From the IMG/VR virus record IMGVR_UViG_3300042398_000319, positions 12,947 through 76,946 of that record: a stretch of DNA of 64,000 nucleotides, one strand, 5' to 3'. Within the stretch, counting starts at the first letter, position 1. Every line of letters starts with the position of its first letter. The notes under the pieces were generated by a model. That model made no database searches and was not told where the DNA came from. It saw only the letters and a program-made list of their open reading frames with translations. The stretch is from a virus. Both the position numbers and the translations under genes were made by a program. Of this stretch, positions 1 to 64,000 are shown piece after piece.

Positions 1-1
1 T

Positions 2-3000
2 CAATCTACTTTATCAGTGGCTAGTGCTGCAGCTGTTCCATTCAGTGGTGTTACAGGTAAACCTACAACACTGTCTGGTTATGGCATTACTGATGCTTAT
101 AGTTCTAGTAATCCCTCTGGTTATATTTCTGGAATTACTTCTAGCAATGTAACAACAGCATTAGGATATACTCCTGAGAATGCTGCTAATAAAGGAAACG
201 CTAACGGTTATGCTAGTCTTGATGGTTCAGGTTTAGTACCTGCAAGTCAATTACCTAGTTATGTTGATGATGTCCTTGAATACACTAACTTAGCTTCATT
301 TCCTGGAACAGGAGCTACTGGAAAGATTTATGTAGCATTGGACACTAACAAAACTTATCGTTGGTCTGGAAGTGCTTATATTTATATTACTAGTGGTGCT
401 GTAGATTCAGTTGCTGGTAGGACAGGAGTTGTAACTTTAAACAGTTCAGATGTTGGCTTGGGTAGTGTAGAGAACAAGAGTTCTGCTACAATTAGAAATG
501 AGATAACTAGTTCTAATGTAACTAATGCTTTAGGTTTTACGCCTTATAATAGTACTAATCCAAGTGGGTATATTTCTGGAATTACTTCTAGTAATGTAAC
601 AACTGCTTTAGGGTTTACACCCTATAATGCTACTAACCCAAGTGGGTATATTACCAGCGCTGCTTTGAGTAGCTATCTACCGCTAAGTGGCGGAACTCTA
701 ACTGGTCAACTAATTATTGGCGCAACCGGGACAGCAAATTCTCCAACTCTACGCTTAAATACATCAAGCTCTGGTGCGTTTGTGCACTCTCAAGAAAACC
801 TTGCAGCAAACTTGACTACTGGTCAACATATTATTTCTGTTATCGGTAAAACTGGTAATACTAAAAATAGTGGATACATTGGCTATACGTGGGCTGGTGA
901 TGCGTCTAACAGTAACTTTGTAACTATCGGACACTGGGGTGCTGATGATTTACTCCGAGTTTACGGTGATGGAAATGTTACCGTTGGAAGCAATACCGTT
1001 CTTCATGCAGGTAATTACAATTCATATGCCCTACCATTAGGTGGTGGTACTGTTACTGGACAGACTTATATTAGTACAAGTGGATACCCTTTACAACTTA
1101 TTTCTACTCAGCGTTATGCTTTACAAGTACGTAATACAAATAACAATGTTAATTCTGGTTATGGATGGTGGCTGGCTCACGATGCAAACTCTAATTTTGC
1201 TCTCCATGCTGATGGAATTGGTGATATATTAACCGTTGGACGCAATGGATCTTTTACTGTTAATGGTAATACAGTTTTAAACGCTGGTAACTATACTAGT
1301 TATAGCCCATCCTTAACTGGTTCGGGTGCATCAGGTACTTGGGGTATTAATATTTCGGGTAATGCTAGCAATGCTAGTAGTGCTAATGGTGCTTATCAAT
1401 TAAGTACTGATACAACCTCAAAAGCTAGTGCACTCCAATATTGGCAAGCTTATGATCGTTCAGATATAAATCCAAACAATAATTGGCATTACGCATTACG
1501 TATGTCTCATGGTGATGCTGAAACTTATTATTCAGGAACTATTGCATTAGATTTTGGCTCAGATATTTTATCTTTTAGGCGCAAAACAAATGGTGTTAAT
1601 GCGTCTTGGAGAACTATTTTACATGATGGTAATTATAGCTCATATGCACTACCACTAAGTGGTGGTACTATGACAGGGCATATTGTGCATGTAAGGGGTA
1701 GCCATAACTACTTCGAACGTAGTTCTGGAGTGGCTGTAGGTGGAATGGGCTGGCATACAAATGATTCTTTTTATGTTGCAGGTCATCCTGGATATGGGCC
1801 TGGTGCAGGAAATGATGTTCGAGTCTATGGCTTTGGAAATAGTCTACACTTAGGTAACTCAACTTATGGTGATGTTTTAACTATTGCAAATGGTTATACT
1901 CAAGGAACAGGTTCTGTTCGTGCACCAATATTTTATGACAGTAATGATACAGCTTTTTATTTGGACCCTAATGGTACCTCTGTTTTAAATGTACTTTCTA
2001 ATGCTGCTCTTAGCGATTCAAAACTGTATTTACGCACTAGAGGTGACAACAACCATTACTTGTGGAATGCAGAGGATGATTGGGAAGAGCTAGTTGCATA
2101 TGCTGGTACTGGCTTTAGAGTTGGTAATAGCAATGGTACTACTGCTTCTCTGACTTGCTATGGCAATGCTAATGGTAATTATGTGCAAGCAGCAGGGTCA
2201 ATGCGTGCTCCGATCTTTTACGATAGTGAAAATACGGGTTATTATGTAGATCCAACTTCTTCATCAACATCCTTCTATATGAATGGGGGTATGGTAACAA
2301 CTGCTCCTGGTGGTGCTATATTGATGCGACACGCTGTTTCTGAGGTTGATGCTTGGTTGTTTATGGAAAACGCCACAAATTGGGGTTTATACTGGAAAAA
2401 TAATCCTTCTGGAAATCATGTATTAGGAGGATATACAACAGTTGGTGCTGAGTTATTCGGTATGTCTGCTGTTAACTCTAGTGGTAATGGAGTTGCAACT
2501 ACAAATTTTGTAGGTGCTACTTCAGCGGTTGCTCAATGGATGATGTCTAATTACACTGGTTATATATGGTCAGCTAGTACTATATTTGCAGCTGGTGATA
2601 TGAGGGCCCCAATTTTTTACGATAGCAACAACACTGCGTATTACGTAGACCCAAACAGTACCGGCACTTCAATGAATGCCGCAGGAAATGTGACTATTGG
2701 TAATGGTAGCGCAAACACGGGCTTATTTATTAACTATGGTGGTGGAGCTGGGGACTACGCTGTAGTTGGCCGCTGCTATCAAGCTGGCACCAATAACCAA
2801 ACCATCCATGTATTTTCAACTGCATGGCAAGGCGGTACGTTACAAAGTACATCTGCCGGCTCAATCAATTTGGACGGAGCTAACGGAACTACTATTGGCG
2901 CGTGGAACAACAATGATATGTGGATTGACAAAAGCGGCAATTCCCAATCTAGAACAAGCAGCCGAGCACCTATTTTTTACGATAGCAACAACACTGCCTA

Positions 3001-3979
3001 TTACTCAGATCCAAATGGCACTTCAATATTTAATAGTTTACTTGTAGGCACAACTACACGTTGGAACAATGAAATTTTCAACGTAATGCGTAGTACAGAT
3101 GGCACAGTTAATACTGTACCCGCAGTTGCAAGGCTAATGAATAGTGGCTCTGGTCGTATTACAAAGTTATTGTTCACAGATAATGCAATCATTGATGGTA
3201 TTATGTGTATGGTTCCTGTTAGTGCGTCAAATAGTTATTTCTCTCTTGGTTTCTCAGGTTATACAGAGCAAGGCTTTCAGGTTTATTCAGATGGCCGTAC
3301 TCAAAGTTCTGCCTCTTCAAGAGCACCAATTTTCTATGATAGCAACGACACTGCCTATTATGCAGACCCTGCTTCTAGTGGGAAATCAATGTTGTTTAAT
3401 GGCAATATTGAATGTACTGCCCGCAGTGAATCTTGGGCTGAGGGTATTCGTGTTAATTGTCCAGGTCCTGGTAATTGGGGTGGTTTACGGTTTACCAGAA
3501 GCGGAAGTACAAGTAATTGGGCTATTGGTTACACAGGTTTAAATAGTACCGATGATCTTACCTTTTACAGTGGTACATACAGTGCTATTAGACTTAACTT
3601 AGATCATTCAGGTAATTTAACAGCAAGCGGTAATATTACGGCTTATTCTGATGAACGACTTAAGACTGATTGGAAAGCTATTGAACCTAACTTTGTTGAA
3701 AAGCTTTCTAAAGTAAAATCAGGCACCTACACACGTATAGAAGATAACCAAAAACAAGCGGGTTCTTCTGCACAAGACTGGCAAAAATTATTACCAGAAG
3801 TTGTTAGTGAAGCAGAAGATGATCTTAAAACTTTATCTCTTGCATATGGTAACGCAGCTCTTGTTTCAGCAGTAGAACTAGCTAAAGAAGTAGTAGATCT
3901 AAAGTCTAAACTAAATCAACAACAATCAGAACTAGATGAGTTAAAATCACTAGTTAAATCCTTGTTAGCAAACCGCTAA
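2..3979 (+). CDS. Tail fibre / receptor-binding protein 1 with C-terminal peptidase S74 intramolecular chaperone (5' end probably outside the window)
   Basis: Frame is open from base 2. Gly/Ser/Thr/Asn-rich, with ITSSNVTTALGFTPYN repeats and five RAPIFYD..T.YY.DP motifs. Ends in YSDERLK...coiled coil, typical of S74 chaperones. Confidence 0.85.
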   Translation, partial: QSTLSVASAAAVPFSGVTGKPTTLSGYGITDAYSSSNPSGYISGITSSNVTTALGYTPENAANKGNANGYASLDGSGLVPASQLPSYVDDVLEYTNLASFPGTGATGKIYVALDTNKTYRWSGSAYIYITSGAVDSVAGRTGVVTLNSSDVGLGSVENKSSATIRNEITSSNVTNALGFTPYNSTNPSGYISGITSSNVTTALGFTPYNATNPSGYITSAALSSYLPLSGGTLTGQLIIGATGTANSPTLRLNTSSSGAFVHSQENLAANLTTGQHIISVIGKTGNTKNSGYIGYTWAGDASNSNFVTIGHWGADDLLRVYGDGNVTVGSNTVLHAGNYNSYALPLGGGTVTGQTYISTSGYPLQLISTQRYALQVRNTNNNVNSGYGWWLAHDANSNFALHADGIGDILTVGRNGSFTVNGNTVLNAGNYTSYSPSLTGSGASGTWGINISGNASNASSANGAYQLSTDTTSKASALQYWQAYDRSDINPNNNWHYALRMSHGDAETYYSGTIALDFGSDILSFRRKTNGVNASWRTILHDGNYSSYALPLSGGTMTGHIVHVRGSHNYFERSSGVAVGGMGWHTNDSFYVAGHPGYGPGAGNDVRVYGFGNSLHLGNSTYGDVLTIANGYTQGTGSVRAPIFYDSNDTAFYLDPNGTSVLNVLSNAALSDSKLYLRTRGDNNHYLWNAEDDWEELVAYAGTGFRVGNSNGTTASLTCYGNANGNYVQAAGSMRAPIFYDSENTGYYVDPTSSSTSFYMNGGMVTTAPGGAILMRHAVSEVDAWLFMENATNWGLYWKNNPSGNHVLGGYTTVGAELFGMSAVNSSGNGVATTNFVGATSAVAQWMMSNYTGYIWSASTIFAAGDMRAPIFYDSNNTAYYVDPNSTGTSMNAAGNVTIGNGSANTGLFINYGGGAGDYAVVGRCYQAGTNNQTIHVFSTAWQGGTLQSTSAGSINLDGANGTTIGAWNNNDMWIDKSGNSQSRTSSRAPIFYDSNNTAYYSDPNGTSIFNSLLVGTTTRWNNEIFNVMRSTDGTVNTVPAVARLMNSGSGRITKLLFTDNAIIDGIMCMVPVSASNSYFSLGFSGYTEQGFQVYSDGRTQSSASSRAPIFYDSNDTAYYADPASSGKSMLFNGNIECTARSESWAEGIRVNCPGPGNWGGLRFTRSGSTSNWAIGYTGLNSTDDLTFYSGTYSAIRLNLDHSGNLTASGNITAYSDERLKTDWKAIEPNFVEKLSKVKSGTYTRIEDNQKQAGSSAQDWQKLLPEVVSEAEDDLKTLSLAYGNAALVSAVELAKEVVDLKSKLNQQQSELDELKSLVKSLLANR

Positions 3980-4011
3980 CTTTTTACTATAGCCAATTTT
4001 AGGAGAAAATT

Positions 4012-4377
4012 ATGGCCGTTACATACACATGGAAAGTTACTTCCTTAAAGACAAAAACCGAAGGTGCTCATCAGAGCGCTGTTGTTCAAACTTACTGGAC
4101 CAAGACTGGTGTAGATGAGGATGGACACGAGGGTACTTTCTCGGGAGCAACCCCATTTACTTCAACAACCATGCCTGAAGGTTCAACCTTTATTCCATTT
4201 TCAGAATTGACTGAAGAGATCATTTTGAACTGGATTAAAGCAGTAGTTGTTGGCGGTTACGAAGAGCACGTAAATGCTCAAATTCAAAAGCAGATTGATG
4301 AGAAGCACAATCCAGTAACCGAGGCCCAGATGCCTTGGGCTCCTGCTCCAGAGACACCTGCTCCAACACCCGCATAA
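4012..4377 (+). CDS. Small tail-fibre-associated protein (putative assembly chaperone or tip protein), paralog of 9534-9881
   Basis: AGGAG RBS; directly follows fibre 1; shares FIPFSELTE/FVPLSSLTE and MPWAPAPE with 9534-9881. Confidence 0.7.
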   Translation: MAVTYTWKVTSLKTKTEGAHQSAVVQTYWTKTGVDEDGHEGTFSGATPFTSTTMPEGSTFIPFSELTEEIILNWIKAVVVGGYEEHVNAQIQKQIDEKHNPVTEAQMPWAPAPETPAPTPA

Positions 4378-4407
4378 GGTTAACAACAAAACCAAAAGAG
4401 GTACTTA

Positions 4408-7400
4408 ATGAGTATACCACGTAATTTATCTAAATTAGCAGAGGGCACAGATTCTAGTGGTATACTAGGCATTGCTTATGGCGGTACTGGCGGAAGCTCC
4501 CAAGCTGATGCTAAGGCCGCTCTAGGCTTACATGCTGTAGCTACAAGCGGATCTTACTCAGATCTTCTAAATAAGCCCACAACTGCTAACATTATAGAAA
4601 ATACAAACTTGTACTTTACGGATGCTCGGGCTCGGGCATCTGTAAGTGCTTCTGGAAGCCTCAGTTACAATTCAGCAACTGGTGTTTTCAGCTATACAAC
4701 TCCTTCGACATCAGGAATTAGTGAGGGTACTAACCTTTACTATACAGATGCTCGTGCTAGAGGTGCTTTAAGTGCCAGTACTGGGATTAGCTATAATTCT
4801 ACTACTGGTGCTATTAGCACTACTATTACACAATATACGGATACTTTAGCTAGAGGTGCGGTTAGTGCCTCTGGTGACCTAAGCTATAACTCTACAACAG
4901 GTGTGTTTAGTTATACAACCCCCAGTACTTCAGGTATTGTAGAGGGAACAAATCTTTATTTTACAGATGCTCGTGCTAGAGCATCTATTAGCGTTACTGG
5001 TGCTGGTTCATACAATTCAACTACAGGTGTTATTAACATTGTTGGTGGTGTAACTAGCTTTAACACTCGCACTGGTGCTATTACTCTGAGTTCAGCAGAT
5101 GTCACTGGTGCATTAGGGTTTACGCCTTATAATGCTACTAATCCAAGTGGATATCTGACTGGCATTACATCAAGTCAAGTTACGACTGCTCTTGGATTTA
5201 CACCTTATAATGCTACTAATCCTAATGGATATATTACAGGCATTACTAGTTCAAATGTAACTACTGCTCTTGGATTTACCCCATATAATGCTACTAACCC
5301 TAGTGGGTATATTTCAGGTATTACATCTGGAATGGTTACTACAGCCTTGGGTTATACACCTTATAACTCTAGTAATCCAAGTGGATATATTACTAGTGCT
5401 GCTTTAGGATCTTACTTGCCACTCTCTGGTGGAACTTTAACTGGGGACTTACGTCTTTCTACAATACGGGATACTTCTGGTATTTGGATACTAGGTAAGT
5501 ATGGATCAGAGATTAGTCTTGGGTCAGCAGGTGCTGTTAATGATATTCGCTTTAATAGTTCATCTGCTGCTGCATTTGAATATCGAGGTAATTCTATTCT
5601 TCATGCGGGTAATTATACTAGTTACACGGATAGTCGCTGGGGTGGGTTTACGGTTAATCAATTTAACGACCGAAATATTCGATATTATGGCAACTCCACT
5701 GCAGATCTTGGTTTTGCAGGTCTTAATAGCAGCGGATCGTTTCGCTGGCAGTTATATGGTAATGGCACAGACTACGGATTTTTAAGTAGTGTTTGGGGTT
5801 CTTGGGATTTACGTAAGACCATTAATGGCAATTTTCACATTAATGAAAACGTTGCACTCCACGCAGGTAACTACACAAGTTACGCTCCGACTTTAACTGG
5901 CGGGGGTGCATCCGGTACTTGGAGCATTAATGCCACTGGAACGGCTGGGTCAATTTCTGGATACAACAACCCTACTACTGCTGCTACTGCAAACACTATT
6001 GTTTACCGAGATGGAAATGCGCACATCACGGGAAATTACATTCTTGGATCATATTTTAATGCGTCTGCTGGCAATTCAGAAAACCCCACTATTGGTCAAG
6101 TTTGGACGCAAAGCACTGGTGATAATTATCTTCGCAAATCAACACCGGGGCACTTTATTAGTCAGCTTGGTTTAGTTACTACTAGCAATTACAGCTCTTA
6201 TGCTTTGCCACTTAGTGGAGGTACGCTTACTGGTGATGTTAACACAACAGCCAACCTTTCAATTGGTGGCAGATCTATTCGGCCATTTGAGAACAACTCG
6301 TTTATTGAGTTTTATGTAGGAGGTGATGCCAATACATATTATCCAGTACGGTTTGACGTTTATGCATTTTACCACTTTGGTCGCTGGTCAATTTCTCGTA
6401 ATTATGGCGAACCTGCCCCATGGGACCCAATTGGAACAGGAGCTCACAAAGGGGGTTTAACCCTTACGTGGGAATGGTCTGGTGATGGAGCTTGGGGTGG
6501 TAATGACAAAACAATGCGGGTTGTTCAATTTGCTGAATCCTATACGACAATGGTTGGAGGTATGGCGTTGTCGGTCAACGGAATTATTGTATGGCTGCGT
6601 GGTGGTAATGCATATTATAGATTCCATGGTCCAGGAGGCATTTTAAATGGTGCCACCCCTTACTACAGCACATATACAGCTAGTAATGGTTCTACGTTTT
6701 CGCCTCGTTCATATAACGCTAGCACAGTAACTTCAGAGGTCACAAACAGAATGCCTGTTCGTGGTGAGTCTGAGCATTGGGATGGTGGCAATCGTGTTTT
6801 ACATGCTGGCAACTATAGCTCCTATGCGTTACCTTTAAGTGGTGGTACCGTAACAGGCCATTTAATAACAAATCATCAGGGTAACGGTTCTCCAAGCATT
6901 ACTGTTAATAATGGTGGATCAGAAAATTGGCGAGCAATTAAAGTTACGGCTGCTGCTGGTGAAGATAATTTTGGAATTGGCTATAGCAATACAAGTCATT
7001 CCGTTTTTAGTAGAAATAATTTGTCATTCCACTGCGGGACTGGCGATTCGGTTCGCTTCCACTCAAATGGTTGGGACACCTTGTTTGAAGTTGCTGGGGC
7101 AACAGGAAATGCATGGTTAAAAGGTGGTCTTGGTATAGGTATTATTCCTGACGTGCGGCTATCTGTTAATGGTGATAGTCATTTTTCAGGAGTAGTGCAT
7201 TTAGGTGGAACTGCAGGGTCTTATAATAGTTGGGGTTCCCGTGACTACACTACTAGTGGTAACCGTTATTTCAATGCTAACTCATATAATTTTGATAATT
7301 ATGGTTATGGTAGCAACTGGTCATTTACATTAAGCGGTGGAAACGGTCAAGCATCTTCTTCATTACGTGCACCAATCTTCTACGACAGCAACAACACAGG

Positions 7401-9531
7401 TTATTACTTAGACCCAAATGGCAACAGTGCATTAACTACTGCAATATTTTATGTAAATGGGTCTTCTGATATAACGCTTACGTCAGCTGGCACAAACGCT
7501 TCTATGATAAAAGCGGGATCTGGCGATGAGTTGTATGTTGGCGGTAATAATACTTGGCAAATGCGGTTTAGTGGCGCTAATGTTTTAATGGATAACGGTG
7601 GTTATTTGTTAAATGGTGAATCTATTAGATCGCCAATCTTCTACGACAGCAACGACACAAGCTATTATTTAGATCCAACTAGCGGCACTACATCATTAAA
7701 AGTTGGTGGCGCTTTATCTCAAGGTTCTTTAGTTTCTAGACCTTACGCTGTTTGGGGCGCAAGTGGCGATTCAACTGGTGCAGTAGTTATTAAACTTCCC
7801 GGTGGCACTGGAAATTACGGCATGATTCATGCGGTAATTGATATTTACGAATACAACGGAAACAATGTTTCAACAATAATTATTGGCGGTCATAACTGGG
7901 CGGGTGCATGGTACAACATTGGTGCTAATGTAACGGGCTACACAAATAAGCCTGTTCGTTTATGTACTGTTGGTGGGCAATACGCAATTGTTATTGGAAG
8001 CGATAGTTCTGTTTGGTCATATGGACAAGTTGTTCTAAGAAAAATTCAGAACGGTGCGTATTACGCAGGCATTATGGATTTGGGTGGTTCATATAGTATT
8101 TATCAAACAACATCTGTTGGCGCTTCTTGGGATTCTGGCGACATAAATAATTTTAGGTCGACTACAATTACAAGTATTGGTTCTACACGTGCTCCAATTT
8201 TTTATGATTACAACGACACCAACTACTATATAGATCCAAATTCAAGTTCTTTGGTTTATGATTTAAGAGCTGCAAACAGGTTATATGTTGGTAATGGTTC
8301 TCAATTGACAATAAACTATGATCAAATCTGGAGAGCAGATGGTGGTCAATTGCATTTGCAATACAGTTCAGCTGGTAATATTAATATGTGTAACGGAGGT
8401 GGTTATGCCTACTCTGTAACTTCATTACGTGCACCTATCTTTTACGATACTGATAATACAGGGTATTACTCTGATCCTGCAAATACTTCTTATATGAATT
8501 ATTTGATTTTATCTGGTAATTATTATTTCAGACCGAACAATTGGATTCAGATGGATAGTGCTGCTGGTATCTACTGGCCAAATCATTATGGTGCACACCT
8601 TGAGGCTAACACAGGTAGTACTCACACTCAAATTAAGCTTCGTGGTAGCAAAAATAGCTATGGCGGTATTTGGGATGAATACAGTGGTGTTAATATTTCA
8701 ATGTTTGATAGTGCTGGTAATGGAGGTGTTTATCGTGAAGGTAATGGTAGGTGGCAAACATACTATCATATGGGTAATGATTGTATGGGTATCGGTACTT
8801 CAGGTACTAGTTCTACTTATAGTCTTTACCTAAACAAAGGCGTATATGCACAGTCTCGTATTGATGCAACAATTTTCTATGATACCAATAACACAGGTTA
8901 CTATTGTGATCCAAACGATACTAGTAGTTTCTATCGTTTGAACATCAACAATAACGTCTACTTTACAAACTATGGTAGAGGTATGGTTGGAGAGTATGCA
9001 TCAACCAGATACCAAGCAGTGTTTGCTATGGGTGACTCTTATAAAATGTCGGATGACGGTACTAGCTTATCTAACATGTACGGTATTGCTTGGTCACACC
9101 CTAACACTGGTGGTGCTGCAGGTAATTTAACTGATCATGGTATGTTAATTATTAACAATGGTAGTTTCCGTTGTGCTATTTCAAACTCTATTGTTGCTTC
9201 TGCTAACATTACAGCTTACTCAGATGAACGACTTAAGACTAATTGGCGTGATATGCCAGAGAATTATGTTGATCGTTTAGCTAAAGTTAAAGTTGGTATT
9301 TACGACCGTATTGATGAAGAAGACGTAACTCAGGTTGGTGTTTCAGCACAGTCATTCCAAGAATTGCTTCCACAAGCAATTATGACGGCTAGTGATGAAA
9401 TGAAAACTCTTTCGGTTAACTATGGTGGTGCTGCTTTGGCTTCCTCTGTAGAATTAGCTAAAGAAGTTGTGGACTTAAAAGCAAGAGTGGCTCAATTAGA
9501 GACACTTATTGAAAAATTAATTAAGGAATAA
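4408..9531 (+). CDS. Tail fibre / receptor-binding protein 2 with C-terminal S74 chaperone
   Basis: EGTNLYFTDARAR repeats, TALGFTPYNATNP repeats, five (R)xxIFYD motifs, C-terminal YSDERLK. Confidence 0.85.
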   Translation: MSIPRNLSKLAEGTDSSGILGIAYGGTGGSSQADAKAALGLHAVATSGSYSDLLNKPTTANIIENTNLYFTDARARASVSASGSLSYNSATGVFSYTTPSTSGISEGTNLYYTDARARGALSASTGISYNSTTGAISTTITQYTDTLARGAVSASGDLSYNSTTGVFSYTTPSTSGIVEGTNLYFTDARARASISVTGAGSYNSTTGVINIVGGVTSFNTRTGAITLSSADVTGALGFTPYNATNPSGYLTGITSSQVTTALGFTPYNATNPNGYITGITSSNVTTALGFTPYNATNPSGYISGITSGMVTTALGYTPYNSSNPSGYITSAALGSYLPLSGGTLTGDLRLSTIRDTSGIWILGKYGSEISLGSAGAVNDIRFNSSSAAAFEYRGNSILHAGNYTSYTDSRWGGFTVNQFNDRNIRYYGNSTADLGFAGLNSSGSFRWQLYGNGTDYGFLSSVWGSWDLRKTINGNFHINENVALHAGNYTSYAPTLTGGGASGTWSINATGTAGSISGYNNPTTAATANTIVYRDGNAHITGNYILGSYFNASAGNSENPTIGQVWTQSTGDNYLRKSTPGHFISQLGLVTTSNYSSYALPLSGGTLTGDVNTTANLSIGGRSIRPFENNSFIEFYVGGDANTYYPVRFDVYAFYHFGRWSISRNYGEPAPWDPIGTGAHKGGLTLTWEWSGDGAWGGNDKTMRVVQFAESYTTMVGGMALSVNGIIVWLRGGNAYYRFHGPGGILNGATPYYSTYTASNGSTFSPRSYNASTVTSEVTNRMPVRGESEHWDGGNRVLHAGNYSSYALPLSGGTVTGHLITNHQGNGSPSITVNNGGSENWRAIKVTAAAGEDNFGIGYSNTSHSVFSRNNLSFHCGTGDSVRFHSNGWDTLFEVAGATGNAWLKGGLGIGIIPDVRLSVNGDSHFSGVVHLGGTAGSYNSWGSRDYTTSGNRYFNANSYNFDNYGYGSNWSFTLSGGNGQASSSLRAPIFYDSNNTGYYLDPNGNSALTTAIFYVNGSSDITLTSAGTNASMIKAGSGDELYVGGNNTWQMRFSGANVLMDNGGYLLNGESIRSPIFYDSNDTSYYLDPTSGTTSLKVGGALSQGSLVSRPYAVWGASGDSTGAVVIKLPGGTGNYGMIHAVIDIYEYNGNNVSTIIIGGHNWAGAWYNIGANVTGYTNKPVRLCTVGGQYAIVIGSDSSVWSYGQVVLRKIQNGAYYAGIMDLGGSYSIYQTTSVGASWDSGDINNFRSTTITSIGSTRAPIFYDYNDTNYYIDPNSSSLVYDLRAANRLYVGNGSQLTINYDQIWRADGGQLHLQYSSAGNINMCNGGGYAYSVTSLRAPIFYDTDNTGYYSDPANTSYMNYLILSGNYYFRPNNWIQMDSAAGIYWPNHYGAHLEANTGSTHTQIKLRGSKNSYGGIWDEYSGVNISMFDSAGNGGVYREGNGRWQTYYHMGNDCMGIGTSGTSSTYSLYLNKGVYAQSRIDATIFYDTNNTGYYCDPNDTSSFYRLNINNNVYFTNYGRGMVGEYASTRYQAVFAMGDSYKMSDDGTSLSNMYGIAWSHPNTGGAAGNLTDHGMLIINNGSFRCAISNSIVASANITAYSDERLKTNWRDMPENYVDRLAKVKVGIYDRIDEEDVTQVGVSAQSFQELLPQAIMTASDEMKTLSVNYGGAALASSVELAKEVVDLKARVAQLETLIEKLIKE

Positions 9532-9533
9532 TT

Positions 9534-9881
9534 ATGGCAATTGCATTTACAATTAAAATTAACGGTATCCGTACCGCTACAGTAAACGGATTAGAAAACA
9601 CAGTAAAACAAGTTGAATGGACTTTAACTGGTGAAGATGCTGGTCAGAAGTTTGAATTACCACATACAACAAATCTTGGTGATCCTGACTCTTCCAACTT
9701 TGTACCATTGAGTAGTTTGACAGAAGCTGCTGTTATGGCTTGGGTTGAAGCTACAGATGAACGCATTCCTAATATCAAAGCACATATCCAATATGTGTTA
9801 GAAAAGGAAATTGCTAGAGCATCTCTAACCTCTACACCAATGCCTTGGGCACCAGCACCTGAAGTACCAGCTGAGGCATAA
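9534..9881 (+). CDS. Small tail-fibre-associated protein, paralog of 4012-4377
   Basis: Follows fibre 2; same motifs as 4012-4377. Confidence 0.7.
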   Translation: MAIAFTIKINGIRTATVNGLENTVKQVEWTLTGEDAGQKFELPHTTNLGDPDSSNFVPLSSLTEAAVMAWVEATDERIPNIKAHIQYVLEKEIARASLTSTPMPWAPAPEVPAEA

Positions 9882-9889
9882 GCTTAATC

Positions 9890-10513
9890 ATGGCTGGATA
9901 CCTTCAAGGCAGTGGATCAATATCCCTGTCTCAAATTAACTCCGTCTTTGATGGCCGTGGGCTTAACATAGGGGCTTATAGAGGTACTGCTTGGTATACA
10001 GCCGGTGGTGGCTCTGGCACATTTCCAACTTCGGGATCACTTGCTTTTGATTATTTTTATGGTAAAGGCCCAAATCCTGCATTTACAGTAGCTTATTCAA
10101 GTGGCTTTGGTAATGGTTACTTTATTGATGATGTGTTCTACTCCTTCGGAGAACCAGCTGGCGCAGGTATTCGGTGGAATACCAATGGAACTATGGATCA
10201 ATACGGGTATGATTTTGGATATCAACCTCTTGGGGAAACTTGGGGGAATCCAACTACTTCTGGGATAGGCTCAAACTACTGGATTCGGTTTACCCGAACA
10301 GCAACAGACGGTTTTGGTGCAGCTGCTGCTTCTACTGCTTCTACTGGTTGGGTTCAATTAGATTCCCCAGGTAGAGAAATCACTATTTACCAAGCCTCAG
10401 CTACCCAAATTAGTGCTACATATACTGTAGAAATATCTTCAAGCTCTTCAGGCTCACCTGTATTAACTACACGAACTGGTATTACTATTGGACTATCTAA
10501 TGGTTACCTCTAA
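9890..10513 (+). CDS. Putative virion / tail-tip protein
   Basis: Gly/Ser/Thr-rich with an N-terminal SGSISLSQI motif; located in the tail-fibre operon. Confidence 0.5.
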   Translation: MAGYLQGSGSISLSQINSVFDGRGLNIGAYRGTAWYTAGGGSGTFPTSGSLAFDYFYGKGPNPAFTVAYSSGFGNGYFIDDVFYSFGEPAGAGIRWNTNGTMDQYGYDFGYQPLGETWGNPTTSGIGSNYWIRFTRTATDGFGAAAASTASTGWVQLDSPGREITIYQASATQISATYTVEISSSSSGSPVLTTRTGITIGLSNGYL

Positions 10514-10587
10514 TTAAAAGATAATTAAACAAATATAACAGGAAGTCACTACCTGACATTTAGTGACAATTTAAAAAGGAAATTAAA

Positions 10588-10821
10588 ATGGGAAAAAATG
10601 AAAAGACCCCTGTAAATATCGATGGCGTAGAATACAAGTATGAGGACATGAGTCAGCAACAACAAATGTTGTTAAACCATGTTGCAGACTTAGATCGCAA
10701 AATTGACTCCTCTAAATTTAACTTGGATCAACTCCAAGTAGGTCGTAACACGTTCTTTGATATGCTTAAGAAGGCTTTGTCAGAAGAGCAACCAGCAGAG
10801 ACTCAACCAGTACCTGCTTAA
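10588..10821 (+). CDS. Small coiled-coil phage protein
   Basis: AAGGA RBS; last gene before a terminator. Confidence 0.6.
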   Translation: MGKNEKTPVNIDGVEYKYEDMSQQQQMLLNHVADLDRKIDSSKFNLDQLQVGRNTFFDMLKKALSEEQPAETQPVPA

Positions 10822-10828
10822 AGTTAAT

Positions 10829-10858
10829 GGTCACCCTGTAAAAAGGGTGGCCTTTTTT
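10829..10858 (+). terminator. Intrinsic terminator ending the late/tail operon
   Basis: GGTCACCCT-gtaaaa-AGGGTGGCC followed by TTTTTT. Confidence 0.85.
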
Positions 10859-10863
10859 ATCAA

Positions 10864-10905
10864 AAAAAGTGAGAAAAATGACGTATCTATAATGAAGAAA
10901 TATCA
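10864..10905 (+). promoter_or_regulatory. 42-bp direct repeat copy 1; putative early (class A) promoter
   Basis: AAAAAGTGAGAAAAATGACGTATCTATAATGAAGAAATATCA, identical to 11070-11111. Lies right after a terminator and upstream of an ORF. Confidence 0.65.
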
Positions 10906-10946
10906 TAATGATAGAGTACTCAATTTAATAACTTTGAAAGATATTC

Positions 10947-11069
10947 ATGACACATGTAGATAAACTGGTTATGGCTCTTGGTAATCGCATCCCTAATTCT
11001 CGAAGATTAGCTTTAAAGGACTTAACTCCTGCTGCTATTAATCGTTTATTTAGGATGAAAAATACCTAG
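10947..11069 (+). CDS. Small hypothetical early protein (40 aa)
   Basis: ATG..TAG frame (MTHVDKLVMALGNR...) filling the space between the two 42-bp repeats; too short for the ORF track. Confidence 0.45.
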   Translation: MTHVDKLVMALGNRIPNSRRLALKDLTPAAINRLFRMKNT

Positions 11070-11111
11070 AAAAAGTGAGAAAAATGACGTATCTATAATG
11101 AAGAAATATCA
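11070..11111 (+). promoter_or_regulatory. 42-bp direct repeat copy 2; putative early (class A) promoter
   Basis: Identical to 10864-10905. Similarity continues imperfectly (AGTACTCAATTTA) towards the RBS of 11156. Confidence 0.65.
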
Positions 11112-11155
11112 ATAAAGATAAAGTACTCAATTTAGTAAACTTAAGGAAAGTTAAA

Positions 11156-11419
11156 ATGTTAAAAGTATTAATTGCAGTGTCTATTGCATTATTGTCTAGT
11201 ACCGCCATGGCATCTAAACATGAAAAGTATGTAGATATGTTAATAGAAGAAGGAGTTTTTAAAGTAGAAGAAAAGGCTAAAGTTATCTGTCAAATGGATG
11301 CTTTAGAGGCTTCATTCTATGCTTTCGATAAGGAATTAAAGAAAGCAAAAGACCCCTTTGCTGTTAAACCAGTAGATCCCTACAAGGTTATAGCAGTATG
11401 TAATAAGAAACACAACTGA
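11156..11419 (+). CDS. Hypothetical exported protein (signal peptide)
   Basis: MLKVLIAVSIALLSSTAMA resembles a signal peptide; AAGGA RBS. Confidence 0.65.
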   Translation: MLKVLIAVSIALLSSTAMASKHEKYVDMLIEEGVFKVEEKAKVICQMDALEASFYAFDKELKKAKDPFAVKPVDPYKVIAVCNKKHN

Positions 11420-11461
11420 TGAGTCTTTATGAGACGAAACCGCTGAGAAGCGGTCTTGTGT
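11410..11461 (+). ncRNA. Hammerhead ribozyme (type I topology)
   Basis: Stem I ACACAA/TTGTGT; core CTGATGA (11416-11422); stem II GTCT/AGAC; GAA; stem III ACCGCT-GAGA-AGCGGT; GUC cleavage triplet at 11453-11455. Confidence 0.93.
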
Positions 11462-11488
11462 ATTTTCCCCTTAACTATGGAGTTTAAA

Positions 11489-11977
11489 ATGAAAAAGTTC
11501 TTGATCGCAGTGTCTTTAAGTGTTGCCGCAGTATCCTCTTTTGCAGAAGAATCTTTCTGTAAACATAAAGAAGTACTTAAGGTAGGCACTTATGGTGCAT
11601 TAGCAGGTGCAGCAGCATCTTTGTTAATCCCTGGTGCAGGTCCAGTAATTGCTACAAGTATTCTTACAGGTACAGTAGTAACTACAGGTAATGTAGCAGT
11701 GTGTGCGTTTGATGAGAAGGATCGTAAGGACAAATTAGCTGCATTCAAAAAAGCTAACTCTGAACCTACATCTTTTGATAAAGCAGTGGCTAAGCCTGTA
11801 GAAGATCGTAGCATAACTGATAAAGCTGTAATCAGCCTTACTCAGGACTACGTCAATGCAGTTGTTAAGCCAGTAGAAGATCGTAGTATTAAAGAGCAAG
11901 CAGTTGTTACAATTTCACAAGGCTACACAAAAGCCCAAGAAAGTGTATCAAAAGCTTACAGTAACCTTACTAAATAA
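11489..11977 (+). CDS. Hypothetical exported/membrane protein with glycine-zipper-like segment and internal repeat
   Basis: GGAG RBS before ATG 11489; MKKFLIAVSLSVAAVSSFA signal peptide; GALAGAAA; duplicated AVxKPVEDRSI. Confidence 0.65.
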   Translation: MKKFLIAVSLSVAAVSSFAEESFCKHKEVLKVGTYGALAGAAASLLIPGAGPVIATSILTGTVVTTGNVAVCAFDEKDRKDKLAAFKKANSEPTSFDKAVAKPVEDRSITDKAVISLTQDYVNAVVKPVEDRSIKEQAVVTISQGYTKAQESVSKAYSNLTK

Positions 11978-12201
11978 GAGGATATATGTCAGAAACTTTC
12001 TTTGATATGGTATTGGCGGTTATAATTGCACTTGTGCTTGTACTCGCTATTCTTCACGGTTTGGATGCATTAATTTACTAAGGATCTGTTATGACATACT
12101 TTGTTTATAACAAAAAAGGTTATTTGATTACAACTACTACAAGTGTAGAAGAACTGAATAAGTTCCTACCTGAACTAGTAGATGTAATTATTTACTAATC
12201 C

Positions 12202-12276
12202 TTCTCGGATAGAGAGACCCTCCAGGGTATGTACTGGACTTTCTCAGCAGAGAGACCTCTTGGGGTAAGTACCAAG
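12202..12276 (+). ncRNA. Tandem pair of hairpin + H-type pseudoknot elements
   Basis: Two units of TTCTC-loop-GAGAG-ACC-Y-[5 nt]-GGT-AWGTA-[5 nt complement]; the second stem covaries (TCCAG/CTGGA versus CTTGG/CCAAG). Confidence 0.55.
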
Positions 12277-12299
12277 TTCTTTTAATTTTTGGAGTTAAA

Positions 12300-12545
12300 A
12301 TGAGTAAATTTCTTTTGTTAAACCCGCTGTATGGAGATAACTTCGGAATTACAGCGCAAGAAATTATTGAATCATTAGAGGAATTTGGTCTTACCTACAT
12401 CTTCTCAAATGACACTAAAGGTATACCGGCAATTTATGCCACAAGTAGATCTAAAGAGTTAATTGAAAGAATGTGTAATGAAGTACAACTTGATGGTTCT
12501 ATCATCGAGTTTACTACAATCTATGACCAAGTAATCGAGGATTAA
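12300..12545 (+). CDS. Hypothetical protein
   Basis: ORF with GGAG RBS. Confidence 0.6.
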   Translation: MSKFLLLNPLYGDNFGITAQEIIESLEEFGLTYIFSNDTKGIPAIYATSRSKELIERMCNEVQLDGSIIEFTTIYDQVIED

Positions 12546-12548
12546 ATA

Positions 12549-12803
12549 ATGCCTAGACTAACTTTAAAAGCTGGTGATTATACCATTGAAGCCGTTCAGT
12601 ACAATGCCTTTGACTCTGTTGAAGTAACTGTATATGATGACTTCTTACAAGCTGTAGTATCTCCTAAATTGTATGATGTTAAATCAGCATACATGACTGG
12701 AGAAAGTGTAGCTTCTGTTCTTACAGAATCTGCGGAAGATTTCCGTAGAATCTTTAAAGCAGTTGAAGATCTAGTCTTTGTAGATAAAAAACTTGGAGTT
12801 TAA
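12549..12803 (+). CDS. Hypothetical protein
   Basis: ORF with GAGG RBS, tightly packed. Confidence 0.6.
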   Translation: MPRLTLKAGDYTIEAVQYNAFDSVEVTVYDDFLQAVVSPKLYDVKSAYMTGESVASVLTESAEDFRRIFKAVEDLVFVDKKLGV

Positions 12804-12804
12804 A

Positions 12805-13059
12805 ATGTGCAATAAATGCTTATTTAATCCTTCACCAGTTAACATTTCAGATGAAGAAGGTTATGTTTATCAAGTTGGTAAAGAGATCTACAATTATGTT
12901 AAGGCTAAACACGAGCCACATTCTTTAGATTTCTTTAATCATGTTGGTAAGGAACTTGATCTCTGGAAAGCTAACCCTTTAGCAAATGTCAATCAACGAT
13001 TTAAGAGAATTGGTCATGTCAACACAATCAGGTACAGCGGGAAAGTCCAAGAAGTATAA
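12805..13059 (+). CDS. Hypothetical protein
   Basis: ATG 12805 after GGAG; tightly packed. Confidence 0.55.
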   Translation: MCNKCLFNPSPVNISDEEGYVYQVGKEIYNYVKAKHEPHSLDFFNHVGKELDLWKANPLANVNQRFKRIGHVNTIRYSGKVQEV

Positions 13060-13216
13060 CATATTTCAAATTCTACTTGTAGAATGGTTTATGTACTTCG
13101 TAATACTAGTACTACTAGATGGAGACACTAACAGCATGGAGGAATGTGCTGGTGGTGCTTTCATGTTGTTAGCGCTAATACGAGGCTTCCTTTTTATAAA
13201 GAAACAGAAATCTTGA

Positions 13217-13249
13217 ACTCCCTGCCAGCGGGAGTATAATCTAGCTGGC
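13217..13249 (+). ncRNA. H-type RNA pseudoknot upstream of the RNAP-1 gene
   Basis: S1 ACTCCC/GGGAGT, L1 = T, S2 GCCAGC/GCTGGC, L3 = ATAATCTA, followed by a T-run. Confidence 0.6.
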
Positions 13250-13360
13250 TTTTCTTATCAAAAATAATAATAACAATAAAGGTATTTATGAACGTTTGGA
13301 AAGCATGTCTTATTGTAGGTTTAATTTATCTAGCACGTAAAGTTGTAACTTACATGGAGA

Positions 13361-15562
13361 ATGCGGAAGCAGAATAAAGGAATGACTATAGTTAATAATA
13401 TATTAGAGAATTTAGTTTCAGATCTTAGAAAAAGACAAGCAGTCTTAAGATCAGATCGTAATATTTACACGCATTATCTTAAAGAAGTAGACCCTACTAC
13501 TCTAGTTGATGTATCGTATCCACACATATTACGAGGTTTAGAAAGACAAGCTACTCTAGTAGATATTGTAGCCACCATTGGTCGAAGAGTAAGGCAAATG
13601 CTTAATCTTCCTAATGATACTGTGTCAGATGCACAGGTTGGTTGGTTCATATGTATTGCTTATATTGAGTGTAATATCCTTACATTCCGATTAAAGTATA
13701 CCTATAAGAATGGAAAGAAAAGTAAATACAAAGCTTACTTCCTACAGGTTAAAGACTGGAAGGCAATTGAACAACTCTGGAGTTTAATTGACCAAAGTAA
13801 AGTAGATATCTTTCCATTAAGAGAACAGACTAAGCCTTGGACATCTGCATTTAATGTTAATGGTTCACCCATTATTAAGAAAGGCCACCCTAGTGCACTG
13901 TCAAAGTTTAGGACTTCAGACAAGCAAGCATTGTTTGATACTCTAAATAAATTACAAGCTATTGGATGGCGAATTAACAAGGATGTGTTTACTGTGTATC
14001 AGCACTTTTTACATAATCCTTGTCACAATAGCCCTTTCAAGTTACACACAGAGATTGATGAAGAGAAGAAACAATCACTTTTGATTGAAGCACAAGGCAT
14101 TGAAAGACTAGCATTAAATCATCTTGATAATGCTTTTTATCATGTCTATAACTTTGATTTCAGAGGTCGAGTTTATGTAAATACAGCGTTTCTTCACGAA
14201 CAATCTAGTGATAATGCAAAGGGCCTACTGTTGCTAGACAAATCAACACCACTAGGTGAAAACGGTCTGTTCTGGCTAAAGGTACATACGTCAAATTCTT
14301 TTGGAAATGACAAGGTGACGCTAAAGCAGAGGGCTGAGTTTGTAGATGAGAATATTAATCTATTCTTGTCATATGCAGATAAACCTACTGTTAATCAAGG
14401 ATGGATGGAAACAGATGCTCCATTTTCTTTTTTAGCTGCTTGTTATGAGCTTAAGAAAATTAAGAACTGGTTAATGGATGGTAATAACTTAGAAGATTAT
14501 CCTTGTTCTTTACCTGTATATATTGATGGTTCTAATAACGGTGTCCAGCATCTAGTTGCTATGTCACAAGATGAAGAGATTGCACCACTAGTTAATTTAG
14601 TACCACAAGATACCCCAGGTGATGTGTACATGTATATTGCTAAATACGCATGGAAACGTTTAGAGGAGCTAGCAAGTCAGCTAACACAAGAGGAACGTGA
14701 TCAATTTGATAGTGTATACAGTAAGGCTAAAGAGTTACAAAAAGCTTACTTTGATGCACCTGAAAAGAGTGAACAAAAATCCTTAGCTTATGCTGCTGCC
14801 CAAGAGTGGCGTAATCAGAATCGTTCTATTAGAGAAAAGTTGTTTGCTGTTTACTGGCTTAATATTGATAACCCAAAAGATCAACGTAAAGTAGTAAAGA
14901 GAAATGTAATGACTCTCGGTTACGGTGGTACTGCGTACGGCATGGGTCAACAAATTATTGATGATACCCGTGATATGTCTGAGTATCTTCGTGACAAGGA
15001 ACACCTCTGGGGTGCTATGTTAGGTGATTTGGTATTTGAGACTTGTTATGAAAAACTCAAAGGGCCAGCAACAATGTTACGAATGTTTCAGGACTTAGCG
15101 GATAGATCTAATAACAAAGATGTATTCCTACAATGGACTACTCCAGTAACAAACTTTCCTGTAGTTCAAGCATATAGAAAACCATCTATTGTTAGAACTA
15201 AATTAAAGTACGGTGAAGAAGAACTTAAAGTTCAACTTCAAACATGGGAAGAATCAACTATTGATAAAGATTCCCAGAGAACAGGTGCAGCACCAAATAT
15301 TGTTCACAGTTTTGATGCAGCACACTTGACTATGACTGTATTGTCTGCTCCATATGAGATGACTGTTGTTCATGATTCTTTCGGTACCCTGCCTGGAAAC
15401 ATGGATGACTTATTTTATAGAGTAAGAGATCAGTTCGTAGAGTTTTACAAGAGTAAACCTTTAGAGAAATTACTGGCTGAACTTAATTGTGAAGACCTTA
15501 TTCCTGAGAGGGGTAATCTCGATGTAAAACAAATATTGTACTCAGATTATGCTTTTTGTTAA
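13361..15562 (+). CDS. T7-like single-subunit DNA-directed RNA polymerase (RNAP-1)
   Basis: DFRGRVY; motif A PVYIDGSNNGVQH; motif B RKVVKRNVMTLGYG; APNIVHSFDAAHL; motif C VVHDSFGT. The start could be 13382. Confidence 0.96.
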   Translation: MRKQNKGMTIVNNILENLVSDLRKRQAVLRSDRNIYTHYLKEVDPTTLVDVSYPHILRGLERQATLVDIVATIGRRVRQMLNLPNDTVSDAQVGWFICIAYIECNILTFRLKYTYKNGKKSKYKAYFLQVKDWKAIEQLWSLIDQSKVDIFPLREQTKPWTSAFNVNGSPIIKKGHPSALSKFRTSDKQALFDTLNKLQAIGWRINKDVFTVYQHFLHNPCHNSPFKLHTEIDEEKKQSLLIEAQGIERLALNHLDNAFYHVYNFDFRGRVYVNTAFLHEQSSDNAKGLLLLDKSTPLGENGLFWLKVHTSNSFGNDKVTLKQRAEFVDENINLFLSYADKPTVNQGWMETDAPFSFLAACYELKKIKNWLMDGNNLEDYPCSLPVYIDGSNNGVQHLVAMSQDEEIAPLVNLVPQDTPGDVYMYIAKYAWKRLEELASQLTQEERDQFDSVYSKAKELQKAYFDAPEKSEQKSLAYAAAQEWRNQNRSIREKLFAVYWLNIDNPKDQRKVVKRNVMTLGYGGTAYGMGQQIIDDTRDMSEYLRDKEHLWGAMLGDLVFETCYEKLKGPATMLRMFQDLADRSNNKDVFLQWTTPVTNFPVVQAYRKPSIVRTKLKYGEEELKVQLQTWEESTIDKDSQRTGAAPNIVHSFDAAHLTMTVLSAPYEMTVVHDSFGTLPGNMDDLFYRVRDQFVEFYKSKPLEKLLAELNCEDLIPERGNLDVKQILYSDYAFC

Positions 15563-15566
15563 GTTT

Positions 15567-15583
15567 ACCAGGGTACGCTAAAG
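15567..15583 (+). promoter_or_regulatory. Putative phage RNAP promoter (class B)
   Basis: ACCAGGGTACGCTAAAG; matches 38929, 39551 and 56472; intergenic, upstream of the replication block. Confidence 0.75.
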
Positions 15584-15589
15584 CACAAT

Positions 15590-15619
15590 GGTATGCATTT
15601 TTGTGATGTATACCTTTTT
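15590..15619 (+). terminator. Hairpin + T-run after the RNAP-1 gene (possible early terminator)
   Basis: GGTATGCAT-ttttgtg-ATGTATACC-TTTTT. Confidence 0.55.
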
Positions 15620-15658
15620 ATTAAAAATTGGAAATTAAAAGTAAGGAACTAAAAAGCT

Positions 15659-16165
15659 ATGGCTATTTTGAAAAATGTTGAGTTATTCTACCCACGTCTT
15701 GATCCCAAGAAACCAAATGCTCGATTTAATAAAGAGCAACCTACATGGGAAGTTCAGATTCGAACTCGAGACAAGAAAGTTAAAAATGAGTGGGCTGCAC
15801 TCAACTTGAAGCCTAAGACTGTAGAAGATGATGACGGTAAGGTATTTTATTCTGTTACTCTTCGCAAGAAGTCTAAAAAGAAAGATGGTGAAGTTAATCA
15901 ACCTGTAAAGGTTATTGACGGTGGCCTAAATGATATTAACCCAATGAGCATTGGTAATGGCTCAATTGGTAATGTCCGTATCTTTCAATATGAGTATGGT
16001 GATGAGAAAAAGATTGCCTCTATGTTGATGGCAGTTCAAATTACTAAACTTAACGAGTACATTCCAAAGGCATCTGATGATGAATTTGAAATGACTGAGA
16101 CAGAGATTGTCCGTGTAGCAGATGCTGACGGTGGTGACGATGATGAGGATGACAATCCTTATTAA
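15659..16165 (+). CDS. Single-stranded DNA-binding protein (T7 gp2.5-like)
   Basis: OB-fold-like sequence (IGNGSIGNV; LMAVQITKL) and an acidic tail ending in an aromatic residue (DDEDDNPY); first gene of the replication block. Confidence 0.8.
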   Translation: MAILKNVELFYPRLDPKKPNARFNKEQPTWEVQIRTRDKKVKNEWAALNLKPKTVEDDDGKVFYSVTLRKKSKKKDGEVNQPVKVIDGGLNDINPMSIGNGSIGNVRIFQYEYGDEKKIASMLMAVQITKLNEYIPKASDDEFEMTETEIVRVADADGGDDDEDDNPY

Positions 16166-16172
16166 TTAAATT

Positions 16173-16196
16173 TAGGGGACTTCGGTCTCCTATTTT
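16173..16196 (+). terminator. Intrinsic terminator after SSB
   Basis: TAGGGGAC-TTCG-GTCTCCTA-TTTT. Confidence 0.75.
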
Positions 16197-16211
16197 ATCA
16201 AAGGAAATTAA

Positions 16212-16391
16212 ATGGCAAATATTATTGCAGGTTTAGTTGGTATAGCTGTTGTAGTAGCCTCTATCTACGGATGGATTGCAAACTTTATAGCTATATTAGC
16301 AATGAATGCTGATACCCCATTAGGTTGGGTTATTGGTCGTATTATCGGTGTCTTTGTACCCTTTATTGGAGCAATTCTTGGTTACTTCTGA
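16212..16391 (+). CDS. Small membrane protein (59 aa)
   Basis: AAGGA RBS; MANIIAGLVGIAVVVASIYGW..., two hydrophobic segments; not in the ORF track. Confidence 0.6.
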   Translation: MANIIAGLVGIAVVVASIYGWIANFIAILAMNADTPLGWVIGRIIGVFVPFIGAILGYF

Positions 16392-16620
16392 ATACACGCT
16401 GACGTTCACTGATCCTATTAGTGAATTTGAAATGCTTCTCTTATGTAAACTTGGAGATGACTTTTCATACAATAAAGACTTTACTGTCTGCACAATTGAA
16501 ACCCCAATGAGTGAAAGAGAATTCCTTAAAGAAGTCTCTGAAATTACTGTAGTAGAAAATATTGGGTTAATTCAGCATTTAGTAACAATGGAACCCGATT
16601 GGTTAACTTATAATTCATAA
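16333..16620 (+). CDS. Hypothetical protein (true start probably downstream)
   Basis: ORF ends with a TAATG overlap into the next gene. Confidence 0.4.
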   Translation: MVVLSVSLYPLLEQFLVTSEYTLTFTDPISEFEMLLLCKLGDDFSYNKDFTVCTIETPMSEREFLKEVSEITVVENIGLIQHLVTMEPDWLTYNS

Positions 16621-16919
16621 TGATTGCATATAAACTTTTTAAGAAAAGAAAAGATGGTACTTATGGACCATTGTTTATTAATCGAAAACAGAAAATACAA
16701 TCAGGTGTATTGTATGGGGCAGAGTCTCATCCTACTGTAGGTTATGCCTATCGTCCGGGATGGCATTGCTGCTCCACACCTAATGCACCACACTTGAGCC
16801 TTAAAAATAGAGTATGGTGTAAGATTGAAATTCAAGACTATACAAGACATCAACGACCTGAAAGTCAAGGTGGTCTCTGGTATACAGCAAATTATATGCG
16901 TATTCTAGGAGAACTATGA
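16620..16919 (+). CDS. Hypothetical phage protein
   Basis: Translationally coupled ORF; RPGWHCC motif. Confidence 0.6.
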   Translation: MIAYKLFKKRKDGTYGPLFINRKQKIQSGVLYGAESHPTVGYAYRPGWHCCSTPNAPHLSLKNRVWCKIEIQDYTRHQRPESQGGLWYTANYMRILGEL

Positions 16920-17185
16920 GTAACTTAAACCAACTTGCTAAAGATTACTGGAATGATGAACTTGAATGTGAAGTAATTGAAGAGGGTGACTGGGTTAATG
17001 ATTTCAAAGACTATTACTTTCGTATAGATATCATTAAGTATCAAGACAAATATTATCGAATTAGTATGAAAAGAACTGGAAGTTATTATACTGAATACTT
17101 CTTCAATGAAGATAGCTTTGTAGCAGAAGAAGTAACTAAAGTTGAAAAAGTAGTAACAGTAACATCATGGGAACGTGTAAAATGA
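16916..17185 (+). CDS. Hypothetical protein
   Basis: ATGA overlap; AGGAG RBS. Confidence 0.6.
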   Translation: MSNLNQLAKDYWNDELECEVIEEGDWVNDFKDYYFRIDIIKYQDKYYRISMKRTGSYYTEYFFNEDSFVAEEVTKVEKVVTVTSWERVK

Positions 17186-17595
17186 AACAACGAACAATCT
17201 ACCTTGCAGGTCCAATGGAACACGTATCGCTTGACGATGCAAAAGGTTGGCGTGATATTGCTACTCAATTACTTAAGCAAGCAGATCAAAAAGTTCTTGA
17301 TCCTACTCGTAGGGTTCATGAGTTTCAACCGAAGTACATGAAGAGAATCTTTGAACTAGATCTTCGTGATATTCAAGAGTCAGACTTGATTCTTGTTAAT
17401 TTAGACAATCCTAAAATTGCTAAACACGGTACTTCAATGGAAGTGTTTTATGCTTCTTATGTACTACGTAAACCAGTAATTGCATTTAAAGCGGATGCCT
17501 CTACTATTCATCCATTTTTTGAATCTTTAGTAACTGAATGGAGATCAACAGTAGATAAAGCCTGTGACACTATTATCACGGAGTATATCGAGTAA
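17182..17595 (+). CDS. Nucleoside 2-deoxyribosyltransferase-like protein / nucleotide N-glycosidase
   Basis: IYLAGPM...DLRDIQESDLILV...GTSME pattern of the NDT family. Confidence 0.75.
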   Translation: MKQRTIYLAGPMEHVSLDDAKGWRDIATQLLKQADQKVLDPTRRVHEFQPKYMKRIFELDLRDIQESDLILVNLDNPKIAKHGTSMEVFYASYVLRKPVIAFKADASTIHPFFESLVTEWRSTVDKACDTIITEYIE

Positions 17596-17786
17596 TGCCA
17601 TTCTTTGTTACTTACGTAGATCCTGATGATGAGAATATAGAGCATAATATTCCTATTAGTAAAGCAACTCAGGAGTGCGTTTTTACTAGTTTAAAACAAG
17701 TAGCAGTTAAAGTGAGAGATGTTAAAGCTCACTATCCAAAATTAAAAGTTAGGGTTTATCATGCAAGCCTTTGGGAAGAAAATTAA
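17595..17786 (+). CDS. Hypothetical protein
   Basis: Coupled ORF. Confidence 0.5.
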   Translation: MPFFVTYVDPDDENIEHNIPISKATQECVFTSLKQVAVKVRDVKAHYPKLKVRVYHASLWEEN

Positions 17787-18049
17787 TGCCATATATTAGA
17801 CAAGATTTTAAACAATTTCTACACACAAAAAGTGTAGCGGAAGTAGGTGATTTGTGTACTACTCCAGGAGAATTAAACTTTGTTATTACTTCAATTGTAC
17901 GAGATTACTTCAATCGTACAGATAAAGGTAATTACCAAGCTATTAATGATATTGTAGGTGCTCTAGAAGGTGCTAAGATTGAATTTTATCGAAGGGTAGC
18001 AGCACCGTATGAAGATCTTAAAATTAAAGAAAATGGGGATGTGTATTAA
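17786..18049 (+). CDS. Conserved hypothetical phage protein
   Basis: MPYI...GELNF...GALEGAKIEFYRRVAAPYED..IKENGDVY, a recognisable phage family of unknown function. Confidence 0.65.
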   Translation: MPYIRQDFKQFLHTKSVAEVGDLCTTPGELNFVITSIVRDYFNRTDKGNYQAINDIVGALEGAKIEFYRRVAAPYEDLKIKENGDVY

Positions 18050-18211
18050 TGAAATTCACAGTAACCACAGTAAAAGAAAATGAAGACGGTAGTGCTAATG
18101 TTGTTCTAGACTTAGATAATGAAGCACGAGAGTATTTACTAAATTATGCCTTCATCCATATGATGAAAGATGCAATTGCTGAAGGTCAACTTTATCAGGT
18201 AAAGGATTAAA

Positions 18212-18772
18212 ATGTATATACCAGTTTATGAAGTATACTCTTATGATGATAATAGAGGTGTAGTAGGAACATATAATGATTTTGAAAATGCTGTAGAAGC
18301 ATGGAAAAATAATATGAATTTCTTTACTATTAAATGTGTGTGGCCAACTAGTGTAAAGAATCGTTCTAAGGAATTAAACACAATCCAAGCCATTAATAAC
18401 TATCGTAATCTATTAAACGATTGGAGAATAGAAGATGGTGATGATGAATGGGAAGTCGATCAATTGATGAAATATCTTAAAGAAAATCCTCAAAAGAAAG
18501 ATGCCATTAACCCTAGCCATTATCAAGGCTATGTAATGGATTTACAGTGGCTAGAAACTATGCAGTATCTACCAAGCTTTAGAGATCCTGCTTGCTTCAA
18601 AGCTGCAGTTGAACTACAAGTACGAAAGTATTTAGACCGCTTAGGTGGTAAAGATGCTGAACAACAGGAATTAGGTAAAGCATTGTGGTACTTAAAGTTC
18701 CTACTTGCTTACACTAAGAATAACAATCAACCAATCCGTATTAAAGATATTGAAAAAATTTTAAATGAGTAA
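18212..18772 (+). CDS. DUF3310 / SaV-like domain protein (T7 gp1.7-related)
   Basis: DAINPSHY...KYLDRLGGKD...ELGKALWYL. Confidence 0.65.
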   Translation: MYIPVYEVYSYDDNRGVVGTYNDFENAVEAWKNNMNFFTIKCVWPTSVKNRSKELNTIQAINNYRNLLNDWRIEDGDDEWEVDQLMKYLKENPQKKDAINPSHYQGYVMDLQWLETMQYLPSFRDPACFKAAVELQVRKYLDRLGGKDAEQQELGKALWYLKFLLAYTKNNNQPIRIKDIEKILNE

Positions 18773-20642
18773 TCTAGTATTTGACATCGAAAGCGATGGT
18801 CTACTAGACACCGTAAGTAAAGTTTGGATGATCGTGACAAATGACACTGTTACAGGTGAGGAATTAATCTTTACTGATTATGATTCTCAATATCCAAGCT
18901 TAGAACAAGGCTTACAACACCTATCGAAAGCAACAAGTTTAATTGGTCATAACATTATTGGCTATGATTTACTTGTTCTCCGAAAACTATACAATTGGGC
19001 TCCGAATAAAGAGACTAAACTTTTTGATACAATGCTATTGTCTCAGGTAGTTGACTATGATCGATTTAACGGAAAACATTCTCTAGCTGTATGGGGTGAG
19101 TACCTTGGGCAATCTAAAGTTGAGCATGAAGACTGGAGTCAGTATTCAGAAGCCATGCTACATCGGTGTAGAGAAGACGTAAAAATTAACGTAAGAGTTT
19201 TTAAGTTCATTAACAAAGAACTAAAAGGTATGTTTGAAAAGAAACAATATCTTAAAACCTCTATTAAAAACGAACATTTAACTGCACAATTTTGTGCGGA
19301 TGCAGAATATATAGGATGGCAATTTGACAAAGATGCTGCTACAAAACTATTGGCTGCTATGGAAGCTCAGATGGCAGAAGTTCAAGCTATCATTGAGCCA
19401 AGGCTTAGTGTTGAAACTAAAATCATTGATAAACAGCCTAAGTCACCACGATGGATTAAGAACGGTAATTATGATTCCGTTACTGCTCGATATTTTAATA
19501 TTGATCCTTCTAATGGCAGGGATGTACGTCTGGTAGAAGGTGAATATCAAAGGTTTGAATATGTACAACCTGATTTGGGTAACATTGACTCAGTTAAACT
19601 TTATCTACATAAAATTGGCTGGGTTCCTGACGACTGGAACTGGAAAAAACAAGGAAACGAGTTTATTAAGGTATCTGAAAAGCTAACAACTAGTTCACTT
19701 GAAAAGTTAGGTGAGATAGGTATGTTAATTGACAGGTACTACACTACTCGATCTAGACATTCTATTTTGTCTGGATGGATGGAGAACTTAGATGAGAATA
19801 ATCGATTACATGGTAGTTGTTTTACTATCTCTACTCCAACTGGTCGTGCTAGACATAGCGGTATTGTCAATGTTCCAGGCGCTGATTCCGAGTGGGGTGC
19901 AGATATTAGAAAGTTATTTATTGCCACTCCTGGCTATACAATCATTGGCGCTGATTCTTCTGGTAATCAATTTAGAGCTTTATGTCATTATCTAAAGAAT
20001 GATGAGTATACAAATGAGGTTCTGAATGGAGATGTACACCAAAAGAATGCTGATGTGCTTACAGCAGTAATGACTGAAGAGCAAGCAAACTTTCCTAAAA
20101 TTATTAAAGATCCAACTATATCTCGTAAATTAGCAAAGCCATTCATTTATGCTTATTTGTTTGGTGCTGGTGGTGAGAAAGTTTCTTTAATTCTAACTGG
20201 TGTTCGTAATGCTAAATTAGGTAATAAAGTTAAAGCTGAATTTGCAAAGCGTATTCCAGGACTAACCCCATTGATCAAACGTATTAATGCAATTTATAAC
20301 AAGACAGAAAATCATGGTAATCCGTGGATTCCTGCACTAGATGGCCGTAAGATTCCTTGTGAATCTGCCCATAAGTCTCTTAACTACTTACTTCAGAGTT
20401 GTGAGGCTATTACATGTAAAGCAGCTACTGCTCTTACTTATGTTCGACTCCAAGAGGAAAACATACCATTCAATCCATTGATATTCTATCATGATGAGAT
20501 TGAATTTGAGGTTCCTACTGAGTATGCTGAAAGAGCCGCTGAGATTGCTAAGAAAGCTTTCCAGGATGGCCCTAAGTTATTTGGTGTGGAAATTATGGAC
20601 GGTGAATCTAAAATTGGTAATAATTGGTATGATGTACACTAA
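18765..20642 (+). CDS. DNA polymerase, family A (T7 gp5-like) with 3'-5' exonuclease
   Basis: Exo motifs FDIESDGL and GHNIIGYD; TPTGR; motif A GADSSGNQFR; motif B AKPFIYAYLFG; motif C YHDE. Confidence 0.95.
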   Translation: MSNLVFDIESDGLLDTVSKVWMIVTNDTVTGEELIFTDYDSQYPSLEQGLQHLSKATSLIGHNIIGYDLLVLRKLYNWAPNKETKLFDTMLLSQVVDYDRFNGKHSLAVWGEYLGQSKVEHEDWSQYSEAMLHRCREDVKINVRVFKFINKELKGMFEKKQYLKTSIKNEHLTAQFCADAEYIGWQFDKDAATKLLAAMEAQMAEVQAIIEPRLSVETKIIDKQPKSPRWIKNGNYDSVTARYFNIDPSNGRDVRLVEGEYQRFEYVQPDLGNIDSVKLYLHKIGWVPDDWNWKKQGNEFIKVSEKLTTSSLEKLGEIGMLIDRYYTTRSRHSILSGWMENLDENNRLHGSCFTISTPTGRARHSGIVNVPGADSEWGADIRKLFIATPGYTIIGADSSGNQFRALCHYLKNDEYTNEVLNGDVHQKNADVLTAVMTEEQANFPKIIKDPTISRKLAKPFIYAYLFGAGGEKVSLILTGVRNAKLGNKVKAEFAKRIPGLTPLIKRINAIYNKTENHGNPWIPALDGRKIPCESAHKSLNYLLQSCEAITCKAATALTYVRLQEENIPFNPLIFYHDEIEFEVPTEYAERAAEIAKKAFQDGPKLFGVEIMDGESKIGNNWYDVH

Positions 20643-21240
20643 TCTGAAAGACTTTATGGATAACTTATCCTTGGTTAAAACTATTGAATCACAAAAAACA
20701 TGTGCAAATGCAGCATTAAATTTGTTGCATATGGTTGATCCCGACTCTTGTCTTTTAGGTGGAGCACCTAGAGATTGGGCTTTAGGTAAGGTGGCTAAAG
20801 ATCTGGACGTTTACCTTCGTCCATTTCCTATGGAAAGTAAAGATAGTACTATTGCTCGTATTACTCAGGCATTAAGTCTTGAGCATAATGAGATTGAAGA
20901 TGTTACTAACGACTCTTACTATATGCAGAGTAAAGACAATGGGGTTCTTGGAGTATTAAATGTAAAGAATTGTTTTATGCCAATACAAATTGTGTTGTGT
21001 GATAGAGCACCTTTAGAGATGCTATACACTTTCCATTGTAGCTTGTCTCAGGCATATTATGTGCGTGATCATGGTTGGGACTATCCTCTTAACTCTGATG
21101 CATATCGGTTAGAGACTACTATGGAGTTTGACATTGGTAAACAATTCCAAGTCAATCTGATCAAGAAAAATAGCGATCCAAGATATATTGCTAAAATTCA
21201 AGCTAAATATCCTAATTATACACCAGTATACGAAGCATGA
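20629..21240 (+). CDS. Nucleotidyltransferase (CCA-adding / poly(A) polymerase head-domain-like)
   Basis: LLGGAPRDWALGKVAKDLDVY matches the GGxxRD...DxD signature. Confidence 0.7.
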   Translation: MMYTNLKDFMDNLSLVKTIESQKTCANAALNLLHMVDPDSCLLGGAPRDWALGKVAKDLDVYLRPFPMESKDSTIARITQALSLEHNEIEDVTNDSYYMQSKDNGVLGVLNVKNCFMPIQIVLCDRAPLEMLYTFHCSLSQAYYVRDHGWDYPLNSDAYRLETTMEFDIGKQFQVNLIKKNSDPRYIAKIQAKYPNYTPVYEA

Positions 21241-21728
21241 ATGTTTTCTTCTTAGACAAAGACCCTGCAGAATGTGCTAAGGGTCACTACGATACTCATG
21301 TAGTAAAGATGATTCTAGAGTCAGCTCAGTTATTGTCTACTGCTCATCACTTGTGTGGTGATGGTGGACCATATAAAGTTACTCACCAGAATCATCCTTC
21401 AGCTGTATGGGTTAGACAATCGGTGGCTCATTATAGTTGGTTGTATATTCTTATGCTAGAGCTAGGTAAGGAATATACACACCGATTTGGTAAAAAACAT
21501 AAGACAATCCGAGAACACAAGGACTCTTTGTTCTTTACACCAAGAGACATTAAAGCACTAGGGTGGCAAGACCCACCTTTAGCTATGCCCGAGCATTGTC
21601 AATTAGATAGTGCCGTTGAATCCTATAGAAATTATTATTTAACAGAAAAGATAAATTTAATGAAATACACAAAGAGGAATGCCCCTTGGTGGATGCAAAA
21701 ACAGATCGCTACGATTCCCTCTATTTAG
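21237..21728 (+). CDS. Pyrimidine-dimer DNA glycosylase (T4 DenV-like family)
   Basis: MNVFFLD...HVVKMILESAQLLSTAH...THQNHPSAVW. Confidence 0.75.
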   Translation: MNVFFLDKDPAECAKGHYDTHVVKMILESAQLLSTAHHLCGDGGPYKVTHQNHPSAVWVRQSVAHYSWLYILMLELGKEYTHRFGKKHKTIREHKDSLFFTPRDIKALGWQDPPLAMPEHCQLDSAVESYRNYYLTEKINLMKYTKRNAPWWMQKQIATIPSI

Positions 21729-22102
21729 ATCTAGCAAAAAGAATTGCTCTAATGTCCTATGCTGAGAAGCGTAAAGTTGGAGCAATTGCAGTAAAGAATA
21801 ACAATATACTCAGTTTCGGGTTTAATGGGACACCTAAAGGCTTTCCTAATAAATGCGAGAATGAGTATAATAAAACATTATCCTATGTAATTCATGCTGA
21901 AGCAAACCTTGTATCTAAGGCGGCTGCAGAAGGTTTGAGTTTAAAAGGATCAACAGTATATGTAACAACTGCCCCTTGTGACAATTGTTCCTTATTACTT
22001 ATCCAATCTGGTGTTGAGAGAGTTGTTTTCTCAGACAGATATAAAACAGATTCAGGTATTTTAACATTAATCCACAGTAATATAAGAGTACAACAAAAAT
22101 GA
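21686..22102 (+). CDS. dCMP deaminase
   Basis: GFNGTP, HAEAN and PCDNC zinc-deaminase motifs. Confidence 0.9.
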   Translation: MVDAKTDRYDSLYLDLAKRIALMSYAEKRKVGAIAVKNNNILSFGFNGTPKGFPNKCENEYNKTLSYVIHAEANLVSKAAAEGLSLKGSTVYVTTAPCDNCSLLLIQSGVERVVFSDRYKTDSGILTLIHSNIRVQQK

Positions 22103-22287
22103 AAAAATCACTAGTATATCAGGTTCCATCAGCAACATACACTTATCCTCGTGGTGATAAGTATTTGTATCTTAGTTTTGTAGATCGTCCTACAATTATT
22201 AAATACAAAGTTCGAAATAAAGTAGGTCAAAAGCTCCTTGCTCGTGTTAAAAAGTATGGCTATGAGAAAGTAACTTACCCAGTATGA
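22099..22287 (+). CDS. Hypothetical protein
   Basis: ATGA-coupled on both sides. Confidence 0.55.
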   Translation: MKKSLVYQVPSATYTYPRGDKYLYLSFVDRPTIIKYKVRNKVGQKLLARVKKYGYEKVTYPV

Positions 22288-22985
22288 TTGCATTAGTAGA
22301 CGGAGACGTTCTACTTTATCAGGCTATCTGGGGTACTGAAGACGTAGAAGAAGCTAAAATTAAATTAGACGAAGTTCTTCAAGCTGTTGTTGAAAACACC
22401 TTTTGCACTGATTACCTCATTGCAATTGGTGGTCCTAATAATTGGAGAGAAGAATTTTTTTCAGAGTATAAAAAGAGTCCTTCGAGACTCGCATCTAAGA
22501 AAAATAGATCAGAATATTTTGATGAATTAAAAGAATGGTTTTGCCATCACCCTAATGCTGTAGTTGCCCACGGATTTGAAGCAGATGACTTACTCCGAAT
22601 TTGGTCACTAGAAGCTATTAGGGATGGTGATCCTTATATTGTGTGCACAATCGACAAAGACCTAGATTGTATTCCTGGTAAACACTTTAAACCAGGACGA
22701 GATGAATATTATGAAGTAGATGAAGAGTCAGCAGACACTCACTATTGGAGACAGATACTTACTGGCGATGCAGTAGATAATATTCCTGGACTTAATAAAG
22801 TAGGTCCAGTGAAGGCTAATAAGATCTTAGAGGGCTGTGATAATAATAAGAAAAGAAAGGCAGCAGTAATAAATGCTTACAAACAACATTATGGTGACCA
22901 GTGGAAACCTTATTTACTTGCCAATGGCAGGTTAATCCACATCTGGCGCTATATTAATGACCACTTCCAAATCAAAGAAGGATAA
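22284..22985 (+). CDS. 5'-3' exonuclease (T7 gp6 / FEN-like)
   Basis: LVDGD, EADD, DKDL, GDAVDNIPG. Confidence 0.9.
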   Translation: MIALVDGDVLLYQAIWGTEDVEEAKIKLDEVLQAVVENTFCTDYLIAIGGPNNWREEFFSEYKKSPSRLASKKNRSEYFDELKEWFCHHPNAVVAHGFEADDLLRIWSLEAIRDGDPYIVCTIDKDLDCIPGKHFKPGRDEYYEVDEESADTHYWRQILTGDAVDNIPGLNKVGPVKANKILEGCDNNKKRKAAVINAYKQHYGDQWKPYLLANGRLIHIWRYINDHFQIKEG

Positions 22986-23400
22986 CGGACACTGGAACTT
23001 TCCTGAGCAACTAGATCATGAAAATGCCTTTGGTTTTATCTATTTAATCAAAGATACAACTACAGGTATGATGTATATCGGTAAAAAGATTTTCAGAGGT
23101 ACTGGTAAACTCAATCGAGGTAAGCCAAGTAACTGGAGGGTCTATACAAGTTCATCTAAGGATATTAATGCACTAATCGAAGAAAGAGGTATTAATTCCT
23201 TTGAGTTTTATGTGTTAGAACAATACTATACTAGAGGTGGTTTAAGTTGGGCAGAAACATGGTCACAATGTCATGTAGAGGTACCTACTAACAATCATAT
23301 TTGGTATAACCGTTTTATTGACAAAGTTCAATGGAGATCTTCTGAGGTAGTCTCAGTGAGACATCGTAGAAGGTTAAATAAACTAGCAGGTTTAAAATAA
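22957..23400 (+). CDS. GIY-YIG family endonuclease
   Basis: GFIYLI...MYIGKK...YTSSS. Confidence 0.75.
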   Translation: MTTSKSKKDNGHWNFPEQLDHENAFGFIYLIKDTTTGMMYIGKKIFRGTGKLNRGKPSNWRVYTSSSKDINALIEERGINSFEFYVLEQYYTRGGLSWAETWSQCHVEVPTNNHIWYNRFIDKVQWRSSEVVSVRHRRRLNKLAGLK

Positions 23401-23574
23401 TGAGATTAATTGGTTTTGTATTTGGTTTATGTTCTCTGGGAGTTCTTCTCACACAGGCTATAAACTTATTGTCAACAGATGTATGGGGTTCATCAGATTT
23501 TTTGTTAATGTCTGTAGCCCTCAGTTTTATTTCAACAGGTTGTTTTGCAGTTAATAAGGTATTAAACAATTAAA

Positions 23575-25203
23575 ATGGGAAAAATAGTTGTAAAGGATCA
23601 ACCATGCCTAAGTGAAGACTGTGGTAGTAGTGATGCTAGACAGGTATATGAAGATGGAACATCATACTGTTTTTCATGCAGAGGGTGGTTTCCAAATCAA
23701 GAAAAGGATACTTTTGTGTCAATTAAAAAGGAAAGTTATGGTAATGAAACACTAGGGGAAATTGCCAGTTATGCCGTAAGAGGTTTTGAAGATCGAAAGA
23801 TCAAAAAGAAAATTACTGAATATTTTAATGTAAAGGTTACGGTAAATGAAAAGGGCGAAGTGGATTCGCATTATTACCCCTATGGTATTAATGAGATTAC
23901 GGGCTATAAGAAACGTATTCTCCCAAAAGAGTTTACAGTTATCGGCAAGATTAAAAGTCTATTTGGACAAATGCAAGCGGGTAATGGGGGTAAACAGCTA
24001 GTAATTACCGAAGGTGAAATTGATGCATTAACAGTATCTCAAGCTTGGTTTGATAAGTATGAAAAGATCTACCCAGTAGTATCTATTCCCTCTGCAAGCC
24101 AAACTAGTATTCTCCTTAACAATCGTGACTGGTTACGTAACTTTGACTCTGTAATTATTTGGTTTGATAATGATGAGCCAGGCAAAGAGGCTGCTGATCG
24201 TGCTGCAAAGATTATTGGTTTTGACAAAGTAAAAATTGTTAAAAACACTAAACTTAAAGATGCTAATGAACTGTATCTTAAAGAAGGACACATGGCTGTT
24301 CTTGCACAGATTTGGGATGCACAGCCTTGGAGCCCAGTAGGTATTGTTAACTCAGCAGATACTTGGGATTTATATAAAGCAGAGTCAGAGATTGACTATG
24401 TGCCTTGGCCAGACTTTGCAGTAGAACTTAATAAAAAGATTTATGGTAGGTGCCTAGGTTCTATTACTGTACTTTGTTCAGGTACAGGTATGGGTAAGAG
24501 TTCATTCTTAAAAGAAGATCAATATCATTTACTTCAAACAACAAATGAGAAGATTGGTATTTGTTCTTTGGAAGAAAGCGTCTCTGAAACAGTTGAAGGC
24601 ATTATGGCATTACATCTAAACAAGCGTATTCAATTGCCTGATGTTGAAGTCAATGAAGAAGAAGAGCGTACTGCTTGGTCAGAAACCATGGGTACAGGTA
24701 GAATTATGTTCCTAGACCATCAAGGTTCTATGGGAGATGATTCATTAATAGACAAGATGGAGTTTATGGCCTTAAGTGGGTGTAAATTTATTTATCTTGA
24801 TCACATTACTATTGCAGTATCAGATGCTGAGGATAATGATGTAAATCGAGCTACAGATAAGCTTATGTCAGACTTACTGAAGCTAGCTAAACGACATAGT
24901 GTGTGGATTGGTGTTGTTAGTCATTTAAGAAAGACAAACAATAACCAGAAGTCATTTGAAGAGGGTGCTGTACCTTCAGACGATGATTTAAAAGGTTCAG
25001 GCTCATTAAAGCAAATTGGTGCACAATTAATTGCTATTAGCCGTAACAAGCTAGAGACTGACCCTATTCAACGACACACAAGTAAGTTATGGGTTTTAAA
25101 AGATCGTTGGACAGGTAGAACTGGCCCAATGGGTCAATACAGGTTTATAGAAGATACTGGTAGATTAATTAACAGTGATTCATTTGAGGATTTAACAATA
25201 TGA
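23575..25203 (+). CDS. DNA primase-helicase (T7 gp4-like)
   Basis: N-terminal Cys4 zinc finger; TOPRIM TEGEID/FDND; Walker A GTGMGKS; LDH; SHL; LKGSGS. Confidence 0.95.
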   Translation: MGKIVVKDQPCLSEDCGSSDARQVYEDGTSYCFSCRGWFPNQEKDTFVSIKKESYGNETLGEIASYAVRGFEDRKIKKKITEYFNVKVTVNEKGEVDSHYYPYGINEITGYKKRILPKEFTVIGKIKSLFGQMQAGNGGKQLVITEGEIDALTVSQAWFDKYEKIYPVVSIPSASQTSILLNNRDWLRNFDSVIIWFDNDEPGKEAADRAAKIIGFDKVKIVKNTKLKDANELYLKEGHMAVLAQIWDAQPWSPVGIVNSADTWDLYKAESEIDYVPWPDFAVELNKKIYGRCLGSITVLCSGTGMGKSSFLKEDQYHLLQTTNEKIGICSLEESVSETVEGIMALHLNKRIQLPDVEVNEEEERTAWSETMGTGRIMFLDHQGSMGDDSLIDKMEFMALSGCKFIYLDHITIAVSDAEDNDVNRATDKLMSDLLKLAKRHSVWIGVVSHLRKTNNNQKSFEEGAVPSDDDLKGSGSLKQIGAQLIAISRNKLETDPIQRHTSKLWVLKDRWTGRTGPMGQYRFIEDTGRLINSDSFEDLTI

Positions 25204-25400
25204 GATACGCCATATTTGCCTTTGATGAATCAATTAATAAGTATAGTGAGTTTATATATGATGATTATGAAGAATGTGAAACAGCACTAAGTATCTTTAC
25301 TGATTACGAAGTTCCTGCGTTTATATGTGTTTCAGATGAGTCGATGAATGGTAAGATTGCAGAGGTGTTATTACGTCCTGGATCTTGCTTTAATGCCTAA
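25200..25400 (+). CDS. Hypothetical protein
   Basis: ATGA-coupled ORF. Confidence 0.5.
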   Translation: MRYAIFAFDESINKYSEFIYDDYEECETALSIFTDYEVPAFICVSDESMNGKIAEVLLRPGSCFNA

Positions 25401-27417
25401 CAATAAAAATAAGAAAATAATGAAATACTACGACATTGAAATTGATTTAGAAAAGGATAATCTTCTAACAGACTACGCCTTTGACATGGTCTTGGAGTTT
25501 TATGCACAGAATGCTGAAACTTCACCACAACAAGTTTATGCAAGGGCATGCCGTGCATGGAGCACATTTAAAGGTCAAACAGACTTAGCTTTAGCCCAAA
25601 GACTGTATGACTACATATCTAACAAATGGTTTATGTTTGCCTCACCAGTTTTGTCTAATGCACCTGACATCGATGGTAAAGGCAAAGGTATGCCAATCTC
25701 ATGTTTTCTAACTTATGTACCTGATACTGTCCCTGGTCTTATTGATCATAGTTCTGAAATTCGCTGGCTATCAGTTATGGGTGGAGGCGTTGGCGGCCAC
25801 TGGAGTGATATCCGGAGTGTGTCTGATATTGCTCCTGGTCCCATACCTTTTCTTTCAACTATTGATGCTGATATGACTGCCTACAGGCAAGGAAAAACAC
25901 GCAAAGGATCTTATGCTGCATATCTCGATATTGACCACCCTGATATTCTTGAATTTGTTAGCATTAGGGTACCCACAGGTGACAATAATCGTAAGTGCCT
26001 TAACTTACACAACGCTATTAATGTCACTGACTCTTTCATGGAAGCTGTCAAAGAAGGTAGAGAATATGAACTTGTTGATCCAAAGAAAGGACCCACAGGG
26101 GAGTTTCTCGATGCTCGAAAAGTATTTGGAAAGTTACTGGAGACTCGCTTTCGCACAGGTGAGCCTTATCTTAATTTCATCGATACCGCTAATGATGCAT
26201 TACCACAACAGCTAAAAAGCAAAGGATTAAAAATTCACGGAAGTAATCTGTGTAATGAAATCCATTTACCTACAGCTGAGGGTCGAACTGCAGTATGTTG
26301 CCTAAGCTCTGTTAACCTAGAGTACTTTGATCAATGGAAAGACACTAGTATGGTTGCTGACTTAGTAACTATGCTAGACAATGTACTAGAATACTTTATT
26401 GAAAATGCTCCCGCAGCACTACATAGAGCTATTCTTTCAGCAAAGAGTGAGCGTTCTATTGGTCTAGGTGCAATGGGTTTCCATAACTACTTGCAAAGTA
26501 AAGCCATTCCTTTTGAGAGTGAATTGGCAAGTAAATTAAATATTGAAATCTTTAAACACATCAAAACTGAGGCAAGGAATGTATCTAATTCCCTAGCCGA
26601 AAAGCGTGGACCTGCTCCTGATATGAGTCCACTAATGATTCGTCATTCACATTTGCTAGCTATTGCTCCAAATGCCTCCTCTGGTATTTTGCTATCAACC
26701 TCACCTTCTATTGAGCCAAATAAAGCTAATGCTTACACTCATCGTACTCGTGCAGGATCTTTTCTAGTTAAAAATAAGTATCTTGAGCAATACTTAGAGG
26801 GTATCAATCATAATACGAGTGAAGTATGGTCAAACATTATTACTAATAGTGGTTCGGTTCAACACCTACCTTTCTTAGATAATAATGCAAAGGCTGTATT
26901 TAAGACTAGTTTCGAATTAGATCAGAATTGGATTGTAAAGCATGCTGGTGATCGGCAAAAATATATTTGCCAAGGTCAATCAGTAAACTTGTTCTTCCCT
27001 GCAGGTGTTGATCGCTCTGTAGTTAAGAATGCTCATATTTATGCGTGGGAAGCTGGGCTCAAAGGTCTGTATTACTTACGTACAGAGGCTAAAGTTCGTG
27101 CCGAGAATGTTTCACAAAAGGTTGAGGAAAACAAATTGAAAGAAGTTAAAGAAACTATTATCTATGGAAAACCAAACTGCCCCCAATGCACAATGGCAAA
27201 GTCCTTGCTTGAATCAAAAGGAATTGCTTATTCTTATGTTGACATCACTACAACAGGTAAGTCAGCAGCAGAAATTACTGGAAGAGCAGATGTCCGTTCT
27301 CTCCCACAAGTTTACCTTGATGGAACGTACGTTGGCGGATTTACGGAACTCTACGCTAAACTCACTACCCCAAGTGAAGTTGTAGAAGATAACGAATGCA
27401 AGGCATGTGAAGGTTAA
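25393..27417 (+). CDS. nrdA: Ribonucleotide reductase class I alpha subunit with inserted glutaredoxin domain
   Basis: ISCF, SNLCNEI, VCCLSS, APNASS, CQGQS, GLYY; then YGKPNCPQC...SLPQVY..GGF; terminal ECKACEG. Start is 25393 or 25420. Confidence 0.95.
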   Translation: MPNNKNKKIMKYYDIEIDLEKDNLLTDYAFDMVLEFYAQNAETSPQQVYARACRAWSTFKGQTDLALAQRLYDYISNKWFMFASPVLSNAPDIDGKGKGMPISCFLTYVPDTVPGLIDHSSEIRWLSVMGGGVGGHWSDIRSVSDIAPGPIPFLSTIDADMTAYRQGKTRKGSYAAYLDIDHPDILEFVSIRVPTGDNNRKCLNLHNAINVTDSFMEAVKEGREYELVDPKKGPTGEFLDARKVFGKLLETRFRTGEPYLNFIDTANDALPQQLKSKGLKIHGSNLCNEIHLPTAEGRTAVCCLSSVNLEYFDQWKDTSMVADLVTMLDNVLEYFIENAPAALHRAILSAKSERSIGLGAMGFHNYLQSKAIPFESELASKLNIEIFKHIKTEARNVSNSLAEKRGPAPDMSPLMIRHSHLLAIAPNASSGILLSTSPSIEPNKANAYTHRTRAGSFLVKNKYLEQYLEGINHNTSEVWSNIITNSGSVQHLPFLDNNAKAVFKTSFELDQNWIVKHAGDRQKYICQGQSVNLFFPAGVDRSVVKNAHIYAWEAGLKGLYYLRTEAKVRAENVSQKVEENKLKEVKETIIYGKPNCPQCTMAKSLLESKGIAYSYVDITTTGKSAAEITGRADVRSLPQVYLDGTYVGGFTELYAKLTTPSEVVEDNECKACEG

Positions 27418-27418
27418 T

Positions 27419-28369
27419 ATGGCTACACTAACAGAGTTTAATAAAACATACAAACCTTTCTTACATGACTGGGCAGTTGATATCACAAAGAAACATGAAG
27501 AAATTCATTGGACTGAAGATGAAGCTGACTTGTCTGAAGATGTGTCTGACTGGAAACTAAAACTTGATGAAGGCGAAAAAGAGTTTATTACAAATATTCT
27601 CCGATTGTTTACTCAAGGTGATGTTCAAGTCGGACAAAATTATTACGACTATTTAATCCCAAAGTTTAAGAACAATGAAGTACGTGTTATGCTTGGTTCC
27701 TTTGCTTCTCGTGAAGGTACACATCAACGAGCATACGCACTACTAAATGACACACTTGGATTGCCTGATGAAGAGTATCACAAGTTTCTAGAGTATAAAG
27801 AGATGTCCGAGAAAATTGACTTTATGCAAAGTAATGATACTAATAGCCAGACAGGTGTAGCACTTGCTCTTGCTAAGGGTGTTATGAATGAAGGTGTAGC
27901 TTTGTTTGCCTCATTTGTTATGTTACTGAATTTCCAACGATTTGGTAAAATGAAAGGCATGGGTACTGTAGTAGAGTGGTCTATTCGTGATGAAACAGTG
28001 CACGTAGAGGGTGGTGCTCGATTGTTCCGAGAGTTTTGTAATGAACACCCAAGAATTATCAATGATGAACTTAAGTCTAAGATTTATCAGATGGCAAGAG
28101 ACGCAGTTGATCTTGAAGATAAATTTATTGAACTTGCCTTTGCTAATTACAAAATTGAAGGTATTAGTAAAGAAGATGTAAAGAGTTACATTCGCTATAT
28201 TAGTGATCGTAGACTACTACAACTAGGTTTAAAGACTATCTTTGACCATCGAGACAATCCAATGCCTTGGCTAGACTGGGTTCTCTCAGGTGTCTCTCAT
28301 GACAACTTCTTTGAGAAGCGTGTTACAGAGTACAGTGTTAATGGCATGAACGGAGATTGGGACTGGTAA
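27419..28369 (+). CDS. nrdB: Ribonucleotide reductase class I beta subunit
   Basis: HWTEDE, EGTHQRAY, EGVALFASF, RDETVH, NFFEKRVTEY. Confidence 0.95.
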   Translation: MATLTEFNKTYKPFLHDWAVDITKKHEEIHWTEDEADLSEDVSDWKLKLDEGEKEFITNILRLFTQGDVQVGQNYYDYLIPKFKNNEVRVMLGSFASREGTHQRAYALLNDTLGLPDEEYHKFLEYKEMSEKIDFMQSNDTNSQTGVALALAKGVMNEGVALFASFVMLLNFQRFGKMKGMGTVVEWSIRDETVHVEGGARLFREFCNEHPRIINDELKSKIYQMARDAVDLEDKFIELAFANYKIEGISKEDVKSYIRYISDRRLLQLGLKTIFDHRDNPMPWLDWVLSGVSHDNFFEKRVTEYSVNGMNGDWDW

Positions 28370-28614
28370 TGACTCCATCGGATAAAATTAAACTAACAAA
28401 TATGGTTGATCAAGGTGTTAACCATACACTAGCTACTTTAGATATAACAGATCGAGAAGAGATTATGAATCACTTTGAGAGAGTGGCATTGTCTATTGTA
28501 GAGGGCTCTAACCCTGAAGACTCTGAAGAGTTAGTAAAATTCTTTTCAGTGTATCTTCAGAAAAAGGCTGATAAGTTAGGTGTTAAACGTAGTTACGCAG
28601 ATGAGCAAAAATAA
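28369..28614 (+). CDS. Hypothetical protein
   Basis: TAATG-coupled ORF. Confidence 0.55.
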   Translation: MTPSDKIKLTNMVDQGVNHTLATLDITDREEIMNHFERVALSIVEGSNPEDSEELVKFFSVYLQKKADKLGVKRSYADEQK

Positions 28615-28795
28615 TAATAATAATTGGCAGGAATTAGAACGTGAAGAAAAGCAATTTAAAGATGAGCGAACCTCTCATTCAGACAGACACAAACGACCCT
28701 ATAAGCGAGAGCGACAGCAAGGACGTTGGTGGGACGAGTACAGCTCAGAAGAAGACGAAGATGACTCTATTGGAGGAAATCAAAACAATAGTTAG
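28601..28795 (+). CDS. Hypothetical highly charged protein
   Basis: Overlapping small ORF. Confidence 0.4.
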   Translation: MSKNNNNNWQELEREEKQFKDERTSHSDRHKRPYKRERQQGRWWDEYSSEEDEDDSIGGNQNNS

Positions 28796-29099
28796 TAAAA
28801 GCACAGTTCATGTGTCTGAGTTTAGGTTAGTTGTAGATGAAATTAATAAAACTACTACTCAGCTTATTGAAGATCTATGGCCTACTGGTATTACATTCAT
28901 TGTAAGCGGAACAGATTTAGTTGCACTAAATGAACTAAACAATAAAATTATTAATCGGTCAGGATCTATTGGTCGATGGAAGGTAACACTTCCAGCTGAT
29001 ATTATTCTAGAACCCGCAGAGTTATTTATTTCAACTAAGGAATTATCACATGAGCAAACTATTCGGTTGCCAGTTCAACAAGTACTCAAGTGTGCTTAA
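28761..29099 (+). CDS. Hypothetical protein
   Basis: ORF; start uncertain. Confidence 0.45.
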   Translation: MTLLEEIKTIVSKSTVHVSEFRLVVDEINKTTTQLIEDLWPTGITFIVSGTDLVALNELNNKIINRSGSIGRWKVTLPADIILEPAELFISTKELSHEQTIRLPVQQVLKCA

Positions 29100-29733
29100 C
29101 GCTAAAGCTAAACCTAAATCGCCTGAAGCACCAGACTCCCCTAATCCACCTCAACCTGTAACTCAGGAAGATAATGATGGGGGCTATTACTGGTTCGGTA
29201 AAAATATTATGCGTAATGGCGTAATGTATCTTATGGGAGAAATAGAAGACGATTCTGTACAGCCTATTATTATGGCTATTATGGAATATAACCTAATGGC
29301 TAAACAGGATCAACCAGATAAACTTGTATTGTTTATTAACAGTCCAGGTGGATTTGTTTCCTCAGCATACCATTTAATTGATACTATTAAACAGTCCAAT
29401 ATTCCAGTAGTTACTATTGGTACTGGTGAAGTAGCTTCAGCAGGTGTTATGTTGTTGATGTCAGGAAATAAGGGTATGCGCTTTATTACTGAAAATTGCT
29501 CTGTAATGTCACATCAATTCTCTCGTGGAGTTGTTGGTAAAGAACATGAGATAGCTGCAGCCTCAAAAGACTTTCATCTAGATTCGCTAAGAATGTTAAA
29601 TCATTATCGCAAATGTACAGGTAAGTCTGTTACATATATTCGTAAGCATTTGTTACAACAATCAGATTGTTTCTTCTCTCCAGATGAAGCAGTTACACAT
29701 GGTATTGTAGATGAAGTAATTAAGAATCCGTAA
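29050..29733 (+). CDS. clpP: ClpP-like serine protease
   Basis: FINSPGG, VASAG (catalytic Ser), MSHQ (His), EAVTHGIVDEV. Confidence 0.88.
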   Translation: MSKLFGCQFNKYSSVLNAKAKPKSPEAPDSPNPPQPVTQEDNDGGYYWFGKNIMRNGVMYLMGEIEDDSVQPIIMAIMEYNLMAKQDQPDKLVLFINSPGGFVSSAYHLIDTIKQSNIPVVTIGTGEVASAGVMLLMSGNKGMRFITENCSVMSHQFSRGVVGKEHEIAAASKDFHLDSLRMLNHYRKCTGKSVTYIRKHLLQQSDCFFSPDEAVTHGIVDEVIKNP

Positions 29734-29737
29734 ACCA

Positions 29738-29768
29738 AGCCCTGACTAGAAATAGTTGGGGCTATTTT
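29738..29768 (+). terminator. Intrinsic terminator
   Basis: AGCCCTGACTA-GAAA-TAGTTGGGGCT-ATTTT. Confidence 0.7.
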
Positions 29769-29780
29769 ATTAAGGAACAC

Positions 29781-29972
29781 ATGATAAGTGAAAAAGATAT
29801 TGAAGATTGGTTACATTATGAATTAAAAGAAGTGTCTAAAGAAATCAATGATAACTATTGGAAATTCTCTGCCTCATTTGGCACAGATAAGGAATTACTC
29901 ATGCAATACGAGAGTAGTGTAAATAGGCTAAAACGTATTTTAGAAAGACTTAATGGTAACAATCCCAACTGA
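29781..29972 (+). CDS. Hypothetical protein
   Basis: AAGGA RBS. Confidence 0.55.
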   Translation: MISEKDIEDWLHYELKEVSKEINDNYWKFSASFGTDKELLMQYESSVNRLKRILERLNGNNPN

Positions 29973-30171
29973 AAACTATAAACTATTGCTTAAACTTTTA
30001 GATCGATTTAAAGAGGAACGTGAAACAAATGATAAAATGAGTCAATTCGAAAATGGATATGCTTGTGCTAGTCATTATGCTTATGACGCACTTTACGAAG
30101 CATTAGAATCATTACCTAAATTAAATAAGGTTTGTGCATTATGTAAGAAGGATGTAACAGATGGCATCTAA
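29953..30171 (+). CDS. Hypothetical protein
   Basis: Packed ORF. Confidence 0.5.
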   Translation: MVTIPTENYKLLLKLLDRFKEERETNDKMSQFENGYACASHYAYDALYEALESLPKLNKVCALCKKDVTDGI

Positions 30172-30505
30172 TGAACTACTATATAAGTCTAATAAGATAT
30201 GGAAAGAGTTTAAAGCTCTTAACTCTACTGCAAACTTTGAATGGCTTCCTGAAGAAGATAATTTTTACTTTTATAGTGATCGTATCATGAATTTAGCAAT
30301 AAATGAGATCGATAAGAAACGTAAAGAAGTTATTGAAGCAAGAGGCGGTAGATTTTATTATAGTGATGGCTACAACCCTCGTTGGAATACAAAGAATCGT
30401 GTTAGAAACTTTTTAATAAGTGAAATAAAAAATGAAACAGTTAGCAGATCTAGCGTTACAAGTAATGGACGAGTTCACGGAGTTGAGCAAGGTCAACAAC
30501 TTTAA
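30161..30505 (+). CDS. Hypothetical protein
   Basis: Packed ORF with AAGGA RBS. Confidence 0.5.
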   Translation: MASNELLYKSNKIWKEFKALNSTANFEWLPEEDNFYFYSDRIMNLAINEIDKKRKEVIEARGGRFYYSDGYNPRWNTKNRVRNFLISEIKNETVSRSSVTSNGRVHGVEQGQQL

Positions 30506-30710
30506 TTCAGACCTAGAATTTCAACATGATGCATTTTATGTAGCTGTACGTGTATTAAGAAACAGTCATCTGTTTTTTGAATATAACCCTTACACATGGG
30601 AAGATACAAGACTACTACAAGATACTTTAGATATACTAGAGTATGGTCCTGTACCTAAAGCGCATTATGAAGTGTTTACTAAAATCTTAAATAGAGATGC
30701 CACGCCCTAA
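30432..30710 (+). CDS. Hypothetical protein
   Basis: Packed ORF. Confidence 0.5.
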   Translation: MKQLADLALQVMDEFTELSKVNNFNSDLEFQHDAFYVAVRVLRNSHLFFEYNPYTWEDTRLLQDTLDILEYGPVPKAHYEVFTKILNRDATP

Positions 30711-31026
30711 AAAGGTAACGATTGTTAAACCTGTTTGTTCCCCTGAATTAACAGAGTTAATAAGAAGACGAAGAGCACAAATGTTAATACATTCGTGTAT
30801 CTATTATGAGCTAAATGAAAGTATAATCTCTGATCATCAGTGGCAAGCATGGGCTGATGAGCTACAACAACTACAAGAAAAACACCCAGATTGTTTAAAA
30901 ATTGATTTTTACGACTGGGAATTTAGAGATTGGGATGGTGCTACTGGAGCACACCTACCACATAGGAACCCTTGGGTTTTCCAGAAAGCAAATTATATTT
31001 TAAATCTTTCGAGAGAGAATAAATGA
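30697..31026 (+). CDS. Stand-alone protein resembling the N-terminal (Ia) domain of NAD-dependent DNA ligase
   Basis: LIHSCIYYELNESIISDHQW...EL..LQEKHP parallels the HxxxYY....ISDxEYD...L..LE..HP pattern of LigA. Confidence 0.55.
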   Translation: MPRPKKVTIVKPVCSPELTELIRRRRAQMLIHSCIYYELNESIISDHQWQAWADELQQLQEKHPDCLKIDFYDWEFRDWDGATGAHLPHRNPWVFQKANYILNLSRENK

Positions 31027-32366
31027 TCACAATTCAAGAATTGCAAGTTAAGTTTCCTGTAGTATTAGAGCTTCTCCGCCTGTCAAGAAATTGGCATTCA
31101 CGAGAACAAAAGGCTTATGAGTTTCATCCGATTATTAAAGAGATCATGAAGACTCATGTACCCCAAGATTATCGTTTGTTAGCATTAGAATATCCTCATC
31201 AATCAATTAAAGATGCAAGTAATGTTGCGTTTACTCGTGATGAGCGTTCAGGTATTAACGATCGTCAGACTGTTACCACCTTTGGTCGCTATGTTCGTAG
31301 AATGTTCCCTCAATTGAAGGATCATGAAATTCGTGACTATGCTACTAAATGCCGTAATGATACCTATGAGATCTGGGACACACAAGACGGTATTATCACC
31401 AGCGTACAGTTAGGTCCACGTTCTTGCATGACATGGGATTCTAGCTATACTCCTGGCCATGAGTATTATGACCCTAGCTGTAAGCATCCTTACATGGTTT
31501 ATGCTCCAGAGTTAGGTTGGAAAACTGCAGTTAGGCTTGATCCAGACACACGTACAATTAATGGTCGTGGCTTGGTATGGCACTCTGAGGATGACAAAGA
31601 AAAATACTTTGTTCGTACTTATAAGAGGGGTAACGACTATAGTTATGCTGATGAGGCATTAGAGTACTGGTTGAAAGAGTCTGGTTATAAGCATGTAGAT
31701 GGCTGGCCTTATGAGACGCCATTGAAACTAATTAGTTATGGTCATGACTTTTTAGCTCCGTATATTGATGGTGAAGTACAACGAGTAAGTAAGTGTAGTA
31801 CTCGTGTATATAAGGGCGCACATTACAATCTTTACATTGTTGAAGATGGTGACTATGAGTGTACTCAAACAGACGGTGAAACATGTTCTAGTGAAACTGA
31901 GCATTGTAGCTGTTGTGATGAGTACTACCATCCTGATGATATGAGAAGTACTTATGATGACGGTGATATCTGTGAGGGTTGTGCAGAGAATCATTATGTT
32001 AGGGCATACACAGATAGTACTCGATATACAGAGTTAGTAAGCGAAGACGAAGTAGTTGAGTATCAAGGTAATTACTATCATAGAGATAATCTGGATCATC
32101 ATGAGTTAGTTGAACTTCATAATGGTGATGTCGCTAAAAGAGATCATACATATGAAACTATTTCTGGTGAGTATGTGTTAGATGAAGAAATTGGCCCAAA
32201 TGGAGATTGGGTTTTGATTGATAGCCTTGCTTATCCCAAGAGCGAGTTATTTTACTGTAATGGATCTAATGAATGGTATTTAAAGGATGATGTTACCCCA
32301 GTAGAAGTAGATGGAAAAGAATATCATCCAGAGAATGTTCCCGAAACAGAAAGTGAATCAGAATGA
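31023..32366 (+). CDS. Hypothetical protein with Cys/His-rich acidic C-terminal region
   Basis: 447-aa ORF with CSCC and CEGC motifs; coupled to the peptidase gene. Confidence 0.65.
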   Translation: MITIQELQVKFPVVLELLRLSRNWHSREQKAYEFHPIIKEIMKTHVPQDYRLLALEYPHQSIKDASNVAFTRDERSGINDRQTVTTFGRYVRRMFPQLKDHEIRDYATKCRNDTYEIWDTQDGIITSVQLGPRSCMTWDSSYTPGHEYYDPSCKHPYMVYAPELGWKTAVRLDPDTRTINGRGLVWHSEDDKEKYFVRTYKRGNDYSYADEALEYWLKESGYKHVDGWPYETPLKLISYGHDFLAPYIDGEVQRVSKCSTRVYKGAHYNLYIVEDGDYECTQTDGETCSSETEHCSCCDEYYHPDDMRSTYDDGDICEGCAENHYVRAYTDSTRYTELVSEDEVVEYQGNYYHRDNLDHHELVELHNGDVAKRDHTYETISGEYVLDEEIGPNGDWVLIDSLAYPKSELFYCNGSNEWYLKDDVTPVEVDGKEYHPENVPETESESE

Positions 32367-33502
32367 AAACTCAATTAATTAAAGACTTGGAATTCGCATT
32401 GTCCCTGAAGAGACCACATGGTGGCACAGGTGTTACTATGCTTTGTAACTATATCGTAGAACGTGTTGGTGAGGGAGATCTCTCAGTAGACTTTTGTGGC
32501 AATATACATGTGGACATGCGTGATGACTCATCTAATGAAACATTATTCACTGCTCACGTAGATACTGTCCACCGTGAAGATGGTGATAACGTGTTTAAAT
32601 ATGAAGGTCAATATCTGTTAGCTGACGGAGGTAAGCCTCTCGGTGCTGACGATGGTGCTGGCGTGGCTTTACTTCTTCATATGATTGATAACAGAGTACC
32701 TGGCTACTATGTGTTCTTTCAAGGTGAAGAAAAAGGTGGTATTGGTTCTAGCTGGCTTGCATTAAATGATCCAGGACTAGTTGGACAATTTAAACGAGCT
32801 ATCACATTCGATCGTAAAGGTAATCATAGTATTATTACTCATCAAATGTGTGGTCGTACTTGTTCAGATGATTTTGCCTATGCATTGGCAGACGCTTTGA
32901 ATGATGCTTGCACAGACTTTATGTTTGTACCAGATGATACAGGCGTTTACACTGATACTGCTGAGTTTGCTGATATCATTCCTGAATGTACTAACATTAG
33001 TGCTGGTTATTACTCTGAGCATACACCAAATGAGAAGCTTGATATTTGGCATTTAAAAGATTTAGCTGAAGCTGTATTGAAAATTAACTGGGATTCTCTT
33101 GAGGCTGTTCGTGATCCAAGTGTACCTGATCCAGATGAGCTTAAGACTAATTACACATCTTTCCCTACTTATAACAAAGATGCGTATGGTTATAGTAATT
33201 ATGGCTCTAAGTATGATTATCAATATGACTATGAAAATGATCCAGTAGGTCCAACAACTTATACTGAAGAGGCTACAACATTAATTGACTGTTTAGCAGA
33301 CGCTAAGTTTGGTTTGAAAACAGAATTATTAGAGATGGTAGCTACATTTATTCATCCTGAGCATCCTGAGACTGCAATTAAGTTTCTTAATAGAAACGCA
33401 TTGACAGAAGAAGTTATTCTTGATGCAGAAGATATGCTACGTGTAGGATATGAAGATCATCAAGTTATTGAGTATTTGTTTGACATTTTGTATAAGGAGT
33501 AA
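32363..33502 (+). CDS. Zn-dependent peptidase, M20/M28 family
   Basis: AHVDTV, LGADDGAG, GEEKG, FDR, YSEH metal-ligand pattern. Confidence 0.85.
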   Translation: MKTQLIKDLEFALSLKRPHGGTGVTMLCNYIVERVGEGDLSVDFCGNIHVDMRDDSSNETLFTAHVDTVHREDGDNVFKYEGQYLLADGGKPLGADDGAGVALLLHMIDNRVPGYYVFFQGEEKGGIGSSWLALNDPGLVGQFKRAITFDRKGNHSIITHQMCGRTCSDDFAYALADALNDACTDFMFVPDDTGVYTDTAEFADIIPECTNISAGYYSEHTPNEKLDIWHLKDLAEAVLKINWDSLEAVRDPSVPDPDELKTNYTSFPTYNKDAYGYSNYGSKYDYQYDYENDPVGPTTYTEEATTLIDCLADAKFGLKTELLEMVATFIHPEHPETAIKFLNRNALTEEVILDAEDMLRVGYEDHQVIEYLFDILYKE

Positions 33503-33662
33503 TTTGGATTGAATAAGATAGCACATAGACTAATGAGAGAGCAGGATAAACTCGTTAAGCGTTTCTTGTTATTAAGTTTAATTCAAATATCAGGGGAAGC
33601 AACTCTTGATACACTAGATGAGTTAGCAACATTGAGAAAAGATATTTCTAGGATAATCGAGA

Positions 33663-33917
33663 ATGAACGCCAAGAAAAACATTAAGCTAGATAATATAAT
33701 TATTGCTTATAACCGTTTCAAGCCAGAAAGTGATGGGACAATTAAAGTTCAGTTACTAGATAGAAACACACGACAAATACTTGCACAAATTTATGTCAAG
33801 AGAATTTTGTTGTCCAAAACATTTGAAGAACTTCAGGTGTTTATGAGATTTAAATTTAAAAAAGACTTTAACTTTATTTTACCTAAAACATGGACATTCT
33901 TAGGAAACACAGTATGA
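33663..33917 (+). CDS. Hypothetical protein
   Basis: ORF in small-gene array. Confidence 0.5.
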   Translation: MNAKKNIKLDNIIIAYNRFKPESDGTIKVQLLDRNTRQILAQIYVKRILLSKTFEELQVFMRFKFKKDFNFILPKTWTFLGNTV

Positions 33918-34093
33918 AAGTAGTTTATACTCTTGAAGACTTATTTGGCTACCCAATTGGAGATGTTACAGAGGATCCAGCGACAAATACATTTAGTGTT
34001 TATCACTATAACTCTGATAGAAGTTATCAGTCGTTTAAGACCAAAGAAGAAGCTGAAGTATTTTTAAATAGGATTGAATATGATCTCAGATGA
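33914..34093 (+). CDS. Hypothetical protein
   Basis: ATGA-coupled (MKVVYTLE...). Confidence 0.5.
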   Translation: MKVVYTLEDLFGYPIGDVTEDPATNTFSVYHYNSDRSYQSFKTKEEAEVFLNRIEYDLR

Positions 34094-34319
34094 AGAGCAT
34101 GCAAAAGTAGTTGAGTTAGTTTATGCACATGACTATTACCTGCATATTTTTAATGCAGTAAGAAAGTCTTATGCTGATCGTAATATGAAAACTAATACGC
34201 CATATTTCTGGCATGACTTTTGGGTTGATTTACCAGATACTCTAGCAATTCGCAGAGCACCCTTCTTTCAAATTTGTGACCTAGCAGAAAGAATTTATGA
34301 CACTGAGCGAGATATGTGA
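34074..34319 (+). CDS. Hypothetical protein
   Basis: ORF in small-gene array. Confidence 0.5.
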   Translation: MNMISDEEHAKVVELVYAHDYYLHIFNAVRKSYADRNMKTNTPYFWHDFWVDLPDTLAIRRAPFFQICDLAERIYDTERDM

Positions 34320-34515
34320 AAAACATAAAGATGAAATTCCAGAGTTCTTAGAACGTTGGGATATGTCTAGTGCGCTATTCGATGATCTCTATAACTATTA
34401 CTTTGACGAAATGCCATATGGTATTAAGAAGGCTAGAACTGGAGATCCTGAAGAGTGGATCTGTGAAAGGTTTAACGATGATGTTTATTGTGAAATGGAT
34501 TTAAAACTACCATGA
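34297..34515 (+). CDS. Hypothetical protein
   Basis: EMPYGIKKARTGDP motif seen in small phage proteins. Confidence 0.55.
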   Translation: MTLSEICEKHKDEIPEFLERWDMSSALFDDLYNYYFDEMPYGIKKARTGDPEEWICERFNDDVYCEMDLKLP

Positions 34516-34645
34516 GTGATGTGGAAAGATTCTATGAAGCTGCTAGAGCTAAATTCCCTGGTTCTCGACCTTGGCATCAATTAGAGCCTATGGAACAAAT
34601 GCATATTGTGCAAGCAATTAATATTATTCTTGGAGTGATATCACG

Positions 34646-34927
34646 ATGATTGAAAAATTTACTTATGATGTCTATTACAAGACAAACTATAAGCCGCTGT
34701 ATTTAGAGGTAGAAGTAGAGTACATGCCTGAAGAAAAGGGTGCTGCCGAATGGAATACTGGATTAAAAATAGACCCAGACTATGCAGAAGTTGTTTGTGT
34801 ACTAAGTGCTACACTTAAAGGAGTTGATATTGTAGACATTCTTGTTGACAATATTATTGATGATATTAAAGAGTATTACTTAGCAACACTTGAGGAAAGA
34901 AAAAATGACACAGCCTACTTTGACTAG
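34646..34927 (+). CDS. Hypothetical protein
   Basis: GGAG RBS. Confidence 0.55.
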   Translation: MIEKFTYDVYYKTNYKPLYLEVEVEYMPEEKGAAEWNTGLKIDPDYAEVVCVLSATLKGVDIVDILVDNIIDDIKEYYLATLEERKNDTAYFD

Positions 34928-35171
34928 AAAACATTATCAACGCTTAGAAAAGATTATTGCAGAACAAATTAGCTTTGCTGAAGAATTTGCTGCCACAATA
35001 AAAGGATCTGAATCTTTTTATTATGAAAAAGCAGATAAGGCTGATACTAGTAGTGATAGCAAGCATGCATTTATAATGTTAAATCATGCAAAGACTAATC
35101 GTAGATTTTTTAAGAAAAAGCTTAAGACATTAGTTGAATTACAAACAGTTATTAAAAGTCAATTAAAATGA
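34905..35171 (+). CDS. Hypothetical protein
   Basis: GAGG RBS before MTQPT. Confidence 0.5.
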   Translation: MTQPTLTRKHYQRLEKIIAEQISFAEEFAATIKGSESFYYEKADKADTSSDSKHAFIMLNHAKTNRRFFKKKLKTLVELQTVIKSQLK

Positions 35172-35392
35172 AAAACTTTAAACTACTTAATTGTATGAGG
35201 GCAGACTGCAGGTTTACTATTACTAACACATCCAGGACTGCAGGTTATAGTGCGCCTGTTTATGATAAAGAGGGAAAGAATATTGCAGTAGATTTAAGCA
35301 TAACCACTGGTAATCTAAATTGTTCTGCTTGCAATCGAAAATGGTCTTTTAAAGATACCTATGATGATACTATTTATGAGGAAATAAAATGA
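35168..35392 (+). CDS. Hypothetical protein, possible Zn-binding
   Basis: CxxxxC and CSAC; ATGA-coupled. Confidence 0.5.
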   Translation: MKNFKLLNCMRADCRFTITNTSRTAGYSAPVYDKEGKNIAVDLSITTGNLNCSACNRKWSFKDTYDDTIYEEIK

Positions 35393-35646
35393 GTGGTTGG
35401 TTAATTGCACTTACAGGCGCTATCTACACCTATGTAGCTGCTGAACAGTTTTACCTAGGTAACATGGGTATGACGATTGCATACACGGGTTATGCATTTG
35501 CTAATATTGGCCTATGGATGTTAGCATCATGAAATGGCTATGTAGGACTAAGGATAACCCTGACAAAAAGTTTAAGACCCGTAAAGAGGCTATTGAATGG
35601 GCTAAACTAAATGCTAATGGTATTTACATTATATGGAAACTAAAAA

Positions 35647-36282
35647 ATGAACGAGAGAAAGCTACTAGCTAATGTAATGCGTACACCTGACGGTACTGTA
35701 CTTCAGTCATGTCATATTCACGACTATGTAGAGCATATGGATGCAAATGGTCGATTGTATATGATTGATGGTGGTGTACAATACATTAGGCGTACTTGGT
35801 ATGAAGACGACAACGGTGAAGACCTTTCAGTTTTTACTGATGATCCTCACTCTAAGATCCGTGATTGGTTCCGTTGGGGTACATATGGTAAAGAAGGTAA
35901 AGGGCCCCTTACATGGAAAAAGCTTAAGTTCTTGTCTACGGATCATATTCAAAAGATTCTTGATGAAGGTTATGCTCGTGCACACTTGACAAAAGTGTTT
36001 CAGGATGAATTAGCATTCCGTAAGGGAAAACCATTAGCTATCTTGGTTAATGGGATTGGAGGTGAGTTCTACAAGGCTTCTCATGATAGTTTTAATTATC
36101 ATCTAAGAGGCATTTGTGCTAGCCATGAAGGTAGGCCTGATCTAGTAAACCAATGGATCTTATCAAGCGCTATTGTTGAACAGTTATCTGATAATACTTA
36201 TGAGACACTTAATACAATATACAATGTTATTTCGTTAGAAGAGGCAGAAGTTGAGTCGTTACAATTTAGACTTATCAACTAA
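35647..36282 (+). CDS. Hypothetical phage protein
   Basis: HIHDYV...MIDGG..YIRR N-terminal motif. Confidence 0.6.
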   Translation: MNERKLLANVMRTPDGTVLQSCHIHDYVEHMDANGRLYMIDGGVQYIRRTWYEDDNGEDLSVFTDDPHSKIRDWFRWGTYGKEGKGPLTWKKLKFLSTDHIQKILDEGYARAHLTKVFQDELAFRKGKPLAILVNGIGGEFYKASHDSFNYHLRGICASHEGRPDLVNQWILSSAIVEQLSDNTYETLNTIYNVISLEEAEVESLQFRLIN

Positions 36283-36496
36283 TAGATTTACTATTCAGAT
36301 TGATACAAATGGTAAGTATGGCTGGTTTGAAGACAAGATCTATGGAGATGAAAACGGAGGTGGTCTTTGGTTTGATGAAAACATGAAACTAAAAGACTAT
36401 GACGGTGTTTATTTCTTGCCTGATCATGTAAGAAACCAACTTATGAAAAACAATTTTATCACCCAGGAGTTTTATGAAAATTCATCCGCATCATGA
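36251..36496 (+). CDS. Hypothetical protein
   Basis: GGGLWF...DYDGVYFLP motif. Confidence 0.5.
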   Translation: MSRYNLDLSTNRFTIQIDTNGKYGWFEDKIYGDENGGGLWFDENMKLKDYDGVYFLPDHVRNQLMKNNFITQEFYENSSAS

Positions 36497-36785
36497 CTTA
36501 ATTATTGCTTATCTTGAAGATAAAGTAATTCAATATAAGAGTTTTACTGAGTGGGTTGATATTCCTACATTGACTGCATTTGGAGGTGCATTGCCTCCTT
36601 TTCATCATAACACGGAATATCGATTGAAGCCAGTAGTTAAGCCTAATTTTAAATTTAAACTAAAAGCGAGGATGGTTGGCAAAGACATTGCTCTTCGTAT
36701 TTCAGAGCATTGGGAGAATGACAATGTTGAATTTGAGTTTGATGGTAACACACAAGAATTAGTTTCAGTAACTTTAATTAAATAA
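36474..36785 (+). CDS. Hypothetical protein
   Basis: AGGAG RBS; EYRLKP motif. Confidence 0.55.
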   Translation: MKIHPHHDLIIAYLEDKVIQYKSFTEWVDIPTLTAFGGALPPFHHNTEYRLKPVVKPNFKFKLKARMVGKDIALRISEHWENDNVEFEFDGNTQELVSVTLIK

Positions 36786-36794
36786 GGAATTTAA

Positions 36795-37097
36795 ATGCGT
36801 TTAGTTAAGCAATTCACACGTTTCGTTTCTGGTAGCCGTAAAAGCTTTCAAATTTATGCTGGTTGTGTTGCTACTTCTATTGAAGAGTTTTACACCACCA
36901 ATGATAAGCATATGATGAAAGTTATTGTAAATGGAAAGAGTGTAGTAGGCCAGTACAATGAACAAATTTTTAATATCATTGAAGATAACTTAGATACACC
37001 TGCTCCATTTGTATTTTATAACCTAACAAATAAAATCACTATGATTGCATGTATTCCCGATATGTGGGAAGACCTAGACTTAGTAAAGACAGTATGA
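36795..37097 (+). CDS. Hypothetical protein
   Basis: AAGGA RBS. Confidence 0.55.
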   Translation: MRLVKQFTRFVSGSRKSFQIYAGCVATSIEEFYTTNDKHMMKVIVNGKSVVGQYNEQIFNIIEDNLDTPAPFVFYNLTNKITMIACIPDMWEDLDLVKTV

Positions 37098-37597
37098 AAG
37101 TTTTAATTGGTGAATACCGTTACGATGACCAAGATCGAGAGATTGATGTCACAATTGATAACTATGACATTTGGAGTCTAGACCACACACTAGCGCATAT
37201 TATTCACCCTGCATTAGTTAAGTTTAGACAGAAGCTAAGCGGAGCCCCTAAGGTAGATGACGAAGATGTGCCTGATGAACTTAAAAGCACTAGCGCACCT
37301 CCTACTGAGCATTCTTGGCAAAGTGATGCAAACTACTTTAAGAGATGGGATTGGGTGCTTGATCAAATGATCTGGTCTTTTGCTCAAAAGCTAGATGATA
37401 ATCATGATGCTCAATTTTACTCAGGTTCAACTGATTTTCAGTTTATTAAATCTAGAGACTATCCTTTTCATGTAGAAGCAGTAACGGGCATAGATGATAC
37501 TTTCAAGATTGATATGGAAGGTCTAGAAAAACACGAGGCTCGAATTCAAAACGGATTTAGGCTATTTGGAAAATACTATGAAGGACTATGGGACTAA
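37094..37597 (+). CDS. Conserved hypothetical phage protein
   Basis: DIWSLDHTLAHII.P.L...RWDWVLDQMIWSF...GFRLFGKYYEGLWD family pattern. Confidence 0.65.
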   Translation: MKVLIGEYRYDDQDREIDVTIDNYDIWSLDHTLAHIIHPALVKFRQKLSGAPKVDDEDVPDELKSTSAPPTEHSWQSDANYFKRWDWVLDQMIWSFAQKLDDNHDAQFYSGSTDFQFIKSRDYPFHVEAVTGIDDTFKIDMEGLEKHEARIQNGFRLFGKYYEGLWD

Positions 37598-37598
37598 T

Positions 37599-37784
37599 AT
37601 GAGTAAAGGATCTACGCCAAGGCCATTTAGCGTGGCTCAAGAGCAGTACAATGAAAGATGGGATTTGATCTTTGGTCGTGATAAAGGTCAAAAAGAACGT
37701 GATAAAGAGTTTGATAAAGCCCAGGATGCCTTAGATGAGAAGGCTGAGAATGCTAGGCAATTAGGTTTAGACTATGACACTTGA
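37599..37784 (+). CDS. Hypothetical protein
   Basis: MSKGSTPRP... small phage protein. Confidence 0.5.
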   Translation: MSKGSTPRPFSVAQEQYNERWDLIFGRDKGQKERDKEFDKAQDALDEKAENARQLGLDYDT

Positions 37785-37956
37785 GTTTGTACCTACTAAC
37801 CAAACTTGGGTTGTTCAATGTCCTAAGCATGGTGAACATTCACATGTTATTAGGAGCACTATTAAAGGTCATGAAGGACTATGGTGTCAAATTTGTTGGA
37901 CTGAAAGCCTAGGTGAACCATTGCCTGGGGAATTTAAGAGGATAACTGTAGAATGA
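37774..37956 (+). CDS. Hypothetical protein, possible Zn ribbon
   Basis: CPKH...CQIC. Confidence 0.5.
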   Translation: MTLEFVPTNQTWVVQCPKHGEHSHVIRSTIKGHEGLWCQICWTESLGEPLPGEFKRITVE

Positions 37957-38195
37957 TACACACAGATGAAGATGATGAGTTTGATCGTGTTAAAAGGGAG
38001 AACGCTATGCGTGAAGTTCAGAGGTTAGGTCAAGAAATAGAAGCTACAGGTCAACCCTATCACTTTGAGTCTAGAGCAGAGTGGAAGAGTTTAACTGAAA
38101 AAGAAGTTGTGAATAACTTTGGTAGGTACTATGATGGAGACACTTGGTTCATTGCTAGAGACCTTGAGGCTTACATTAGGCAGAAGAATTCATGA
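37953..38195 (+). CDS. Hypothetical protein
   Basis: ATGA-coupled. Confidence 0.5.
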   Translation: MIHTDEDDEFDRVKRENAMREVQRLGQEIEATGQPYHFESRAEWKSLTEKEVVNNFGRYYDGDTWFIARDLEAYIRQKNS

Positions 38196-38389
38196 GGGCA
38201 ATAGACGACCAAGAGACAATTGAAGTACTAGACTTTATTAAGCTAGCTATTTTAAATGAACGTGAGAAATGTGCAGGTCTCCGTAAAGAAGTAGAGTTAG
38301 TCGGTAAACACTCTAGAGACTACGAGGATGGCTTCTGGGACGGTATAGCTAAGTATGAAGACTTAATCAGATCAAGGAAAAAACCATGA
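38192..38389 (+). CDS. Hypothetical protein
   Basis: ATGA-coupled. Confidence 0.5.
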   Translation: MRAIDDQETIEVLDFIKLAILNEREKCAGLRKEVELVGKHSRDYEDGFWDGIAKYEDLIRSRKKP

Positions 38390-38616
38390 AAGTTAAAGAA
38401 CTTATTGCAGAATTAAGTAAGTTAGATCCTGAGTTAATGATTGTCAAATCAGGATACGAAGGTGGCATGGCTGAAGTGACAGGCTCAGGGTTGTGCCGTG
38501 TTAGGTTAAATGTGAATAAAGAGTGGTATTATGGACCTCATGAGTTATTGTGTGATACCTTGGGTCCTGATGAGGCATTAACCGAAGAAGGTACTAGAGT
38601 AGTATTTATTAGTTAA
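38386..38616 (+). CDS. Hypothetical protein
   Basis: MKVKELIAELSKLDPEL small-phage-protein motif. Confidence 0.55.
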   Translation: MKVKELIAELSKLDPELMIVKSGYEGGMAEVTGSGLCRVRLNVNKEWYYGPHELLCDTLGPDEALTEEGTRVVFIS

Positions 38617-38624
38617 AGGAACAA

Positions 38625-38927
38625 ATGTTAAATTTTAAATCAGTTGTGTTAGTTGGAATGTTGAGTATTTCTACAGTCTATGCAGCTGAAGAGTATTCTA
38701 AAAGAATCCTTAATGTTTACTGTAATGATGTTAATCAAGTAGTTGATAAACTAGGTGGCGCAGGAAACATAGATACAGTATGGTTAGATCGAGATGAGAA
38801 TGTATGGTTTAGTTTTAAAGGAGAAACCAATAAAGTAGCTATAAGTGTTATACCAAAGAATAACCGTAAAGAAATGTGTATTGTAAGCTATGGTATAGAG
38901 ATAAAAGGTAAAAAACCTCATATCTGA
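38625..38927 (+). CDS. Hypothetical exported protein
   Basis: Signal-peptide-like N-terminus. Confidence 0.55.
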   Translation: MLNFKSVVLVGMLSISTVYAAEEYSKRILNVYCNDVNQVVDKLGGAGNIDTVWLDRDENVWFSFKGETNKVAISVIPKNNRKEMCIVSYGIEIKGKKPHI

Positions 38928-38928
38928 C

Positions 38929-38945
38929 ACCAGGGGACGCTAAAG
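38929..38945 (+). promoter_or_regulatory. Putative phage RNAP promoter (class B)
   Basis: ACCAGGGGACGCTAAAG, intergenic. Confidence 0.8.
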
Positions 38946-38962
38946 AATAACAAGGTATTCAT

Positions 38963-39424
38963 ATGACAGCTAAAAAGATAGTTTTCTCTATTTTAGCATT
39001 ATTCTTAGTGTTTTTTGTATTTAATACAGAAGACATAATTGATAACAGAGTAGAGATAGATAACGATGAAGTAGAGTGTTTGGCTAGAAACATTTACTTT
39101 GAAGCTAGAAACCAACCGATAGAGGGCCAAGAAGCTGTAGCTCATGTAACTTTAAACCGACTTAAGTCAGGTAAACATGGGGACAGTATTTGTCAGGTAG
39201 TATATCAACCTTATGCTTTCTCTTGGACTCTTAAGTCTAAGGCTGTAATGAAAGAGATTAAAGCAGAGGCACTAGCCAGAGATGTAGCATTTAAGACATT
39301 ATTAGGTCATACAAAGGACCCTACTAACGGTGCTACCCACTATCATGCTACCTATGTTACTCCTCACTGGAGTAAGAAATTAGAGAAGAAGGTTAAAATC
39401 TCTTCTCATATATTTTATGAATAA
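38963..39424 (+). CDS. Cell wall hydrolase, SleB / Hydrolase_2 family
   Basis: CLARNIYFEAR...AVAHVTLNR...ICQVV...FSW...TNGATHYH; N-terminal hydrophobic anchor. Confidence 0.9.
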   Translation: MTAKKIVFSILALFLVFFVFNTEDIIDNRVEIDNDEVECLARNIYFEARNQPIEGQEAVAHVTLNRLKSGKHGDSICQVVYQPYAFSWTLKSKAVMKEIKAEALARDVAFKTLLGHTKDPTNGATHYHATYVTPHWSKKLEKKVKISSHIFYE

Positions 39425-39456
39425 AGGTTTGTAGAGACCTTAAAACTCTACAGGCT

Positions 39457-39542
39457 CCCCTCCAGGGTACTCTTTAACTGATCTCTTCGGGGGTTGGTTA
39501 GAGGGTACTCTGGAGGGGTCATCCTTCTTTTTTTTTTTTTTT
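39457..39542 (+). terminator. 29-bp RNA hairpin with cUUCGg loop followed by a 15-nt T tract (terminator or processing site)
   Basis: 39457-39485 pairs with 39490-39518 using only Watson-Crick and G-U pairs; T15 at 39528-39542. Confidence 0.65.
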
Positions 39543-39550
39543 GAAAAAAT

Positions 39551-39567
39551 ACCAGGGGACGCTAAAG
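39551..39567 (+). promoter_or_regulatory. Putative phage RNAP promoter (class B) for the packaging/lysis/head operon
   Basis: ACCAGGGGACGCTAAAG directly after the terminator. Confidence 0.8.
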
Positions 39568-39695
39568 AGAGAATCCTATCCAAAAGGGGGATTTAGGGGG
39601 TTAATATTAAAAGAGTAACTTAATAGCGGTAGCATTAAGGTACATTAATTATTGTTGTTGTTAATTAAAAATAATATTATAAAATATTTTTAAAG

Positions 39696-39719
39696 GAGTA
39701 CTTTAAAGAGTACTTTAAA
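39696..39719. repeat. 12-bp tandem repeat within an AT-rich intergenic segment
   Basis: GAGTACTTTAAA twice. Confidence 0.7.
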
Positions 39720-39823
39720 ATATTATTTTAAATATCATTCTGTAACACTTGTGTAGAGACACTATCCATTTCGGATAGAAGGTGTCTCCCGGTGTCTATG
39801 GATTTATACTAAAGGAATTTAAA

Positions 39824-40111
39824 ATGGAATCAATCGTACAAGTAGCTATTGTTGTGTTAAGCACAGGTGCCTTCTGGACCTATCTACATAACAAAGATAA
39901 ACAGCGCCAAGAGGCCCATGATAAGCTTACTGAATTGCTTATGTCTGAAGTTAAGAAGCTTGAAGGCAAAGTTGATAAGCTTTTAAGGGACAAAGAAGAG
40001 TTGCTCACTATGATCTCTGATTTAAAGATTCAACTTCATAGCAATAACATTGTTCCTGTTGTTAAAGCCCCTGCTAAAACAGCTAAGAGAAACACTAAGG
40101 CTATCGTTTAA
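39824..40111 (+). CDS. Membrane-anchored coiled-coil protein
   Basis: AAGGA RBS; N-terminal hydrophobic helix followed by heptads. Confidence 0.6.
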   Translation: MESIVQVAIVVLSTGAFWTYLHNKDKQRQEAHDKLTELLMSEVKKLEGKVDKLLRDKEELLTMISDLKIQLHSNNIVPVVKAPAKTAKRNTKAIV

Positions 40112-40123
40112 GAAAGTAATATT

Positions 40124-40522
40124 ATGACTACCTCAACAAACAAAGAGGTCAAAGATACCTCAACTGGGGTAGTTCAAGACCCAAATGTGTCAGAGAGAAC
40201 CCGTGGTGGACTTAGACCTGGACAGGGTCGCCCAAAGGGAACTACCACAATCTATTCAAAAGAATCAGTTAAGAAGCTTCAAACACTAGGATTTGACCCC
40301 ATTGAGAAACTTGTGGATCACTACTACAAGGTGCAGGATAAGATTAATGCTATGGAGAGTGGCCAAACAAGGTACTCTGCAGTGGCCTTAGCGAACCTCT
40401 TGAACATCCAGACAAGTGTGATGAATACGCTCATGCGATATGGTTACAGACAGGTGCCTGAGAAGAGTGAACAAGTAATTGAAGATAAAAAGCCGCTTAA
40501 GATTGTCTTCACAAATGAATAA
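40124..40522 (+). CDS. Putative terminase small subunit
   Basis: RGGLRPGQGRPKG motif; lies upstream of TerL. Confidence 0.65.
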   Translation: MTTSTNKEVKDTSTGVVQDPNVSERTRGGLRPGQGRPKGTTTIYSKESVKKLQTLGFDPIEKLVDHYYKVQDKINAMESGQTRYSAVALANLLNIQTSVMNTLMRYGYRQVPEKSEQVIEDKKPLKIVFTNE

Positions 40523-40589
40523 TTAAGTATACACTGAAATAAAATAAATAAAATTATTACAGTTACGTATACAATAAAAAGGAATACAT

Positions 40590-40796
40590 ATGAGAGTACA
40601 ATCAGCAGCAGAATACAGCATTGAATACTACACAGATGCTATAATAAAGCTCAAGGAAGCCTCCAATAAGATCTTTCAAGAAGGCATTCAAGCACGATAC
40701 GAGTTAGCTCAGTTCAATAAGAAACTTGAAGAGCTTAGACAATGTAATAAGAAGAAGGACATCGTAACCAAAGATAAGGTTGATGTGATCGTTTAA
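40590..40796 (+). CDS. Hypothetical protein
   Basis: AAGGA RBS; abuts TerL. Confidence 0.55.
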   Translation: MRVQSAAEYSIEYYTDAIIKLKEASNKIFQEGIQARYELAQFNKKLEELRQCNKKKDIVTKDKVDVIV

Positions 40797-42122
40797 ATGT
40801 CAAATGAAATTAAATTACACAGAGGTCAGTCTGAAGTATTAAAGTATTTGTTCTCAGAGAAGGGTGGCACTAGATATGCTGCTACAGTAGCTTCACGAGG
40901 TTTTGGTAAGAGTTACCTTGCTAGTGTTGCCGCTACAATGGCTGTTCATGAGTTGCTAGAGATGCCTGAAGATGTTCCTAATAAGAATGTCTCGATTATC
41001 TGTCCAACATACCAACAGTCTTTAGATATTTATTGGCCTCTATTAGCCTACAACCTAGGCTTAGAGGATTATGCTGAGAAGTCATCTCAGACAGCTGGAA
41101 CATTCTGGTTTCAGAACAATGTAAAGCTTAAGCTATGGTCCTATGAAGCATCTGAGAGGATGCGGGGATCAGGTCAGTACTTTGTTGTTGGAGATGAGGT
41201 CTCTGACTGGACTGGTCAGCCAGGACTTAAAGAGTCTTGGGAATCTATCATTCAACCCGCTATGACTACACGTTGGGCAGGTAACCATAAGGCCCTTATT
41301 ATCGGTACACCTAAGGGTATGAATTACTTCTACGACATGACTAATTTTGAGTCTATGGACAACCGTTGGAAGACCTTTAGATATACCTATAGGGACTCTC
41401 CATATCTATCTGTGGAAGAGATCGAGAGGACTAAGCGTCTGATTGACCCTATGAAGTTTGCTCGAGAGTATGAGTGTTCCTTTGAGGACTCTGGTGCTAA
41501 GGTATTCTACATGTTTGATCGTAAGACTCATGTGACTGCTGATCTACCTTACTTCAATGTAGAGACAACAAACAAAGAAGATGTCCATGTGGCTATTGAC
41601 TTTAACATCGGCATTATGGCTGCTGTAGTCTTTGCTGTTAGAGCTGGACAGATTCATATCTTAGAGGACATGCAAAATGTTCTCGATACAGAACAATTAG
41701 CTAAGAAGCTTAAAGGTCAATTCAAAGATAAAGGTCATAGGGTATTTGCTTATCCAGACCCTGCGGGAAGAGCTAGGAAGACTAGTGCTGTTGCTGGGGC
41801 TACTGACTTCTCTATCTTAGAGTCTCATGGCATTATCTGTAGAGCACATAAGGCTGCTCCCCCTATTGTTGACTCTGTAGCTGCTGTTAATCGTAAGTTT
41901 AAAAATGCTCATGGAGACATAGACATGTATGTACACCCTAGGGCAGAGCATACTATTCGTTCACTAGAGAGAACTGTATGGGTTGAGAACAATCCAAATA
42001 CAGCACAGATATCTAAGGCAGAGAACGTAGAACACTGGACAGATGCTCTTCGTTATGCTGTTGAATACTTATTTCCTGTTCGTTCAGGTACTAAGACAGT
42101 TACTAAAGGCTTTATGTTCTAA
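40797..42122 (+). CDS. terL: Terminase large subunit
   Basis: ASRGFGKS, VVGDE, GTPKG; nuclease motifs IDFN, YPDPAG, HWTDALRY. Confidence 0.95.
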   Translation: MSNEIKLHRGQSEVLKYLFSEKGGTRYAATVASRGFGKSYLASVAATMAVHELLEMPEDVPNKNVSIICPTYQQSLDIYWPLLAYNLGLEDYAEKSSQTAGTFWFQNNVKLKLWSYEASERMRGSGQYFVVGDEVSDWTGQPGLKESWESIIQPAMTTRWAGNHKALIIGTPKGMNYFYDMTNFESMDNRWKTFRYTYRDSPYLSVEEIERTKRLIDPMKFAREYECSFEDSGAKVFYMFDRKTHVTADLPYFNVETTNKEDVHVAIDFNIGIMAAVVFAVRAGQIHILEDMQNVLDTEQLAKKLKGQFKDKGHRVFAYPDPAGRARKTSAVAGATDFSILESHGIICRAHKAAPPIVDSVAAVNRKFKNAHGDIDMYVHPRAEHTIRSLERTVWVENNPNTAQISKAENVEHWTDALRYAVEYLFPVRSGTKTVTKGFMF

Positions 42123-42196
42123 ACCAAAGGATTATAAATGAAAACCAAAAAGAAACCTCATAAAGAGAGTTATCCCAAGCGTAAAGGTAAGTAATC

Positions 42197-42487
42197 ATGG
42201 CTATTGAATATCGTGGTGAAACCTTTGAAGGTTACAATAAACCAAAGAAAACCCCAGGTAATTCAACTAACTCACATGCAGTGTTAGCCAAGGAAGGTAG
42301 CACTATTAAGCTTATTCGCTTTGGTGCTCAGGGTGTTACTGGATCTCCTCCTAAAGATGGAGAGTCAGACTCCTATCAAGCACGTAGAGAAGCCTTCTAT
42401 GCTCGTCATAAGGCTGATATCCAGAAGGGTAGAATGAGTGCTGCTTACTGGGCATGGGTAGTTAAGTGGACAAACAAATTTAAATAA
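42197..42487 (+). CDS. Conserved basic phage protein
   Basis: LIRFGAQG...RREAFYARH...SAAYWA family pattern. Confidence 0.7.
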   Translation: MAIEYRGETFEGYNKPKKTPGNSTNSHAVLAKEGSTIKLIRFGAQGVTGSPPKDGESDSYQARREAFYARHKADIQKGRMSAAYWAWVVKWTNKFK

Positions 42488-42576
42488 CAATCTGATAGTC
42501 AAGTGATTAAGTTCATGAGATATTCAGCAAGAACCCACCTTAGGGCTGTTGTCGCTACAGTAAAAGGCGTCACTAG

Positions 42577-42645
42577 AGTGGTATAGTTCAATAGGTAGAA
42601 TCAGACGTTATCTCTGGAATGTGAGTTCGAGTCCCACTACCGCTC
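42577..42645 (+). tRNA. Degenerate tRNA / tRNA-like element (identity unassignable)
   Basis: Acceptor AGTGGTA/TACCGCT; D arm GTTC-AATAGGTA-GAAT; T arm GTGAG-TTCGAGT-CCCAC. The anticodon arm is short and non-canonical (CAGA-CGTTATC-TCTG); no encoded CCA. Confidence 0.6.
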
Positions 42646-42678
42646 TTCTTATAACTGGCGTTAGCCAAAAGGATTACA

Positions 42679-43068
42679 ATGTTTTTAATTAACTATATAC
42701 CAATGTGGTTAGTATTTATTGTCTTTATGGTAGGCTTGCTAGGCTTTGTAATTAAAGAGTTCGACCGTTATAGGCCTATTGCTGTAGGCTTAATCTTTGC
42801 TGCATTGTTTATTGCAGGATATAAGTCTTGTAATAATGTCTGGGAAGCTAGGGTTAAATCACTAGAAGAACAAATAGCAGCATTAGAGGCTAAGAAGTCT
42901 GAGGTTAATACACAAATAGTAACCAAAATAGTAACTAAAGAGAAGATCGTTAAAGAGGCTGCTGATGTGCAGATCCAATACATTGACCGTGAGATTGTTA
43001 AATACAATGATCAATGCAAGATCCCTCCAGAGGTCATTACAATACACAATAAGGCGGCTACACAATGA
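42679..43068 (+). CDS. Inner-membrane spanin (Rz-like)
   Basis: N-terminal TM segments plus coiled coil; upstream of a lipoprotein and an endolysin. Confidence 0.7.
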   Translation: MFLINYIPMWLVFIVFMVGLLGFVIKEFDRYRPIAVGLIFAALFIAGYKSCNNVWEARVKSLEEQIAALEAKKSEVNTQIVTKIVTKEKIVKEAADVQIQYIDREIVKYNDQCKIPPEVITIHNKAATQ

Positions 43069-43328
43069 AGAAGCTTATACTATTGTTTACTTTAGCATTA
43101 TCAGGATGCTCTACAGTAGTTCCTGTAGTGGCCAAATTCCCAGAGGCACCTAAAGAGTTACTTACTCTATGCCCTAAACTAAAGGTAGCAGACGAAAAGC
43201 CTGAGCTATCAGAACTCACAAAGACTATTGTGACTAACTATTCCGAATATCACTTATGTGCTAACCGTGTTGAAGGTTGGAGTGAGTGGTATACACAACA
43301 AAAGAAACTGTTTGAGGCGCTTAAATGA
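43065..43328 (+). CDS. Outer-membrane spanin lipoprotein (Rz1-like)
   Basis: Lipobox LSGC; Pro-rich; additional Cys residues. Confidence 0.75.
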   Translation: MKKLILLFTLALSGCSTVVPVVAKFPEAPKELLTLCPKLKVADEKPELSELTKTIVTNYSEYHLCANRVEGWSEWYTQQKKLFEALK

Positions 43329-43939
43329 TACTAACACTAGATCAGCTTAGACAACTTATTCCACGTAATAAGCATGTCACATATTGGCATCATGCCTTAG
43401 AACAACTCCTACCCGACTATGGTATTGATACCGAGAAGCGTATTGCAGCATTCGTAGCTCAATGTGCTCATGAGTCAGGCGAGTTTACAATGATTAAAGA
43501 AAATCTCAACTATCGTTGGGAGACACTCCGAAGAATCTTCCCTAAGTACTTCCCTAATGATGAACTAGCAAAGCAGTTTGCAGGTAAGCCTGAAGCTATC
43601 GCTAATAAGGTTTACGCTAATCGTATGGGTAATGGAGATGAAGCTTCAGGAGATGGATATAGGTACTCTGGTAGAGGCCTAATACAGTTAACAGGTAAAG
43701 ATAATTATTTTTGGTTTGCTGAGTCTATTGGTATTTCCGCAGAGGAAGCTAGTGAGTACATGAGTACCTTTGAGGGTGCTGCACAGAGTGCTTGCTGGTT
43801 CTGGGAAACTAATAACTTAAATAAATGGGCAGATCAAGGCGATATAGAGACATTAACAAGAAAAATTAACGGAGGTACCATTGGTATCGAGGACCGTAAA
43901 AAGCACTATGCACATGCACTCCATGTACTAGGTGTGTAA
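43325..43939 (+). CDS. Endolysin, glycoside hydrolase family 19
   Basis: FVAQCAHESG, YANRMGN, YSGRGLIQLTGKDNY, INGG. Confidence 0.93.
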   Translation: MILTLDQLRQLIPRNKHVTYWHHALEQLLPDYGIDTEKRIAAFVAQCAHESGEFTMIKENLNYRWETLRRIFPKYFPNDELAKQFAGKPEAIANKVYANRMGNGDEASGDGYRYSGRGLIQLTGKDNYFWFAESIGISAEEASEYMSTFEGAAQSACWFWETNNLNKWADQGDIETLTRKINGGTIGIEDRKKHYAHALHVLGV

Positions 43940-44091
43940 ATGTCTACTACTCTTCTTACCTTAGTGTTAGCTGGTTATGACCCTAAAGCCCCCGTCTGTG
44001 AGAGATGGACATGGCAGGGACCCGTTTATAACCGTAAGGTCAGTTGTTTAAAGTGGAAGAACAATGACAAAACGGATAAAGGGAAAAGAAA

Positions 44092-44586
44092 ATGATTGAT
44101 CCAATGACAGCTCTTGCTGGTATACAATCAGCAATTAGCATGGTTAAGAAGGCTAGTGCCGTAGCCAATGATCTGGGCTCATTAGCCCCTATGATCGGTA
44201 AAATGTTTGATGCTAAGAGTACAGCTACTAAGGCTCTTATCGAGGCTAAACAATCTGGCAAAGGCTCTAATATGGGCACTGCACTGCAAATCGAAATGGC
44301 TCTTGAGCAAGCTCGAGCATTTGAAGAAGAGTTAAAAATGCTCTTTATGCAGACAGGTAAGATAGATGTATGGAATAAAATTAAGTCTCGCCAAGCTGAG
44401 ATGGATCGTGATGATGCCATTGCTATGCGAAAGCTTAAGGATGCAGAGAAGAAAGCTAAAGAGGATGAAGAGTATTATACACAAATAGCTATTGCTGTTG
44501 GTGCTTTATTCTTTGTACTGTTTCTCTTGTTTGTTGGTATTAACGAACTTAGCAATCTATGTCCTCCAGGTGGGTGTGGACGATGA
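44092..44586 (+). CDS. Hypothetical membrane protein
   Basis: MIDPMTALA..., coiled coil, C-terminal TM helix. Confidence 0.6.
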   Translation: MIDPMTALAGIQSAISMVKKASAVANDLGSLAPMIGKMFDAKSTATKALIEAKQSGKGSNMGTALQIEMALEQARAFEEELKMLFMQTGKIDVWNKIKSRQAEMDRDDAIAMRKLKDAEKKAKEDEEYYTQIAIAVGALFFVLFLLFVGINELSNLCPPGGCGR

Positions 44587-44728
44587 ACGAGTATCAGAAG
44601 ACTTTTGATTTATCTTTGAGAATCATTGTATATGGCCTAGTGGCATTATACTTCTTGGGATTTCTAAAATACCTACCAGATGATCTCGCAGAGAAACTCG
44701 TTAACCTATTACTAGGAAAGATTGGACT

Positions 44729-45277
44729 ATGACAGAAGAAAAGAAACCTCTAAGCAGAAGCGAAAGAGAAGCTCTACTAAAAGATAAGGCTGGCTGGGTT
44801 ATTACAGTGCTTGCTGCATTGCTAGCTATTAACACTCTTATGGGTGGCTCTAATAGTTCTAAAGTGTTAAACAACACAATCGAAGCAAACAACACATGGG
44901 CGTTTTATCAGTCTAAGGATATTAAAGGTCGCCTAGCTGAGATCTCTAAAGAGAATGCTCTAGCTAAAGGTAACACCGTTAAGGCAGAAGAATTACAAAA
45001 GAAAATCGATAGATATGAGTCTGAACCTGCTACAGGCGAAGGTAAGAAAGAACTTATGGCCAAGGCTCGTAAGCTAGAGGCTGAGAGAGCAGTAGCTAAA
45101 CAGCGCTCACCATTCTATACTTATGCAGGGTCACTATTCCAGATTGCTATCGTATTATTAACCGCATCTATTCTTGCTGTTAATCGTAATCTATTCAGAG
45201 CCAGTATTGGTGTAGGTGCTGTAGCATCACTGCTAATGTCACAAGCCGTATGGTTGTGGCTACCACTAACAATTTAA
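44729..45277 (+). CDS. Membrane protein (DUF4337-like)
   Basis: AALLAI...NTWAFYQSK...FQIAIVL pattern. Confidence 0.6.
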   Translation: MTEEKKPLSRSEREALLKDKAGWVITVLAALLAINTLMGGSNSSKVLNNTIEANNTWAFYQSKDIKGRLAEISKENALAKGNTVKAEELQKKIDRYESEPATGEGKKELMAKARKLEAERAVAKQRSPFYTYAGSLFQIAIVLLTASILAVNRNLFRASIGVGAVASLLMSQAVWLWLPLTI

Positions 45278-45286
45278 GGAATTCTT

Positions 45287-45730
45287 ATGTCAGAAGAAAT
45301 TAAGGACGAGGCTCCTAAGAAGGAAGAAGAAAGTTGGATCCAGAAGAAGTGGCGTCCAATGATGGCAGTAATGTACATGTGTGTATGTGCCTCTGACTTT
45401 ATCTTGTTTCCTATTATGTTTACAATTGTACAGTTCTGGGAAACTGCTGTTCAGAATGATGCCTTTAGACAGTGGGCTCCATTGACCCTTCAGGGTGGTG
45501 GATTATTCCATATGGCTATGGGTGCTGTACTAGGTATTACTGCATGGTCAAGAGGTCAAGAGAAGATGGCGGGAGTAGCATCAACACCAACTCCAAGTCA
45601 GCCTATGGCTACCCCTCAAAGTGCTCCTATGCAACAAGCTTCGCCACCTCCAGCACCTGCACAACCGCAGGTAACTACAGGCTATGGCGGTAAGTTAGCT
45701 CCTCCACCCTCAGATCATCCTCCTATCTAA
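45287..45730 (+). CDS. Putative holin
   Basis: KWRPMMAVMY...FHMAMGAVLGITAWSRGQEK; TM helices; within the lysis cluster. Confidence 0.6.
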   Translation: MSEEIKDEAPKKEEESWIQKKWRPMMAVMYMCVCASDFILFPIMFTIVQFWETAVQNDAFRQWAPLTLQGGGLFHMAMGAVLGITAWSRGQEKMAGVASTPTPSQPMATPQSAPMQQASPPPAPAQPQVTTGYGGKLAPPPSDHPPI

Positions 45731-45739
45731 AGGATTAAA

Positions 45740-45922
45740 ATGAAACAATTAGTATTACTATTTGCTCTTATGTTTATTGCTCCTACTGTTTATTCAGCAG
45801 AGCCAACAACAAAGAAGGTCTGTAAAGAGACTAAAGACCCTAAGACTGGTAAGTCTAAGGAAGTCTGTAAAGAAATTAAAGTTCATAAAAAGCTAGAGGG
45901 TACTGAAGTACCAAAGAAGTAA
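45740..45922 (+). CDS. Small exported protein
   Basis: Signal peptide; paired Cys. Confidence 0.55.
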   Translation: MKQLVLLFALMFIAPTVYSAEPTTKKVCKETKDPKTGKSKEVCKEIKVHKKLEGTEVPKK

Positions 45923-45933
45923 GGATTTAGCTA

Positions 45934-46659
45934 ATGCAAAAAACCCGTAAAGTTCCACGTAAACAAGCTCAAGTATCACATATTGAGGATTACCAATCTA
46001 ATGTTAAAGTTATTAAGGCCCCAAGGCCATTCCACGTTCAACCTAAGAATGACAAGCAGGACAATCTCCTTACTGCAATTCGTCACTACCCTATCACTGT
46101 CACTATTGGCTGCGCTGGTACAGGTAAAACTTATTGCTCCTCATCTATGGTAGCATCCTTGTTCTTAACAGGCAAGTATGATAAAATAATTTTAAGTAGA
46201 GCTAACGTAGCTACGGGAAAATCTTTAGGACATTTTCCAGGGACCATCGCTGATAAGATGGCTCCTTGGTTAATGCCTATTACTAGTGTTTTAGAGAAGT
46301 CTTTCGGGTTAGGCTTCTATCAATACTTAGTAAACAAAGGTTCAATCGAGATCCAACCACTAGAAACTATTCGTGGTCGATCTTATGAAAACTCACTTGT
46401 CATTGTAGACGAGTGTCAGAATTTAACATTTGAAGAGTTAAAGGCAATTACAACACGCCTTGGCGAGAACTCTAAAATGGTCCTCTGTGGCGATCCTGCC
46501 CAGAGTGATATTAACAGTGGTAAGGACATTTTAAAATTTGTCCAACTATGCAAGAAACATAACATTGACATTCCTATCATCGAGTTTGGTGTAGACGATA
46601 TTGTTCGCTCAGACATCGTTGCAAAGATTGTTAGGATGCTTATGGAGGAGAAACTTTAA
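45934..46659 (+). CDS. phoH: PhoH-like ATPase
   Basis: GCAGTGKT, LGHFPG, RGRS, DECQN, GDPAQSD, DIVRS. Confidence 0.93.
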   Translation: MQKTRKVPRKQAQVSHIEDYQSNVKVIKAPRPFHVQPKNDKQDNLLTAIRHYPITVTIGCAGTGKTYCSSSMVASLFLTGKYDKIILSRANVATGKSLGHFPGTIADKMAPWLMPITSVLEKSFGLGFYQYLVNKGSIEIQPLETIRGRSYENSLVIVDECQNLTFEELKAITTRLGENSKMVLCGDPAQSDINSGKDILKFVQLCKKHNIDIPIIEFGVDDIVRSDIVAKIVRMLMEEKL

Positions 46660-48282
46660 ATGGCAAACCTAACAACGACCCCATCAAAGGCTAAGACAAA
46701 GAGCCTAGGGGATCCAAATGCAGCATACGAGTCTATGCGCCCTCTCTGGGAAAAGGCCAGAGCTGTTCTTAATGGACAACAACATGCAAGAGCATACGAT
46801 GATGTAATTGATACTGCAACATACAATAACTTGCTTTTGCCTTTCTCTCCAACAATGACTGCACAACAGTATAACTTCTATCGTGCTGAAGGTGAGCTTC
46901 CTGGACTAACCGCACAATACGCTAAAGTTCTTGTTGGTGGATTGTTACGTAAACAAGCGGCTATCGAACTTCCAGAGAATGTATTTCCTGAAGGAACTGA
47001 AGACTGGATTCGTACTTCTTTTGGTGCTGATGGTACTTCATTACATGGCTTCTTAGATGCGGCTATTTGGGAAGAGCTACAGTCATCAAGAGCTTGGTGT
47101 TTAGTAGACTATCCTACAGTTGCTAACCCAGATGCTCTCACTATGGAAGAGGCTAAGGCTTTGTCTCCATATGTAATGCTTATTCAAGCAGAGAACATTA
47201 TTAACTGGCGTAGAGGTCAAGACCGTAATACAAACAAACAAGTATTAACAAGTTTACTTTTCCGCTACTACATGGAAGACTATTCTAAAAATGAATTCCA
47301 CCCAGACTATGTAGATACTGTTACTCACTATCACTTAGATGAGTCAGGACTGCTTGTTGTAGATACCTACACACGAGACACTAATGAGTCTGTAAGCGTT
47401 ATTAATGGTAACGTTACATCTAAGTATCAAACAGACAATGCTAATGCAGCATGGGTAAAGACACGTACAGAAGTACCTTTGATGAACGGTGAGAGAATGA
47501 ACTTTATTCCTGCCTATCCATTGAATGGTCAAATTGACCCTGTTGAGCCAATCCTGCAATCACTGATTGATCGTGAAATTGCTCTGTACAACAAGGTTAG
47601 TCGTCGTAATCACTTGCTCTATGGTGCCGCTACTTACACTCCAGTAGTCATGTCAGATATGACTGATGAAGAGTTTGAAAACATTGTAGAGGCAGGTTTA
47701 GGTTCATGGATTAAACTCCGTGCTGGAGACGATATTAAAGCCTTAGATACACCAACAGGTGCATTAAAGGATATGGAAAAGAGTATCGAAGCTACTATTG
47801 AAGAAATGGCTCGTATGGGCATTCGGATGCTTTCACCAGAGGGTTCTTCAGGTGAGTCAGGCGTAAGTCTAGAAATCCGTAATGCTGCTCAGACTGCTCA
47901 ACTAGGTATGCTTAATACACGTATCTCAGAAACAATGAGACAGATCATTGCAGTAATGCTTAAGTGGAAATATAATATCGAAGTTCTTCCAACAGATATT
48001 AAGTTCACATTAAGCGCTGACTTTAACCCTACTCCTGTAGGCGCAGACTGGATGAGACTAGTTACAGAATGGTACCAGCAAGGTATTATTCCACGTTCTA
48101 CATTTATCTCTATTGCTAAATTCAATGATGTACTCCCAGCTGAATACAACGATGAAGAAGGTGTTGCAGAGATCCAGAGTGATCCTCTTGTAGACACTAA
48201 GGCAATGAGTATAGACTCTTCAATTGCGGATACAGATAATATGCGCCCTAATAATAGGGATGATGATAACGATAACGTATAA
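46660..48282 (+). CDS. Portal protein (DUF4055-type)
   Basis: 540 aa; first head gene; WCLVDYP, AENIINW, ESGVSL motifs. Confidence 0.85.
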   Translation: MANLTTTPSKAKTKSLGDPNAAYESMRPLWEKARAVLNGQQHARAYDDVIDTATYNNLLLPFSPTMTAQQYNFYRAEGELPGLTAQYAKVLVGGLLRKQAAIELPENVFPEGTEDWIRTSFGADGTSLHGFLDAAIWEELQSSRAWCLVDYPTVANPDALTMEEAKALSPYVMLIQAENIINWRRGQDRNTNKQVLTSLLFRYYMEDYSKNEFHPDYVDTVTHYHLDESGLLVVDTYTRDTNESVSVINGNVTSKYQTDNANAAWVKTRTEVPLMNGERMNFIPAYPLNGQIDPVEPILQSLIDREIALYNKVSRRNHLLYGAATYTPVVMSDMTDEEFENIVEAGLGSWIKLRAGDDIKALDTPTGALKDMEKSIEATIEEMARMGIRMLSPEGSSGESGVSLEIRNAAQTAQLGMLNTRISETMRQIIAVMLKWKYNIEVLPTDIKFTLSADFNPTPVGADWMRLVTEWYQQGIIPRSTFISIAKFNDVLPAEYNDEEGVAEIQSDPLVDTKAMSIDSSIADTDNMRPNNRDDDNDNV

Positions 48283-48290
48283 TAAGGACA

Positions 48291-48322
48291 TCCTTGATGT
48301 AGTTATTATGCGACATTAAGGA
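48291..48322 (+). promoter_or_regulatory. Hairpin occluding the Shine-Dalgarno of the MuF-RNAP gene
   Basis: TCCTTGATGT (48291-48300) pairs with ACATTAAGGA (48313-48322); SD AAGGAG is at 48318-48323. Confidence 0.55.
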
Positions 48323-48328
48323 GTTCAA

Positions 48329-51300
48329 ATGCCAACACCAATTAATACAGATCTTTATGATCGTATTATACAACACTTGGCTGATACAAGGCTATACGAG
48401 GCGGAAACCTCTACTAATGTAAGTAGGGGCATCCGTAGACATCAAAAAAGACTTAGAGATTTACTAAAGTCTAATATTAAAGCTGATGTTAAACCAGAAG
48501 TTACAAGGGCTACTCGTGAATTACACATGATAGTTGATAACTCTGTTACTGATTATGCAGGAGCAGCAGTTAACTTCCATTCTAATAACCTAGATAGAAG
48601 TGCAGGTAACTTTTTTAGGGTTCAAAGGCCTAGAGCTAGTGACGCTATTCCTAAACTAATTGGACCTAATATCAGTGCCTCTAAAACACTTAGAGAACAT
48701 TTTGATACAATTGGTACAGCTGAATTAGCTAGAATTGATGGAAAAATTAAGTTAGGCCTGGCTGATGGTAAATCAACTAAACAAATCTTGGATGAGGTAA
48801 TTCGTACTACTGCGCTTACTGAAGTACAGGCTAAGGTTCTTGTTAGAACAGCAATTACCAATACTCAATCTACTGCAATGAATTTAGTAATGAGTCGTAA
48901 TGAAGAGCTATTAATTGGTTACAGATTTACTGCTGTTCTTGACAATCGTACTTCTCCTATTTGTGCACACCACGATGGTCAGGTATATAAGATTAATGAT
49001 TTAAGGTTTAGGCCCCCACTTCACTGGAACTGTCGTAGTTCTATGGTTCCTATTCTAAAGAATAAAGAACAACTACTAAAATCTCTTGAAGAGAAAGAGG
49101 ATAGTAGACTTAAAGCTAATAAATTAAAAGAAACAAATCCAACATTACTTGATGGTAACCCACCTCCAGTAGAAACCTATAGTATTTGGCTTAAACGTCA
49201 ACCTATGGCTGTGCAGGTTAAGCATTTAGGCAGTGAAGAAAAAGCTGGACTTTTACAGAAAGGTGCACTAGAGGTAAAGGCGTTTACTACTGCTAAAGGT
49301 CAACAGCTAAGTATTGCGGCATTAAGAAAGCTTGATAATGCAAGAACACTGTGGTTTCCAACTAGACAAACTGCTGTATCTAAGGCTGAAGAAAACTTAT
49401 TTCAGCTTAATGTAGCTAGACCTAATGAGTTACTACGAAATACAGAGGCTCAAAGACAATTAAGAGAGATGTATATAGCTGACTCAGATAATGTGGCTCA
49501 AGCTATTTCTTTGACAGACTATCGTGGTACTACACTAGCAGGTAAACGATCAGTTAGGATTAGATCTAACAATGAGTTTGATGAACGTAACAATAGCTTT
49601 GATCCATTTACTGGTGAACAAAGTTCTACACTATTGTATGATCCTGACTATATTACACTTCAAGAACGACTTGACTTTGTTAAGAACTCAAAGGCTTTAT
49701 CACAAGATCAAAAAGTTTGGATCAGAGACTTTGTGGAGAGTCTTGATGAGTCAGTATCTGTTAATCAACAAACCGCTGTAGCTGAAAATCTTCGTGTTGT
49801 GTTTGAACGATACAACAATAACAAAGAACCTTGGGTTAACTTCATGAACGTTGTTCGTGGAGAGATGCAGTACTCTGTTGTTAATACTAGTCGTATTCTT
49901 GATCGTAGGTCTAGAGCTAGATCTCAACAGTTTGACTCTTATGGGGTTGCCGGTGAGCCAGCTAAAGTCCAGATCTTTGGTAGATACTACACGTTTGATG
50001 AAATTACAAATAACACACTGTTAAACCAAAGATATAAAGAATCATGGGAAACTCGTCTTGGTAGACCTCTAGCCCGTAGACTTCTTTACACTGGACGTAC
50101 CCCTCTTTATACATGGTTTAGAGGTCCGCTAACTAGGGATACAAAATCTTTTAGTAAACGACTTGAAACATTTGTCAGAGAAGAAATTCCGGGTGGAGCT
50201 TTATGGCTAGATCGTAATAAACCAAAAGAAGGTTTAATTGCACAGTTTATTAGAGAAAAGAAAGAAAGCTGGAGAAGAATTCTAGATTTAGAATTTTTGT
50301 ACAAAGGTAATAAACAAAGTTATCTACAGCAATATATTGAAAACAAAACAAATGATAAGTTTATTGTTGATGCATTATCAAGGGTAATTAGCGTTGTAGC
50401 AGATGGTAAATCTACTGACTATGACACATTGGCAATTAACATTGGTAAAGAACTAAGAAGCAACTGGAAGTATCCAGAGTTTCCTTTCTTTAAATCAACA
50501 TTAAAAGATTATCATGAGGATGGCTCACAAATTTTAACTGCGTTAAGAGACTCAGGTTATATTAGAGTAGTTAAAAGAGGTAAGACGAGAAGATCAGTTG
50601 TAGACCTAGAGACAGGTCGTGCAAGTGGTCCGTGGAGGGATACTATCAGCCGTGAAGTTCAAATTCTAAATAAAGATATGCTTGATCTTCAACGGGTTAA
50701 TAGGTCATTGATTGTAAGTCAACGTATAGGTATTGTAAACGATAGAGACCGACTCTTTGTTAGGCCTGGACAGAAAACTTATTTTGATGCTAGAGGTAGA
50801 AATACTGGGATCCCTATTATTACCCGTAGAGCTAATGCTAACTATGATAAGATACTAATTGATAATGATTTTGCTAATATGCTTAATCATACTATGGCTA
50901 CTAAATACGAAGTTGATAATGAATATGCTGGATTCATGGAAGATGTTGTGCGCTTTAGAGATCCCCGTGGGAATGTAAAGAAGTATGATGACTTAAATGA
51001 CTTTAGAAAACTTATTTTAACTCGTGGTGATCAAGGCTATAGTTTTATACAAACTGTAAAGTATCATCGAGACAATGGAAAACCATTTAGCGTTGTTGCT
51101 AATATCGATGGTCGTGGTCGTGTATACTACCAAGGCTTCTTAACACCTACTGGTGGTGAAGTTGTTCGTCCATTCTTAAATACTGTTAAAGCAGAGGCTG
51201 TTACACCTGAGATTGTTCAAGAGTTAATGATTCAAACTGGTTCCATGATTGGTCCAGCTACTGAAGCGTTAACACAAGCAGGTCGTATGGAAATCTTTAT

Positions 51301-52750
51301 GAGGAATCAAAAAGAAGTTCTTAGCTTAGGTAGATTAATGAGAGAAACAACACAACGTGATAGACGTATTAGAGAGTTCTTAGAACATCCTTTAATTAGA
51401 GCGCAAGATGCTGAAGAGATTCCAAAGATCTCTAGACTAGCTATTGAGTATGCTCGGATATATGATCATGTTGGTGGCGACTTTACTAATACTAAAAAGT
51501 TAGCGACATATAAAACAAAACTAATGATTGAGAATGATGCTTCATCTTCTGGTGCTCAAATCATTGGATTAAGTACTGGGGATAGGGATATTTCAATCAA
51601 CTCAAATGTATTACCTACATTACAAAAGAATCGTTTGTATGACTTGGTAGCTATGGATACAGTGTCTGATCCAGAGTTCCAAAAGATACAGGGATTAAGA
51701 GATGCCAATATTCAGTGGACTGATTTGCAAAAAGCAGCTAAGGCACAGAATATGGTTTCTTTCTATGGTGCAGGTAAGGCAACACAAGCAGCTAATATTG
51801 AAGCTAAATTTGCTTCAGTGTTAGAGACAAAAGGATATACTGTTGTTACCCGTGAAGAACTTCGTGGAGTAACTAATATTATAGATGCAAAGATCAAAGA
51901 AGCAGATAAGCTAGGAGCTGACAATGTTGTATTTGGTCTCAAACAATTAAAACGTGAGTTGAACGAAGTTGTTGAAGGTGAAACCTCTGTGGGGCAAGAA
52001 CTTTTAGCACACGCTCGTGATTCTCACCCAGACGTAGAAGCGTTTGTCGATAAGTTAATGAATGCTCGTAAAGGACTAATTGGTCCTCAAGACTTTAAAG
52101 CAGTATCAGAGATTATGTCTCGGAGACTAGCTGAGAGAGCACCAGTAACTCAAAAGTTCGTACAATTCTGGAAAGAAGCTGCTAAAGCTTACGTTGATGA
52201 AACTCAAAAGGTCGATGTGCCTTGGGTAACATTTGATGGTAAGACTTTATACCAGAGATACAGACCTAAAATCCAAACTAGCATTGAATTCTTTGATAAA
52301 GAAGCTGGTAGGATGGTCCGTAACATTTACGAAGATCGAGCAGAAGATGCTTCACTTCTTGGAAAATCAAGCCTGATGAGGGCAGGTATTGGCATGGGGG
52401 TTAATGGTAACCACATGAACGATGCTACTATTGTAAGAAGATTCCACTTATGGGGTCGTAAAAATGGTGTTGAAACCGCAACTATTCATGATGCGTTCTT
52501 CACAAACATCGGACTTGCAGCAAAGTCCAAAGCAGCCCTTAGAGAAATCTATGCGGATGCTTTAGAAGGTGACACAATAGAGAAAACATTACTGGCACTG
52601 AAGACTGAAGGTCTGTCTAACAAGACATACAAACAGCTTCGCCAAAAGGCTATTGAGGATGGCTTAATTAATCCTCGCAACAAAATTACGAGAAAAGATA
52701 TACTAGCTCCTATACCTAAAGGTATGGATTGGTATGGTATTGGACCGTAA
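48329..52750 (+). CDS. MuF / SPP1 gp7-like minor head protein fused to a T7-family RNA polymerase (RNAP-2, putative virion RNAP)
   Basis: N-terminal LVRTA...FTAVLDNRTSPICAHHDG...PPLHWNCRS (MuF). C-terminal DGRGRVY, motif A ENDASSSGAQ, motif B KAQNMVSFYG, NGNHMNDA, motif C TIHDAF. Confidence 0.9.
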   Translation: MPTPINTDLYDRIIQHLADTRLYEAETSTNVSRGIRRHQKRLRDLLKSNIKADVKPEVTRATRELHMIVDNSVTDYAGAAVNFHSNNLDRSAGNFFRVQRPRASDAIPKLIGPNISASKTLREHFDTIGTAELARIDGKIKLGLADGKSTKQILDEVIRTTALTEVQAKVLVRTAITNTQSTAMNLVMSRNEELLIGYRFTAVLDNRTSPICAHHDGQVYKINDLRFRPPLHWNCRSSMVPILKNKEQLLKSLEEKEDSRLKANKLKETNPTLLDGNPPPVETYSIWLKRQPMAVQVKHLGSEEKAGLLQKGALEVKAFTTAKGQQLSIAALRKLDNARTLWFPTRQTAVSKAEENLFQLNVARPNELLRNTEAQRQLREMYIADSDNVAQAISLTDYRGTTLAGKRSVRIRSNNEFDERNNSFDPFTGEQSSTLLYDPDYITLQERLDFVKNSKALSQDQKVWIRDFVESLDESVSVNQQTAVAENLRVVFERYNNNKEPWVNFMNVVRGEMQYSVVNTSRILDRRSRARSQQFDSYGVAGEPAKVQIFGRYYTFDEITNNTLLNQRYKESWETRLGRPLARRLLYTGRTPLYTWFRGPLTRDTKSFSKRLETFVREEIPGGALWLDRNKPKEGLIAQFIREKKESWRRILDLEFLYKGNKQSYLQQYIENKTNDKFIVDALSRVISVVADGKSTDYDTLAINIGKELRSNWKYPEFPFFKSTLKDYHEDGSQILTALRDSGYIRVVKRGKTRRSVVDLETGRASGPWRDTISREVQILNKDMLDLQRVNRSLIVSQRIGIVNDRDRLFVRPGQKTYFDARGRNTGIPIITRRANANYDKILIDNDFANMLNHTMATKYEVDNEYAGFMEDVVRFRDPRGNVKKYDDLNDFRKLILTRGDQGYSFIQTVKYHRDNGKPFSVVANIDGRGRVYYQGFLTPTGGEVVRPFLNTVKAEAVTPEIVQELMIQTGSMIGPATEALTQAGRMEIFMRNQKEVLSLGRLMRETTQRDRRIREFLEHPLIRAQDAEEIPKISRLAIEYARIYDHVGGDFTNTKKLATYKTKLMIENDASSSGAQIIGLSTGDRDISINSNVLPTLQKNRLYDLVAMDTVSDPEFQKIQGLRDANIQWTDLQKAAKAQNMVSFYGAGKATQAANIEAKFASVLETKGYTVVTREELRGVTNIIDAKIKEADKLGADNVVFGLKQLKRELNEVVEGETSVGQELLAHARDSHPDVEAFVDKLMNARKGLIGPQDFKAVSEIMSRRLAERAPVTQKFVQFWKEAAKAYVDETQKVDVPWVTFDGKTLYQRYRPKIQTSIEFFDKEAGRMVRNIYEDRAEDASLLGKSSLMRAGIGMGVNGNHMNDATIVRRFHLWGRKNGVETATIHDAFFTNIGLAAKSKAALREIYADALEGDTIEKTLLALKTEGLSNKTYKQLRQKAIEDGLINPRNKITRKDILAPIPKGMDWYGIGP

Positions 52751-52816
52751 GAGTTTAAGTTTGTAACTAAACCCTAAAAAATTAAAATTAAATGGCTGTG
52801 CCAAAGGAAAACAAAG

Positions 52817-53512
52817 ATGAAAGTAGATAAGTTCGGAAACAAAGAGTTCCTCGATGATGGTACCACACCTAACCCAGAGTTTCAAGCCGATCAGGTTGAT
52901 ACTGGTGGAGGCGGTGCTAGTAATAAAGAGACAGAAGACATGATCAATCGTTTGGTTGAAGAGCGTCTTGCTAAAGTCAAACAAAGTTTAGATAAAGCAT
53001 ACCAAGAGCGTGATGCTGCCGTAAGGGAGCGTGTTCGTTTAGAAGATGAAGCTAAACAACGTAAGATGAAGTCTTTAGAGGACGAAGGTAAGCATAAAGA
53101 AGTTGCCGAGATGAAGCTCGCAGAACTCACTGAGAAGCTTGCGTTGGCCGAAAGCAAAGTAACTGAACTCACTAGAGATGGTGCAGTTCGTAATGCATTA
53201 ACTAACCTTGATTTCCGTAATGACCGATCTAGTCAAATGGCTTATCGTGATATTATCGATCAACTCATCCAAGATCCAGAGACTGGTGCATGGATTCATA
53301 AATCAGGTGTATCAATCAAAGATTTTGTAGGACAATATGTGAAGAATGAAGATAATTCCTTCCTATTTAAACCTAAATCTAATTCAGGGGGTGGTAGTAA
53401 CAATATGAACGGTACTCCCAAACTCGATCCCAACAAGAAGATTACTGAAATGACCACTGAAGAAGTGTTAGCACTTGCTGCAGGTGGAAAGCTTGGTAGC
53501 TTCACCTTTTAA
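52817..53512 (+). CDS. Capsid scaffolding protein
   Basis: Coiled coil; FLFKPKSNSGGGS; immediately upstream of the major capsid gene. Confidence 0.8.
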   Translation: MKVDKFGNKEFLDDGTTPNPEFQADQVDTGGGGASNKETEDMINRLVEERLAKVKQSLDKAYQERDAAVRERVRLEDEAKQRKMKSLEDEGKHKEVAEMKLAELTEKLALAESKVTELTRDGAVRNALTNLDFRNDRSSQMAYRDIIDQLIQDPETGAWIHKSGVSIKDFVGQYVKNEDNSFLFKPKSNSGGGSNNMNGTPKLDPNKKITEMTTEEVLALAAGGKLGSFTF

Positions 53513-53531
53513 AATCACAGGAGATTTTTAA

Positions 53532-54623
53532 ATGATTAATCATACAATGTTCCAAAACGTAGCTATTGCTATTTCTGCATATGCTGACGAAATGTACACA
53601 ACTGCCAAGAAGCTTAACAGCACTGGTATCGTTGGTACTGATGCCCGTATTGACCCAACAGGCGAGAGCTTTATTGGTCAAATGCGCTGGTACAAGCCTT
53701 TGGCAGCTAACATTAACGTTGCTAGCCTCTCTGTCGCCAATGCAGGTACTTACACTGACGTGTCTACCGAAATTGCTGACTACATTAAGACAGTTCGTAC
53801 CTTCGGTTCTGAGCAAGTTAACCTCCAACAAGTTGTTTCACAACAAGATGGTCTCTCTAAAATTGCTCGTGATTTCTCTGAAGTTCGTAGCCAAGACGAG
53901 TCTGATGCCGTTGTTGCTACCCTCAAGGGTGTAGCTGCATACGAAGTAGCTCGTGGTGCTGGTATCGTTGGTTATGACACCGATGCTGATGGTGCTACAA
54001 CTGGTAACTTCGTAGATATTAATGCTGCTGGTACTTTTGGTGCTGCGGCTACCTCTGCATCTGATCAGCGTAAGTTGTTTGATGCTACAGCTATTGGTGC
54101 TGCTCGTGGCCAGCGTTTGTTCCAAGCTCTGGGTATGGCATTCAAGGACTATGAGCCAGACTTTATGTACATGATCACTTCACCAGAAGTGTTGGCTGAA
54201 CTCCGTGCCGCTAACTTGGTTGATGTTACAACTGTTACCGACGGTAACTTGACATTCCAAACCGTGTTCGGTGGTAAATTCCGTTTGATCTTGAGCCGTG
54301 TTGCTCAGGGTGATTTGTCTGCTTCTGCTAACGTGAATGACCGTTCTACAAAGACTACATTCATCTGCAAGCCAGGTGCTATCAGCTTTACAAACATTGC
54401 TGTTCCTACACCTGTTGAAGTTGATCGTTCAGCTGCCTCTTACACTGGTGGTGGTTCTACCGCTATCTGGTATCGTTATGGTTTCGTTGTGCACCCAATG
54501 GGTTACGACTGGGCTGGCGCTACCAATGCCTTTGCTAGCAATGCTAACTATGCTACTGCTGGTTCATGGGCACGTAAAATGAGCGCATTGAACTTGGGTA
54601 TTCTGCCTATTCTCCACGCTTAA
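53532..54623 (+). CDS. Major capsid protein
   Basis: 363 aa after the scaffold; strongly biased codon usage; PVEVDR...GGG...HPMGYDW coat-protein pattern. Confidence 0.88.
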   Translation: MINHTMFQNVAIAISAYADEMYTTAKKLNSTGIVGTDARIDPTGESFIGQMRWYKPLAANINVASLSVANAGTYTDVSTEIADYIKTVRTFGSEQVNLQQVVSQQDGLSKIARDFSEVRSQDESDAVVATLKGVAAYEVARGAGIVGYDTDADGATTGNFVDINAAGTFGAAATSASDQRKLFDATAIGAARGQRLFQALGMAFKDYEPDFMYMITSPEVLAELRAANLVDVTTVTDGNLTFQTVFGGKFRLILSRVAQGDLSASANVNDRSTKTTFICKPGAISFTNIAVPTPVEVDRSAASYTGGGSTAIWYRYGFVVHPMGYDWAGATNAFASNANYATAGSWARKMSALNLGILPILHA

Positions 54624-54640
54624 TCCATTAGGAGGAACTG

Positions 54641-55138
54641 ATGGCACTAGTCCTAGGTACAAACACATATGTAACTATGGTCGAAGCTGATGCATACTTT
54701 GATACTCGCATTGATGCGGGTGCATGGTTAAATGCTCAGGATGACGATCAGGAGTCAGCATTAGTGACCGCAACTCTTTTACTTGATGAAAATCAATTTA
54801 TTGGTGTTGCTGTCAGTTCCACACAGAGTCTTGCTTGGCCTCGTAAAGGGGCCTCAACTTTTGATCCTAGATTAGGACAGAGTATTACTTATAGTGAATC
54901 TGAAATTCCTAAAAGAATGAAACAAGCTGTTTTGGAGATGGCTTATCATTTGTTGTCTAATGAAAATTTGTTAGATAATAAATCTCAAAACTTTGAAGAA
55001 ATTTCTATCGGTACAATTACATTGAAAGATAGTAATAATGACACGACTAGAACTCCAGTAGTTCCTAATCTTGTCAGAAAATACCTAAAACCACTCTTAG
55101 TAAATCAAGGTTCTACTCAATGGTGGAGGGCGAATTAA
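54641..55138 (+). CDS. Head-tail adaptor (DnaT-like family)
   Basis: NTYVTMVEADAYF...QSLAWPR...IPKRMKQAVLEMA. Confidence 0.75.
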   Translation: MALVLGTNTYVTMVEADAYFDTRIDAGAWLNAQDDDQESALVTATLLLDENQFIGVAVSSTQSLAWPRKGASTFDPRLGQSITYSESEIPKRMKQAVLEMAYHLLSNENLLDNKSQNFEEISIGTITLKDSNNDTTRTPVVPNLVRKYLKPLLVNQGSTQWWRAN

Positions 55139-55483
55139 ATGTCTCTCAAATCAAAAGTACAAGGATCCGTAGATACTGCCTTTGAAAAATTAAAAGATCT
55201 ATCTGTATCTGTTACTTTTGACAATAAAATCGTTAGTGGATTTAGCTTTAGCTCTGGCTCAATAATTAAGACAGATGAGACTTATACAACCTTTGGTTTT
55301 TTAAGTACATCTAAAACTTATGAAGCTGGAATACCTGTGACAACAACATCTCTTACAATTAAGAATGATAATACAATTAATTTTAGTCGTTACTCTAGGG
55401 TAACAATTAATTCCGTTCAATACGGTTGTAATATTATTTCAAAAGATGAGTTCATTGTTGTACTCTCTTTAGCGGGAGTCTAA
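55139..55483 (+). CDS. Putative head closure protein
   Basis: Size and synteny. Confidence 0.5.
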   Translation: MSLKSKVQGSVDTAFEKLKDLSVSVTFDNKIVSGFSFSSGSIIKTDETYTTFGFLSTSKTYEAGIPVTTTSLTIKNDNTINFSRYSRVTINSVQYGCNIISKDEFIVVLSLAGV

Positions 55484-55484
55484 C

Positions 55485-55886
55485 ATGTATAATAAACTAA
55501 GAGCCGACATCTATGGAGTATTTGCTTCAACACCTTGGATTGCTACTACATATAAGACATACCCTGATAATTACAGTGGAGCTATTGATAGTTCTACTTC
55601 ATTTATTAGAGTATCTATATTACCTGGTAATTCAACAGTTGATGCTCATGGTCTTAAGAAGAAATTCTCTGGAATGCTAATTCTTTCGATCTTTGTTAAA
55701 GCAGGAAACGGTGATACTGAACTGTTCAATATTGCTGATTCAATAGACTCATTTTTCCAAGGAAAGACTTTGGCAAATGGAACCCAATTTGGTACAAGCT
55801 CTTTAATGAAGCTTGGCCTTGATCCCGCAGATAAATCTCTTTATCGTGGTGATTATTCAATAAATTTTAAAGCTTATGGAGATTAA
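55485..55886 (+). CDS. Putative tail terminator / completion protein
   Basis: Size and synteny; GMLILSIFVKAGNG pattern. Confidence 0.6.
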   Translation: MYNKLRADIYGVFASTPWIATTYKTYPDNYSGAIDSSTSFIRVSILPGNSTVDAHGLKKKFSGMLILSIFVKAGNGDTELFNIADSIDSFFQGKTLANGTQFGTSSLMKLGLDPADKSLYRGDYSINFKAYGD

Positions 55887-55891
55887 ATAAC

Positions 55892-56443
55892 ATGGCACAT
55901 ATTACATCAATTGGCGCTGGTATCTATTCTGCTCTTGCAGTTAATACTACCGCTATTACTTCTACTACTGCAGTTGATACACTTGCAGAATTGGTAGCAT
56001 TGTTTGCTGATGATACAGCATTCAAAGAAGTCAAAAACGTTCGTGAGTTCCCACAGATTGGTACTCCTGCTAACATCGTCAACGTACCAGTTTATGGTTC
56101 TAAGACATCACAGCAGATTCAAGGTCAATCTGACGCTCCTAACTTGGAAGTGACAATTAACTACATTCCTTCCGAGTGGGATCCTACCACTGTTGGTGGT
56201 CTGGGTGCTAAAGTTGGTGACGGTAAGCAGTATGCTTTCCAGTTCTCCCTCTTGAACTCTAAGCCAGCTAGCCTTGAGACCAATGCTACTGGTTTGGGCG
56301 CTACTGCCAACTCTAACTTCTACTTCGTTGGTAAGTTGGAAGCTTTGTTGGTGAGCCCACAGTTGACTGATGCTAACCAAGCAACTTTGACTCTGTCTAT
56401 TCAGAGCGAGTTCTTTGGTCCAGCTACTGTTGCTGCGGTCTAA
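55892..56443 (+). CDS. Major tail (tube) protein
   Basis: VREFPQIGTPANIVNVPVYG...QIQGQSDA; biased codon usage; followed by a terminator. Confidence 0.8.
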   Translation: MAHITSIGAGIYSALAVNTTAITSTTAVDTLAELVALFADDTAFKEVKNVREFPQIGTPANIVNVPVYGSKTSQQIQGQSDAPNLEVTINYIPSEWDPTTVGGLGAKVGDGKQYAFQFSLLNSKPASLETNATGLGATANSNFYFVGKLEALLVSPQLTDANQATLTLSIQSEFFGPATVAAV

Positions 56444-56450
56444 TTAACTT

Positions 56451-56471
56451 AGGAGGGTAATTCCTCCTTTT
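56451..56471 (+). terminator. Intrinsic terminator after the tail tube gene
   Basis: AGGAGG-gtaatt-CCTCCT-TTT. Confidence 0.65.
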
Positions 56472-56488
56472 ACCGGGGGACGCTAAAG
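56472..56488 (+). promoter_or_regulatory. Putative phage RNAP promoter (class B)
   Basis: ACCGGGGGACGCTAAAG directly after the terminator. Confidence 0.75.
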
Positions 56489-56537
56489 AGAGATCTGAGG
56501 CCTCCCCTAGGTAGTATTAATAGTATTAAGGATAATT

Positions 56538-56783
56538 ATGGTTGATAATAAAGAAGATAAACCACCATTCAGTAAATCATTTGTTATGAAGACTACATTT
56601 CGTCATATGAGACGTAGTGTTGATATTAGTATTCGTAAATCATTTGAAAGGTTTCAAGACTTTGATAAAGATAGCGAAGTAGGAAAAGAGATTATGGAGA
56701 CACTATCTGTGCTACATACAGTACGTAAAGTTCTAGATGATTTTCAAGAAAATAATAAACATCTATTCATTGATAATAAGTAA
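56538..56783 (+). CDS. Hypothetical protein
   Basis: AAGGA RBS. Confidence 0.6.
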   Translation: MVDNKEDKPPFSKSFVMKTTFRHMRRSVDISIRKSFERFQDFDKDSEVGKEIMETLSVLHTVRKVLDDFQENNKHLFIDNK

Positions 56784-56794
56784 AAAGGAAAAAT

Positions 56795-57085
56795 ATGAAA
56801 CATTTAGTTGGTAAAAAGATTAGTAAAAAAGTAGACTTCATGGGCGATAAAGTTGAGATTAAAAAGCTCACAGTCAAAGAAGTTCTAGATATCCAAGAGG
56901 CTACAAAGAATACCTCTGAGGATGATCAGGTTAACACGCTTCGTGTGATTATTCGTTCAGCTGTAGTTGGAGCTGATGAATTGTCAGATGAAGATATTGC
57001 AACATTTCCACTAGAAGAGCTAACATCACTCTCAGCAGAGATTGTTAAGTATTCTGGTATGGTAGGGCCAGCCGAGGGAAACTAA
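56795..57085 (+). CDS. Tail assembly chaperone (gpG-like)
   Basis: Between tail tube and tape measure genes; ends in the slippery sequence G GGA AAC TAA. Confidence 0.75.
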   Translation: MKHLVGKKISKKVDFMGDKVEIKKLTVKEVLDIQEATKNTSEDDQVNTLRVIIRSAVVGADELSDEDIATFPLEELTSLSAEIVKYSGMVGPAEGN

Positions 57086-57396
57086 CCCCTGAAGAGCTGA
57101 CTGTTTATGAATTGGCATATCACTTACATATGCCTGTTTACAAAATCCTAGATGAAATGCCCTATGAGGAATTTATAGGATGGAATCAGTTCTTCGCATC
57201 AAGACCTGTAGGATGGAGAGAAGACTACCGCACATCCTTGTTGCTTAATGCGCAAGGTGTTAAAAAGAAAGGTTCTGAAATTTTTGAATCATTGAAAACT
57301 TTAGAGAGAAAATCTAAATCAGCGATTACTCCTGGTTTCTTGAAACTTCTAAAGGAAGCAAATGGTGCACAAGATTGGAATCCCACTATAGAATGA
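57076..57396 (+). CDS. Tail assembly chaperone C-terminal extension (gpT-like) reached by -1 frameshift
   Basis: The -1 frame from GGGAAAC is open (GKLTPEELTVYELAYHLH...) and continuous with ORF 57112-57396, which lacks a good start. Confidence 0.75.
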   Translation, partial: GKLTPEELTVYELAYHLHMPVYKILDEMPYEEFIGWNQFFASRPVGWREDYRTSLLLNAQGVKKKGSEIFESLKTLERKSKSAITPGFLKLLKEANGAQDWNPTIE

Positions 57397-57403
57397 GGTA
57401 ATT

Positions 57404-57739
57404 ATGAGTTTAGGCTTAAAAGTAAATTTTGATAAAGAAATCAGAAGGATTGAAAAGGAAGCTGTTAAAATAGCTGAGGGTACTATCCAAGAAAGAACAC
57501 GGTTTACTACTGAAGCATTAAAGTCAGTTACTCCTGTAGATACAGGTTATGCAGCTAGTAGGTGGAAATATGAAATGGTTAAAATAAACGGTGAACTTGT
57601 TGGTAAGATAGATAATGATGCGCCATACATTGGTATATTGAATACTGGTTATTCAAAGCAAGCACCACCATTTTTCATTGAACAAGTGCTACTTACTATT
57701 GGTGAAGTTTCGGCACCAGTAAATTTTAGCGAGAAATAA
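57404..57739 (+). CDS. HK97 gp10-like tail completion / neck protein
   Basis: TPVDTGYAASRW...NDAPYI..LNTGYSKQAP. Confidence 0.75.
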   Translation: MSLGLKVNFDKEIRRIEKEAVKIAEGTIQERTRFTTEALKSVTPVDTGYAASRWKYEMVKINGELVGKIDNDAPYIGILNTGYSKQAPPFFIEQVLLTIGEVSAPVNFSEK

Positions 57740-57745
57740 AATAAT

Positions 57746-57793
57746 AGCCCTAAGATGGCCTCTAATACTGAGGATTCATTTTAGGGCTTTTTT
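57746..57793 (+). terminator. Terminator-like hairpin before the tape measure gene
   Basis: AGCCCTAAGATG...CATTTTAGGGCT-TTTTT. Confidence 0.6.
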
Positions 57794-57810
57794 ATTATGG
57801 AGAACAAAAT

Positions 57811-60800
57811 ATGTCAGTAGAAATTAAAGTCACGGCAGACACGAGAAAGGCATCTGACGACATAAATAGGCTAAGAGGCTTATTGAAAAAAGTACAAGAT
57901 GAAGCCATTAAGAATAACAAAAAGGCAAAGATATTAGATGTAGATATTGAGCAATCAAAGCTTACTAACTTAAACAAAACAGTACAAAGTTTAACATCTA
58001 AATTACAAAGAAATTCACAATATAAATTGTTTGATGCAAAAGCGTTAGAGACTAGCGTTACTCAAACAGATCAAATAAATAAAAATCTTAGCAGCATTAA
58101 TAATTCTGCTTTGAAAGTTGGTAATACCCTTAAGTCAGCTTTTGCCGTAGCGACAGTAGGTGTATTCGGAAGCTCTTTGCTAAAGACAGCTCAACAGTTT
58201 GATGGGTTAAGAACTAGATTGAATGTCGCAACAGGCTCAATTATAAGGGCACAAAAGGCTTTCTCTGACATCCAAAGATTTGCGGCAGAGACTAAATTTA
58301 GTGTAGATGCACTAACTGACTCATATGCAAGACTAGCCAACACTGGTAGTGATTTACTAAACTCAAACACTAAAGTGTTGAATGGTTTAGAAGCTATTGC
58401 AAATGCTATTACTGCGGTGGGTGGTGGAGATTATGAGATCCAACGAGTAGCAGAAGCGTTTGCTCGTATGGCAGCTGAAGGTCGTGTTACATATGAACGC
58501 CTAGAGCCATTAACCACAGCAGGTATCAGCTTGCAAAGGATCGCTGCGGCATCTGGAAAATCCTGGTCTGAATGGACAAGGGTTATGGGTGAAGGTAACT
58601 TGACCTTTGACGAGGTTTATACTGCTTTCTATAAGCTTACAACAACCACTAAAGAATTTGGTGGACTTGCTAGAAAACAAACAAATAGCCTTTCTGGAGC
58701 GTTCTCAAATCTTGGGGACTCAATAAAGAACTTACAAGACATTGTTGTAAACAGCACTGGTTTAAAGAAAGTTATTATTAGTGTTGTAAATTCAATTACA
58801 TCAGGTATAAAGTCAATAACTAACTTTATCGAATATGATTTGAATAGGTCAATAAGACAATTTAGATTGTTTATGTTAGATCTAGATATTGCACTGACTT
58901 CAGGTAGCAAATCTATATCAGACTTTATTAATAAAGCAAAAAGTTTAGATGTTAAGAGTTTCTTACCAGACTTAAGCAAGTACTCATTAAATTTAAACGA
59001 CTATCTACCTAAACTGAATACTGTACAAGAAAAGATTGCAGACTTTGGTAAGTTTGTTATCAAAGTATTTTATAATATCTGGGATGTGATTGTAGGAAAT
59101 TCTTATTGGCCAGACACAATCGAAGGTATTGCAAACTGGGCTAATAGGCTTTATGGAATGGCTTCCCCAGGTATTGATAAATTTGCTAATTATGCAAAAG
59201 ATGTATTTGAAGATCTCAGGAATGTATTTAGTCTATGGCAAGATAAAATCTCAATAGAAATTGAATACATTCAGGATGTAGGTGCATTACAGTATATCAA
59301 AGAATTATTTGAAGATATTGTCACTGCAGTAAAGAATTTAGGTAACTCAGGTTTAGAGGCTGCAGCTAAAATTATTGATTATTCTTTTGACTCAATTGGT
59401 AGAGGAATTAAGAGACTTAGTGAATTCTCTAAATCAGCCAGTGGAGAAGTGTTTAATCAATTTGCAGATGCAATGTCAAAGCTCCTGGGTGTATTTATTC
59501 CTGGTCTTAGGGAGATGCCACAGCTAGCAGCTAAACTTCAGGCTGCATTAGCTAAGATGGATGCATCTAAATTTGATGTGTCCTTTAAAGAATTTAAATT
59601 AGACGTTCAACAAAAGTTTAATGCTATATCAACTAGGACTCTAGAGGAAAACTTAGCAATAACAGTTGAAAATACGCTTGCATTGTTAGACAAGGGTCTT
59701 GCTAATACAGAAACATTTAATAAAGGTTTTACTAGTATCGGTGAAACATTCGGTCGTATTATTCGTAGAGCTACAACAGATAACCTAAAGACTACATTCC
59801 AAGAAGATTTACAAGATATTATTATTGCAGCATTCTTAGTTGCTTTTAATAAAGGATTTAGACAAATTGCAGTTGCAACCTTAATATTTAAGATTGCATT
59901 TGGTGAAGATGCAAGCTTTGTTGATGGACTAAATAGTATTAAGAAGCAAATTACCGACTTTGGTAATTCAATACTTAAAGGATTAGGTATTGAAGGCTTT
60001 ATGCCTAGCTCTGGTGGATTTATTGTAGGTTTATTATTTGGTGCTGCGGCTTTAGGTATTGCCTCCGGAAAGATGATGGCTCTAGTTGGGGTTGTTAGTA
60101 AAGAACTTTTAAACTTCTTTATTCTGAAAAAGATTTTCGGAAATGACCAACAAGCAGCCGCAACCCCAGGAGCACAAGCTGCTGGTAGTACTATGGGTAA
60201 AGCATTTAAAATTGGATTTTCTGCAGTTGCAGGTATTGCTGCTTTATTTATTGGCTCCCATCTAGCAGATGCTATTGCAGAATCACTTGGTGTTGAAAAT
60301 ACCTTTTATCATTTAGGTCTTACTGCAGGTGCTATCTTCTTGACAGGTTGGGTAATAACCGCTAGTGCTAGTGCCTTTGGTACATGGGCAGCTACAGTGG
60401 CTGGACCTGCTATTATTATGGGCTTAAAGAGATTAGCCATAGCTGCGGTGTTCTCTGCATCTATGTTCCCCGCTGGTGCTGCTATCATCTCTGCTGTTGG
60501 AACTATGGTTGCTGCTATTGCAGCGGCTTTTACTTTACCTGTATTACTAACCGCATTAGGTATTGCCGCAGGTAGTTCAATTATTTACTATGCATTATTC
60601 GGTGATAAGGATGCAAAGGGTATTGAAGGTAGAGTTACTAGATTTGCATATTGGCTTGGGGATACTTTTAAGGCCATGACTATGACACTAGGAAATATTG
60701 CGGGAACTATCTTTGATTCTATTATAAATGGAATAAAGAATGGTTTTGGTTATATCTTTGATAGAGCAAAAGATTTAAAGAATTTCTTATTTGATAAATC

Positions 60801-63800
60801 TTTTAAACAACCTAAGGCAGAGATAAATCCACAACAGCGGAGAGCTAATGGTGGGCGTATTAGTGGCCCAGGAACTGGTAGATCTGATTCTATTATGGCT
60901 CGCTTGTCTAATGGTGAGTTTGTAGTCAATGCTAAAGCAACTTCTGAAAACCTTCCTTTGTTGCAACAAATTAACAGAGGAATGCCCGCCTTTAAATTAG
61001 GTGGACTAGTTGATGTAGACTTTCTACGAAGAGAAGAGAATGGTCCTTCTGGAAAGCCAATAACTAAAGGTTATATCCCTAAGAAAGGAAGTACTTCTGG
61101 TGTAACTATTGCTACTGGACTGGACTTGGGCCAACAAAACTTAGGTTCACTAAGAGACATGGATATCTCTCCTTCTTTAAGAATTAAGTTCTTACCGTAT
61201 TTAGGTAAAAAGGGTAAAGAAGCCGCTAATATACTGGCTAGAAAGCCTTTAGAAATAACTGCAGAAGAAGCTAGAGATACAGAAGAGAAGACTATTGAGA
61301 AATATGTTGAGTATACTCAAAATCAATTTAGGGAAATTTCTAAAAAGGTTAAAGGCCCTTCGTTTGAAGGTTTACCAAAACCAGTAAGAACTGCCTTATT
61401 CTCAACAGTATTCCATAAAGGCAATATTACAAAGAATGAAGGATACTCTGCTGCTTTAGCCTCTGCTAGAGGAGATTTTGCTTTAGCTGCAAAAGTCTAT
61501 GAGGATTGGGCAAAGGCTGATAAGAAAGGTTTTGGCGGAAGGAGAGCTAGAGAAGCTGCATTGTTTAGATCAGCCATTCCTAATAATATTATTGATAAAA
61601 ATAACAATTTACCAGCTATTAAGGAAATAGAAAAGAAAAAGGAAGAAATACAAAAGCAAGAACCAAAAGGCTTTTTAGAGAGATGGTTTGAGCCTCTATT
61701 TACTTCTGGATTGTTTACTGATAAGACATTAAATGTAATAGATAAAGTAACAGAAGGTCAAGAGTCAGCTATTGCATCTATGATCAATAAAGAAATGTTA
61801 TTTGGAAATAAACCACTTAGCATTAGAACGGGTGAAATACAGTCCTCTATAACCAATGATATAGGCGAACTGTATAAGCTTGATATAGACCCAATTGCTA
61901 TACTACAAAATGTTGGTAAACCTAAACCCACTAAGAGAAGAAAACCTAAGTCTGTAGCCCCTGCTAAAACTATGGTAGGAAGGATTGGTGGTTTACCCAA
62001 GTATGCTGATGGAACAGAAGAACCTATTAATCCACAAGCGCCAGATCTTGGTCTTAAGATTGGTGAGCTTAATGGAAGTAGATATTTAAGAAATGATGCC
62101 CTATTTAATTCTTTAACTCCTGATCAAAAATTAATAGCACATTCCAAAGAGCTAAATCAAGCTCTTATGAAAGAATTGACACATAATGTTAAGGTTAATT
62201 TAAATGATTACTTTGGAGCAAATGAAGACGCAATAACCACAGGTAGTGCAATTGCCAAAGGTGCCTTAAATGGTGCTAAGGTAGACCTATTTGGAGGTAA
62301 ATTAAGTGGTAGAGTATCTAAAAATGGAGTCTATGTAAAGTTTGTTAAATCATTTGCAGATGGTGGTCAGATAACTGGCCCAGGCACAGGTCGCTCAGAC
62401 TCTATACTTGCAAGGTTATCCAATGGCGAATTTGTAGTTAATGCAGAAGCAACTAGGAAAAATCTTCCACTATTACAATCTATGAATAGTGGTTCAATTC
62501 CTGGATTTGCAGATGGAACTAAAAAGCCTGTTGGCAAATCAAATGCTGTATTTGCTCAGATTGATCCTACTAGAGATGTTCAGGAAATTGAAATTAAAGG
62601 CAATAAGATAAAAATCAATTTGGCTGAATTTTTTGATGTATTAGAAGATCTCAAAAAGAACAATAAATCTGTTGCAGAGAGCACAGGAGCCCTTGCTGAA
62701 GGATTAAAGAAATCAGCAGGTACTTTAGATGCTGGATTTGCTAAAACTGCAATTGCACAAAACAGATTACGTGCTGAGGCTTTAGATTTAGTTTCTGACC
62801 CAGAAATCTTTAGTGGTTTATCAGAGTTGGCTTCTAAAAGAATAGCTTTTAAAAAGAGCAATATAGCTAGTAATTCAATTCAAGGTATTAGTAATGAGAC
62901 CATTGGAGCTATTAGTTCAATACTTAAGGAGATAGAGCCTAGCTTTAAAACAATTGAGCCTCAAGTATTCACTAAAAATCTAGTAGATAGCTTAAGGGCA
63001 AACCAAAGATCAACTAAGGATATTGACTCATTATTTAAAGAGATACTTGGATTGCAAGGCAGAAAGACTCAGCCAGGAAGAACTCCTGAACAAATAGAAT
63101 CAATTGAGTCTCAGCTAAAAACATCTATCGATAAACTTCAAATTGAAATTGCTAAAATTACTCCTGATTTTGAAGTTGCAAGAAGCAATGAACCTGTATT
63201 TAGCCCTCAAGCAAAAACATTAGGTAAGACTCAATCATCTGCCTTCATAGGTGACTTTAATACTGGATTATCACAGTTCCTTAAGGGTGAAAAGTCTGGA
63301 AAAGAATTTGGAGATATTTTAAAGAATCAGTTTACAAGTCGTATTGTTGATAACTTTGCAACGGGTATAACTAGTAAGCTATTTACTGAATCTACATTTT
63401 CAAATTTATTTGCGGGCTCAGCCAACCTAGGTGAAAATTTTGGTTCTATATTAAGACCTGCTAAAGAAATTCCAGTTAACTTAGGAGAATCAGAAGTAAT
63501 TGATAAGCTATTTACTGGTGAAGGTATTGCTGGTTTATTTGGTGGCGGAACTAAAGGCCCAGTACCAGTTACTGTAGTACCGGGACCTGCTAGTATATTT
63601 AAGCCTGGTGCAAGCGGTGGATTATTCGATGGTATTGGGGATAAGTTAAAAGGCTTCGGAAGTGGTCTCAGTGACTTCTTTAGTAAAGGCTTTTCTGGAT
63701 TTGGCTCACTATTTAGTTCGTTTCCAGCATTTGCAGAAGGTGGTGCTATTCCTGGAAACATGGGTAGTGCAACACCAGTCCTTGCTCATGCAGGAGAAAT

Positions 63801-63981
63801 TATTTTGAATGAGGCACAACAAGCTAGAGTAGCTGCTGCTATGAATAACTCAAATCAACAAGTAGTTAACGTAAATATTACAGGCGATATTAGTCGTCAA
63901 ACAAAATCGGAAATTTATAGAATGCTCCCATCTATTGCTGAGGGGGTTAACTCCCACAATAGAGAGAAAGGATTAAGGTAA
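57811..63981 (+). CDS. Tape measure protein with internal pesticin-like muramidase domain
   Basis: 2056 aa; N-terminal tape-measure region; hydrophobic Ala/Gly stretch; GYIP...SGVTIATGLDLGQ; two GPGTGRSDSI.ARLSNGEFVVNA repeats. Confidence 0.92.
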   Translation: MSVEIKVTADTRKASDDINRLRGLLKKVQDEAIKNNKKAKILDVDIEQSKLTNLNKTVQSLTSKLQRNSQYKLFDAKALETSVTQTDQINKNLSSINNSALKVGNTLKSAFAVATVGVFGSSLLKTAQQFDGLRTRLNVATGSIIRAQKAFSDIQRFAAETKFSVDALTDSYARLANTGSDLLNSNTKVLNGLEAIANAITAVGGGDYEIQRVAEAFARMAAEGRVTYERLEPLTTAGISLQRIAAASGKSWSEWTRVMGEGNLTFDEVYTAFYKLTTTTKEFGGLARKQTNSLSGAFSNLGDSIKNLQDIVVNSTGLKKVIISVVNSITSGIKSITNFIEYDLNRSIRQFRLFMLDLDIALTSGSKSISDFINKAKSLDVKSFLPDLSKYSLNLNDYLPKLNTVQEKIADFGKFVIKVFYNIWDVIVGNSYWPDTIEGIANWANRLYGMASPGIDKFANYAKDVFEDLRNVFSLWQDKISIEIEYIQDVGALQYIKELFEDIVTAVKNLGNSGLEAAAKIIDYSFDSIGRGIKRLSEFSKSASGEVFNQFADAMSKLLGVFIPGLREMPQLAAKLQAALAKMDASKFDVSFKEFKLDVQQKFNAISTRTLEENLAITVENTLALLDKGLANTETFNKGFTSIGETFGRIIRRATTDNLKTTFQEDLQDIIIAAFLVAFNKGFRQIAVATLIFKIAFGEDASFVDGLNSIKKQITDFGNSILKGLGIEGFMPSSGGFIVGLLFGAAALGIASGKMMALVGVVSKELLNFFILKKIFGNDQQAAATPGAQAAGSTMGKAFKIGFSAVAGIAALFIGSHLADAIAESLGVENTFYHLGLTAGAIFLTGWVITASASAFGTWAATVAGPAIIMGLKRLAIAAVFSASMFPAGAAIISAVGTMVAAIAAAFTLPVLLTALGIAAGSSIIYYALFGDKDAKGIEGRVTRFAYWLGDTFKAMTMTLGNIAGTIFDSIINGIKNGFGYIFDRAKDLKNFLFDKSFKQPKAEINPQQRRANGGRISGPGTGRSDSIMARLSNGEFVVNAKATSENLPLLQQINRGMPAFKLGGLVDVDFLRREENGPSGKPITKGYIPKKGSTSGVTIATGLDLGQQNLGSLRDMDISPSLRIKFLPYLGKKGKEAANILARKPLEITAEEARDTEEKTIEKYVEYTQNQFREISKKVKGPSFEGLPKPVRTALFSTVFHKGNITKNEGYSAALASARGDFALAAKVYEDWAKADKKGFGGRRAREAALFRSAIPNNIIDKNNNLPAIKEIEKKKEEIQKQEPKGFLERWFEPLFTSGLFTDKTLNVIDKVTEGQESAIASMINKEMLFGNKPLSIRTGEIQSSITNDIGELYKLDIDPIAILQNVGKPKPTKRRKPKSVAPAKTMVGRIGGLPKYADGTEEPINPQAPDLGLKIGELNGSRYLRNDALFNSLTPDQKLIAHSKELNQALMKELTHNVKVNLNDYFGANEDAITTGSAIAKGALNGAKVDLFGGKLSGRVSKNGVYVKFVKSFADGGQITGPGTGRSDSILARLSNGEFVVNAEATRKNLPLLQSMNSGSIPGFADGTKKPVGKSNAVFAQIDPTRDVQEIEIKGNKIKINLAEFFDVLEDLKKNNKSVAESTGALAEGLKKSAGTLDAGFAKTAIAQNRLRAEALDLVSDPEIFSGLSELASKRIAFKKSNIASNSIQGISNETIGAISSILKEIEPSFKTIEPQVFTKNLVDSLRANQRSTKDIDSLFKEILGLQGRKTQPGRTPEQIESIESQLKTSIDKLQIEIAKITPDFEVARSNEPVFSPQAKTLGKTQSSAFIGDFNTGLSQFLKGEKSGKEFGDILKNQFTSRIVDNFATGITSKLFTESTFSNLFAGSANLGENFGSILRPAKEIPVNLGESEVIDKLFTGEGIAGLFGGGTKGPVPVTVVPGPASIFKPGASGGLFDGIGDKLKGFGSGLSDFFSKGFSGFGSLFSSFPAFAEGGAIPGNMGSATPVLAHAGEIILNEAQQARVAAAMNNSNQQVVNVNITGDISRQTKSEIYRMLPSIAEGVNSHNREKGLR

Positions 63982-64000
63982 AATTATGTATGGTATCTAT

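Follow-up and report, generated by a model that had tools for sequence, protein, structure and literature searches.

The window, a 64,000-nt stretch that covers most of the 76.9-kb genome of a freshwater siphophage, carries two genes for T7-type RNA polymerases (RNAP) and two sets of predicted promoters, termed class A and class B (Table 1). All genes of the genome lie on one strand; RNAP-1 is encoded by the final gene of the early block and RNAP-2 by a gene of the head module. The gene content and gene order held in common with the roseophages DSS3_VP1 and DSS3_PM1 place the phage in the Naomiviridae type: it has the head and replication modules of these phages, and the VP1 and PM1 counterparts of RNAP-1 and RNAP-2 are the best matches among isolates (47–50% identity for each polymerase). 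These closest isolates of the family have dU-DNA, in which thymine is replaced by uracil, and the nucleotide toolkit encoded in the window comprises a dCMP deaminase, a nucleotide kinase and a T7-like DNA polymerase. Transcription is not treated in the papers on DSS3_VP1 and DSS3_PM1, and the fusion of a MuF domain to an RNAP is not mentioned in those on the closest isolates (Naomiviridae, dU-DNA phages).

Table 1. Polymerase and head genes, predicted promoters and candidate terminators of the window (positions counted from its first base).
Feature	Position	Strand	Basis or detail
Intrinsic terminator at the end of the late (tail-fibre) operon, followed directly by class A	10829..10858	+	hairpin 10829-10852 and T run
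Class A promoter (predicted), copy 1, AAAAAAAGTGAGAAAAATGACGTATCTATAATGAAGAA	10862..10899	+	exact repeat; TATAAT 10888-10893
Class A promoter (predicted), copy 2	11070..11105	+	exact repeat; TATAAT 11094-11099
RNAP-1, compact T7-type single-subunit RNA polymerase, 733 aa, complete	13361..15562	+	PF00940, phrog_414
Weak class B-like site within RNAP-1 gene	14310..14327	+	3 mismatches, PWM 19 bits
Class B promoter, 'middle' variant, ACCAGGGTACGCTAAAGCAC	15567..15588	+	motif match; predicted +1 G15583
Candidate early-transcript terminator, hairpin and T run	15590..15622	+	10-bp stem; -12.3 kcal/mol, z -3.4
Class B promoter before endolysin gene	38929..38950	+	0 mismatches
Endolysin	38963-39424		phrog_938
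Terminator ending the middle and lysis block	39512..39545	+	hairpin 39512-39528 and T17; passes scan
Class B promoter, 'late' variant, ACCAGGGGACGCTAAAGAGAGA, heading packaging and head module including RNAP-2	39551..39572	+	motif match
Portal protein, directly upstream of RNAP-2	46660..48282	+	phrog_145, E 7e-61
RNAP-2 N-terminal part, MuF / SPP1 gp7-type minor head (head morphogenesis) domain	48329..49675	+	PF04233, phrog_241
RNAP-2 C-terminal part, residues ~450-1473, complete T7-type RNA polymerase	49676..52750	+	predicted structure, invariant motifs
Scaffold, directly downstream of RNAP-2	52817..53512	+	phrog_206/phrog_247 for scaffold and major head pair
Major head protein	53532..54623	+	phrog_206/phrog_247 for scaffold and major head pair
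Short hairpin AGGAGG-GTAATT-CCTCCT, 6 bp, then 3-4 T	56451..56471	+	read from sequence; abuts 56472 promoter
Class B promoter heading tail module	56472..56493	+	1 mismatch, PWM 38.6 bits

Two single-subunit polymerases

RNAP-1 matches PF00940 with 277 bits (E 4e-82; cut-off 22) and phrog_414 with E 2e-131. Its motifs FDFRGRVY, YIDGSNNGVQH, KRNVMTLGYGG and VVHDSFG align with those of T7 and SP6, as does the C-terminal YAFC, a form of the F/YAF(A/C) foot; the enzyme thus has the catalytic motifs T/DxxGR, A (Asp), B (R/K..K..YG) and C (HD) and the C-terminal foot of the T7 type.

RNAP-2 is a protein of 1473 aa encoded by one gene (48329-52750). The Mu F domain (PF04233) occupies residues 137-239 (46.4 bits; Pfam cut-off 29.6), phrog_241 ('head morphogenesis') spans residues 4-453 (E 1e-51), and PF00940 is matched at residues 1054-1434 (27.1 bits; cut-off 22); no additional Pfam domain exceeds its threshold in this protein. 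The gene order portal, MuF-RNAP, scaffold and major head protein is the canonical portal-MuF-scaffold-capsid order, so that RNAP-2 has both marks of MuF/SPP1 gp7 proteins, the domain itself and a gene right behind the portal gene in the head module. In a Foldseek search the predicted structure aligned with the whole of T7 RNAP (E 3e-15 across 900-1000 columns); T7 and mitochondrial RNAPs ranked first, and N4 was absent among the matches listed. Residues D927/R929/G930/R931, D1070, K1135/K1138/Y1146/G1147 and H1387/D1388 do not vary among 15 homologues of 51-93% identity, nor do the motifs IDGRGRVY, ENDASSSGAQ, KAAKAQNMVSFYGAG and TIHDAF. RNAP-2 therefore combines T7-type catalytic motifs with the predicted overall T7-type fold, and deviates at the C terminus, where the FAFA foot is replaced by an extension of ~50 aa finishing in DWYGIGP. 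The two polymerases are 22% identical over the core and their specificity loops are unlike. Coordinates and Pfam matches agree with a preliminary description of this DNA, which had named two T7-family polymerase genes with different predicted specificity loops, and both loop peptides that it quoted are present in the proteins.

Because the fold matches that of T7 RNAP and the catalytic motifs are invariant in the 15 homologues, RNAP-2 is, by these motifs and its modelled structure, a real polymerase. It is highly improbable that RNAP-2 is instead a structural head protein with a relic polymerase domain, class A being the binding site of some other regulator: databases do annotate RNAP-2, and the clusters that carry the fusion, only as head morphogenesis or minor head proteins, but even homologues of 51% identity keep every catalytic residue of motifs T/DxxGR, A, B and C, conservation is higher in the polymerase part than in the linker between it and MuF, and a full T7 fold is predicted. 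The fusion is retained in at least 302 protein clusters, at 1450-1600 aa; because of this retention, the Mu F domain and the gene order, RNAP-2 appears built to be packaged, which would place it in the virion and allow its ejection.

Promoter classes and terminators

Class A has the consensus AAAAAGTGAGAAAA-N7-ATCTATAAT-GAAGAA, in fuller form AAAAAGTGAGAAAA-N7-(C/T)ATCTATAAT-(A)GAAGAA. The two copies in the window hold a 29-nt exact repeat (at 10869 and 11075) where none is expected by chance. Comparison of 24 distinct sites, from 18 genomes or loci of 35-47% G+C, gives a conserved core of ~36 nt, and ~75 sites were found across ~45 IMG/VR contigs, with one to five copies per genome that always head the early region and, wherever gene order is readable, stand before RNAP-1. 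By this conservation class A is under strong selection, and the placement of the repeat (10864, 11070) at the head of the region leading to RNAP-1, as first described, recurs in each genome with readable gene order. The GACG/ACG core that the same description had seen in both classes is a coincidence of one genome, since in class A the stretch falls in the variable N7 spacer, which reads ATGATGT, ATCATGT, CTAAGGC or ACAGGGC in relatives. Comparison of family sites revealed no conserved hairpin upstream of the class A start or core.

TATAAT, the −10 hexamer of σ70, is perfect in nearly all class A copies, and host RNAP could accordingly be the reader of class A: Eσ70 would transcribe the early genes and RNAP-1, RNAP-1 would read class B, and the packaged RNAP-2 would have some other job, such as pulling DNA in, priming replication or reading sites yet unrecognised. 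The invariance of the hexamer and an A-rich tract upstream make a −35-independent promoter conceivable, the action of RNAP-2 at class A is a prediction from sequence, and there is precedent in T7, phiKMV and Xp10, all of which begin transcription with host RNAP. This reading is nevertheless unlikely. At 16-18 nt upstream of TATAAT stands AAAAGT, AAAGTG or AAAAAG in place of a −35 element, and ATC precedes TATAAT where a TGn extended −10 would lie; because class A has TATAAT without a −35 element or a TG extension, σ70 fits it poorly. The promoter scan gave no σ70 pairing at class A, and σ70-like sites were not enriched (18 found, 23 expected). Moreover, σ70 recognition makes no use of the invariant GTGAGAAAA 13 nt before TATAAT or of the ATC adjoining it, and both blocks are conserved across phages of 35-47% G+C, from marine isolates to freshwater-linked contigs. 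A point against RNAP-2 as the reader is that in the relatives G006 and G007 only the CTATAAT-AGA core of class A is recognisable and the upstream GTGAGAAAA block is not. A search found no other conserved motif for RNAP-2.

The class B motif ACCAGGGGACGCTAAAGA matches at 15567, 38929, 39551 and 56472 with 0-2 mismatches, and the chance expectation from 100 shuffles is zero. The genome of 76.9 kb has five strong copies, all on the + strand and intergenic, that score 31-44 bits with a position weight matrix (PWM), and nothing on the minus strand exceeds 8 bits. The four intergenic sites of the preliminary description were thus recovered, and its statement that class B lies only downstream of RNAP-1 needs correction, given the weak site at 14310 inside the RNAP-1 gene (conserved in the relative G002) and the fifth strong copy at genome position 7544, in the tail module ~5.4 kb before base 1 of the window. 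A further, very weak class B-like site lies at about 21536.

In the class B consensus TACCAGGGGACGCTAAA|GAGAGA, positions −17 to −5 form a recognition block and positions −4 to −1 are AT-rich; the transcript would begin with G at +1, in a purine-rich stretch. The conserved length of ~23 bp, this layout, the +1 G, the orientation in the direction of the genes and the intergenic position are those of T7/SP6-type promoters; class B of DSS3_VP1 (TAGGTGACGTTAAAG) matches the SP6 genome sequence TAGGTGACACTATAG at 12 of 15 positions and lines up with T7 promoters at their annotated +1. On these sequence features class B is a T7/SP6-type promoter. It occurs in two reproducible forms: GGGTACGCTAAAGCAC is found behind RNAP-1 and GGGGACGCTAAAGAGAGA in front of the late blocks; the former, 'middle' variant stands directly behind RNAP-1 in >15 relatives, and at 15567 it heads a replication and nucleotide module of 23 kb.

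Three promoter sites had been described as directly following terminators. At two of them the hairpins (10829-10852 and 39512-39528) pass the terminator scan, and that at 56451-56468 does not; not being reported by the scan, the 56451..56471 hairpin is a weak terminator at best. The terminator at 10829..10858 has a 9-bp stem with six G-C pairs followed by TTTTTT, and the same hairpin with its T run stands before class A in further relatives, G001 and G002 among them. The candidate terminator at 15590..15622 begins 7 nt past the predicted start of the 15567 promoter, an awkward position for a promoter that would feed 23 kb.

Variation among relatives

Both polymerases are present in 9/9 genomes with head genes examined (G000-G007 and VP1). 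All genomes with the RNAP-1 loop R(T/A/V)KL.YG..ELK use the class B form CCAGGGGACG(C/T)T(A/T)AAG; loop VRLKLKHNDRTLW accompanies ATAGGTKACGTTAAAG in VP1, SRDVSFYYGEERIRL accompanies AATACTGCCGCCTAATGA in G004, and KKRVQLYYGDDILKL accompanies AATACTTGACCCTTATGA in G006. Class B thus co-varies with the RNAP-1 loop, four promoter types with four loop types, which represent few independent changes only, and the RNAP-2 loop and class A stay conserved meanwhile. A comparison of G000 with G004 gives ~25% identity for the RNAP-1 loop (whole protein, 48%) and ~61% for the RNAP-2 loop (whole protein, 51%), with class A nearly unchanged. The proposal that motifs and specificity loops be compared across related phages was in this way borne out for RNAP-1, with the RNAP-2 loop constant. 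For RNAP-2 the sole candidate for co-variation of base and residue, T at −8 with a loop Ser versus C with Arg, counts as one event because it is confined to a single branch of the tree.

These comparisons also bear on the idea that RNAP-2 acts late, is not packaged, or reads the 'late' class B variant, which would leave RNAP-1 the 'middle' variant only and class A to the host or to RNAP-1. The two reproducible class B variants and expression of RNAP-2 from the late head operon would suit it, but the variants differ at few positions, like the T7 class II and III promoters of one enzyme. The RNAP-2 loop, besides being unlike that of RNAP-1 in a protein of 22% core identity, is unchanged in G004 and G006, where class B is replaced wholesale, and a MuF fusion kept in at least 302 clusters would be needless for a cytoplasmic late enzyme. 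A late role of this kind is therefore improbable.

In Kolga and G009 the MuF protein has 605-633 aa and no polymerase domain, and neither phage has class A, a contrast in presence and absence that amounts to a single, distant comparison. The early region of Kolga is instead divergent and AT-rich, with a TTGACT-N15-TATAAT site; that these Kolga-type relatives, reliant on host RNAP, differ in the early region and have σ70-type spacing argues further against σ70 at class A.

A proposed cascade and its counterparts

The reading favoured here, with a probability of about 0.6, is that ejected RNAP-2 fires class A, RNAP-1 is made, and RNAP-1 then fires class B. RNAP-2 would be made late from the head operon and brought into the capsid at the portal by its MuF/SPP1-gp7 domain; ejected with the DNA, it would recognise class A in the new cell and, from start points at the two tandem copies right behind the late-operon terminator, transcribe the small genes of the early block and, at its end, that of RNAP-1. 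RNAP-1 would recognise class B, transcribing the replication and nucleotide block from the weaker 'middle' variant at 15567, and consensus copies would serve for the lysis, head and tail blocks; transcription of the head block would yield RNAP-2 for the next virions, and host RNAP would be needed at no stage. The reading of class B by RNAP-1 is well supported by the sequence comparisons, and we infer that RNAP-2 is present in the virion, is ejected and reads class A in place of host RNAP, and that transcripts start at the motifs of both classes. Because there are two T7-type polymerases, one of them fused to a capsid protein of a kind normally ejected along with the DNA, and two matching promoter sets, the whole genome is probably transcribed without host polymerase. 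The cascade had been proposed in the preliminary description, and each part that sequence can test came out in its favour (the MuF domain, co-variation of class B, placement of class A and its absence from Kolga-type phages). Two T7-type polymerases with two matching promoter sets would be common to a large unrecognised phage family.

RNAP-1 resembles the polymerases of T7, T3 and SP6 in every motif and in the aromatic 'foot' at the C terminus. Class B agrees with their promoters in length, layout and +1 G, comes close to the SP6 sequence in VP1, and likewise has weaker 'middle' and consensus 'late' variants. In contrast to those phages, the window phage is a 77-kb siphovirus with a second polymerase predicted to be packaged, the N-terminal part of RNAP-1 is shorter by 150 aa, and the early genes have no recognisable σ70 promoters.

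In coliphage N4 (Schitoviridae), early promoters are read by a T7-type RNAP that is packaged in the virion and ejected, and another T7-type RNAP, encoded among the early genes, serves the next gene class (PMC4496689, PMC5512222); virion RNAP modules have been stated to occur only in N4-like phages (PMC5512222). The window phage resembles N4 in having a second T7-type RNAP beside one that is predicted to be packaged. However, N4 is a podovirus, its early promoters are DNA hairpins whereas class A is a conserved linear sequence, its RNAP II is a two-subunit enzyme, and its late genes use host RNAP. The N4 vRNAP, of ~3500 aa, lacks a MuF domain; for ejection and encapsidation it has regions of its own at the N and C termini, besides a metallopeptidase domain. 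Membership of RNAP-2 in the N4-like virion RNAPs was rejected on its 1473 aa, its N-terminal MuF domain and the lack of a conserved hairpin at class A; RNAP-2 would work like N4 vRNAP without belonging to its class.

MuF-fused effector and toxin proteins were reportedly treated by Jamet in 2017. Such proteins carry an enzymatic cargo at the C terminus, behind an N-terminal MuF/SPP1-gp7 domain, and this cargo presumably enters the cell together with the DNA (PMC5512222). The described cargos are toxins, ADP-ribosyltransferases, nucleases and the like, and a T7-type RNAP is not listed among them (PMC5512222).

The Thermus siphovirus P23-45 has a virion RNAP fused to the tape measure protein, which itself passes into the cell, and a non-virion RNAP; the former reads an AT-rich pre-early motif and makes the second polymerase, which has its own motif, and relatives without the fusion lack the pre-early motif (PMC10770324). 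Fusion of a polymerase to a structural protein recurs here, as does absence of the motif where the fusion is absent, in the Kolga-type phages. The P23-45 enzymes are two-barrel (cellular-type) RNAPs, whereas those of the window phage are of the right-hand T7 type; the carrier is the tape measure protein rather than a MuF minor head protein, and late genes of P23-45 use host RNAP. The Bacillus phages PBS2 and AR9, dU-DNA jumbo phages with uracil in place of thymine, have both a virion and a non-virion RNAP and do not need host RNAP. Their polymerases are multisubunit, in contrast to the single-subunit enzymes of the window phage; the likeness lies in the dU-DNA of the closest isolates of its family and in the similar nucleotide toolkit of the window.

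Gene map and the two T7-type polymerases

The source record (76,946 bp, the window being bases 12947–76946) carries a 107-bp terminal repeat, and its assembly is therefore considered circular. All long ORFs of the window lie on the + strand, and the roseophages DSS3_VP1 and DSS3_PM1 (Naomiviridae) come closest among isolates, both RNAPs being 47–50% identical to theirs. The two T7-family RNA polymerases and two repeated motif classes of the preliminary description were recovered in this map with small corrections (see table). The two very long tail-fibre genes at its start are made of repeated modules of 58–203 nt (families D1–D8).

Features of the window and of related genomes (window positions unless a relative is named)
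Feature	Position	Strand	Remarks
Two long tail-fibre genes	1–10513	+	start of map, ahead of terminator
Terminator	10829–10858	+	closes tail-fibre block
Conserved tail TTTTTTATCAAA	10853–10866, 16193–16202		after hairpins
Same tail in relative G005	428, 1851, 1896, 4904, 18026, 53324		
Class A exact repeat	10869, 11075		
Small early genes	after terminator	+	followed by RNAP-1
Conserved nested hairpin and T run	13200–13275		~100 nt before RNAP-1
Sigma-70-like site	13213–13240		rejected as promoter
RNAP-1	13361–15562	+	
Class B, weak match	14310		within RNAP-1 gene
Class B, strong matches	15567, 38929, 39551, 56472	+	
Hairpin and T run	15590–15622		
Nucleotide/replication genes	after RNAP-1	+	nucleotide kinase, T7-like DNA polymerase, exonuclease, primase-helicase, ribonucleotide reductase, dCMP deaminase
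Nucleoside 2-deoxyribosyltransferase-like gene	17167–17595		dU-type toolkit
Nucleotide kinase	18212–18772		dU-type toolkit
T7-like DNA polymerase	18765–20642		dU-type toolkit
dCMP deaminase	21686–22102		dU-type toolkit
ClpP-type protease; second peptidase (phrog_4191)	29050–29733; 32363–33502		middle region
Endolysin	38963	+	
Head block	portal 46660; RNAP-2 48329–52750	+	terminase, PhoH, portal, RNAP-2, scaffold, major head protein
Tail genes and tape measure protein	last in map order	+	
Insertions in relative G003 (L081–L084)	8023–8801, 52627–53372		
Insertion in relative G006	between two RNAP-2 pieces		
Insertion in relative G007	41163–41644		
Insertion in EBPR siphovirus 1 (L097)	28929–29849		

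RNAP-1 (733 aa) matches PF00940 at 277 bits, and T7 and SP6 align with it at every catalytic motif and at the C-terminal YAFC; it is predicted to be a complete, compact T7-type enzyme. The 1473-aa RNAP-2 is a fusion protein: residues 4–453 match phrog_241 "head morphogenesis" (E 1e-51) and, above cut-off, Pfam Phage_Mu_F, and in a predicted structure of residues 450–1473 (mean pLDDT 67; mostly 75–90 in blocks, model residues 500–860 and 910–1010) about 1000 columns align to the whole of T7 RNAP (E 3e-15). T7 and mitochondrial RNAPs take the top ranks among the structural matches, and N4 vRNAP is absent among the matches listed. The RNAP-2 motifs IDGRGRVY, NDASSSG, KAAKAQNMVSFYG, and IHDAF are invariant across 15 homologues, down to 51% identity; RNAP-1 and RNAP-2 share just 22% identity over the core.

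The order portal, MuF, scaffold, capsid places RNAP-2 at the canonical site of the SPP1 gp7/Mu F minor head protein, a known head component for which delivery of C-terminally fused enzymes alongside the DNA has been proposed (PMC5512222). Its domain architecture and gene position suggest that RNAP-2 is probably packaged in the virion. The MuF–RNAP fusion has a mass of 165 kDa; the ClpP-type protease and second peptidase are encoded outside the head module.

The class B motif and the RNAP-1 specificity loop

The class B 18-mer ACCAGGGGACGCTAAAGA has four strong matches in the window, with 0 expected by chance, and a fifth strong copy outside it, in the tail module (genome position 7544); on the − strand, the class B weight matrix scores nothing above 8 bits. 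Aligned on the annotated +1 of T7 promoters and with an SP6 promoter from the SP6 genome, the motif reads TACCAGGGGACGC / TAAA / G(+1)AGAGA, which by alignment is the layout of a T7-group promoter, and the DSS3_VP1 version TAGGTGACGTTAAAG equals SP6 TAGGTGACACTATAG at 12 of 15 positions. Behind RNAP-1 the motif takes a weaker but reproducible form, GGGTACGCTAAAGCAC, which recurs in more than 15 relatives and recalls the distinction between T7 class II and class III promoters.

Across relatives the motif changes with the RNAP-1 loop. All genomes with the loop R(T/A/V)KL.YG..ELK have the motif CCAGGGGACG(C/T)T(A/T)AAG; loop VRLKLKHNDRTLW goes with ATAGGTKACGTTAAAG in DSS3_VP1, SRDVSFYYGEERIRL with AATACTGCCGCCTAATGA in the related genome G004, and KKRVQLYYGDDILKL with AATACTTGACCCTTATGA in G006, and the variants paired with matching RNAP-1 proteins include GGGGACG, GGTGACG, and CTGCCGCC. 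Between the related genomes G000 and G004, identity is ~25% in the RNAP-1 loop (whole protein 48%) and ~61% in the RNAP-2 loop (whole protein 51%). Since class B changes with the RNAP-1 loop while the RNAP-2 loop stays constant, class B tracks RNAP-1 rather than RNAP-2; it is very probably the RNAP-1 promoter. A "GACG core" common to both motif classes, part of the preliminary description, is not conserved in relatives and was dropped. A repeated promoter motif was sought in G007, which has both RNAPs (RNAP-1 33% identical), and none was found.

The class A motif and its reader

The exact repeat is part of a ~36-nt class A motif, AAAAAGTGAGAAAA-N7-(C/T)ATCTATAAT-(A)GAAGAA, with no conservation in the flanks beyond 36 nt. 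It is present in all of the related genomes G000–G005, in DSS3_VP1, and in RNAP-1-bearing loci (24 distinct sites in genomes of 35–47% G+C), and a pattern scan of IMG/VR yielded ~75 full sites on ~45 contigs and tandem arrays of as many as five copies. Wherever gene order is readable, the motif opens the early region ahead of RNAP-1, and it often comes directly after the late-operon terminator. In G006 and G007, the most distant two-RNAP genomes, it is recognisable only as a CTATAAT-AGA core. The window's two-copy arrangement is taken to an extreme at the IMG/VR locus L202, with five copies in tandem inside 1.3 kb and a short stem (GATAC..GTATC or GATATA..TATATC) after each of them.

RNAP-1 is unable to make itself, so the reader of class A must be there at entry, as either host RNAP or a packaged enzyme. 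Class A contains a perfect TATAAT, as a −35-independent host promoter would, but it has no sigma-70 −35 element (the hexamer 16–18 nt upstream is AAAAGT or similar) and no extended −10 (ATC, not TGn, directly precedes TATAAT), and its invariant GTGAGAAAA block sits 13 nt ahead of the −10, where sigma-70 makes no contact; use by the host enzyme, from a −35-independent promoter, is a rather unlikely but serious alternative. The genome shows no enrichment of sigma-70-like sites (18 found vs 23 expected; 43 vs 52). One such site before RNAP-1 was rejected as a promoter: it lies within a conserved hairpin/T-run structure, and its −35 is not preserved in G005. That structure, a nested hairpin (CTCCC..GGGAG, CCAGC..GCTGG) with TATAAT in its loop, also occurs in G005; its likely role is that of an RNA structure or attenuator rather than of a promoter.

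Reading by a packaged RNAP-2 would be consistent with the conservation of both partners. Over the genomes in which class B varies, the RNAP-2 loop is constant, QRYRPK(I/L)Q..I.F.DP..GR.V.NIY, with no loss of the class A core; the pattern of class A in these comparisons resembles that of the more conserved RNAP-2. Position −8 of class A is T where the loop residue aligned to T7 R746 is Ser (5 genomes) and C where it is Arg (9 genomes). The Ser/T group is one clade (100/100 support), so this co-variation amounts to a single event, and the pair is a weak candidate for a class A–RNAP-2 contact.

In the pelagiphage relative Kolga and in contig G009, a related RNAP-1 (28–31% identical) is accompanied by a MuF protein lacking the polymerase domain. 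Class A was not found in either, and the control region of Kolga is instead divergent and AT-rich, its spacing being of sigma-70 type; the same presence/absence logic was applied to the tape-measure-fused virion RNAP of the Thermus siphovirus P23-45 (PMC10770324). The contigs with class A on which RNAP-2 gave no hit, among them G019 and G011, have no MuF match either; they are fragments missing the head module and are uninformative. Taken together, it is rather likely that RNAP-2 reads class A. RNAP-2 would leave the capsid with the DNA and read class A, after which RNAP-1 would read class B; the available sequence-level tests of this proposed cascade all came out in its favour, and the probability of the whole is put at about 0.6. 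Two freshwater metatranscriptome runs contain 20–27% of sampled words and, over 8001–28000, gave 52 and 35 short contigs at 90–99% identity, in assembled form with neither ends nor strands visible and with DNA carry-over possible, and thus uninformative on start sites.

Behind RNAP-1, a strong hairpin (−12.3 kcal/mol, z −3.4) with a T run begins 7 nt past the predicted start of the 15567 class B promoter. Relatives keep this hairpin too, and the early transcript may end there while RNAP-1 reads through. Class A leaders in relatives carry stems of differing sequence (GATAC/GTATC, GAAC/GTTC, GATAAA/TTTATC), and small stems follow both motif classes. Leader hairpins were discarded as evidence; in this genome, only the hairpin at 15590 folds better than shuffles (the rest have z −1.2 to +1.2). 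Hairpins followed by the conserved tail TTTTTTATCAAA are possibly a phage-specific termination signal.

Distribution, uracil-DNA, and polymerase gene insertions

RNAP delivery by the virion has precedents in N4-like podoviruses, jumbo phages, crAss-like phages, and one Thermus siphovirus. The principle of a virion RNAP leading to a second RNAP is already established for N4, phiKZ/AR9, and P23-45; novel here are the carrier, virus type, and promoter classes. PF04233 and PF00940 occur together in at least 302 protein clusters (90% identity), 1450–1600 aa long, for which the sources give no other name than "SPP1 gp7 family head morphogenesis protein" or "minor head/capsid protein". The literature searched holds no description of a MuF–RNAP fusion or of two RNAPs in Naomiviridae: RNA polymerase is unmentioned in the text of the paper describing the family and in a 2025 paper on its abundance, and a survey of packaged "polyvalent" proteins reports virion RNAP modules only in N4-like phages (PMC5512222).

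In DSS3_VP1 and DSS3_PM1, dU replaces dT (paper describing Naomiviridae), and the window's genes match the deoxyribosyltransferase-like/kinase/polymerase/deaminase toolkit proposed for dU-DNA in this family; the window phage may therefore also carry uracil-DNA. A thymidylate synthase did not appear among the proteins scanned. Naomiviridae-type phages are an abundant aquatic group, and the isolates' uracil-DNA is missed by standard metagenomics. It is a tentative and rather doubtful extension that such phages are fully independent of host transcription as host RNAP cannot use their DNA or promoters, with a T7-type polymerase threaded from the capsid as cargo of the portal-associated MuF protein, starting on U-containing class A promoters and perhaps helping to draw in the genome. 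This would be a third independent invention of a virion RNAP, and the first to use a MuF carrier and to occur in siphoviruses of ordinary size.

If the cascade is true, this large aquatic family would join the users of virion RNAPs with a common minor head protein as carrier, both enzymes would be small single-subunit polymerases, the gene expression of uracil-DNA Naomiviridae would be explained, a widespread annotation hiding a polymerase would be corrected, and biotechnology would gain two new orthogonal polymerase–promoter pairs with natural specificity variants. The model is directly testable in the cultured DSS3_VP1 and DSS3_PM1 on Ruegeria pomeroyi DSS-3.

Several relatives' polymerase genes are split at or beside motif B by insertions of 0.5–0.95 kb: RNAP-2 at residues 1139–1143 in G003, G006, and EBPR siphovirus 1, where an HNH endonuclease gene is annotated, and RNAP-1 at about residues 520–530 in G003 and G007. 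The EBPR siphovirus 1 record is partial, with no RNAP-1 homologue within the 50 kb examined. A ~110-nt repeated element of G003 (8080, 17707, 27208/27741, and 52691) coincides with two of the insertions. The insertions probably represent group I introns or another kind of homing element, directed at those catalytic codons that are most conserved.

What the first reader, a model, noticed from the sequence alone, without database searches (positions are those of the whole stretch)
11410..11461. Hammerhead ribozyme whose catalytic core contains the stop codon of an early gene
Seen: a complete canonical hammerhead (CUGAUGA, GAAA, three helices, GUC triplet, GNRA loop on stem III) with predicted cleavage after C11455. 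The TGA stop of ORF 11156-11419 (11417-11419) lies inside the CUGAUGA core. Cleavage would fall 33 nt before the next start codon (11489). Established knowledge: hammerheads occur in some phage intergenic regions, and T7 processes its early transcript with RNase III. Inference: self-cleavage processes the early polycistronic mRNA, giving a 5'-OH downstream RNA, and a terminating ribosome could gate ribozyme folding.
Basis: partly seen in the sequence, partly recalled or inferred. Interest (0 to 1): 0.78.

Follow-up and report, generated by a model that had tools for sequence, protein, structure and literature searches.

The report
Phage hammerhead ribozyme between two genes
A textbook self-cutting RNA (type I hammerhead ribozyme) really does sit between two small genes of this uncultured phage, with the upstream gene's stop codon inside its core, but about 180 distinct phage ribozymes share the same design, so it is an ordinary member of a known kind.

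Summary
Window 11410-11461 (+) is a complete canonical type I hammerhead: every core nucleotide, three helices, a GUC cleavage triplet, and a predicted cut after C11455. The UGA stop of ORF 11156-11419 is U4-G5-A6 of the core.

It is not chance.
- Strict-descriptor hits in 300 shuffles: 0.
- A covariance model built from 69 unrelated phage hammerheads scores it 64.5 bits (E about 1e-18).
- It is 94-98% identical in four related viral contigs, where the flanks are 47-82% identical. It also occurs in seven metagenome contigs.
- The orthologues show one compensatory stem III change.

All Rfam hammerhead models fall below their gathering scores.

It is not unusual either. Two pattern scans of IMG/VR gave about 180 distinct phage type I hammerheads of the same build: a 6-bp stem I flanked by A/A, a 4-bp stem II with a UNANU loop, and GNRA on stem III. 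In 56 of 178 the upstream ORF stops at the same core UGA. The next gene starts a median 25 nt after the cut.

The most likely function is co-transcriptional cutting of an early, pre-RNAP operon mRNA between two secreted-protein genes, as Perreault et al. 2011 proposed for phage hammerheads. Ribosome gating is untested, and genome compaction explains the overlap equally well. This scan has noted stop-codon-flush phage hammerheads many times on other DNA.

The parts
10829..10852 (+). Strong intrinsic-terminator-like hairpin plus T-run that ends the tail/structural module upstream of the unit
   Evidence: 9-bp stem, 6 GC pairs, TTTTTT tail; sequence
11070..11138 (+). Second copy of a duplicated ~70-nt promoter-like element (42 nt identical to 10864-10905; contains a perfect TATAAT at 11093-11098). 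It probably drives the up87-hammerhead-down163 unit.
   Evidence: conserved upstream of small ORFs in L013, L003, L015. Promoter function is inferred.
11156..11419 (+). Upstream ORF 'up87' (87 aa). It has a Sec-type signal peptide by inspection (MLKVLIAVSIALLSSTAMA/SK) and no family match. Its last codons (AAA CAC AAC TGA) encode the stem I 5' strand and the start of the core.
   Evidence: Homologues in L006, L011, L012, L014 and metagenome contigs all end ...(K/Q)HN* at the core UGA.
11409..11409 (+). Unpaired A flanking stem I on the 5' side, a class-typical peripheral nucleotide
   Evidence: A at this position in 147 of 178 class members
11410..11415 (+). Stem I, 5' strand (ACACAA)
11416..11422 (+). 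Catalytic core strand CUGAUGA (C3-A9). It contains stop codon UGA 11417-11419 and a second in-frame UGA 11420-11422.
11423..11435 (+). Stem II (GUCU/AGAC, G10.1-C11.1 present) with loop UUAUG
   Evidence: It fits the class pattern of a 4-bp stem plus a U-N-A-N-(U/G) loop.
11436..11438 (+). Core G12 A13 A14
11439..11454 (+). Stem III (A15.1-U16.1 plus CCGCU/AGCGG) capped by the GNRA tetraloop GAGA 11445-11448. The simple scan also flagged it as terminator-like.
   Evidence: Compensatory C-G to U-A change at 11443/11450 in L006, L011, L260.
11455..11456 (+). Predicted scissile bond: C17 (11455) would carry the 2',3'-cyclic phosphate and U11456 the 5'-OH
   Evidence: Position follows from hammerhead geometry (established knowledge). 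Cleavage itself was not tested.
11456..11461 (+). Stem I, 3' strand (UUGUGU). It becomes the 5' end of the downstream RNA.
11462..11462 (+). Unpaired A flanking stem I on the 3' side, class-typical
   Evidence: A at this position in 147 of 178 class members
11479..11482 (+). Shine-Dalgarno GGAG of the downstream gene, 6 nt before the ATG
   Evidence: conserved in the orthologues
11489..11977 (+). Downstream ORF 'down163' (162 aa). It has a signal peptide (MKKFLIAVSLSVAAVSSFA/EE), a Gly/Ala-rich hydrophobic segment and two 25-aa repeats. No family match.
   Evidence: (D1). A 99%-identical 465-nt contig occurs in a freshwater RNA library.

Best explanation
Window 11410-11461 encodes a functional type I (stem I open) hammerhead self-cleaving ribozyme. 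It belongs to a very large class of compact phage hammerheads.

It is transcribed as part of a short early operon: promoter-like element 11070-11138, then up87, the hammerhead, down163 and further small ORFs. This operon lies between the end of the tail module and the phage RNA polymerase gene.

Once the 52 nt have left the polymerase, the RNA folds into the three-way junction and cuts itself after C11455.

The upstream product keeps the whole ribozyme. That includes the up87 stop codon 36 nt before the new 3' end. It ends in the stem III hairpin with a 2',3'-cyclic phosphate.

The downstream product starts with a 5'-OH. It has a 33-nt leader (UUGUGU...GGAG) in front of down163.

The likely effect is to uncouple the two cistrons. 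Each gets its own defined, structure-protected end and its own stability. The downstream gene's leader becomes independent of whatever gene cassette lies upstream, an insulator-like role.

Shown here: the motif, its conservation, its class membership and its placement. Inferred: actual cleavage, its timing and the consequences for RNA stability and translation.

The overlap of the stop codon with the core is best read as the usual tight packing of this ribozyme class against the upstream gene.
For: - All 13 invariant core positions, G10.1-C11.1, A15.1-U16.1 and a GUC site are present.
- The hammerhead fold is the MFE and centroid structure.
- There is one descriptor hit in the window and none at that stringency in 300 shuffles.
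- Model R1 was built from 69 viral-contig hammerheads that exclude this one and its orthologues. It scores the element 64.5 bits, E 7.5e-19, and the next best hit in the window scores 11 bits.
- Class-level covariation: in A2, 100% of cells are paired, with 295 double-sided changes against 76 in shuffles. Stem III pairs 35-52, 36-51 and 37-50 were not imposed by the search pattern.
- Stem I pairing was not imposed by the pattern either, yet in a general parse of all the fetched loci, which kept only stem I of 5 or more pairs, it is exactly 6 bp in 156 of 178 (the pattern-1 matches before any stem-I filter are listed).
- Orthologues: the element is present in L006, L011, L012 and L014 and in 7 metagenome contigs.
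- The hammerhead is 94-98% identical while the 110 nt upstream are 47-82% and the 100 nt downstream 68-80% identical.
- In L014 the upstream protein is only 35-40% identical, yet its hammerhead is identical to that of L012 and differs from the window's at one loop base.
- Orthologue changes: one compensatory C-G to U-A in stem III, one A-U to G-U in stem I, and one in the stem II loop region (G11431 to U: the optional fifth pair U27.G31 is lost, the 4-bp stem II is intact).
- Placement matches the class: stop at the core UGA in 56 of 178, and the next ATG a median 25 nt after the cut.
- Literature: phage and prophage hammerheads flank genes, cleave in vitro and in E. coli, and were proposed to process long phage transcripts (PMC3088659; PMC6765202).
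Against: - No cleavage assay and no end-mapping data exist for this element.
- All Rfam hammerhead models score below their gathering thresholds.
- Among the orthologues there are only three distinct variants. Their covariation alone is not significant: 158 of 500 shuffles reach it.
- Part of the R1 score is by construction, because the seed sequences were collected with a pattern taken from this element's core.
- Relatives L013, L003 and L015 express a down163-like gene without any hammerhead. The ribozyme is therefore not required for that gene.
- Most close relatives lack the whole cassette.
- The tertiary stem I/loop II contact needed for fast cleavage at cellular Mg2+ is only inferred from class-typical flanking A's and the loop pattern.
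Confidence: 0.85

Rival explanations
1. Translation-gated ribozyme. The up87 stop codon is U4-G5-A6 of the core. A terminating ribosome therefore covers stem I, the core and half of stem II and prevents folding. Cleavage would then report on, or be timed by, translation of the upstream gene.
For: Geometry: the stop lies at 11417-11419 inside the core. Across the class, stops of long upstream ORFs pile up on the ribozyme's 5' edge: +1 in 56, -8/-9 in 43, -3 in 13, -11 in 9 and +11/12 in 20 of 178. The reading frame of the core UGAs is used by 88 of 147 such ORFs, more than one third. Earlier notes of this scan saw the same for type II hammerheads.
Against: The same distribution is expected from plain genome compaction. 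The downstream side is equally minimal, with a median of 25 nt to the next ATG. In a type I hammerhead the whole ribozyme and the stop stay on the upstream fragment, so the overlap costs nothing. Frames other than the UGA frame would force a fixed C-terminal peptide, which explains the frame bias. No competing alternative hairpin appears in the folds. About 40 of 178 class members have no long ORF stop on the ribozyme (none between -11 and +15). I found no paper on this in three full-text searches and the three papers read.
Confidence: 0.15
2. The element acts mainly as an intrinsic terminator or 3'-end stabiliser. On this reading the stem III hairpin followed by a U-rich tract is the functional part, and the hammerhead likeness is incidental.
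For: The simple scan lists 11439-11454 plus CTTGTGTATT as terminator-like.
Against: The U-run starts 8 nt after the hairpin, and the stem has only 6 pairs. This reading does not explain the conservation of CUGAUGA, stem II, GAAA and stem I. It also does not explain the 64.5-bit match to a full hammerhead model or the shared architecture of about 180 other elements.
Confidence: 0.03
3. A ribozyme that is real but without a role for the phage. It would be a selfish or hitch-hiking module carried with the up87 cassette. Alternatively it would serve chiefly as a conserved 50-nt recombination joint for shuffling accessory genes.
For: The cassette is present or absent among close relatives. L012 and L014 are identical from the hammerhead onward but only 52% identical just upstream, so a recombination breakpoint lies at its 5' edge. 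The genome has a single copy.
Against: The hammerhead is kept intact with a compensatory change across alleles of up87 that differ by up to 60-65% in protein sequence. This indicates selection on the RNA structure itself. The class shows strict placement relative to stop and start codons.
Confidence: 0.08
4. A chance match to the hammerhead descriptor in AT-rich DNA.
For: A scan of about 250,000 windows would throw up some chance matches. The Rfam gathering scores are not reached.
Against: There were 0 strict hits in 300 shuffles. The element is conserved above its flanks in 4 viral and 7 metagenome contigs. It scores E 7.5e-19 against an independent class model.
Confidence: 0.01

Closest known systems
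Hammerhead ribozymes flanking genes in phages and prophages (Perreault et al. 2011, PLoS Comput Biol, PMC3088659; reviews PMC6155905, PMC6765202)
   Same: Canonical core; intergenic position in the sense orientation between small, non-conserved phage genes. Processing of long phage transcripts into gene-length mRNAs was proposed there, and cleavage was shown in vitro and in E. coli for other examples.
   Different: Here there is one copy in the genome rather than a cluster, and the architecture is type I. The paper does not mention stop codons: 'stop codon' occurs 0 times in its text.
Rfam Hammerhead_1 (RF00163, type I)
   Same: Same topology. The model aligns end to end (1-45) on exactly 11410-11461.
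   Different: The score of 25.4 bits is below the gathering score of 34. From my own knowledge, untested here, the Rfam seed is dominated by eukaryotic repeat-associated type I hammerheads with longer, bulged stem I. This class has a 6-bp stem I flanked by unpaired A's.
RAGATH-1 hammerhead (RF03152)
   Same: Same order of elements: open stem I, short stem II, long hairpin III, GUC (alignment).
   Different: The score of 25.6 bits is far below the gathering score of 56.3. The extra 5' hairpin of the RAGATH-1 model is not convincingly present.
RNase III processing of the T7 early transcript (established knowledge, not tested here)
   Same: Works alike: an early polycistronic phage mRNA is cut between cistrons, which leaves hairpin-protected 3' ends.
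   Different: The T7 case uses a host protein enzyme acting on long double-stranded sites and gives 5'-phosphate and 3'-OH ends. Here the RNA cuts itself and gives 5'-OH and 2',3'-cyclic phosphate ends.
Synthetic ribozyme insulators such as RiboJ
   Same: A hammerhead placed in front of a gene's leader makes the 5' UTR independent of upstream sequence. This fits the cassette-like variability upstream of down163.
   Different: RiboJ is an engineered part derived from a type III satellite-RNA hammerhead. A natural insulator role for this element is only inferred.

Membership tests
Hammerhead ribozyme (any type) | Conserved core nucleotides C3 U4 G5 A6 N7 G8 A9 and G12 A13 A14 | tested here: met
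   CUGAUGA at 11416-11422 and GAA at 11436-11438
Hammerhead ribozyme (any type) | Three helices around the core, with G10.1-C11.1 and A15.1-U16.1 closing pairs | tested here: met
   The MFE and centroid fold is the three-way junction. The pairs G11423-C11435 and A11439-U11454 are present.
Hammerhead ribozyme (any type) | Cleavage triplet N-U-H (H not G) 5' of stem I | tested here: met
   G11453 U11454 C11455
Hammerhead ribozyme (any type) | Helices supported by covariation | tested here: met
   Class alignment A2: 100% of cells paired, 295 double-sided changes, 0 of 500 shuffles as high. Stem II varies in the second set. Orthologues alone show one compensatory pair, which is not significant.
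Hammerhead ribozyme (any type) | Mg2+-dependent self-cleavage giving 2',3'-cyclic phosphate and 5'-OH ends | not testable with these tools
   Only assembled metatranscriptome contigs were available, and none covers 11124-11447.
Hammerhead ribozyme (any type) | Tertiary contact between stem I and loop II for fast cleavage at physiological Mg2+ | tested here: inconclusive
   The element has the class-typical 6-bp stem I, the flanking A11409 and A11462, and a U-N-A-N-G loop II. No structure or covariation test of a contact was made. A possible loop II pairing with AUAAG upstream is absent in L014.
Rfam Hammerhead_1 / Hammerhead_3 / Hammerhead_II / RAGATH-1-hammerhead | Score at or above the family's gathering threshold | tested here: not met
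   RF00163: 25.4 against 34. RF00008: 33.5 against 48.5, and RF03152: 25.6 against 56.3. RF02276: no match. The gathering-mode scan found nothing.
Compact phage type I hammerhead class (defined here from IMG/VR contigs) | 6-bp stem I flanked by A/A; 4-5-bp stem II with a 5-nt U-N-A-N-U/G loop; 5-7-pair stem III, usually with GNRA; stem I open | tested here: met
   R1 score 64.5 bits, E 7.5e-19. Feature frequencies: stem I of 6 bp in 156 of 178, flanking A in 147 of 178, the 13-nt stem II module in 138 of 183, GNRA in 106 of 183.
Compact phage type I hammerhead class (defined here from IMG/VR contigs) | Placement flush with the upstream stop codon and about 20-35 nt before the next start codon | tested here: met
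   The stop lies at +1 relative to C3, as in 56 of 178 members. The next ATG is 33 nt after the cut, against a class median of 25 and IQR of 22-31.

The most novel reading that the evidence does not exclude
The compact phage type I hammerheads, including this one, are placed so that the ribosome terminating on the upstream gene physically unfolds the ribozyme's 5' half. Self-cleavage would then be coupled to translation of the upstream cistron. For example, only untranslated or ribosome-free transcripts would be cut. This would make these elements a natural translation-sensing RNA switch that needs no ligand or protein.
Probability: 0.12. Interest if true: 0.65.

Novelty: new member of a known kind. 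Interest (0 to 1): 0.3.

Why it matters
On its own this locus adds one more phage hammerhead to thousands. Its value is as a clean, single-copy example with a defined promoter-to-gene context. The biological role of bacterial and phage hammerheads is still described as open (PMC6155905, PMC6765202).

The class survey made here yields three points:
- About 180 distinct type I hammerheads share one compact design.
- The upstream stop codon sits in or just before the core in most of them.
- The next start codon lies about 25 nt after the cut.

This is a testable regularity. It suggests that these ribozymes act as gene 'punctuation' or insulators in phage accessory-gene operons. It also shows that current Rfam thresholds miss this class.

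Tried and rejected
- Rfam at gathering thresholds found only a tRNA in the window.
- blastn of 10500-12500 against GenBank phages gave no match. The nearest named relatives by RNAP are the Naomviridae roseophages DSS3_VP1 and DSS3_PM1 at 50% identity. No hammerhead was found in the 20 kb around the DSS3_VP1 RNAP gene (L002).
- Pfam, PHROGs and the ESM Atlas gave no family for up87 or down163.
- A profile search for more distant up87 homologues in viral contigs returned only the four already known.
- Sequencing runs: four freshwater metatranscriptomes hold parts of the stretch, but only as assembled contigs. One covers down163 (11491-11955). None covers up87 or the ribozyme, so nothing can be said about cleavage, expression or habitat from this.
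It added no further covariation among orthologues.
- I considered a pseudoknot between loop II (UUUAU) and AUAAG 11403-11407. That stretch is coding and is missing in L014, so I did not adopt it.
- A search for other hammerhead types in the whole 76.9-kb genome found none.
- No alternative 'locking' hairpin, as noted elsewhere in this scan, appears in the folds.

Full report
**What is in the sequence**

The stretch 11410-11461 on the + strand reads ACACAA-CUGAUGA-GUCUUUAUGAGAC-GAAA-CCGCUGAGAAGCGG-UC-UUGUGU. This is a complete type I hammerhead, in which stem I is open and stems II and III are capped.
- Stem I is ACACAA/UUGUGU.
- The core has C3-A9 at 11416-11422 and G12-A14 at 11436-11438.
- G10.1-C11.1 is G11423-C11435, and A15.1-U16.1 is A11439-U11454.
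- Stem III is CCGCU/AGCGG under a GAGA tetraloop.
- The cleavage triplet GUC ends at C11455.

The TGA at 11417-11419 ends ORF 11156-11419. It is U4-G5-A6 of the core, and a second in-frame TGA follows. The next gene starts at ATG 11489 behind GGAG 11479-11482, 33 nt after the predicted cut.

**Is it more than chance?**

A descriptor of my own found this one site in 64 kb on both strands. In 300 dinucleotide-preserving shuffles it gave 0.037 loose hits per window and none at the observed stringency. The isolated 62 nt fold into exactly the hammerhead junction as MFE and centroid structure (-16.6 kcal/mol, z -2.9). The junction also survives in the MFE (though not the centroid) structure of a 191-nt context.

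Rfam does not report the element at gathering thresholds. Below threshold:
- Hammerhead_1 aligns end to end on exactly these bases at 25.4 bits against a cut-off of 34.
- Hammerhead_3 gives 33.5 bits against 48.5, in a forced wrong topology.
- RAGATH-1-hammerhead gives 25.6 bits against 56.3, in the right topology.

A scan of some 250,000 windows would produce some chance matches even at this stringency. Conservation was therefore the key test.

**The genome**

The window is bases 12947-76946 of a 76,946-bp IMG/VR virus record with terminal repeats. All large ORFs are on the + strand. Its single-subunit RNA polymerase (13361-15562) is 50% identical to that of the Naomviridae roseophages DSS3_VP1 and DSS3_PM1.

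**Conservation in relatives**

Thirty-two related viral contigs were fetched through the polymerase. The hammerhead is present in four of them: L006, L011, L012 and L014. It is always at the end of a homologue of the 87-aa upstream ORF and in front of a homologue of the downstream ORF.

Across these loci the 52 nt are 94-98% identical to the window. The 110 nt upstream are 47-82% identical and the 100 nt downstream 68-80%. In L014 the upstream protein is only 35-40% identical, yet its hammerhead is identical to that of L012 and differs from the window's at one loop base.

The few changes respect the structure:
- C-G to U-A in stem III,
- A-U to G-U in stem I,
- one base in the stem II loop region (G11431 to U: the optional fifth pair U27.G31 is lost, the 4-bp stem II is intact).

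With only three distinct variants this covariation is not significant on its own: 158 of 500 shuffles reach it. A metagenome scan that left stem III free returned seven more contigs with the same two variants. In each, an up87-family ORF ends ...(K/Q)HN* at the core UGA.

Other relatives lack the whole cassette. L013, L003 and L015 carry a down163-like gene without up87 and without a hammerhead.

**A large class of the same design**

A second pattern with free stem II matched 99. Parsed together, with stem I of 5 or more pairs required, they give about 180 distinct type I hammerheads:

| Feature | Frequency |
|---|---|
| Stem I exactly 6 pairs | 156 of 178 |
| Unpaired A on each flank of stem I | 147 of 178 each |
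| Stem II of 4 pairs with loop U-N-A-N-U | 138 of 183 |
| GNRA tetraloop on stem III | 106 of 183 |

Stem I pairing and stem III pairs beyond the first two were not imposed by the patterns. An alignment of 69 members shows 100% pairing, with 295 double-sided changes against 76 in shuffles.

Covariance model R1 was built from these 69, without the window's element or its orthologues. It scores the window's element 64.5 bits (E 7.5e-19), and nothing else in the window scores above 11 bits. Part of that score is by construction, because the seeds share the core pattern. The whole genome holds only this one hammerhead.

**Placement in the class**

I took long upstream reading frames (60 codons or more, stop to stop) and measured where they stop relative to C3 of the core:

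| Stop position relative to C3 | Members (of 178) |
|---|---|
| +1 (the core UGA) | 56 |
| -8 or -9 | 43 |
| -3 | 13 |
| -11 | 9 |
| +11 or +12 (in loop II) | 20 |

The next ATG-initiated ORF begins a median of 25 nt after the cut (IQR 22-31). The window's arrangement, with the stop at +1 and the start 33 nt after the cut, is therefore the modal one and not an oddity.

Earlier notes of this scan describe the same flush placement for type II phage hammerheads on other DNA. Three full-text searches turned up no paper on it, and of the three papers read the two searched for the term never use 'stop codon'.

**Transcription context**

- A strong terminator-like hairpin at 10829-10852 follows the tail module.
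- It is followed by two copies of a roughly 70-nt element with a perfect TATAAT, at 10864-10931 and 11070-11138. These are the only two in the window.
- The second copy lies 18 nt before the ATG of up87 (element end 11138, start 11156).
- A 17-nt motif, ACCRGGGKACGCTAAAG, stands at four module starts. Its first copy is directly after the polymerase gene, and none occurs between 10.5 and 13.4 kb.

The unit up87-hammerhead-down163 is therefore most likely transcribed before the phage polymerase is made. This supports the label 'early' by inference only.

Both flanking proteins have Sec-type signal peptides by inspection and no family match.

**How it most likely works**

The ribozyme folds as soon as it is transcribed and cuts after C11455. 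This mechanism is established knowledge for hammerheads. It produces a 2',3'-cyclic phosphate on the upstream RNA and a 5'-OH on the downstream RNA.

Because the architecture is type I, the whole ribozyme and the up87 stop codon stay on the upstream fragment. That fragment ends in the stem III hairpin. The downstream fragment keeps only six nucleotides of stem I and a short leader with its ribosome-binding site.

The likely result is two independently stable, independently translated mRNAs. The downstream leader would not depend on which accessory gene sits upstream. This matches the processing role proposed by Perreault et al. 2011 (PMC3088659), which reviews still describe as unproven (PMC6155905; PMC6765202).

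The gating idea is not excluded. A ribosome on the UGA would cover stem I, the core and half of stem II. However, tight packing predicts the same geometry, and no computational test available here separates the two.

**Rivals**

- A terminator reading is weak. The scan flags the stem III hairpin, but the U-run is 8 nt away, and the reading ignores the conserved core.
- A selfish or recombination-joint reading draws on two points. The cassette is present or absent among relatives, and a breakpoint lies at the ribozyme's 5' edge between L012 and L014. The preserved structure across diverged up87 alleles argues for selection on the RNA.
- Chance is excluded by conservation.

**What could not be done**

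Four freshwater metatranscriptomes hold parts of the stretch, but only as contigs. None covers the ribozyme, so there is no evidence on cleavage.

**Verdict**

This is a real, conserved, probably active hammerhead. It is a new member of a known and very common kind. The stop-in-core feature is typical of its class, and ribosome gating remains a low-probability but testable idea.

Noticed in passing
window 12211-12290: Two tandem hairpins (AGAGAGACC-stem-GGUAWGUA-stem-UUCUC) lie just before the ribosome-binding site of ORF 12300. They are conserved in L006, L012, L014, L003 and L013, with a compensatory C-G to U-A change in hairpin 1. They are absent in relatives that lack the upstream cassette. 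There is no Rfam match and the fold z-score is not significant. They could be a processing, protective or protein-binding element. Another first-reader note already covers them.
   Followed up: partly
window 10864-10931 and 11070-11138: A duplicated ~70-nt element (42 nt identical) holds a perfect TATAAT but no good -35. It comes right after the tail-module terminator, and each copy precedes a small ORF. It is conserved in L013, L003 and L015. It is probably a pair of tandem early promoters.
   Followed up: partly
window 15567, 38929, 39551, 56472 (and a 2-mismatch copy at 14310): The 17-nt motif ACCRGGGKACGCTAAAG stands at four module starts, all on the + strand. Shuffles give 0.17 matches. 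It is a candidate promoter of the phage's own RNA polymerase.
   Followed up: partly
IMG/VR loci L035-L248: About 180 distinct phage type I hammerheads share one compact design: a 6-bp stem I flanked by A/A, a UNANU loop II, and GNRA on stem III. The window's member falls below every Rfam gathering threshold; the others were not run against Rfam. The consensus 5' edge (nAG-nnTAA-CUGAUGA-...U[GA]A in loop II) offers stop codons in all three frames.
   Followed up: partly
L012 versus L014, around L012:3876-4136: The two contigs are 100% identical over the hammerhead and 95% identical downstream, but only 52% identical in the 116 aligned columns just upstream. A recombination breakpoint therefore lies at the ribozyme's 5' edge.
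   Followed up: no
window 11780-11926: The downstream gene contains two tandem 75-nt (25-aa) repeats, KAVAKPVEDRSI..., that are 71% identical.
   Followed up: no
window 42577-42645: This is the only Rfam gathering-level hit in the window: a tRNA at 36.6 bits with a short anticodon arm region. Another note calls it a tRNA mimic.
   Followed up: no

Follow-up and report, generated by a model that had tools for sequence, protein, structure and literature searches.

Virion-delivered RNA polymerases (RNAPs) are, to our knowledge, known in a few groups only, namely N4-like phages, phiKZ/AR9-like jumbo phages and crAss-like phages. In the podovirus N4, the T7-family single-subunit RNAP gp50 is made late, packaged, injected and used for early transcription, and a second phage RNAP, itself an early gene product, then takes over. 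N4 gp50 comprises ~3500 aa, with injection and encapsidation domains of its own at the N- and C-termini and no MuF domain. In N4, early promoters take the form of DNA hairpins located upstream of the transcription start. T7 RNAP, on the other hand, is no virion component; it is produced early by host RNAP as a free protein and pulls the T7 genome in from inside the cell. N4-like virion RNAPs are confined to N4-like phages (Iyer et al. 2017). The packaged enzymes of AR9/PBS2, phiKZ and crAss-like phages also free early transcription from the host, and are described, partly in PMC4666361, as multisubunit or two-barrel and unrelated to the T7 family.

MuF proteins are the second point of comparison. 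SPP1 gp7, a DNA-binding protein, Mu gpF and the MuF-cargo proteins share an N-terminal MuF domain, a gene position right after the portal gene and C-terminal enzymatic cargo with the protein analyzed here. Delivery as effectors is predicted for MuF-cargo fusions (PMC5512222), and the 1192-aa MuF-VIP2 fusion AXL1 gp16 gave 48 peptides in CsCl-purified virions (PMC9206674). Cargos known so far are toxins or enzymes that modify the host (ART, RelA/SpoT, nucleases and PRTase among them), and a complete RNA polymerase is absent from the cargos listed in the MuF-cargo literature (PMC5512222; Iyer et al. 2017).

The window, a stretch of 64,000 nt (IMGVR_UViG_3300042398_000319:12947-76946), comes from a long-tailed phage found in lake water. 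A first-pass annotation had proposed that a 1473-aa ORF between portal and scaffold joins a MuF minor-head protein to a second T7-family RNAP. An uninterrupted frame was found at this position, and all coordinates assigned within it were correct on re-examination (Table 1). The N-terminus, described as MuF/SPP1-gp7, matched Pfam Phage_Mu_F over aa 137-239 at 46.4 bits, above the cut-off of 29.6, and PHROGs head morphogenesis family phrog_241 over aa 4-453 (nt 48338-49687, E 1e-51). The MuF block LDNRTSPICAHHDG...PPLHWNCRS occupies aa 204-237 (nt 48938-49039), and the fusion protein is the sole PF04233 match in the 76.9-kb genome. Both AF2 models show the segment following the MuF module as helical. 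The portal gene stops at 48282, directly ahead of the fusion start at 48329, and the genes for scaffold and major head protein come next; PhoH and an adaptor are further neighbors. The MuF module presumably docks on this portal, which matches PF13264 in homologues. The other T7-family RNAP implied by the word "second" is a 733-aa protein, presumably a non-virion enzyme, with 22% identity to the fused RNAP; its gene closes the early block.

Table 1. Features of the MuF-RNAP locus, its neighborhood and the promoter-like elements (positions in the window)
Feature	Coordinates	Strand	Remarks
Class A promoter-like element, copy 1	10864..10905	+	exact 42-bp duplicate; directly past terminator 10829-10852, head of early operon
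Class A promoter-like element, copy 2	11070..11111	+	exact 42-bp duplicate of copy 1
Free-standing T7-like RNAP, 733 aa	13361..15562	+	phrog_414, E 1.6e-131
Class B 17-mer ACCAGGGTACGCTAAAG	15567..15583	+	4 nt past small RNAP stop codon
Class B 17-mer	38929..38945	+	precedes gene 38963-39424
Class B 17-mer	39551..39567	+	heads packaging/head operon including fusion gene
Portal	46660..48282	+	phrog_145, E 7e-61
MuF-RNAP fusion gene, 1473 aa	48329..52750	+	intact ORF; Pfam MuF and RNA_pol domains
MuF/SPP1 gp7 core, aa 137-239	48737..49045	+	PF04233 Phage_Mu_F, E 7e-12
Helical linker, MuF module to RNAP, aa ~454-554	49688..49990	+	outside both homology ranges; AF2
T7-type single-subunit RNAP, aa ~555-1473	49991..52747	+	N-terminal domain plus thumb, palm, fingers; AF2
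Specificity-loop-like beta-hairpin, aa ~1295-1340	52211..52348	+	VDVPWVTFDGK..QRYRPKIQ..; aligns to T7 723-765
Fusion D927/R929/R931			T7 D421/R423/R425 (hhalign)
Fusion D1070			T7 D537 (hhalign)
Fusion K1138			T7 K631 (hhalign)
Fusion Y1146			T7 Y639 (hhalign)
Fusion H1362/D1365			T7 H784/D787 (hhalign)
Fusion H1387-D1388			T7 H811-D812 (hhalign)
Scaffold	52817..53512	+	phrog_206/phrog_247 set with head protein
Major head protein	53532..54623	+	phrog_206/phrog_247 set with scaffold
Class B 17-mer	56472..56488	+	precedes tail chaperone and tape-measure genes

The proposed T7-type RNAP at the C-terminus was recovered by profile and by structure prediction. RNA_pol (PF00940) matched aa 1054-1434 at 27.1 bits (cut-off 22), the PHROGs RNA polymerase match covered aa 918-1160 with E 6e-21, and hhalign against T7 RNAP gave a probability of 98% with E 1.6e-13. 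The AF2 model of the fused RNAP (pLDDT 84.3, pTM 0.79) had T7 RNAP as its top Foldseek match, with E 8e-20. VIA-align superposed residues 160..1072 of the model on 42..882 of the T7 RNAP elongation complex 8dh5_M, with Z 33.0 and rmsd 3.2 over 523 residues. Mitochondrial RNAPs gave Z 25-29.5 and N4 mini-vRNAP gave Z 16-19. The fused RNAP is thus structurally nearer to T7 RNAP than to the N4 polymerase domain. With T7 and mitochondrial RNAPs it shares the fold of the whole enzyme, including N-terminal domain, specificity loop and catalytic residues, at ~17% identity to T7 RNAP. The match to N4 gp50 covers the polymerase domain of that protein only (chain residues ~1075-2059, Z 16).

The polymerase motifs lay where the first reading had put them, with DGRGRVY at D927 (nt 51107), motif A at D1070 (nt 51536), motif B at K1138 (nt 51740) and motif C at H1387-D1388 (nt 52487). 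Both catalytic Asp residues (D1070 and D1388) and the motif B Lys and Tyr (K1138 and Y1146), listed as retained, were invariant in 46 homologues down to ~20% identity, as were R931, G1147 and D1365. H1362 was almost invariant in the same set. D927 and the motif C His were kept save in the remotest homologues, in which Tyr or Phe replaces His. The reported change of the motif B Arg to Gln also held, with T7 R627 aligned by hhalign to Q1134. This position is variable in the family and the adjacent K1135 is invariant; K1135 probably substitutes for the missing Arg. The segment likened to a specificity loop was modeled by AF2 as a beta-hairpin (strands E915-924/E929-938). The polymerase core is the best-conserved part of the fusion protein, with a mean identity of 65% versus 50% for MuF. 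The RNAP half is complete and apparently active.

The survey of related genomes suggested by the first-pass annotation returned the same fusion in at least 561 IMG/VR contigs, forming 318 clusters at 90% identity. These carriers come from lake, marine and sediment samples with a global distribution. The cultured roseophages DSS3_VP1 and DSS3_PM1, which contain dU-DNA (PMC8323127), carry the fusion at 47.5% identity over its full length, annotated merely as a head protein. Among 50,697 GenBank phage records, a single full-length fusion gene occurred in these two only, and in EBPR siphovirus 1 the fusion is split. A frame of at least 1400 aa was open in 74 of 80 related IMG/VR loci, the remaining 6 being cut at contig ends, and MuF and RNAP remain fused in homologues at 23-26% identity. 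Contigs from RNA libraries cover the fusion gene and may derive from contaminating DNA. An assembly chimera or frameshift artefact joining two genes is refuted by the hundreds of independent contigs and the two cultured phages with the same ORF, and by a DNA contig of an independent sample (49612-50305) that spans the domain junction and linker with 0 differences; we give this explanation practically no weight. No description of MuF joined to a T7-type RNAP was found in the literature searched. The DSS3_VP1 papers mention no RNA polymerase and report no virion proteome.

Two classes of promoter-like element, new in this analysis, were found. Class A has the form AAAAAGTGAGAAAA-N5-GY-ATCTATAATGA. 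The two exact copies head an early operon that ends in the 733-aa RNAP gene. DSS3_VP1 likewise has two copies past the tape-measure terminator, though the proteins are only ~47-50% identical. Exact class A matches occurred in 113 IMG/VR stretches versus 0 for the reversed control, the gap was 7 nt in all 118 IMG/VR instances, and the flanking sequences were without conservation. In the 50,697 GenBank phage records, significant matches were confined to DSS3_VP1 and DSS3_PM1. Of 80 loci, 43 had a homologue of the small RNAP on the same strand, 1.3-6 kb downstream of class A. The fusion was encoded on 10 of 14 long class A contigs, and on 4 of 4 among those with a completeness of 90% or more; the remaining 4 of 14 are fragments, because the portal is missing from them too. 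Class A includes a perfect TATAAT, which leaves room for host RNAP acting on a -10-only promoter. The spacing of 13 nt between GTGAGA and TATAAT is a misfit to sigma-70, and sigma-70-like sites showed no enrichment in the early region (18 found versus 23 expected). The invariance of class A, its co-occurrence with the fusion and its independence of the second RNAP lend indirect support to early host-independent transcription.

Class B, with the motif ACCRGGGKACGCTAAAG, begins after the small RNAP gene. On the forward strand of the genome the 17-mer was counted 6 times, against 0 in the control, and the motif is conserved in relatives on the coding strand. It differs by clade, being ACCAGGGGACGCTAAAG here versus ATAGGGTGCGTTAAAG in DSS3_VP1, where no class B was found in the stretch from the tape-measure gene to the small RNAP gene. 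The specificity loop of the small RNAP is highly variable among genomes with identical class A, and that of the fused RNAP is strongly conserved in the main clade. This correlation suggests that class A is read by the fused RNAP and class B by the small RNAP. The terminal CTATA of class A resembles positions -5 to -1 of the T7 promoter, and the terminal CTAAAG of class B resembles T3-type promoters.

We consider an N4-like polymerase relay, with a MuF-anchored, capsid-carried and injected RNAP, the probable function of this locus. The MuF/gp7 module (aa 1 to ~453) would dock on the portal as the procapsid assembles and so bring a few copies of the entire 165-kDa fusion into the head, as SPP1 gp7 and the MuF-cargo fusions in virions suggest. 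At infection the fusion, whole or after cleavage, would exit with the DNA via portal and tail, and its C-terminal RNAP would initiate at class A, just past the tail-module terminator. Conservation, co-occurrence and position suggest that the early operon is transcribed by the fused enzyme, with no need of host RNAP. The last early gene would supply the 733-aa RNAP, predicted to read the class B 17-mers and to drive the middle and late operons for replication, lysis, head and tail, among them the one with the fusion gene. Since the fusion gene lies in an operon headed by class B, the fusion would be made late and loaded into progeny. Such a relay would follow the N4 pattern in a siphovirus, with a MuF anchor and a compact T7-like enzyme as its components. 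The earlier reading of a virion-delivered RNAP is thus partly supported, with all of its computable parts holding; transcription-driven genome entry, which it also raised, is pure speculation.

The locus resembles N4 in that a T7-family single-subunit RNAP is predicted to be made late and a second phage RNAP is encoded among the early genes to take over; packaging, injection and early use are shown for N4 and proposed here. It differs in that the fusion has 1473 aa, a MuF N-terminus and nothing beyond the polymerase, and in that class A, linear and 33 bp long, has its hairpin downstream. MuF-cargo effectors are polymorphic, whereas the RNAP cargo is conserved. AR9/PBS2-type phages have dU-DNA in common with the two cultured carriers.

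A fused RNAP tethered at the portal or leading DNA end could also serve as a dedicated class A reader that starts expression and helps genome entry without host polymerase, a reading we regard as doubtful. In this reading, class A stands at the start of a genome that is transcribed wholly one way and is dU-substituted in cultured members. Alternatively, the fusion is delivered and its main job is another one, such as pulling the genome in by transcription, priming replication or holding the leading DNA end, with host RNAP reading class A. In both this phage and DSS3_VP1, all ORFs of at least 150 aa share one strand, an arrangement that suits transcription-coupled entry; the DNA binding of SPP1 gp7 and the perfect TATAAT of class A also speak for this alternative. 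However, an invariant 33-bp element of fixed spacing across very different hosts is unlike host promoters, and the phage already encodes a primase-helicase, which makes this alternative quite improbable. Moreover, transcription-driven entry needs a promoter at the leading end and therefore overlaps the relay without replacing it.

Slightly more credible, if still unlikely, is that the RNAP half acts only in the producing cell, for instance as a transcriptase acting late or at the head, or that it is removed by cleavage ahead of assembly. Fusion would then amount to co-expression, with early genes left to host RNAP. The position of the fusion gene in a late operon behind class B would fit, as would a gene for a ClpP-like protease at 29050-29733. 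Intracellular transcription is, however, already served by the free second RNAP, and a fusion long kept intact in so many loci and still joined in its remote homologues argues that linkage to the capsid anchor is itself under selection. A large MuF-cargo fusion has also been found whole in virions (PMC9206674). A catalytically dead RNAP-like half, retained as a structural or DNA-binding capsid part, would account for the unconserved motif B Arg and the Pfam RNA_pol score barely over its cut-off. This is very unlikely given the invariant catalytic residues, with the D787 equivalent among them, and a polymerase core more conserved than the rest of the protein.

In the relay that we favor, delivery of the compact T7-type enzyme apparently follows another, modular route, in which the MuF capsid anchor carries it as cargo. 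If this is true, MuF would load a working enzyme of ~100 kDa into the capsid, beyond toxins, and the locus would represent a second, independent N4-style polymerase relay. A candidate polymerase and a sharply defined candidate promoter of ~33 bp would form a new orthogonal pair. If the RNAP is tethered, the siphovirus would possess a self-contained transcription start-up system. Because the group includes the culturable DSS3_VP1 and DSS3_PM1 (host Ruegeria pomeroyi), the idea is directly testable, and the fused RNAP may explain early expression in the dU-DNA roseophages.

The window spans positions 12947-76946 of a complete 76.9-kb IMG/VR phage record from lake water, and the gene order round the fusion is PhoH, portal, fusion, scaffold, major head protein and adaptor. 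The first-pass annotation had described this gene as a MuF minor-head protein joined to a T7-family RNA polymerase (RNAP). Profile searches agreed, with the MuF and RNA_pol domains of Pfam both matching within one reading frame, and all motif coordinates proposed for the protein were correct on re-checking. A phmmer search against PDB sequences also matched T7 RNAP. No other MuF-domain protein is encoded in the genome, and the small RNAP, a separate free-standing T7-like enzyme, shares only 22% identity with the fused one.

Positions of the fusion domains and of the genes and elements discussed (window coordinates unless stated; G000 is the full source record)
Feature	Position	Remarks
Fusion gene	48329-52750 (+)	single unbroken 1473-aa reading frame
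Phage_Mu_F	fusion aa 137-239	E 7e-12, above curated Pfam cut-off
RNA_pol PF00940	fusion aa 1054-1434	above curated Pfam cut-off
Head-morphogenesis family	fusion aa 4-453	PHROGs 1e-51
RNA polymerase family	fusion aa 918-1160	PHROGs 6e-21
Small RNAP gene	13361-15562 (+)	733 aa
Tail-fibre genes	2-3979 and 4408-9531	both very large
Repeated tail-fibre cassettes	96-9480	58-nt unit x10; 78-nt tandem units at 5086-5444
Intrinsic terminator	10829-10852	closes tail-fibre module
Class A copies	10864 and 11070	exact 42-bp duplicate
Class A hairpins	10890-10925, 11096-11130	directly past TATAAT
Class B-like site	14310-14326 (G000:C1:27256-27272)	inside small RNAP gene
Class B copy 1		4 nt past small RNAP stop codon
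Stem-loop with T-run	15590-15614	terminator-like; 7 nt past first class B site
Class B copy		before gene at 38963
Class B copy	39551	heads packaging/head operon holding fusion gene
Class B copy	56472	before tail chaperone and tape-measure genes
Class B copy		before tail fibres
dCMP/dCTP-deaminase family gene	~21713-22033 (G000:C1:34659-34979)	
ClpP-like protease gene	29050-29733	'head maturation protease' (phrog_94, E 3e-23)

An AF2 model of fusion residues 400-1473, built on a 46-sequence alignment, reached a pLDDT of 84.3 and a pTM of 0.79. Foldseek against the PDB ranked T7 RNAP best (E 8e-20), followed by mitochondrial RNAPs. By VIA-align, the T7 RNAP elongation complex scored Z 33.0 with an rmsd of 3.2 over 523 residues (model 160..1072 vs T7 42..882), the mitochondrial RNAPs Z 25-29.5 and the N4 mini-vRNAP Z 16-19. 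Because the alignment covers T7 residues 42..882, aa ~555-1473 as modelled is a whole T7-type RNAP with its N-terminal domain, more than a palm fragment, and the C-terminal half thus models as the enzyme that it had been proposed to be. For the N-terminal model (aa 1-543, pLDDT 88), Foldseek gave no match at E ≤0.001, and a wide VIA-align comparison returned generic helical bundles only (Z ≤8.4), with no informative solved relative.

The catalytic residues are retained. Alignment to T7 RNAP by hhalign (98% probability) mapped D421/R423/R425 of T7 to D927/R929/R931, D537 to D1070, K631 to K1138, Y639-G640 to Y1146-G1147, H784/D787 to H1362/D1365 and H811-D812 to H1387-D1388. Across 46 homologues with identity down to ~20%, R931, D1070, K1138, Y1146, G1147, D1365 and D1388 were invariant and H1362 nearly so; D927 and the motif C His were lost only in the most distant ones, where Tyr or Phe replaces the His. 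The equivalent of T7 R627 is Q1134, which varies among homologues, and its neighbor K1135 is invariant, so the fusion family has K-x-x-K in place of the R-x-x-x-K of T7. Mean identity is highest in the polymerase core, at 65% against 50% in the MuF part, as would be expected if purifying selection acts on an active enzyme.

The same fusion recurs widely, as a survey of related genomes established. The RNAP half matched 318 clusters at 90% identity. Among the best 120 of these, nearly all have both Pfam domains, measure ~1450-1600 aa and bear only the names 'SPP1 gp7 family head morphogenesis' or 'minor capsid protein'. Fused proteins were still found at 23-26% identity in a search of 50%-identity representatives. 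Relatives are encoded on at least 561 IMG/VR contigs, and an open frame of at least 1400 aa was present in 74 of 80 fetched loci, the others being cut by contig ends. Two cultured phages, the Naomviridae roseophages DSS3_VP1 and DSS3_PM1 of Ruegeria pomeroyi, carry it at full length in GenBank (47.5% identity), annotated as 'head morphogenesis' or 'minor head protein-like'. Sequencing runs were examined as Logan contigs. In an independent lake sample, one contig runs across the MuF-RNAP junction with 0 differences; contigs of two metatranscriptome libraries also cover the gene, although coverage by itself is no proof of transcription. An assembly chimera is ruled out by the at least 561 contigs, the 74 of 80 intact frames and the independent contig over the junction.

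The fusion gene is interrupted in some relatives. In EBPR siphovirus 1 (L095 20040-25413, gp47-gp49), an HNH endonuclease gene parts the two halves. One contig (G011:C1:49190-54394) has an insertion of ~745 nt with a stop codon exactly within motif B (aa ~1139-1145), and another (G016:C1:13290-17777) has one of ~200 nt near aa 603-628. These interruptions resemble mobile introns or homing elements aimed at the conserved catalytic site. The terminase gene of DSS3_VP1 has a similar intron (PMC8323127). Some homologues are longer (1520-2070 aa); an extra Pfam domain was looked for in them and none was found, so no intein was called.

Two classes of promoter-like elements accompany these polymerases. 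The class A duplicate directly follows the terminator of the tail-fibre module and therefore heads the early block ending in the small RNAP gene. In DSS3_VP1, whose proteins share only ~47-50% identity with those of the window phage and whose host is a GC-rich alphaproteobacterium, class A is also present in two copies directly past the tape-measure terminator: AAAAAGTGAGAAAACTAAGGCATCTATAATGA. An exact-pattern scan of IMG/VR for AAGTGAGAAAA-N5..9-ATCTATAAT matched 113 stretches, and the reversed control matched none. In 80 fetched class A loci, the gap was 7 nt in all 118 instances and the flanks carried no information, which sets class A off as a block of about 33 bp, AAAAAGTGAGAAAA-N5-GY-ATCTATAATGA. 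In 43 of these 80 loci, the same strand encodes a small-RNAP homologue (36-87% identity) 1.3-6 kb further downstream; the others mostly end too early to show one. The fusion is encoded on 10 of 14 long class A contigs, among them all 4 with a completeness of 90% or more. On the remaining four there is no portal gene and no MuF gene either, which marks them as fragments missing the head module. Within 50,697 GenBank phage records, significant class A matches occurred only in DSS3_VP1 and DSS3_PM1, the only records with the fusion as one full-length gene.

A hairpin directly follows the class A TATAAT, in the window and in loci L097-L176. Its stems differ by compensatory changes (TGATAC..GTATCA, TGATATA..TATATCA, GAACGA..TCGTTC), and its mean MFE is -4.2 vs -1.3 kcal/mol for shuffles. 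Judged from these sequences, it is probably the 5'-terminal hairpin of early RNAs.

Class B, ACCRGGGKACGCTAAAG, has six copies in the genome, all forward (control 0), and is kept on the coding strand in relatives. Its DSS3_VP1 counterpart has diverged to ATAGG[GT]T[GA]CGTTAAAGAG, with about 10 copies; none was found between the tape-measure and small RNAP genes of that phage. The class B-like site inside the small RNAP gene, ACAAGGTGACGCTAAAG, has 2 mismatches, and the same variant occurs in the relative G004. The stem-loop past the first class B site could terminate early transcripts and also supply class B transcripts with their 5' hairpin.

Candidate readers of class A are a host sigma-70 polymerase, the small RNAP and the fusion. 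As a sigma-70 promoter, class A would have 13 nt between GTGAGA and TATAAT without a TG extension, and the sole scanner match (9/12) uses another -10 hexamer; the sigma-70 reading was rejected. The early region shows no excess of sigma-70-like sites, and about 26 fixed bases at a constant spacing would not be kept by a host sigma-70 promoter in phages whose hosts are unrelated. Were transcription to begin directly past TATA, as it does at T7-type promoters, the hairpin would stand at the 5' end of the RNA, in keeping with its position; a sigma-70-type start, some 7 nt later, would fall inside the hairpin and truncate it. Class A also ends in CTATA, as do positions -5 to -1 of a T7 promoter. 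Since class A lies ahead of the gene for the small RNAP, its reader is needed before any phage gene expression. The specificity loop of the small RNAP is highly divergent among genomes with identical class A, and that of the fused RNAP (VDIPWVTFDGK..QRYRPK.Q) is conserved over the main clade. Class B differs between clades, and so does the small RNAP. This correlational argument points to the presumably injected fusion as the class A reader. We propose that the fusion reads class A and that the small RNAP would then read class B, so producing the fusion late, in an N4-like relay.

All ORFs of at least 150 aa in the window are on the + strand, and the sizeable genes of DSS3_VP1 (L001, L011) likewise all share one strand. 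This layout resembles that of T7, here in a siphovirus, and the replication genes (family A DNA polymerase, primase-helicase, exonuclease) are of T7-like kinds as well. The genome has the deaminase gene, but neither a thymidylate synthase (ThyA or ThyX) nor a YfbR-type HD / dTMP phosphatase was found in it; this gene set would suit dU-DNA, which the related DSS3_VP1 has, though it is no proof of it.

On the precedent of SPP1 gp7, the MuF module would direct the fusion into the procapsid via the portal, and the fusion would exit the particle along with the DNA. MuF-cargo fusions form part of the same basis (PMC5512222), and the 1192-aa MuF-VIP2 protein of AXL1 is present in purified virions (PMC9206674). 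The ClpP-like protease, whose gene belongs to the replication/nucleotide module and lies well away from the head genes, might process capsid proteins, the fusion included.

Neither virion RNAPs nor MuF-cargo fusions are new, and N4 gp50 is likewise a T7-family member. Iyer et al. 2017 used both MuF and N4 vRNAP as queries and stated that N4-like virion RNAPs are confined to N4-like phages. The two DSS3_VP1 publications nowhere mention an RNA polymerase. No description of the fusion was found in the literature on MuF with RNAP, virion RNA polymerase, Naomviridae and DSS3_VP1, of which coverage was partial, so that a prior description is possible. What sets the fusion apart is that these features come together: in siphoviruses, a MuF anchor carries as its conserved cargo a T7-type RNAP that is both compact and complete, and a sharply conserved promoter-like element of its own goes with it.
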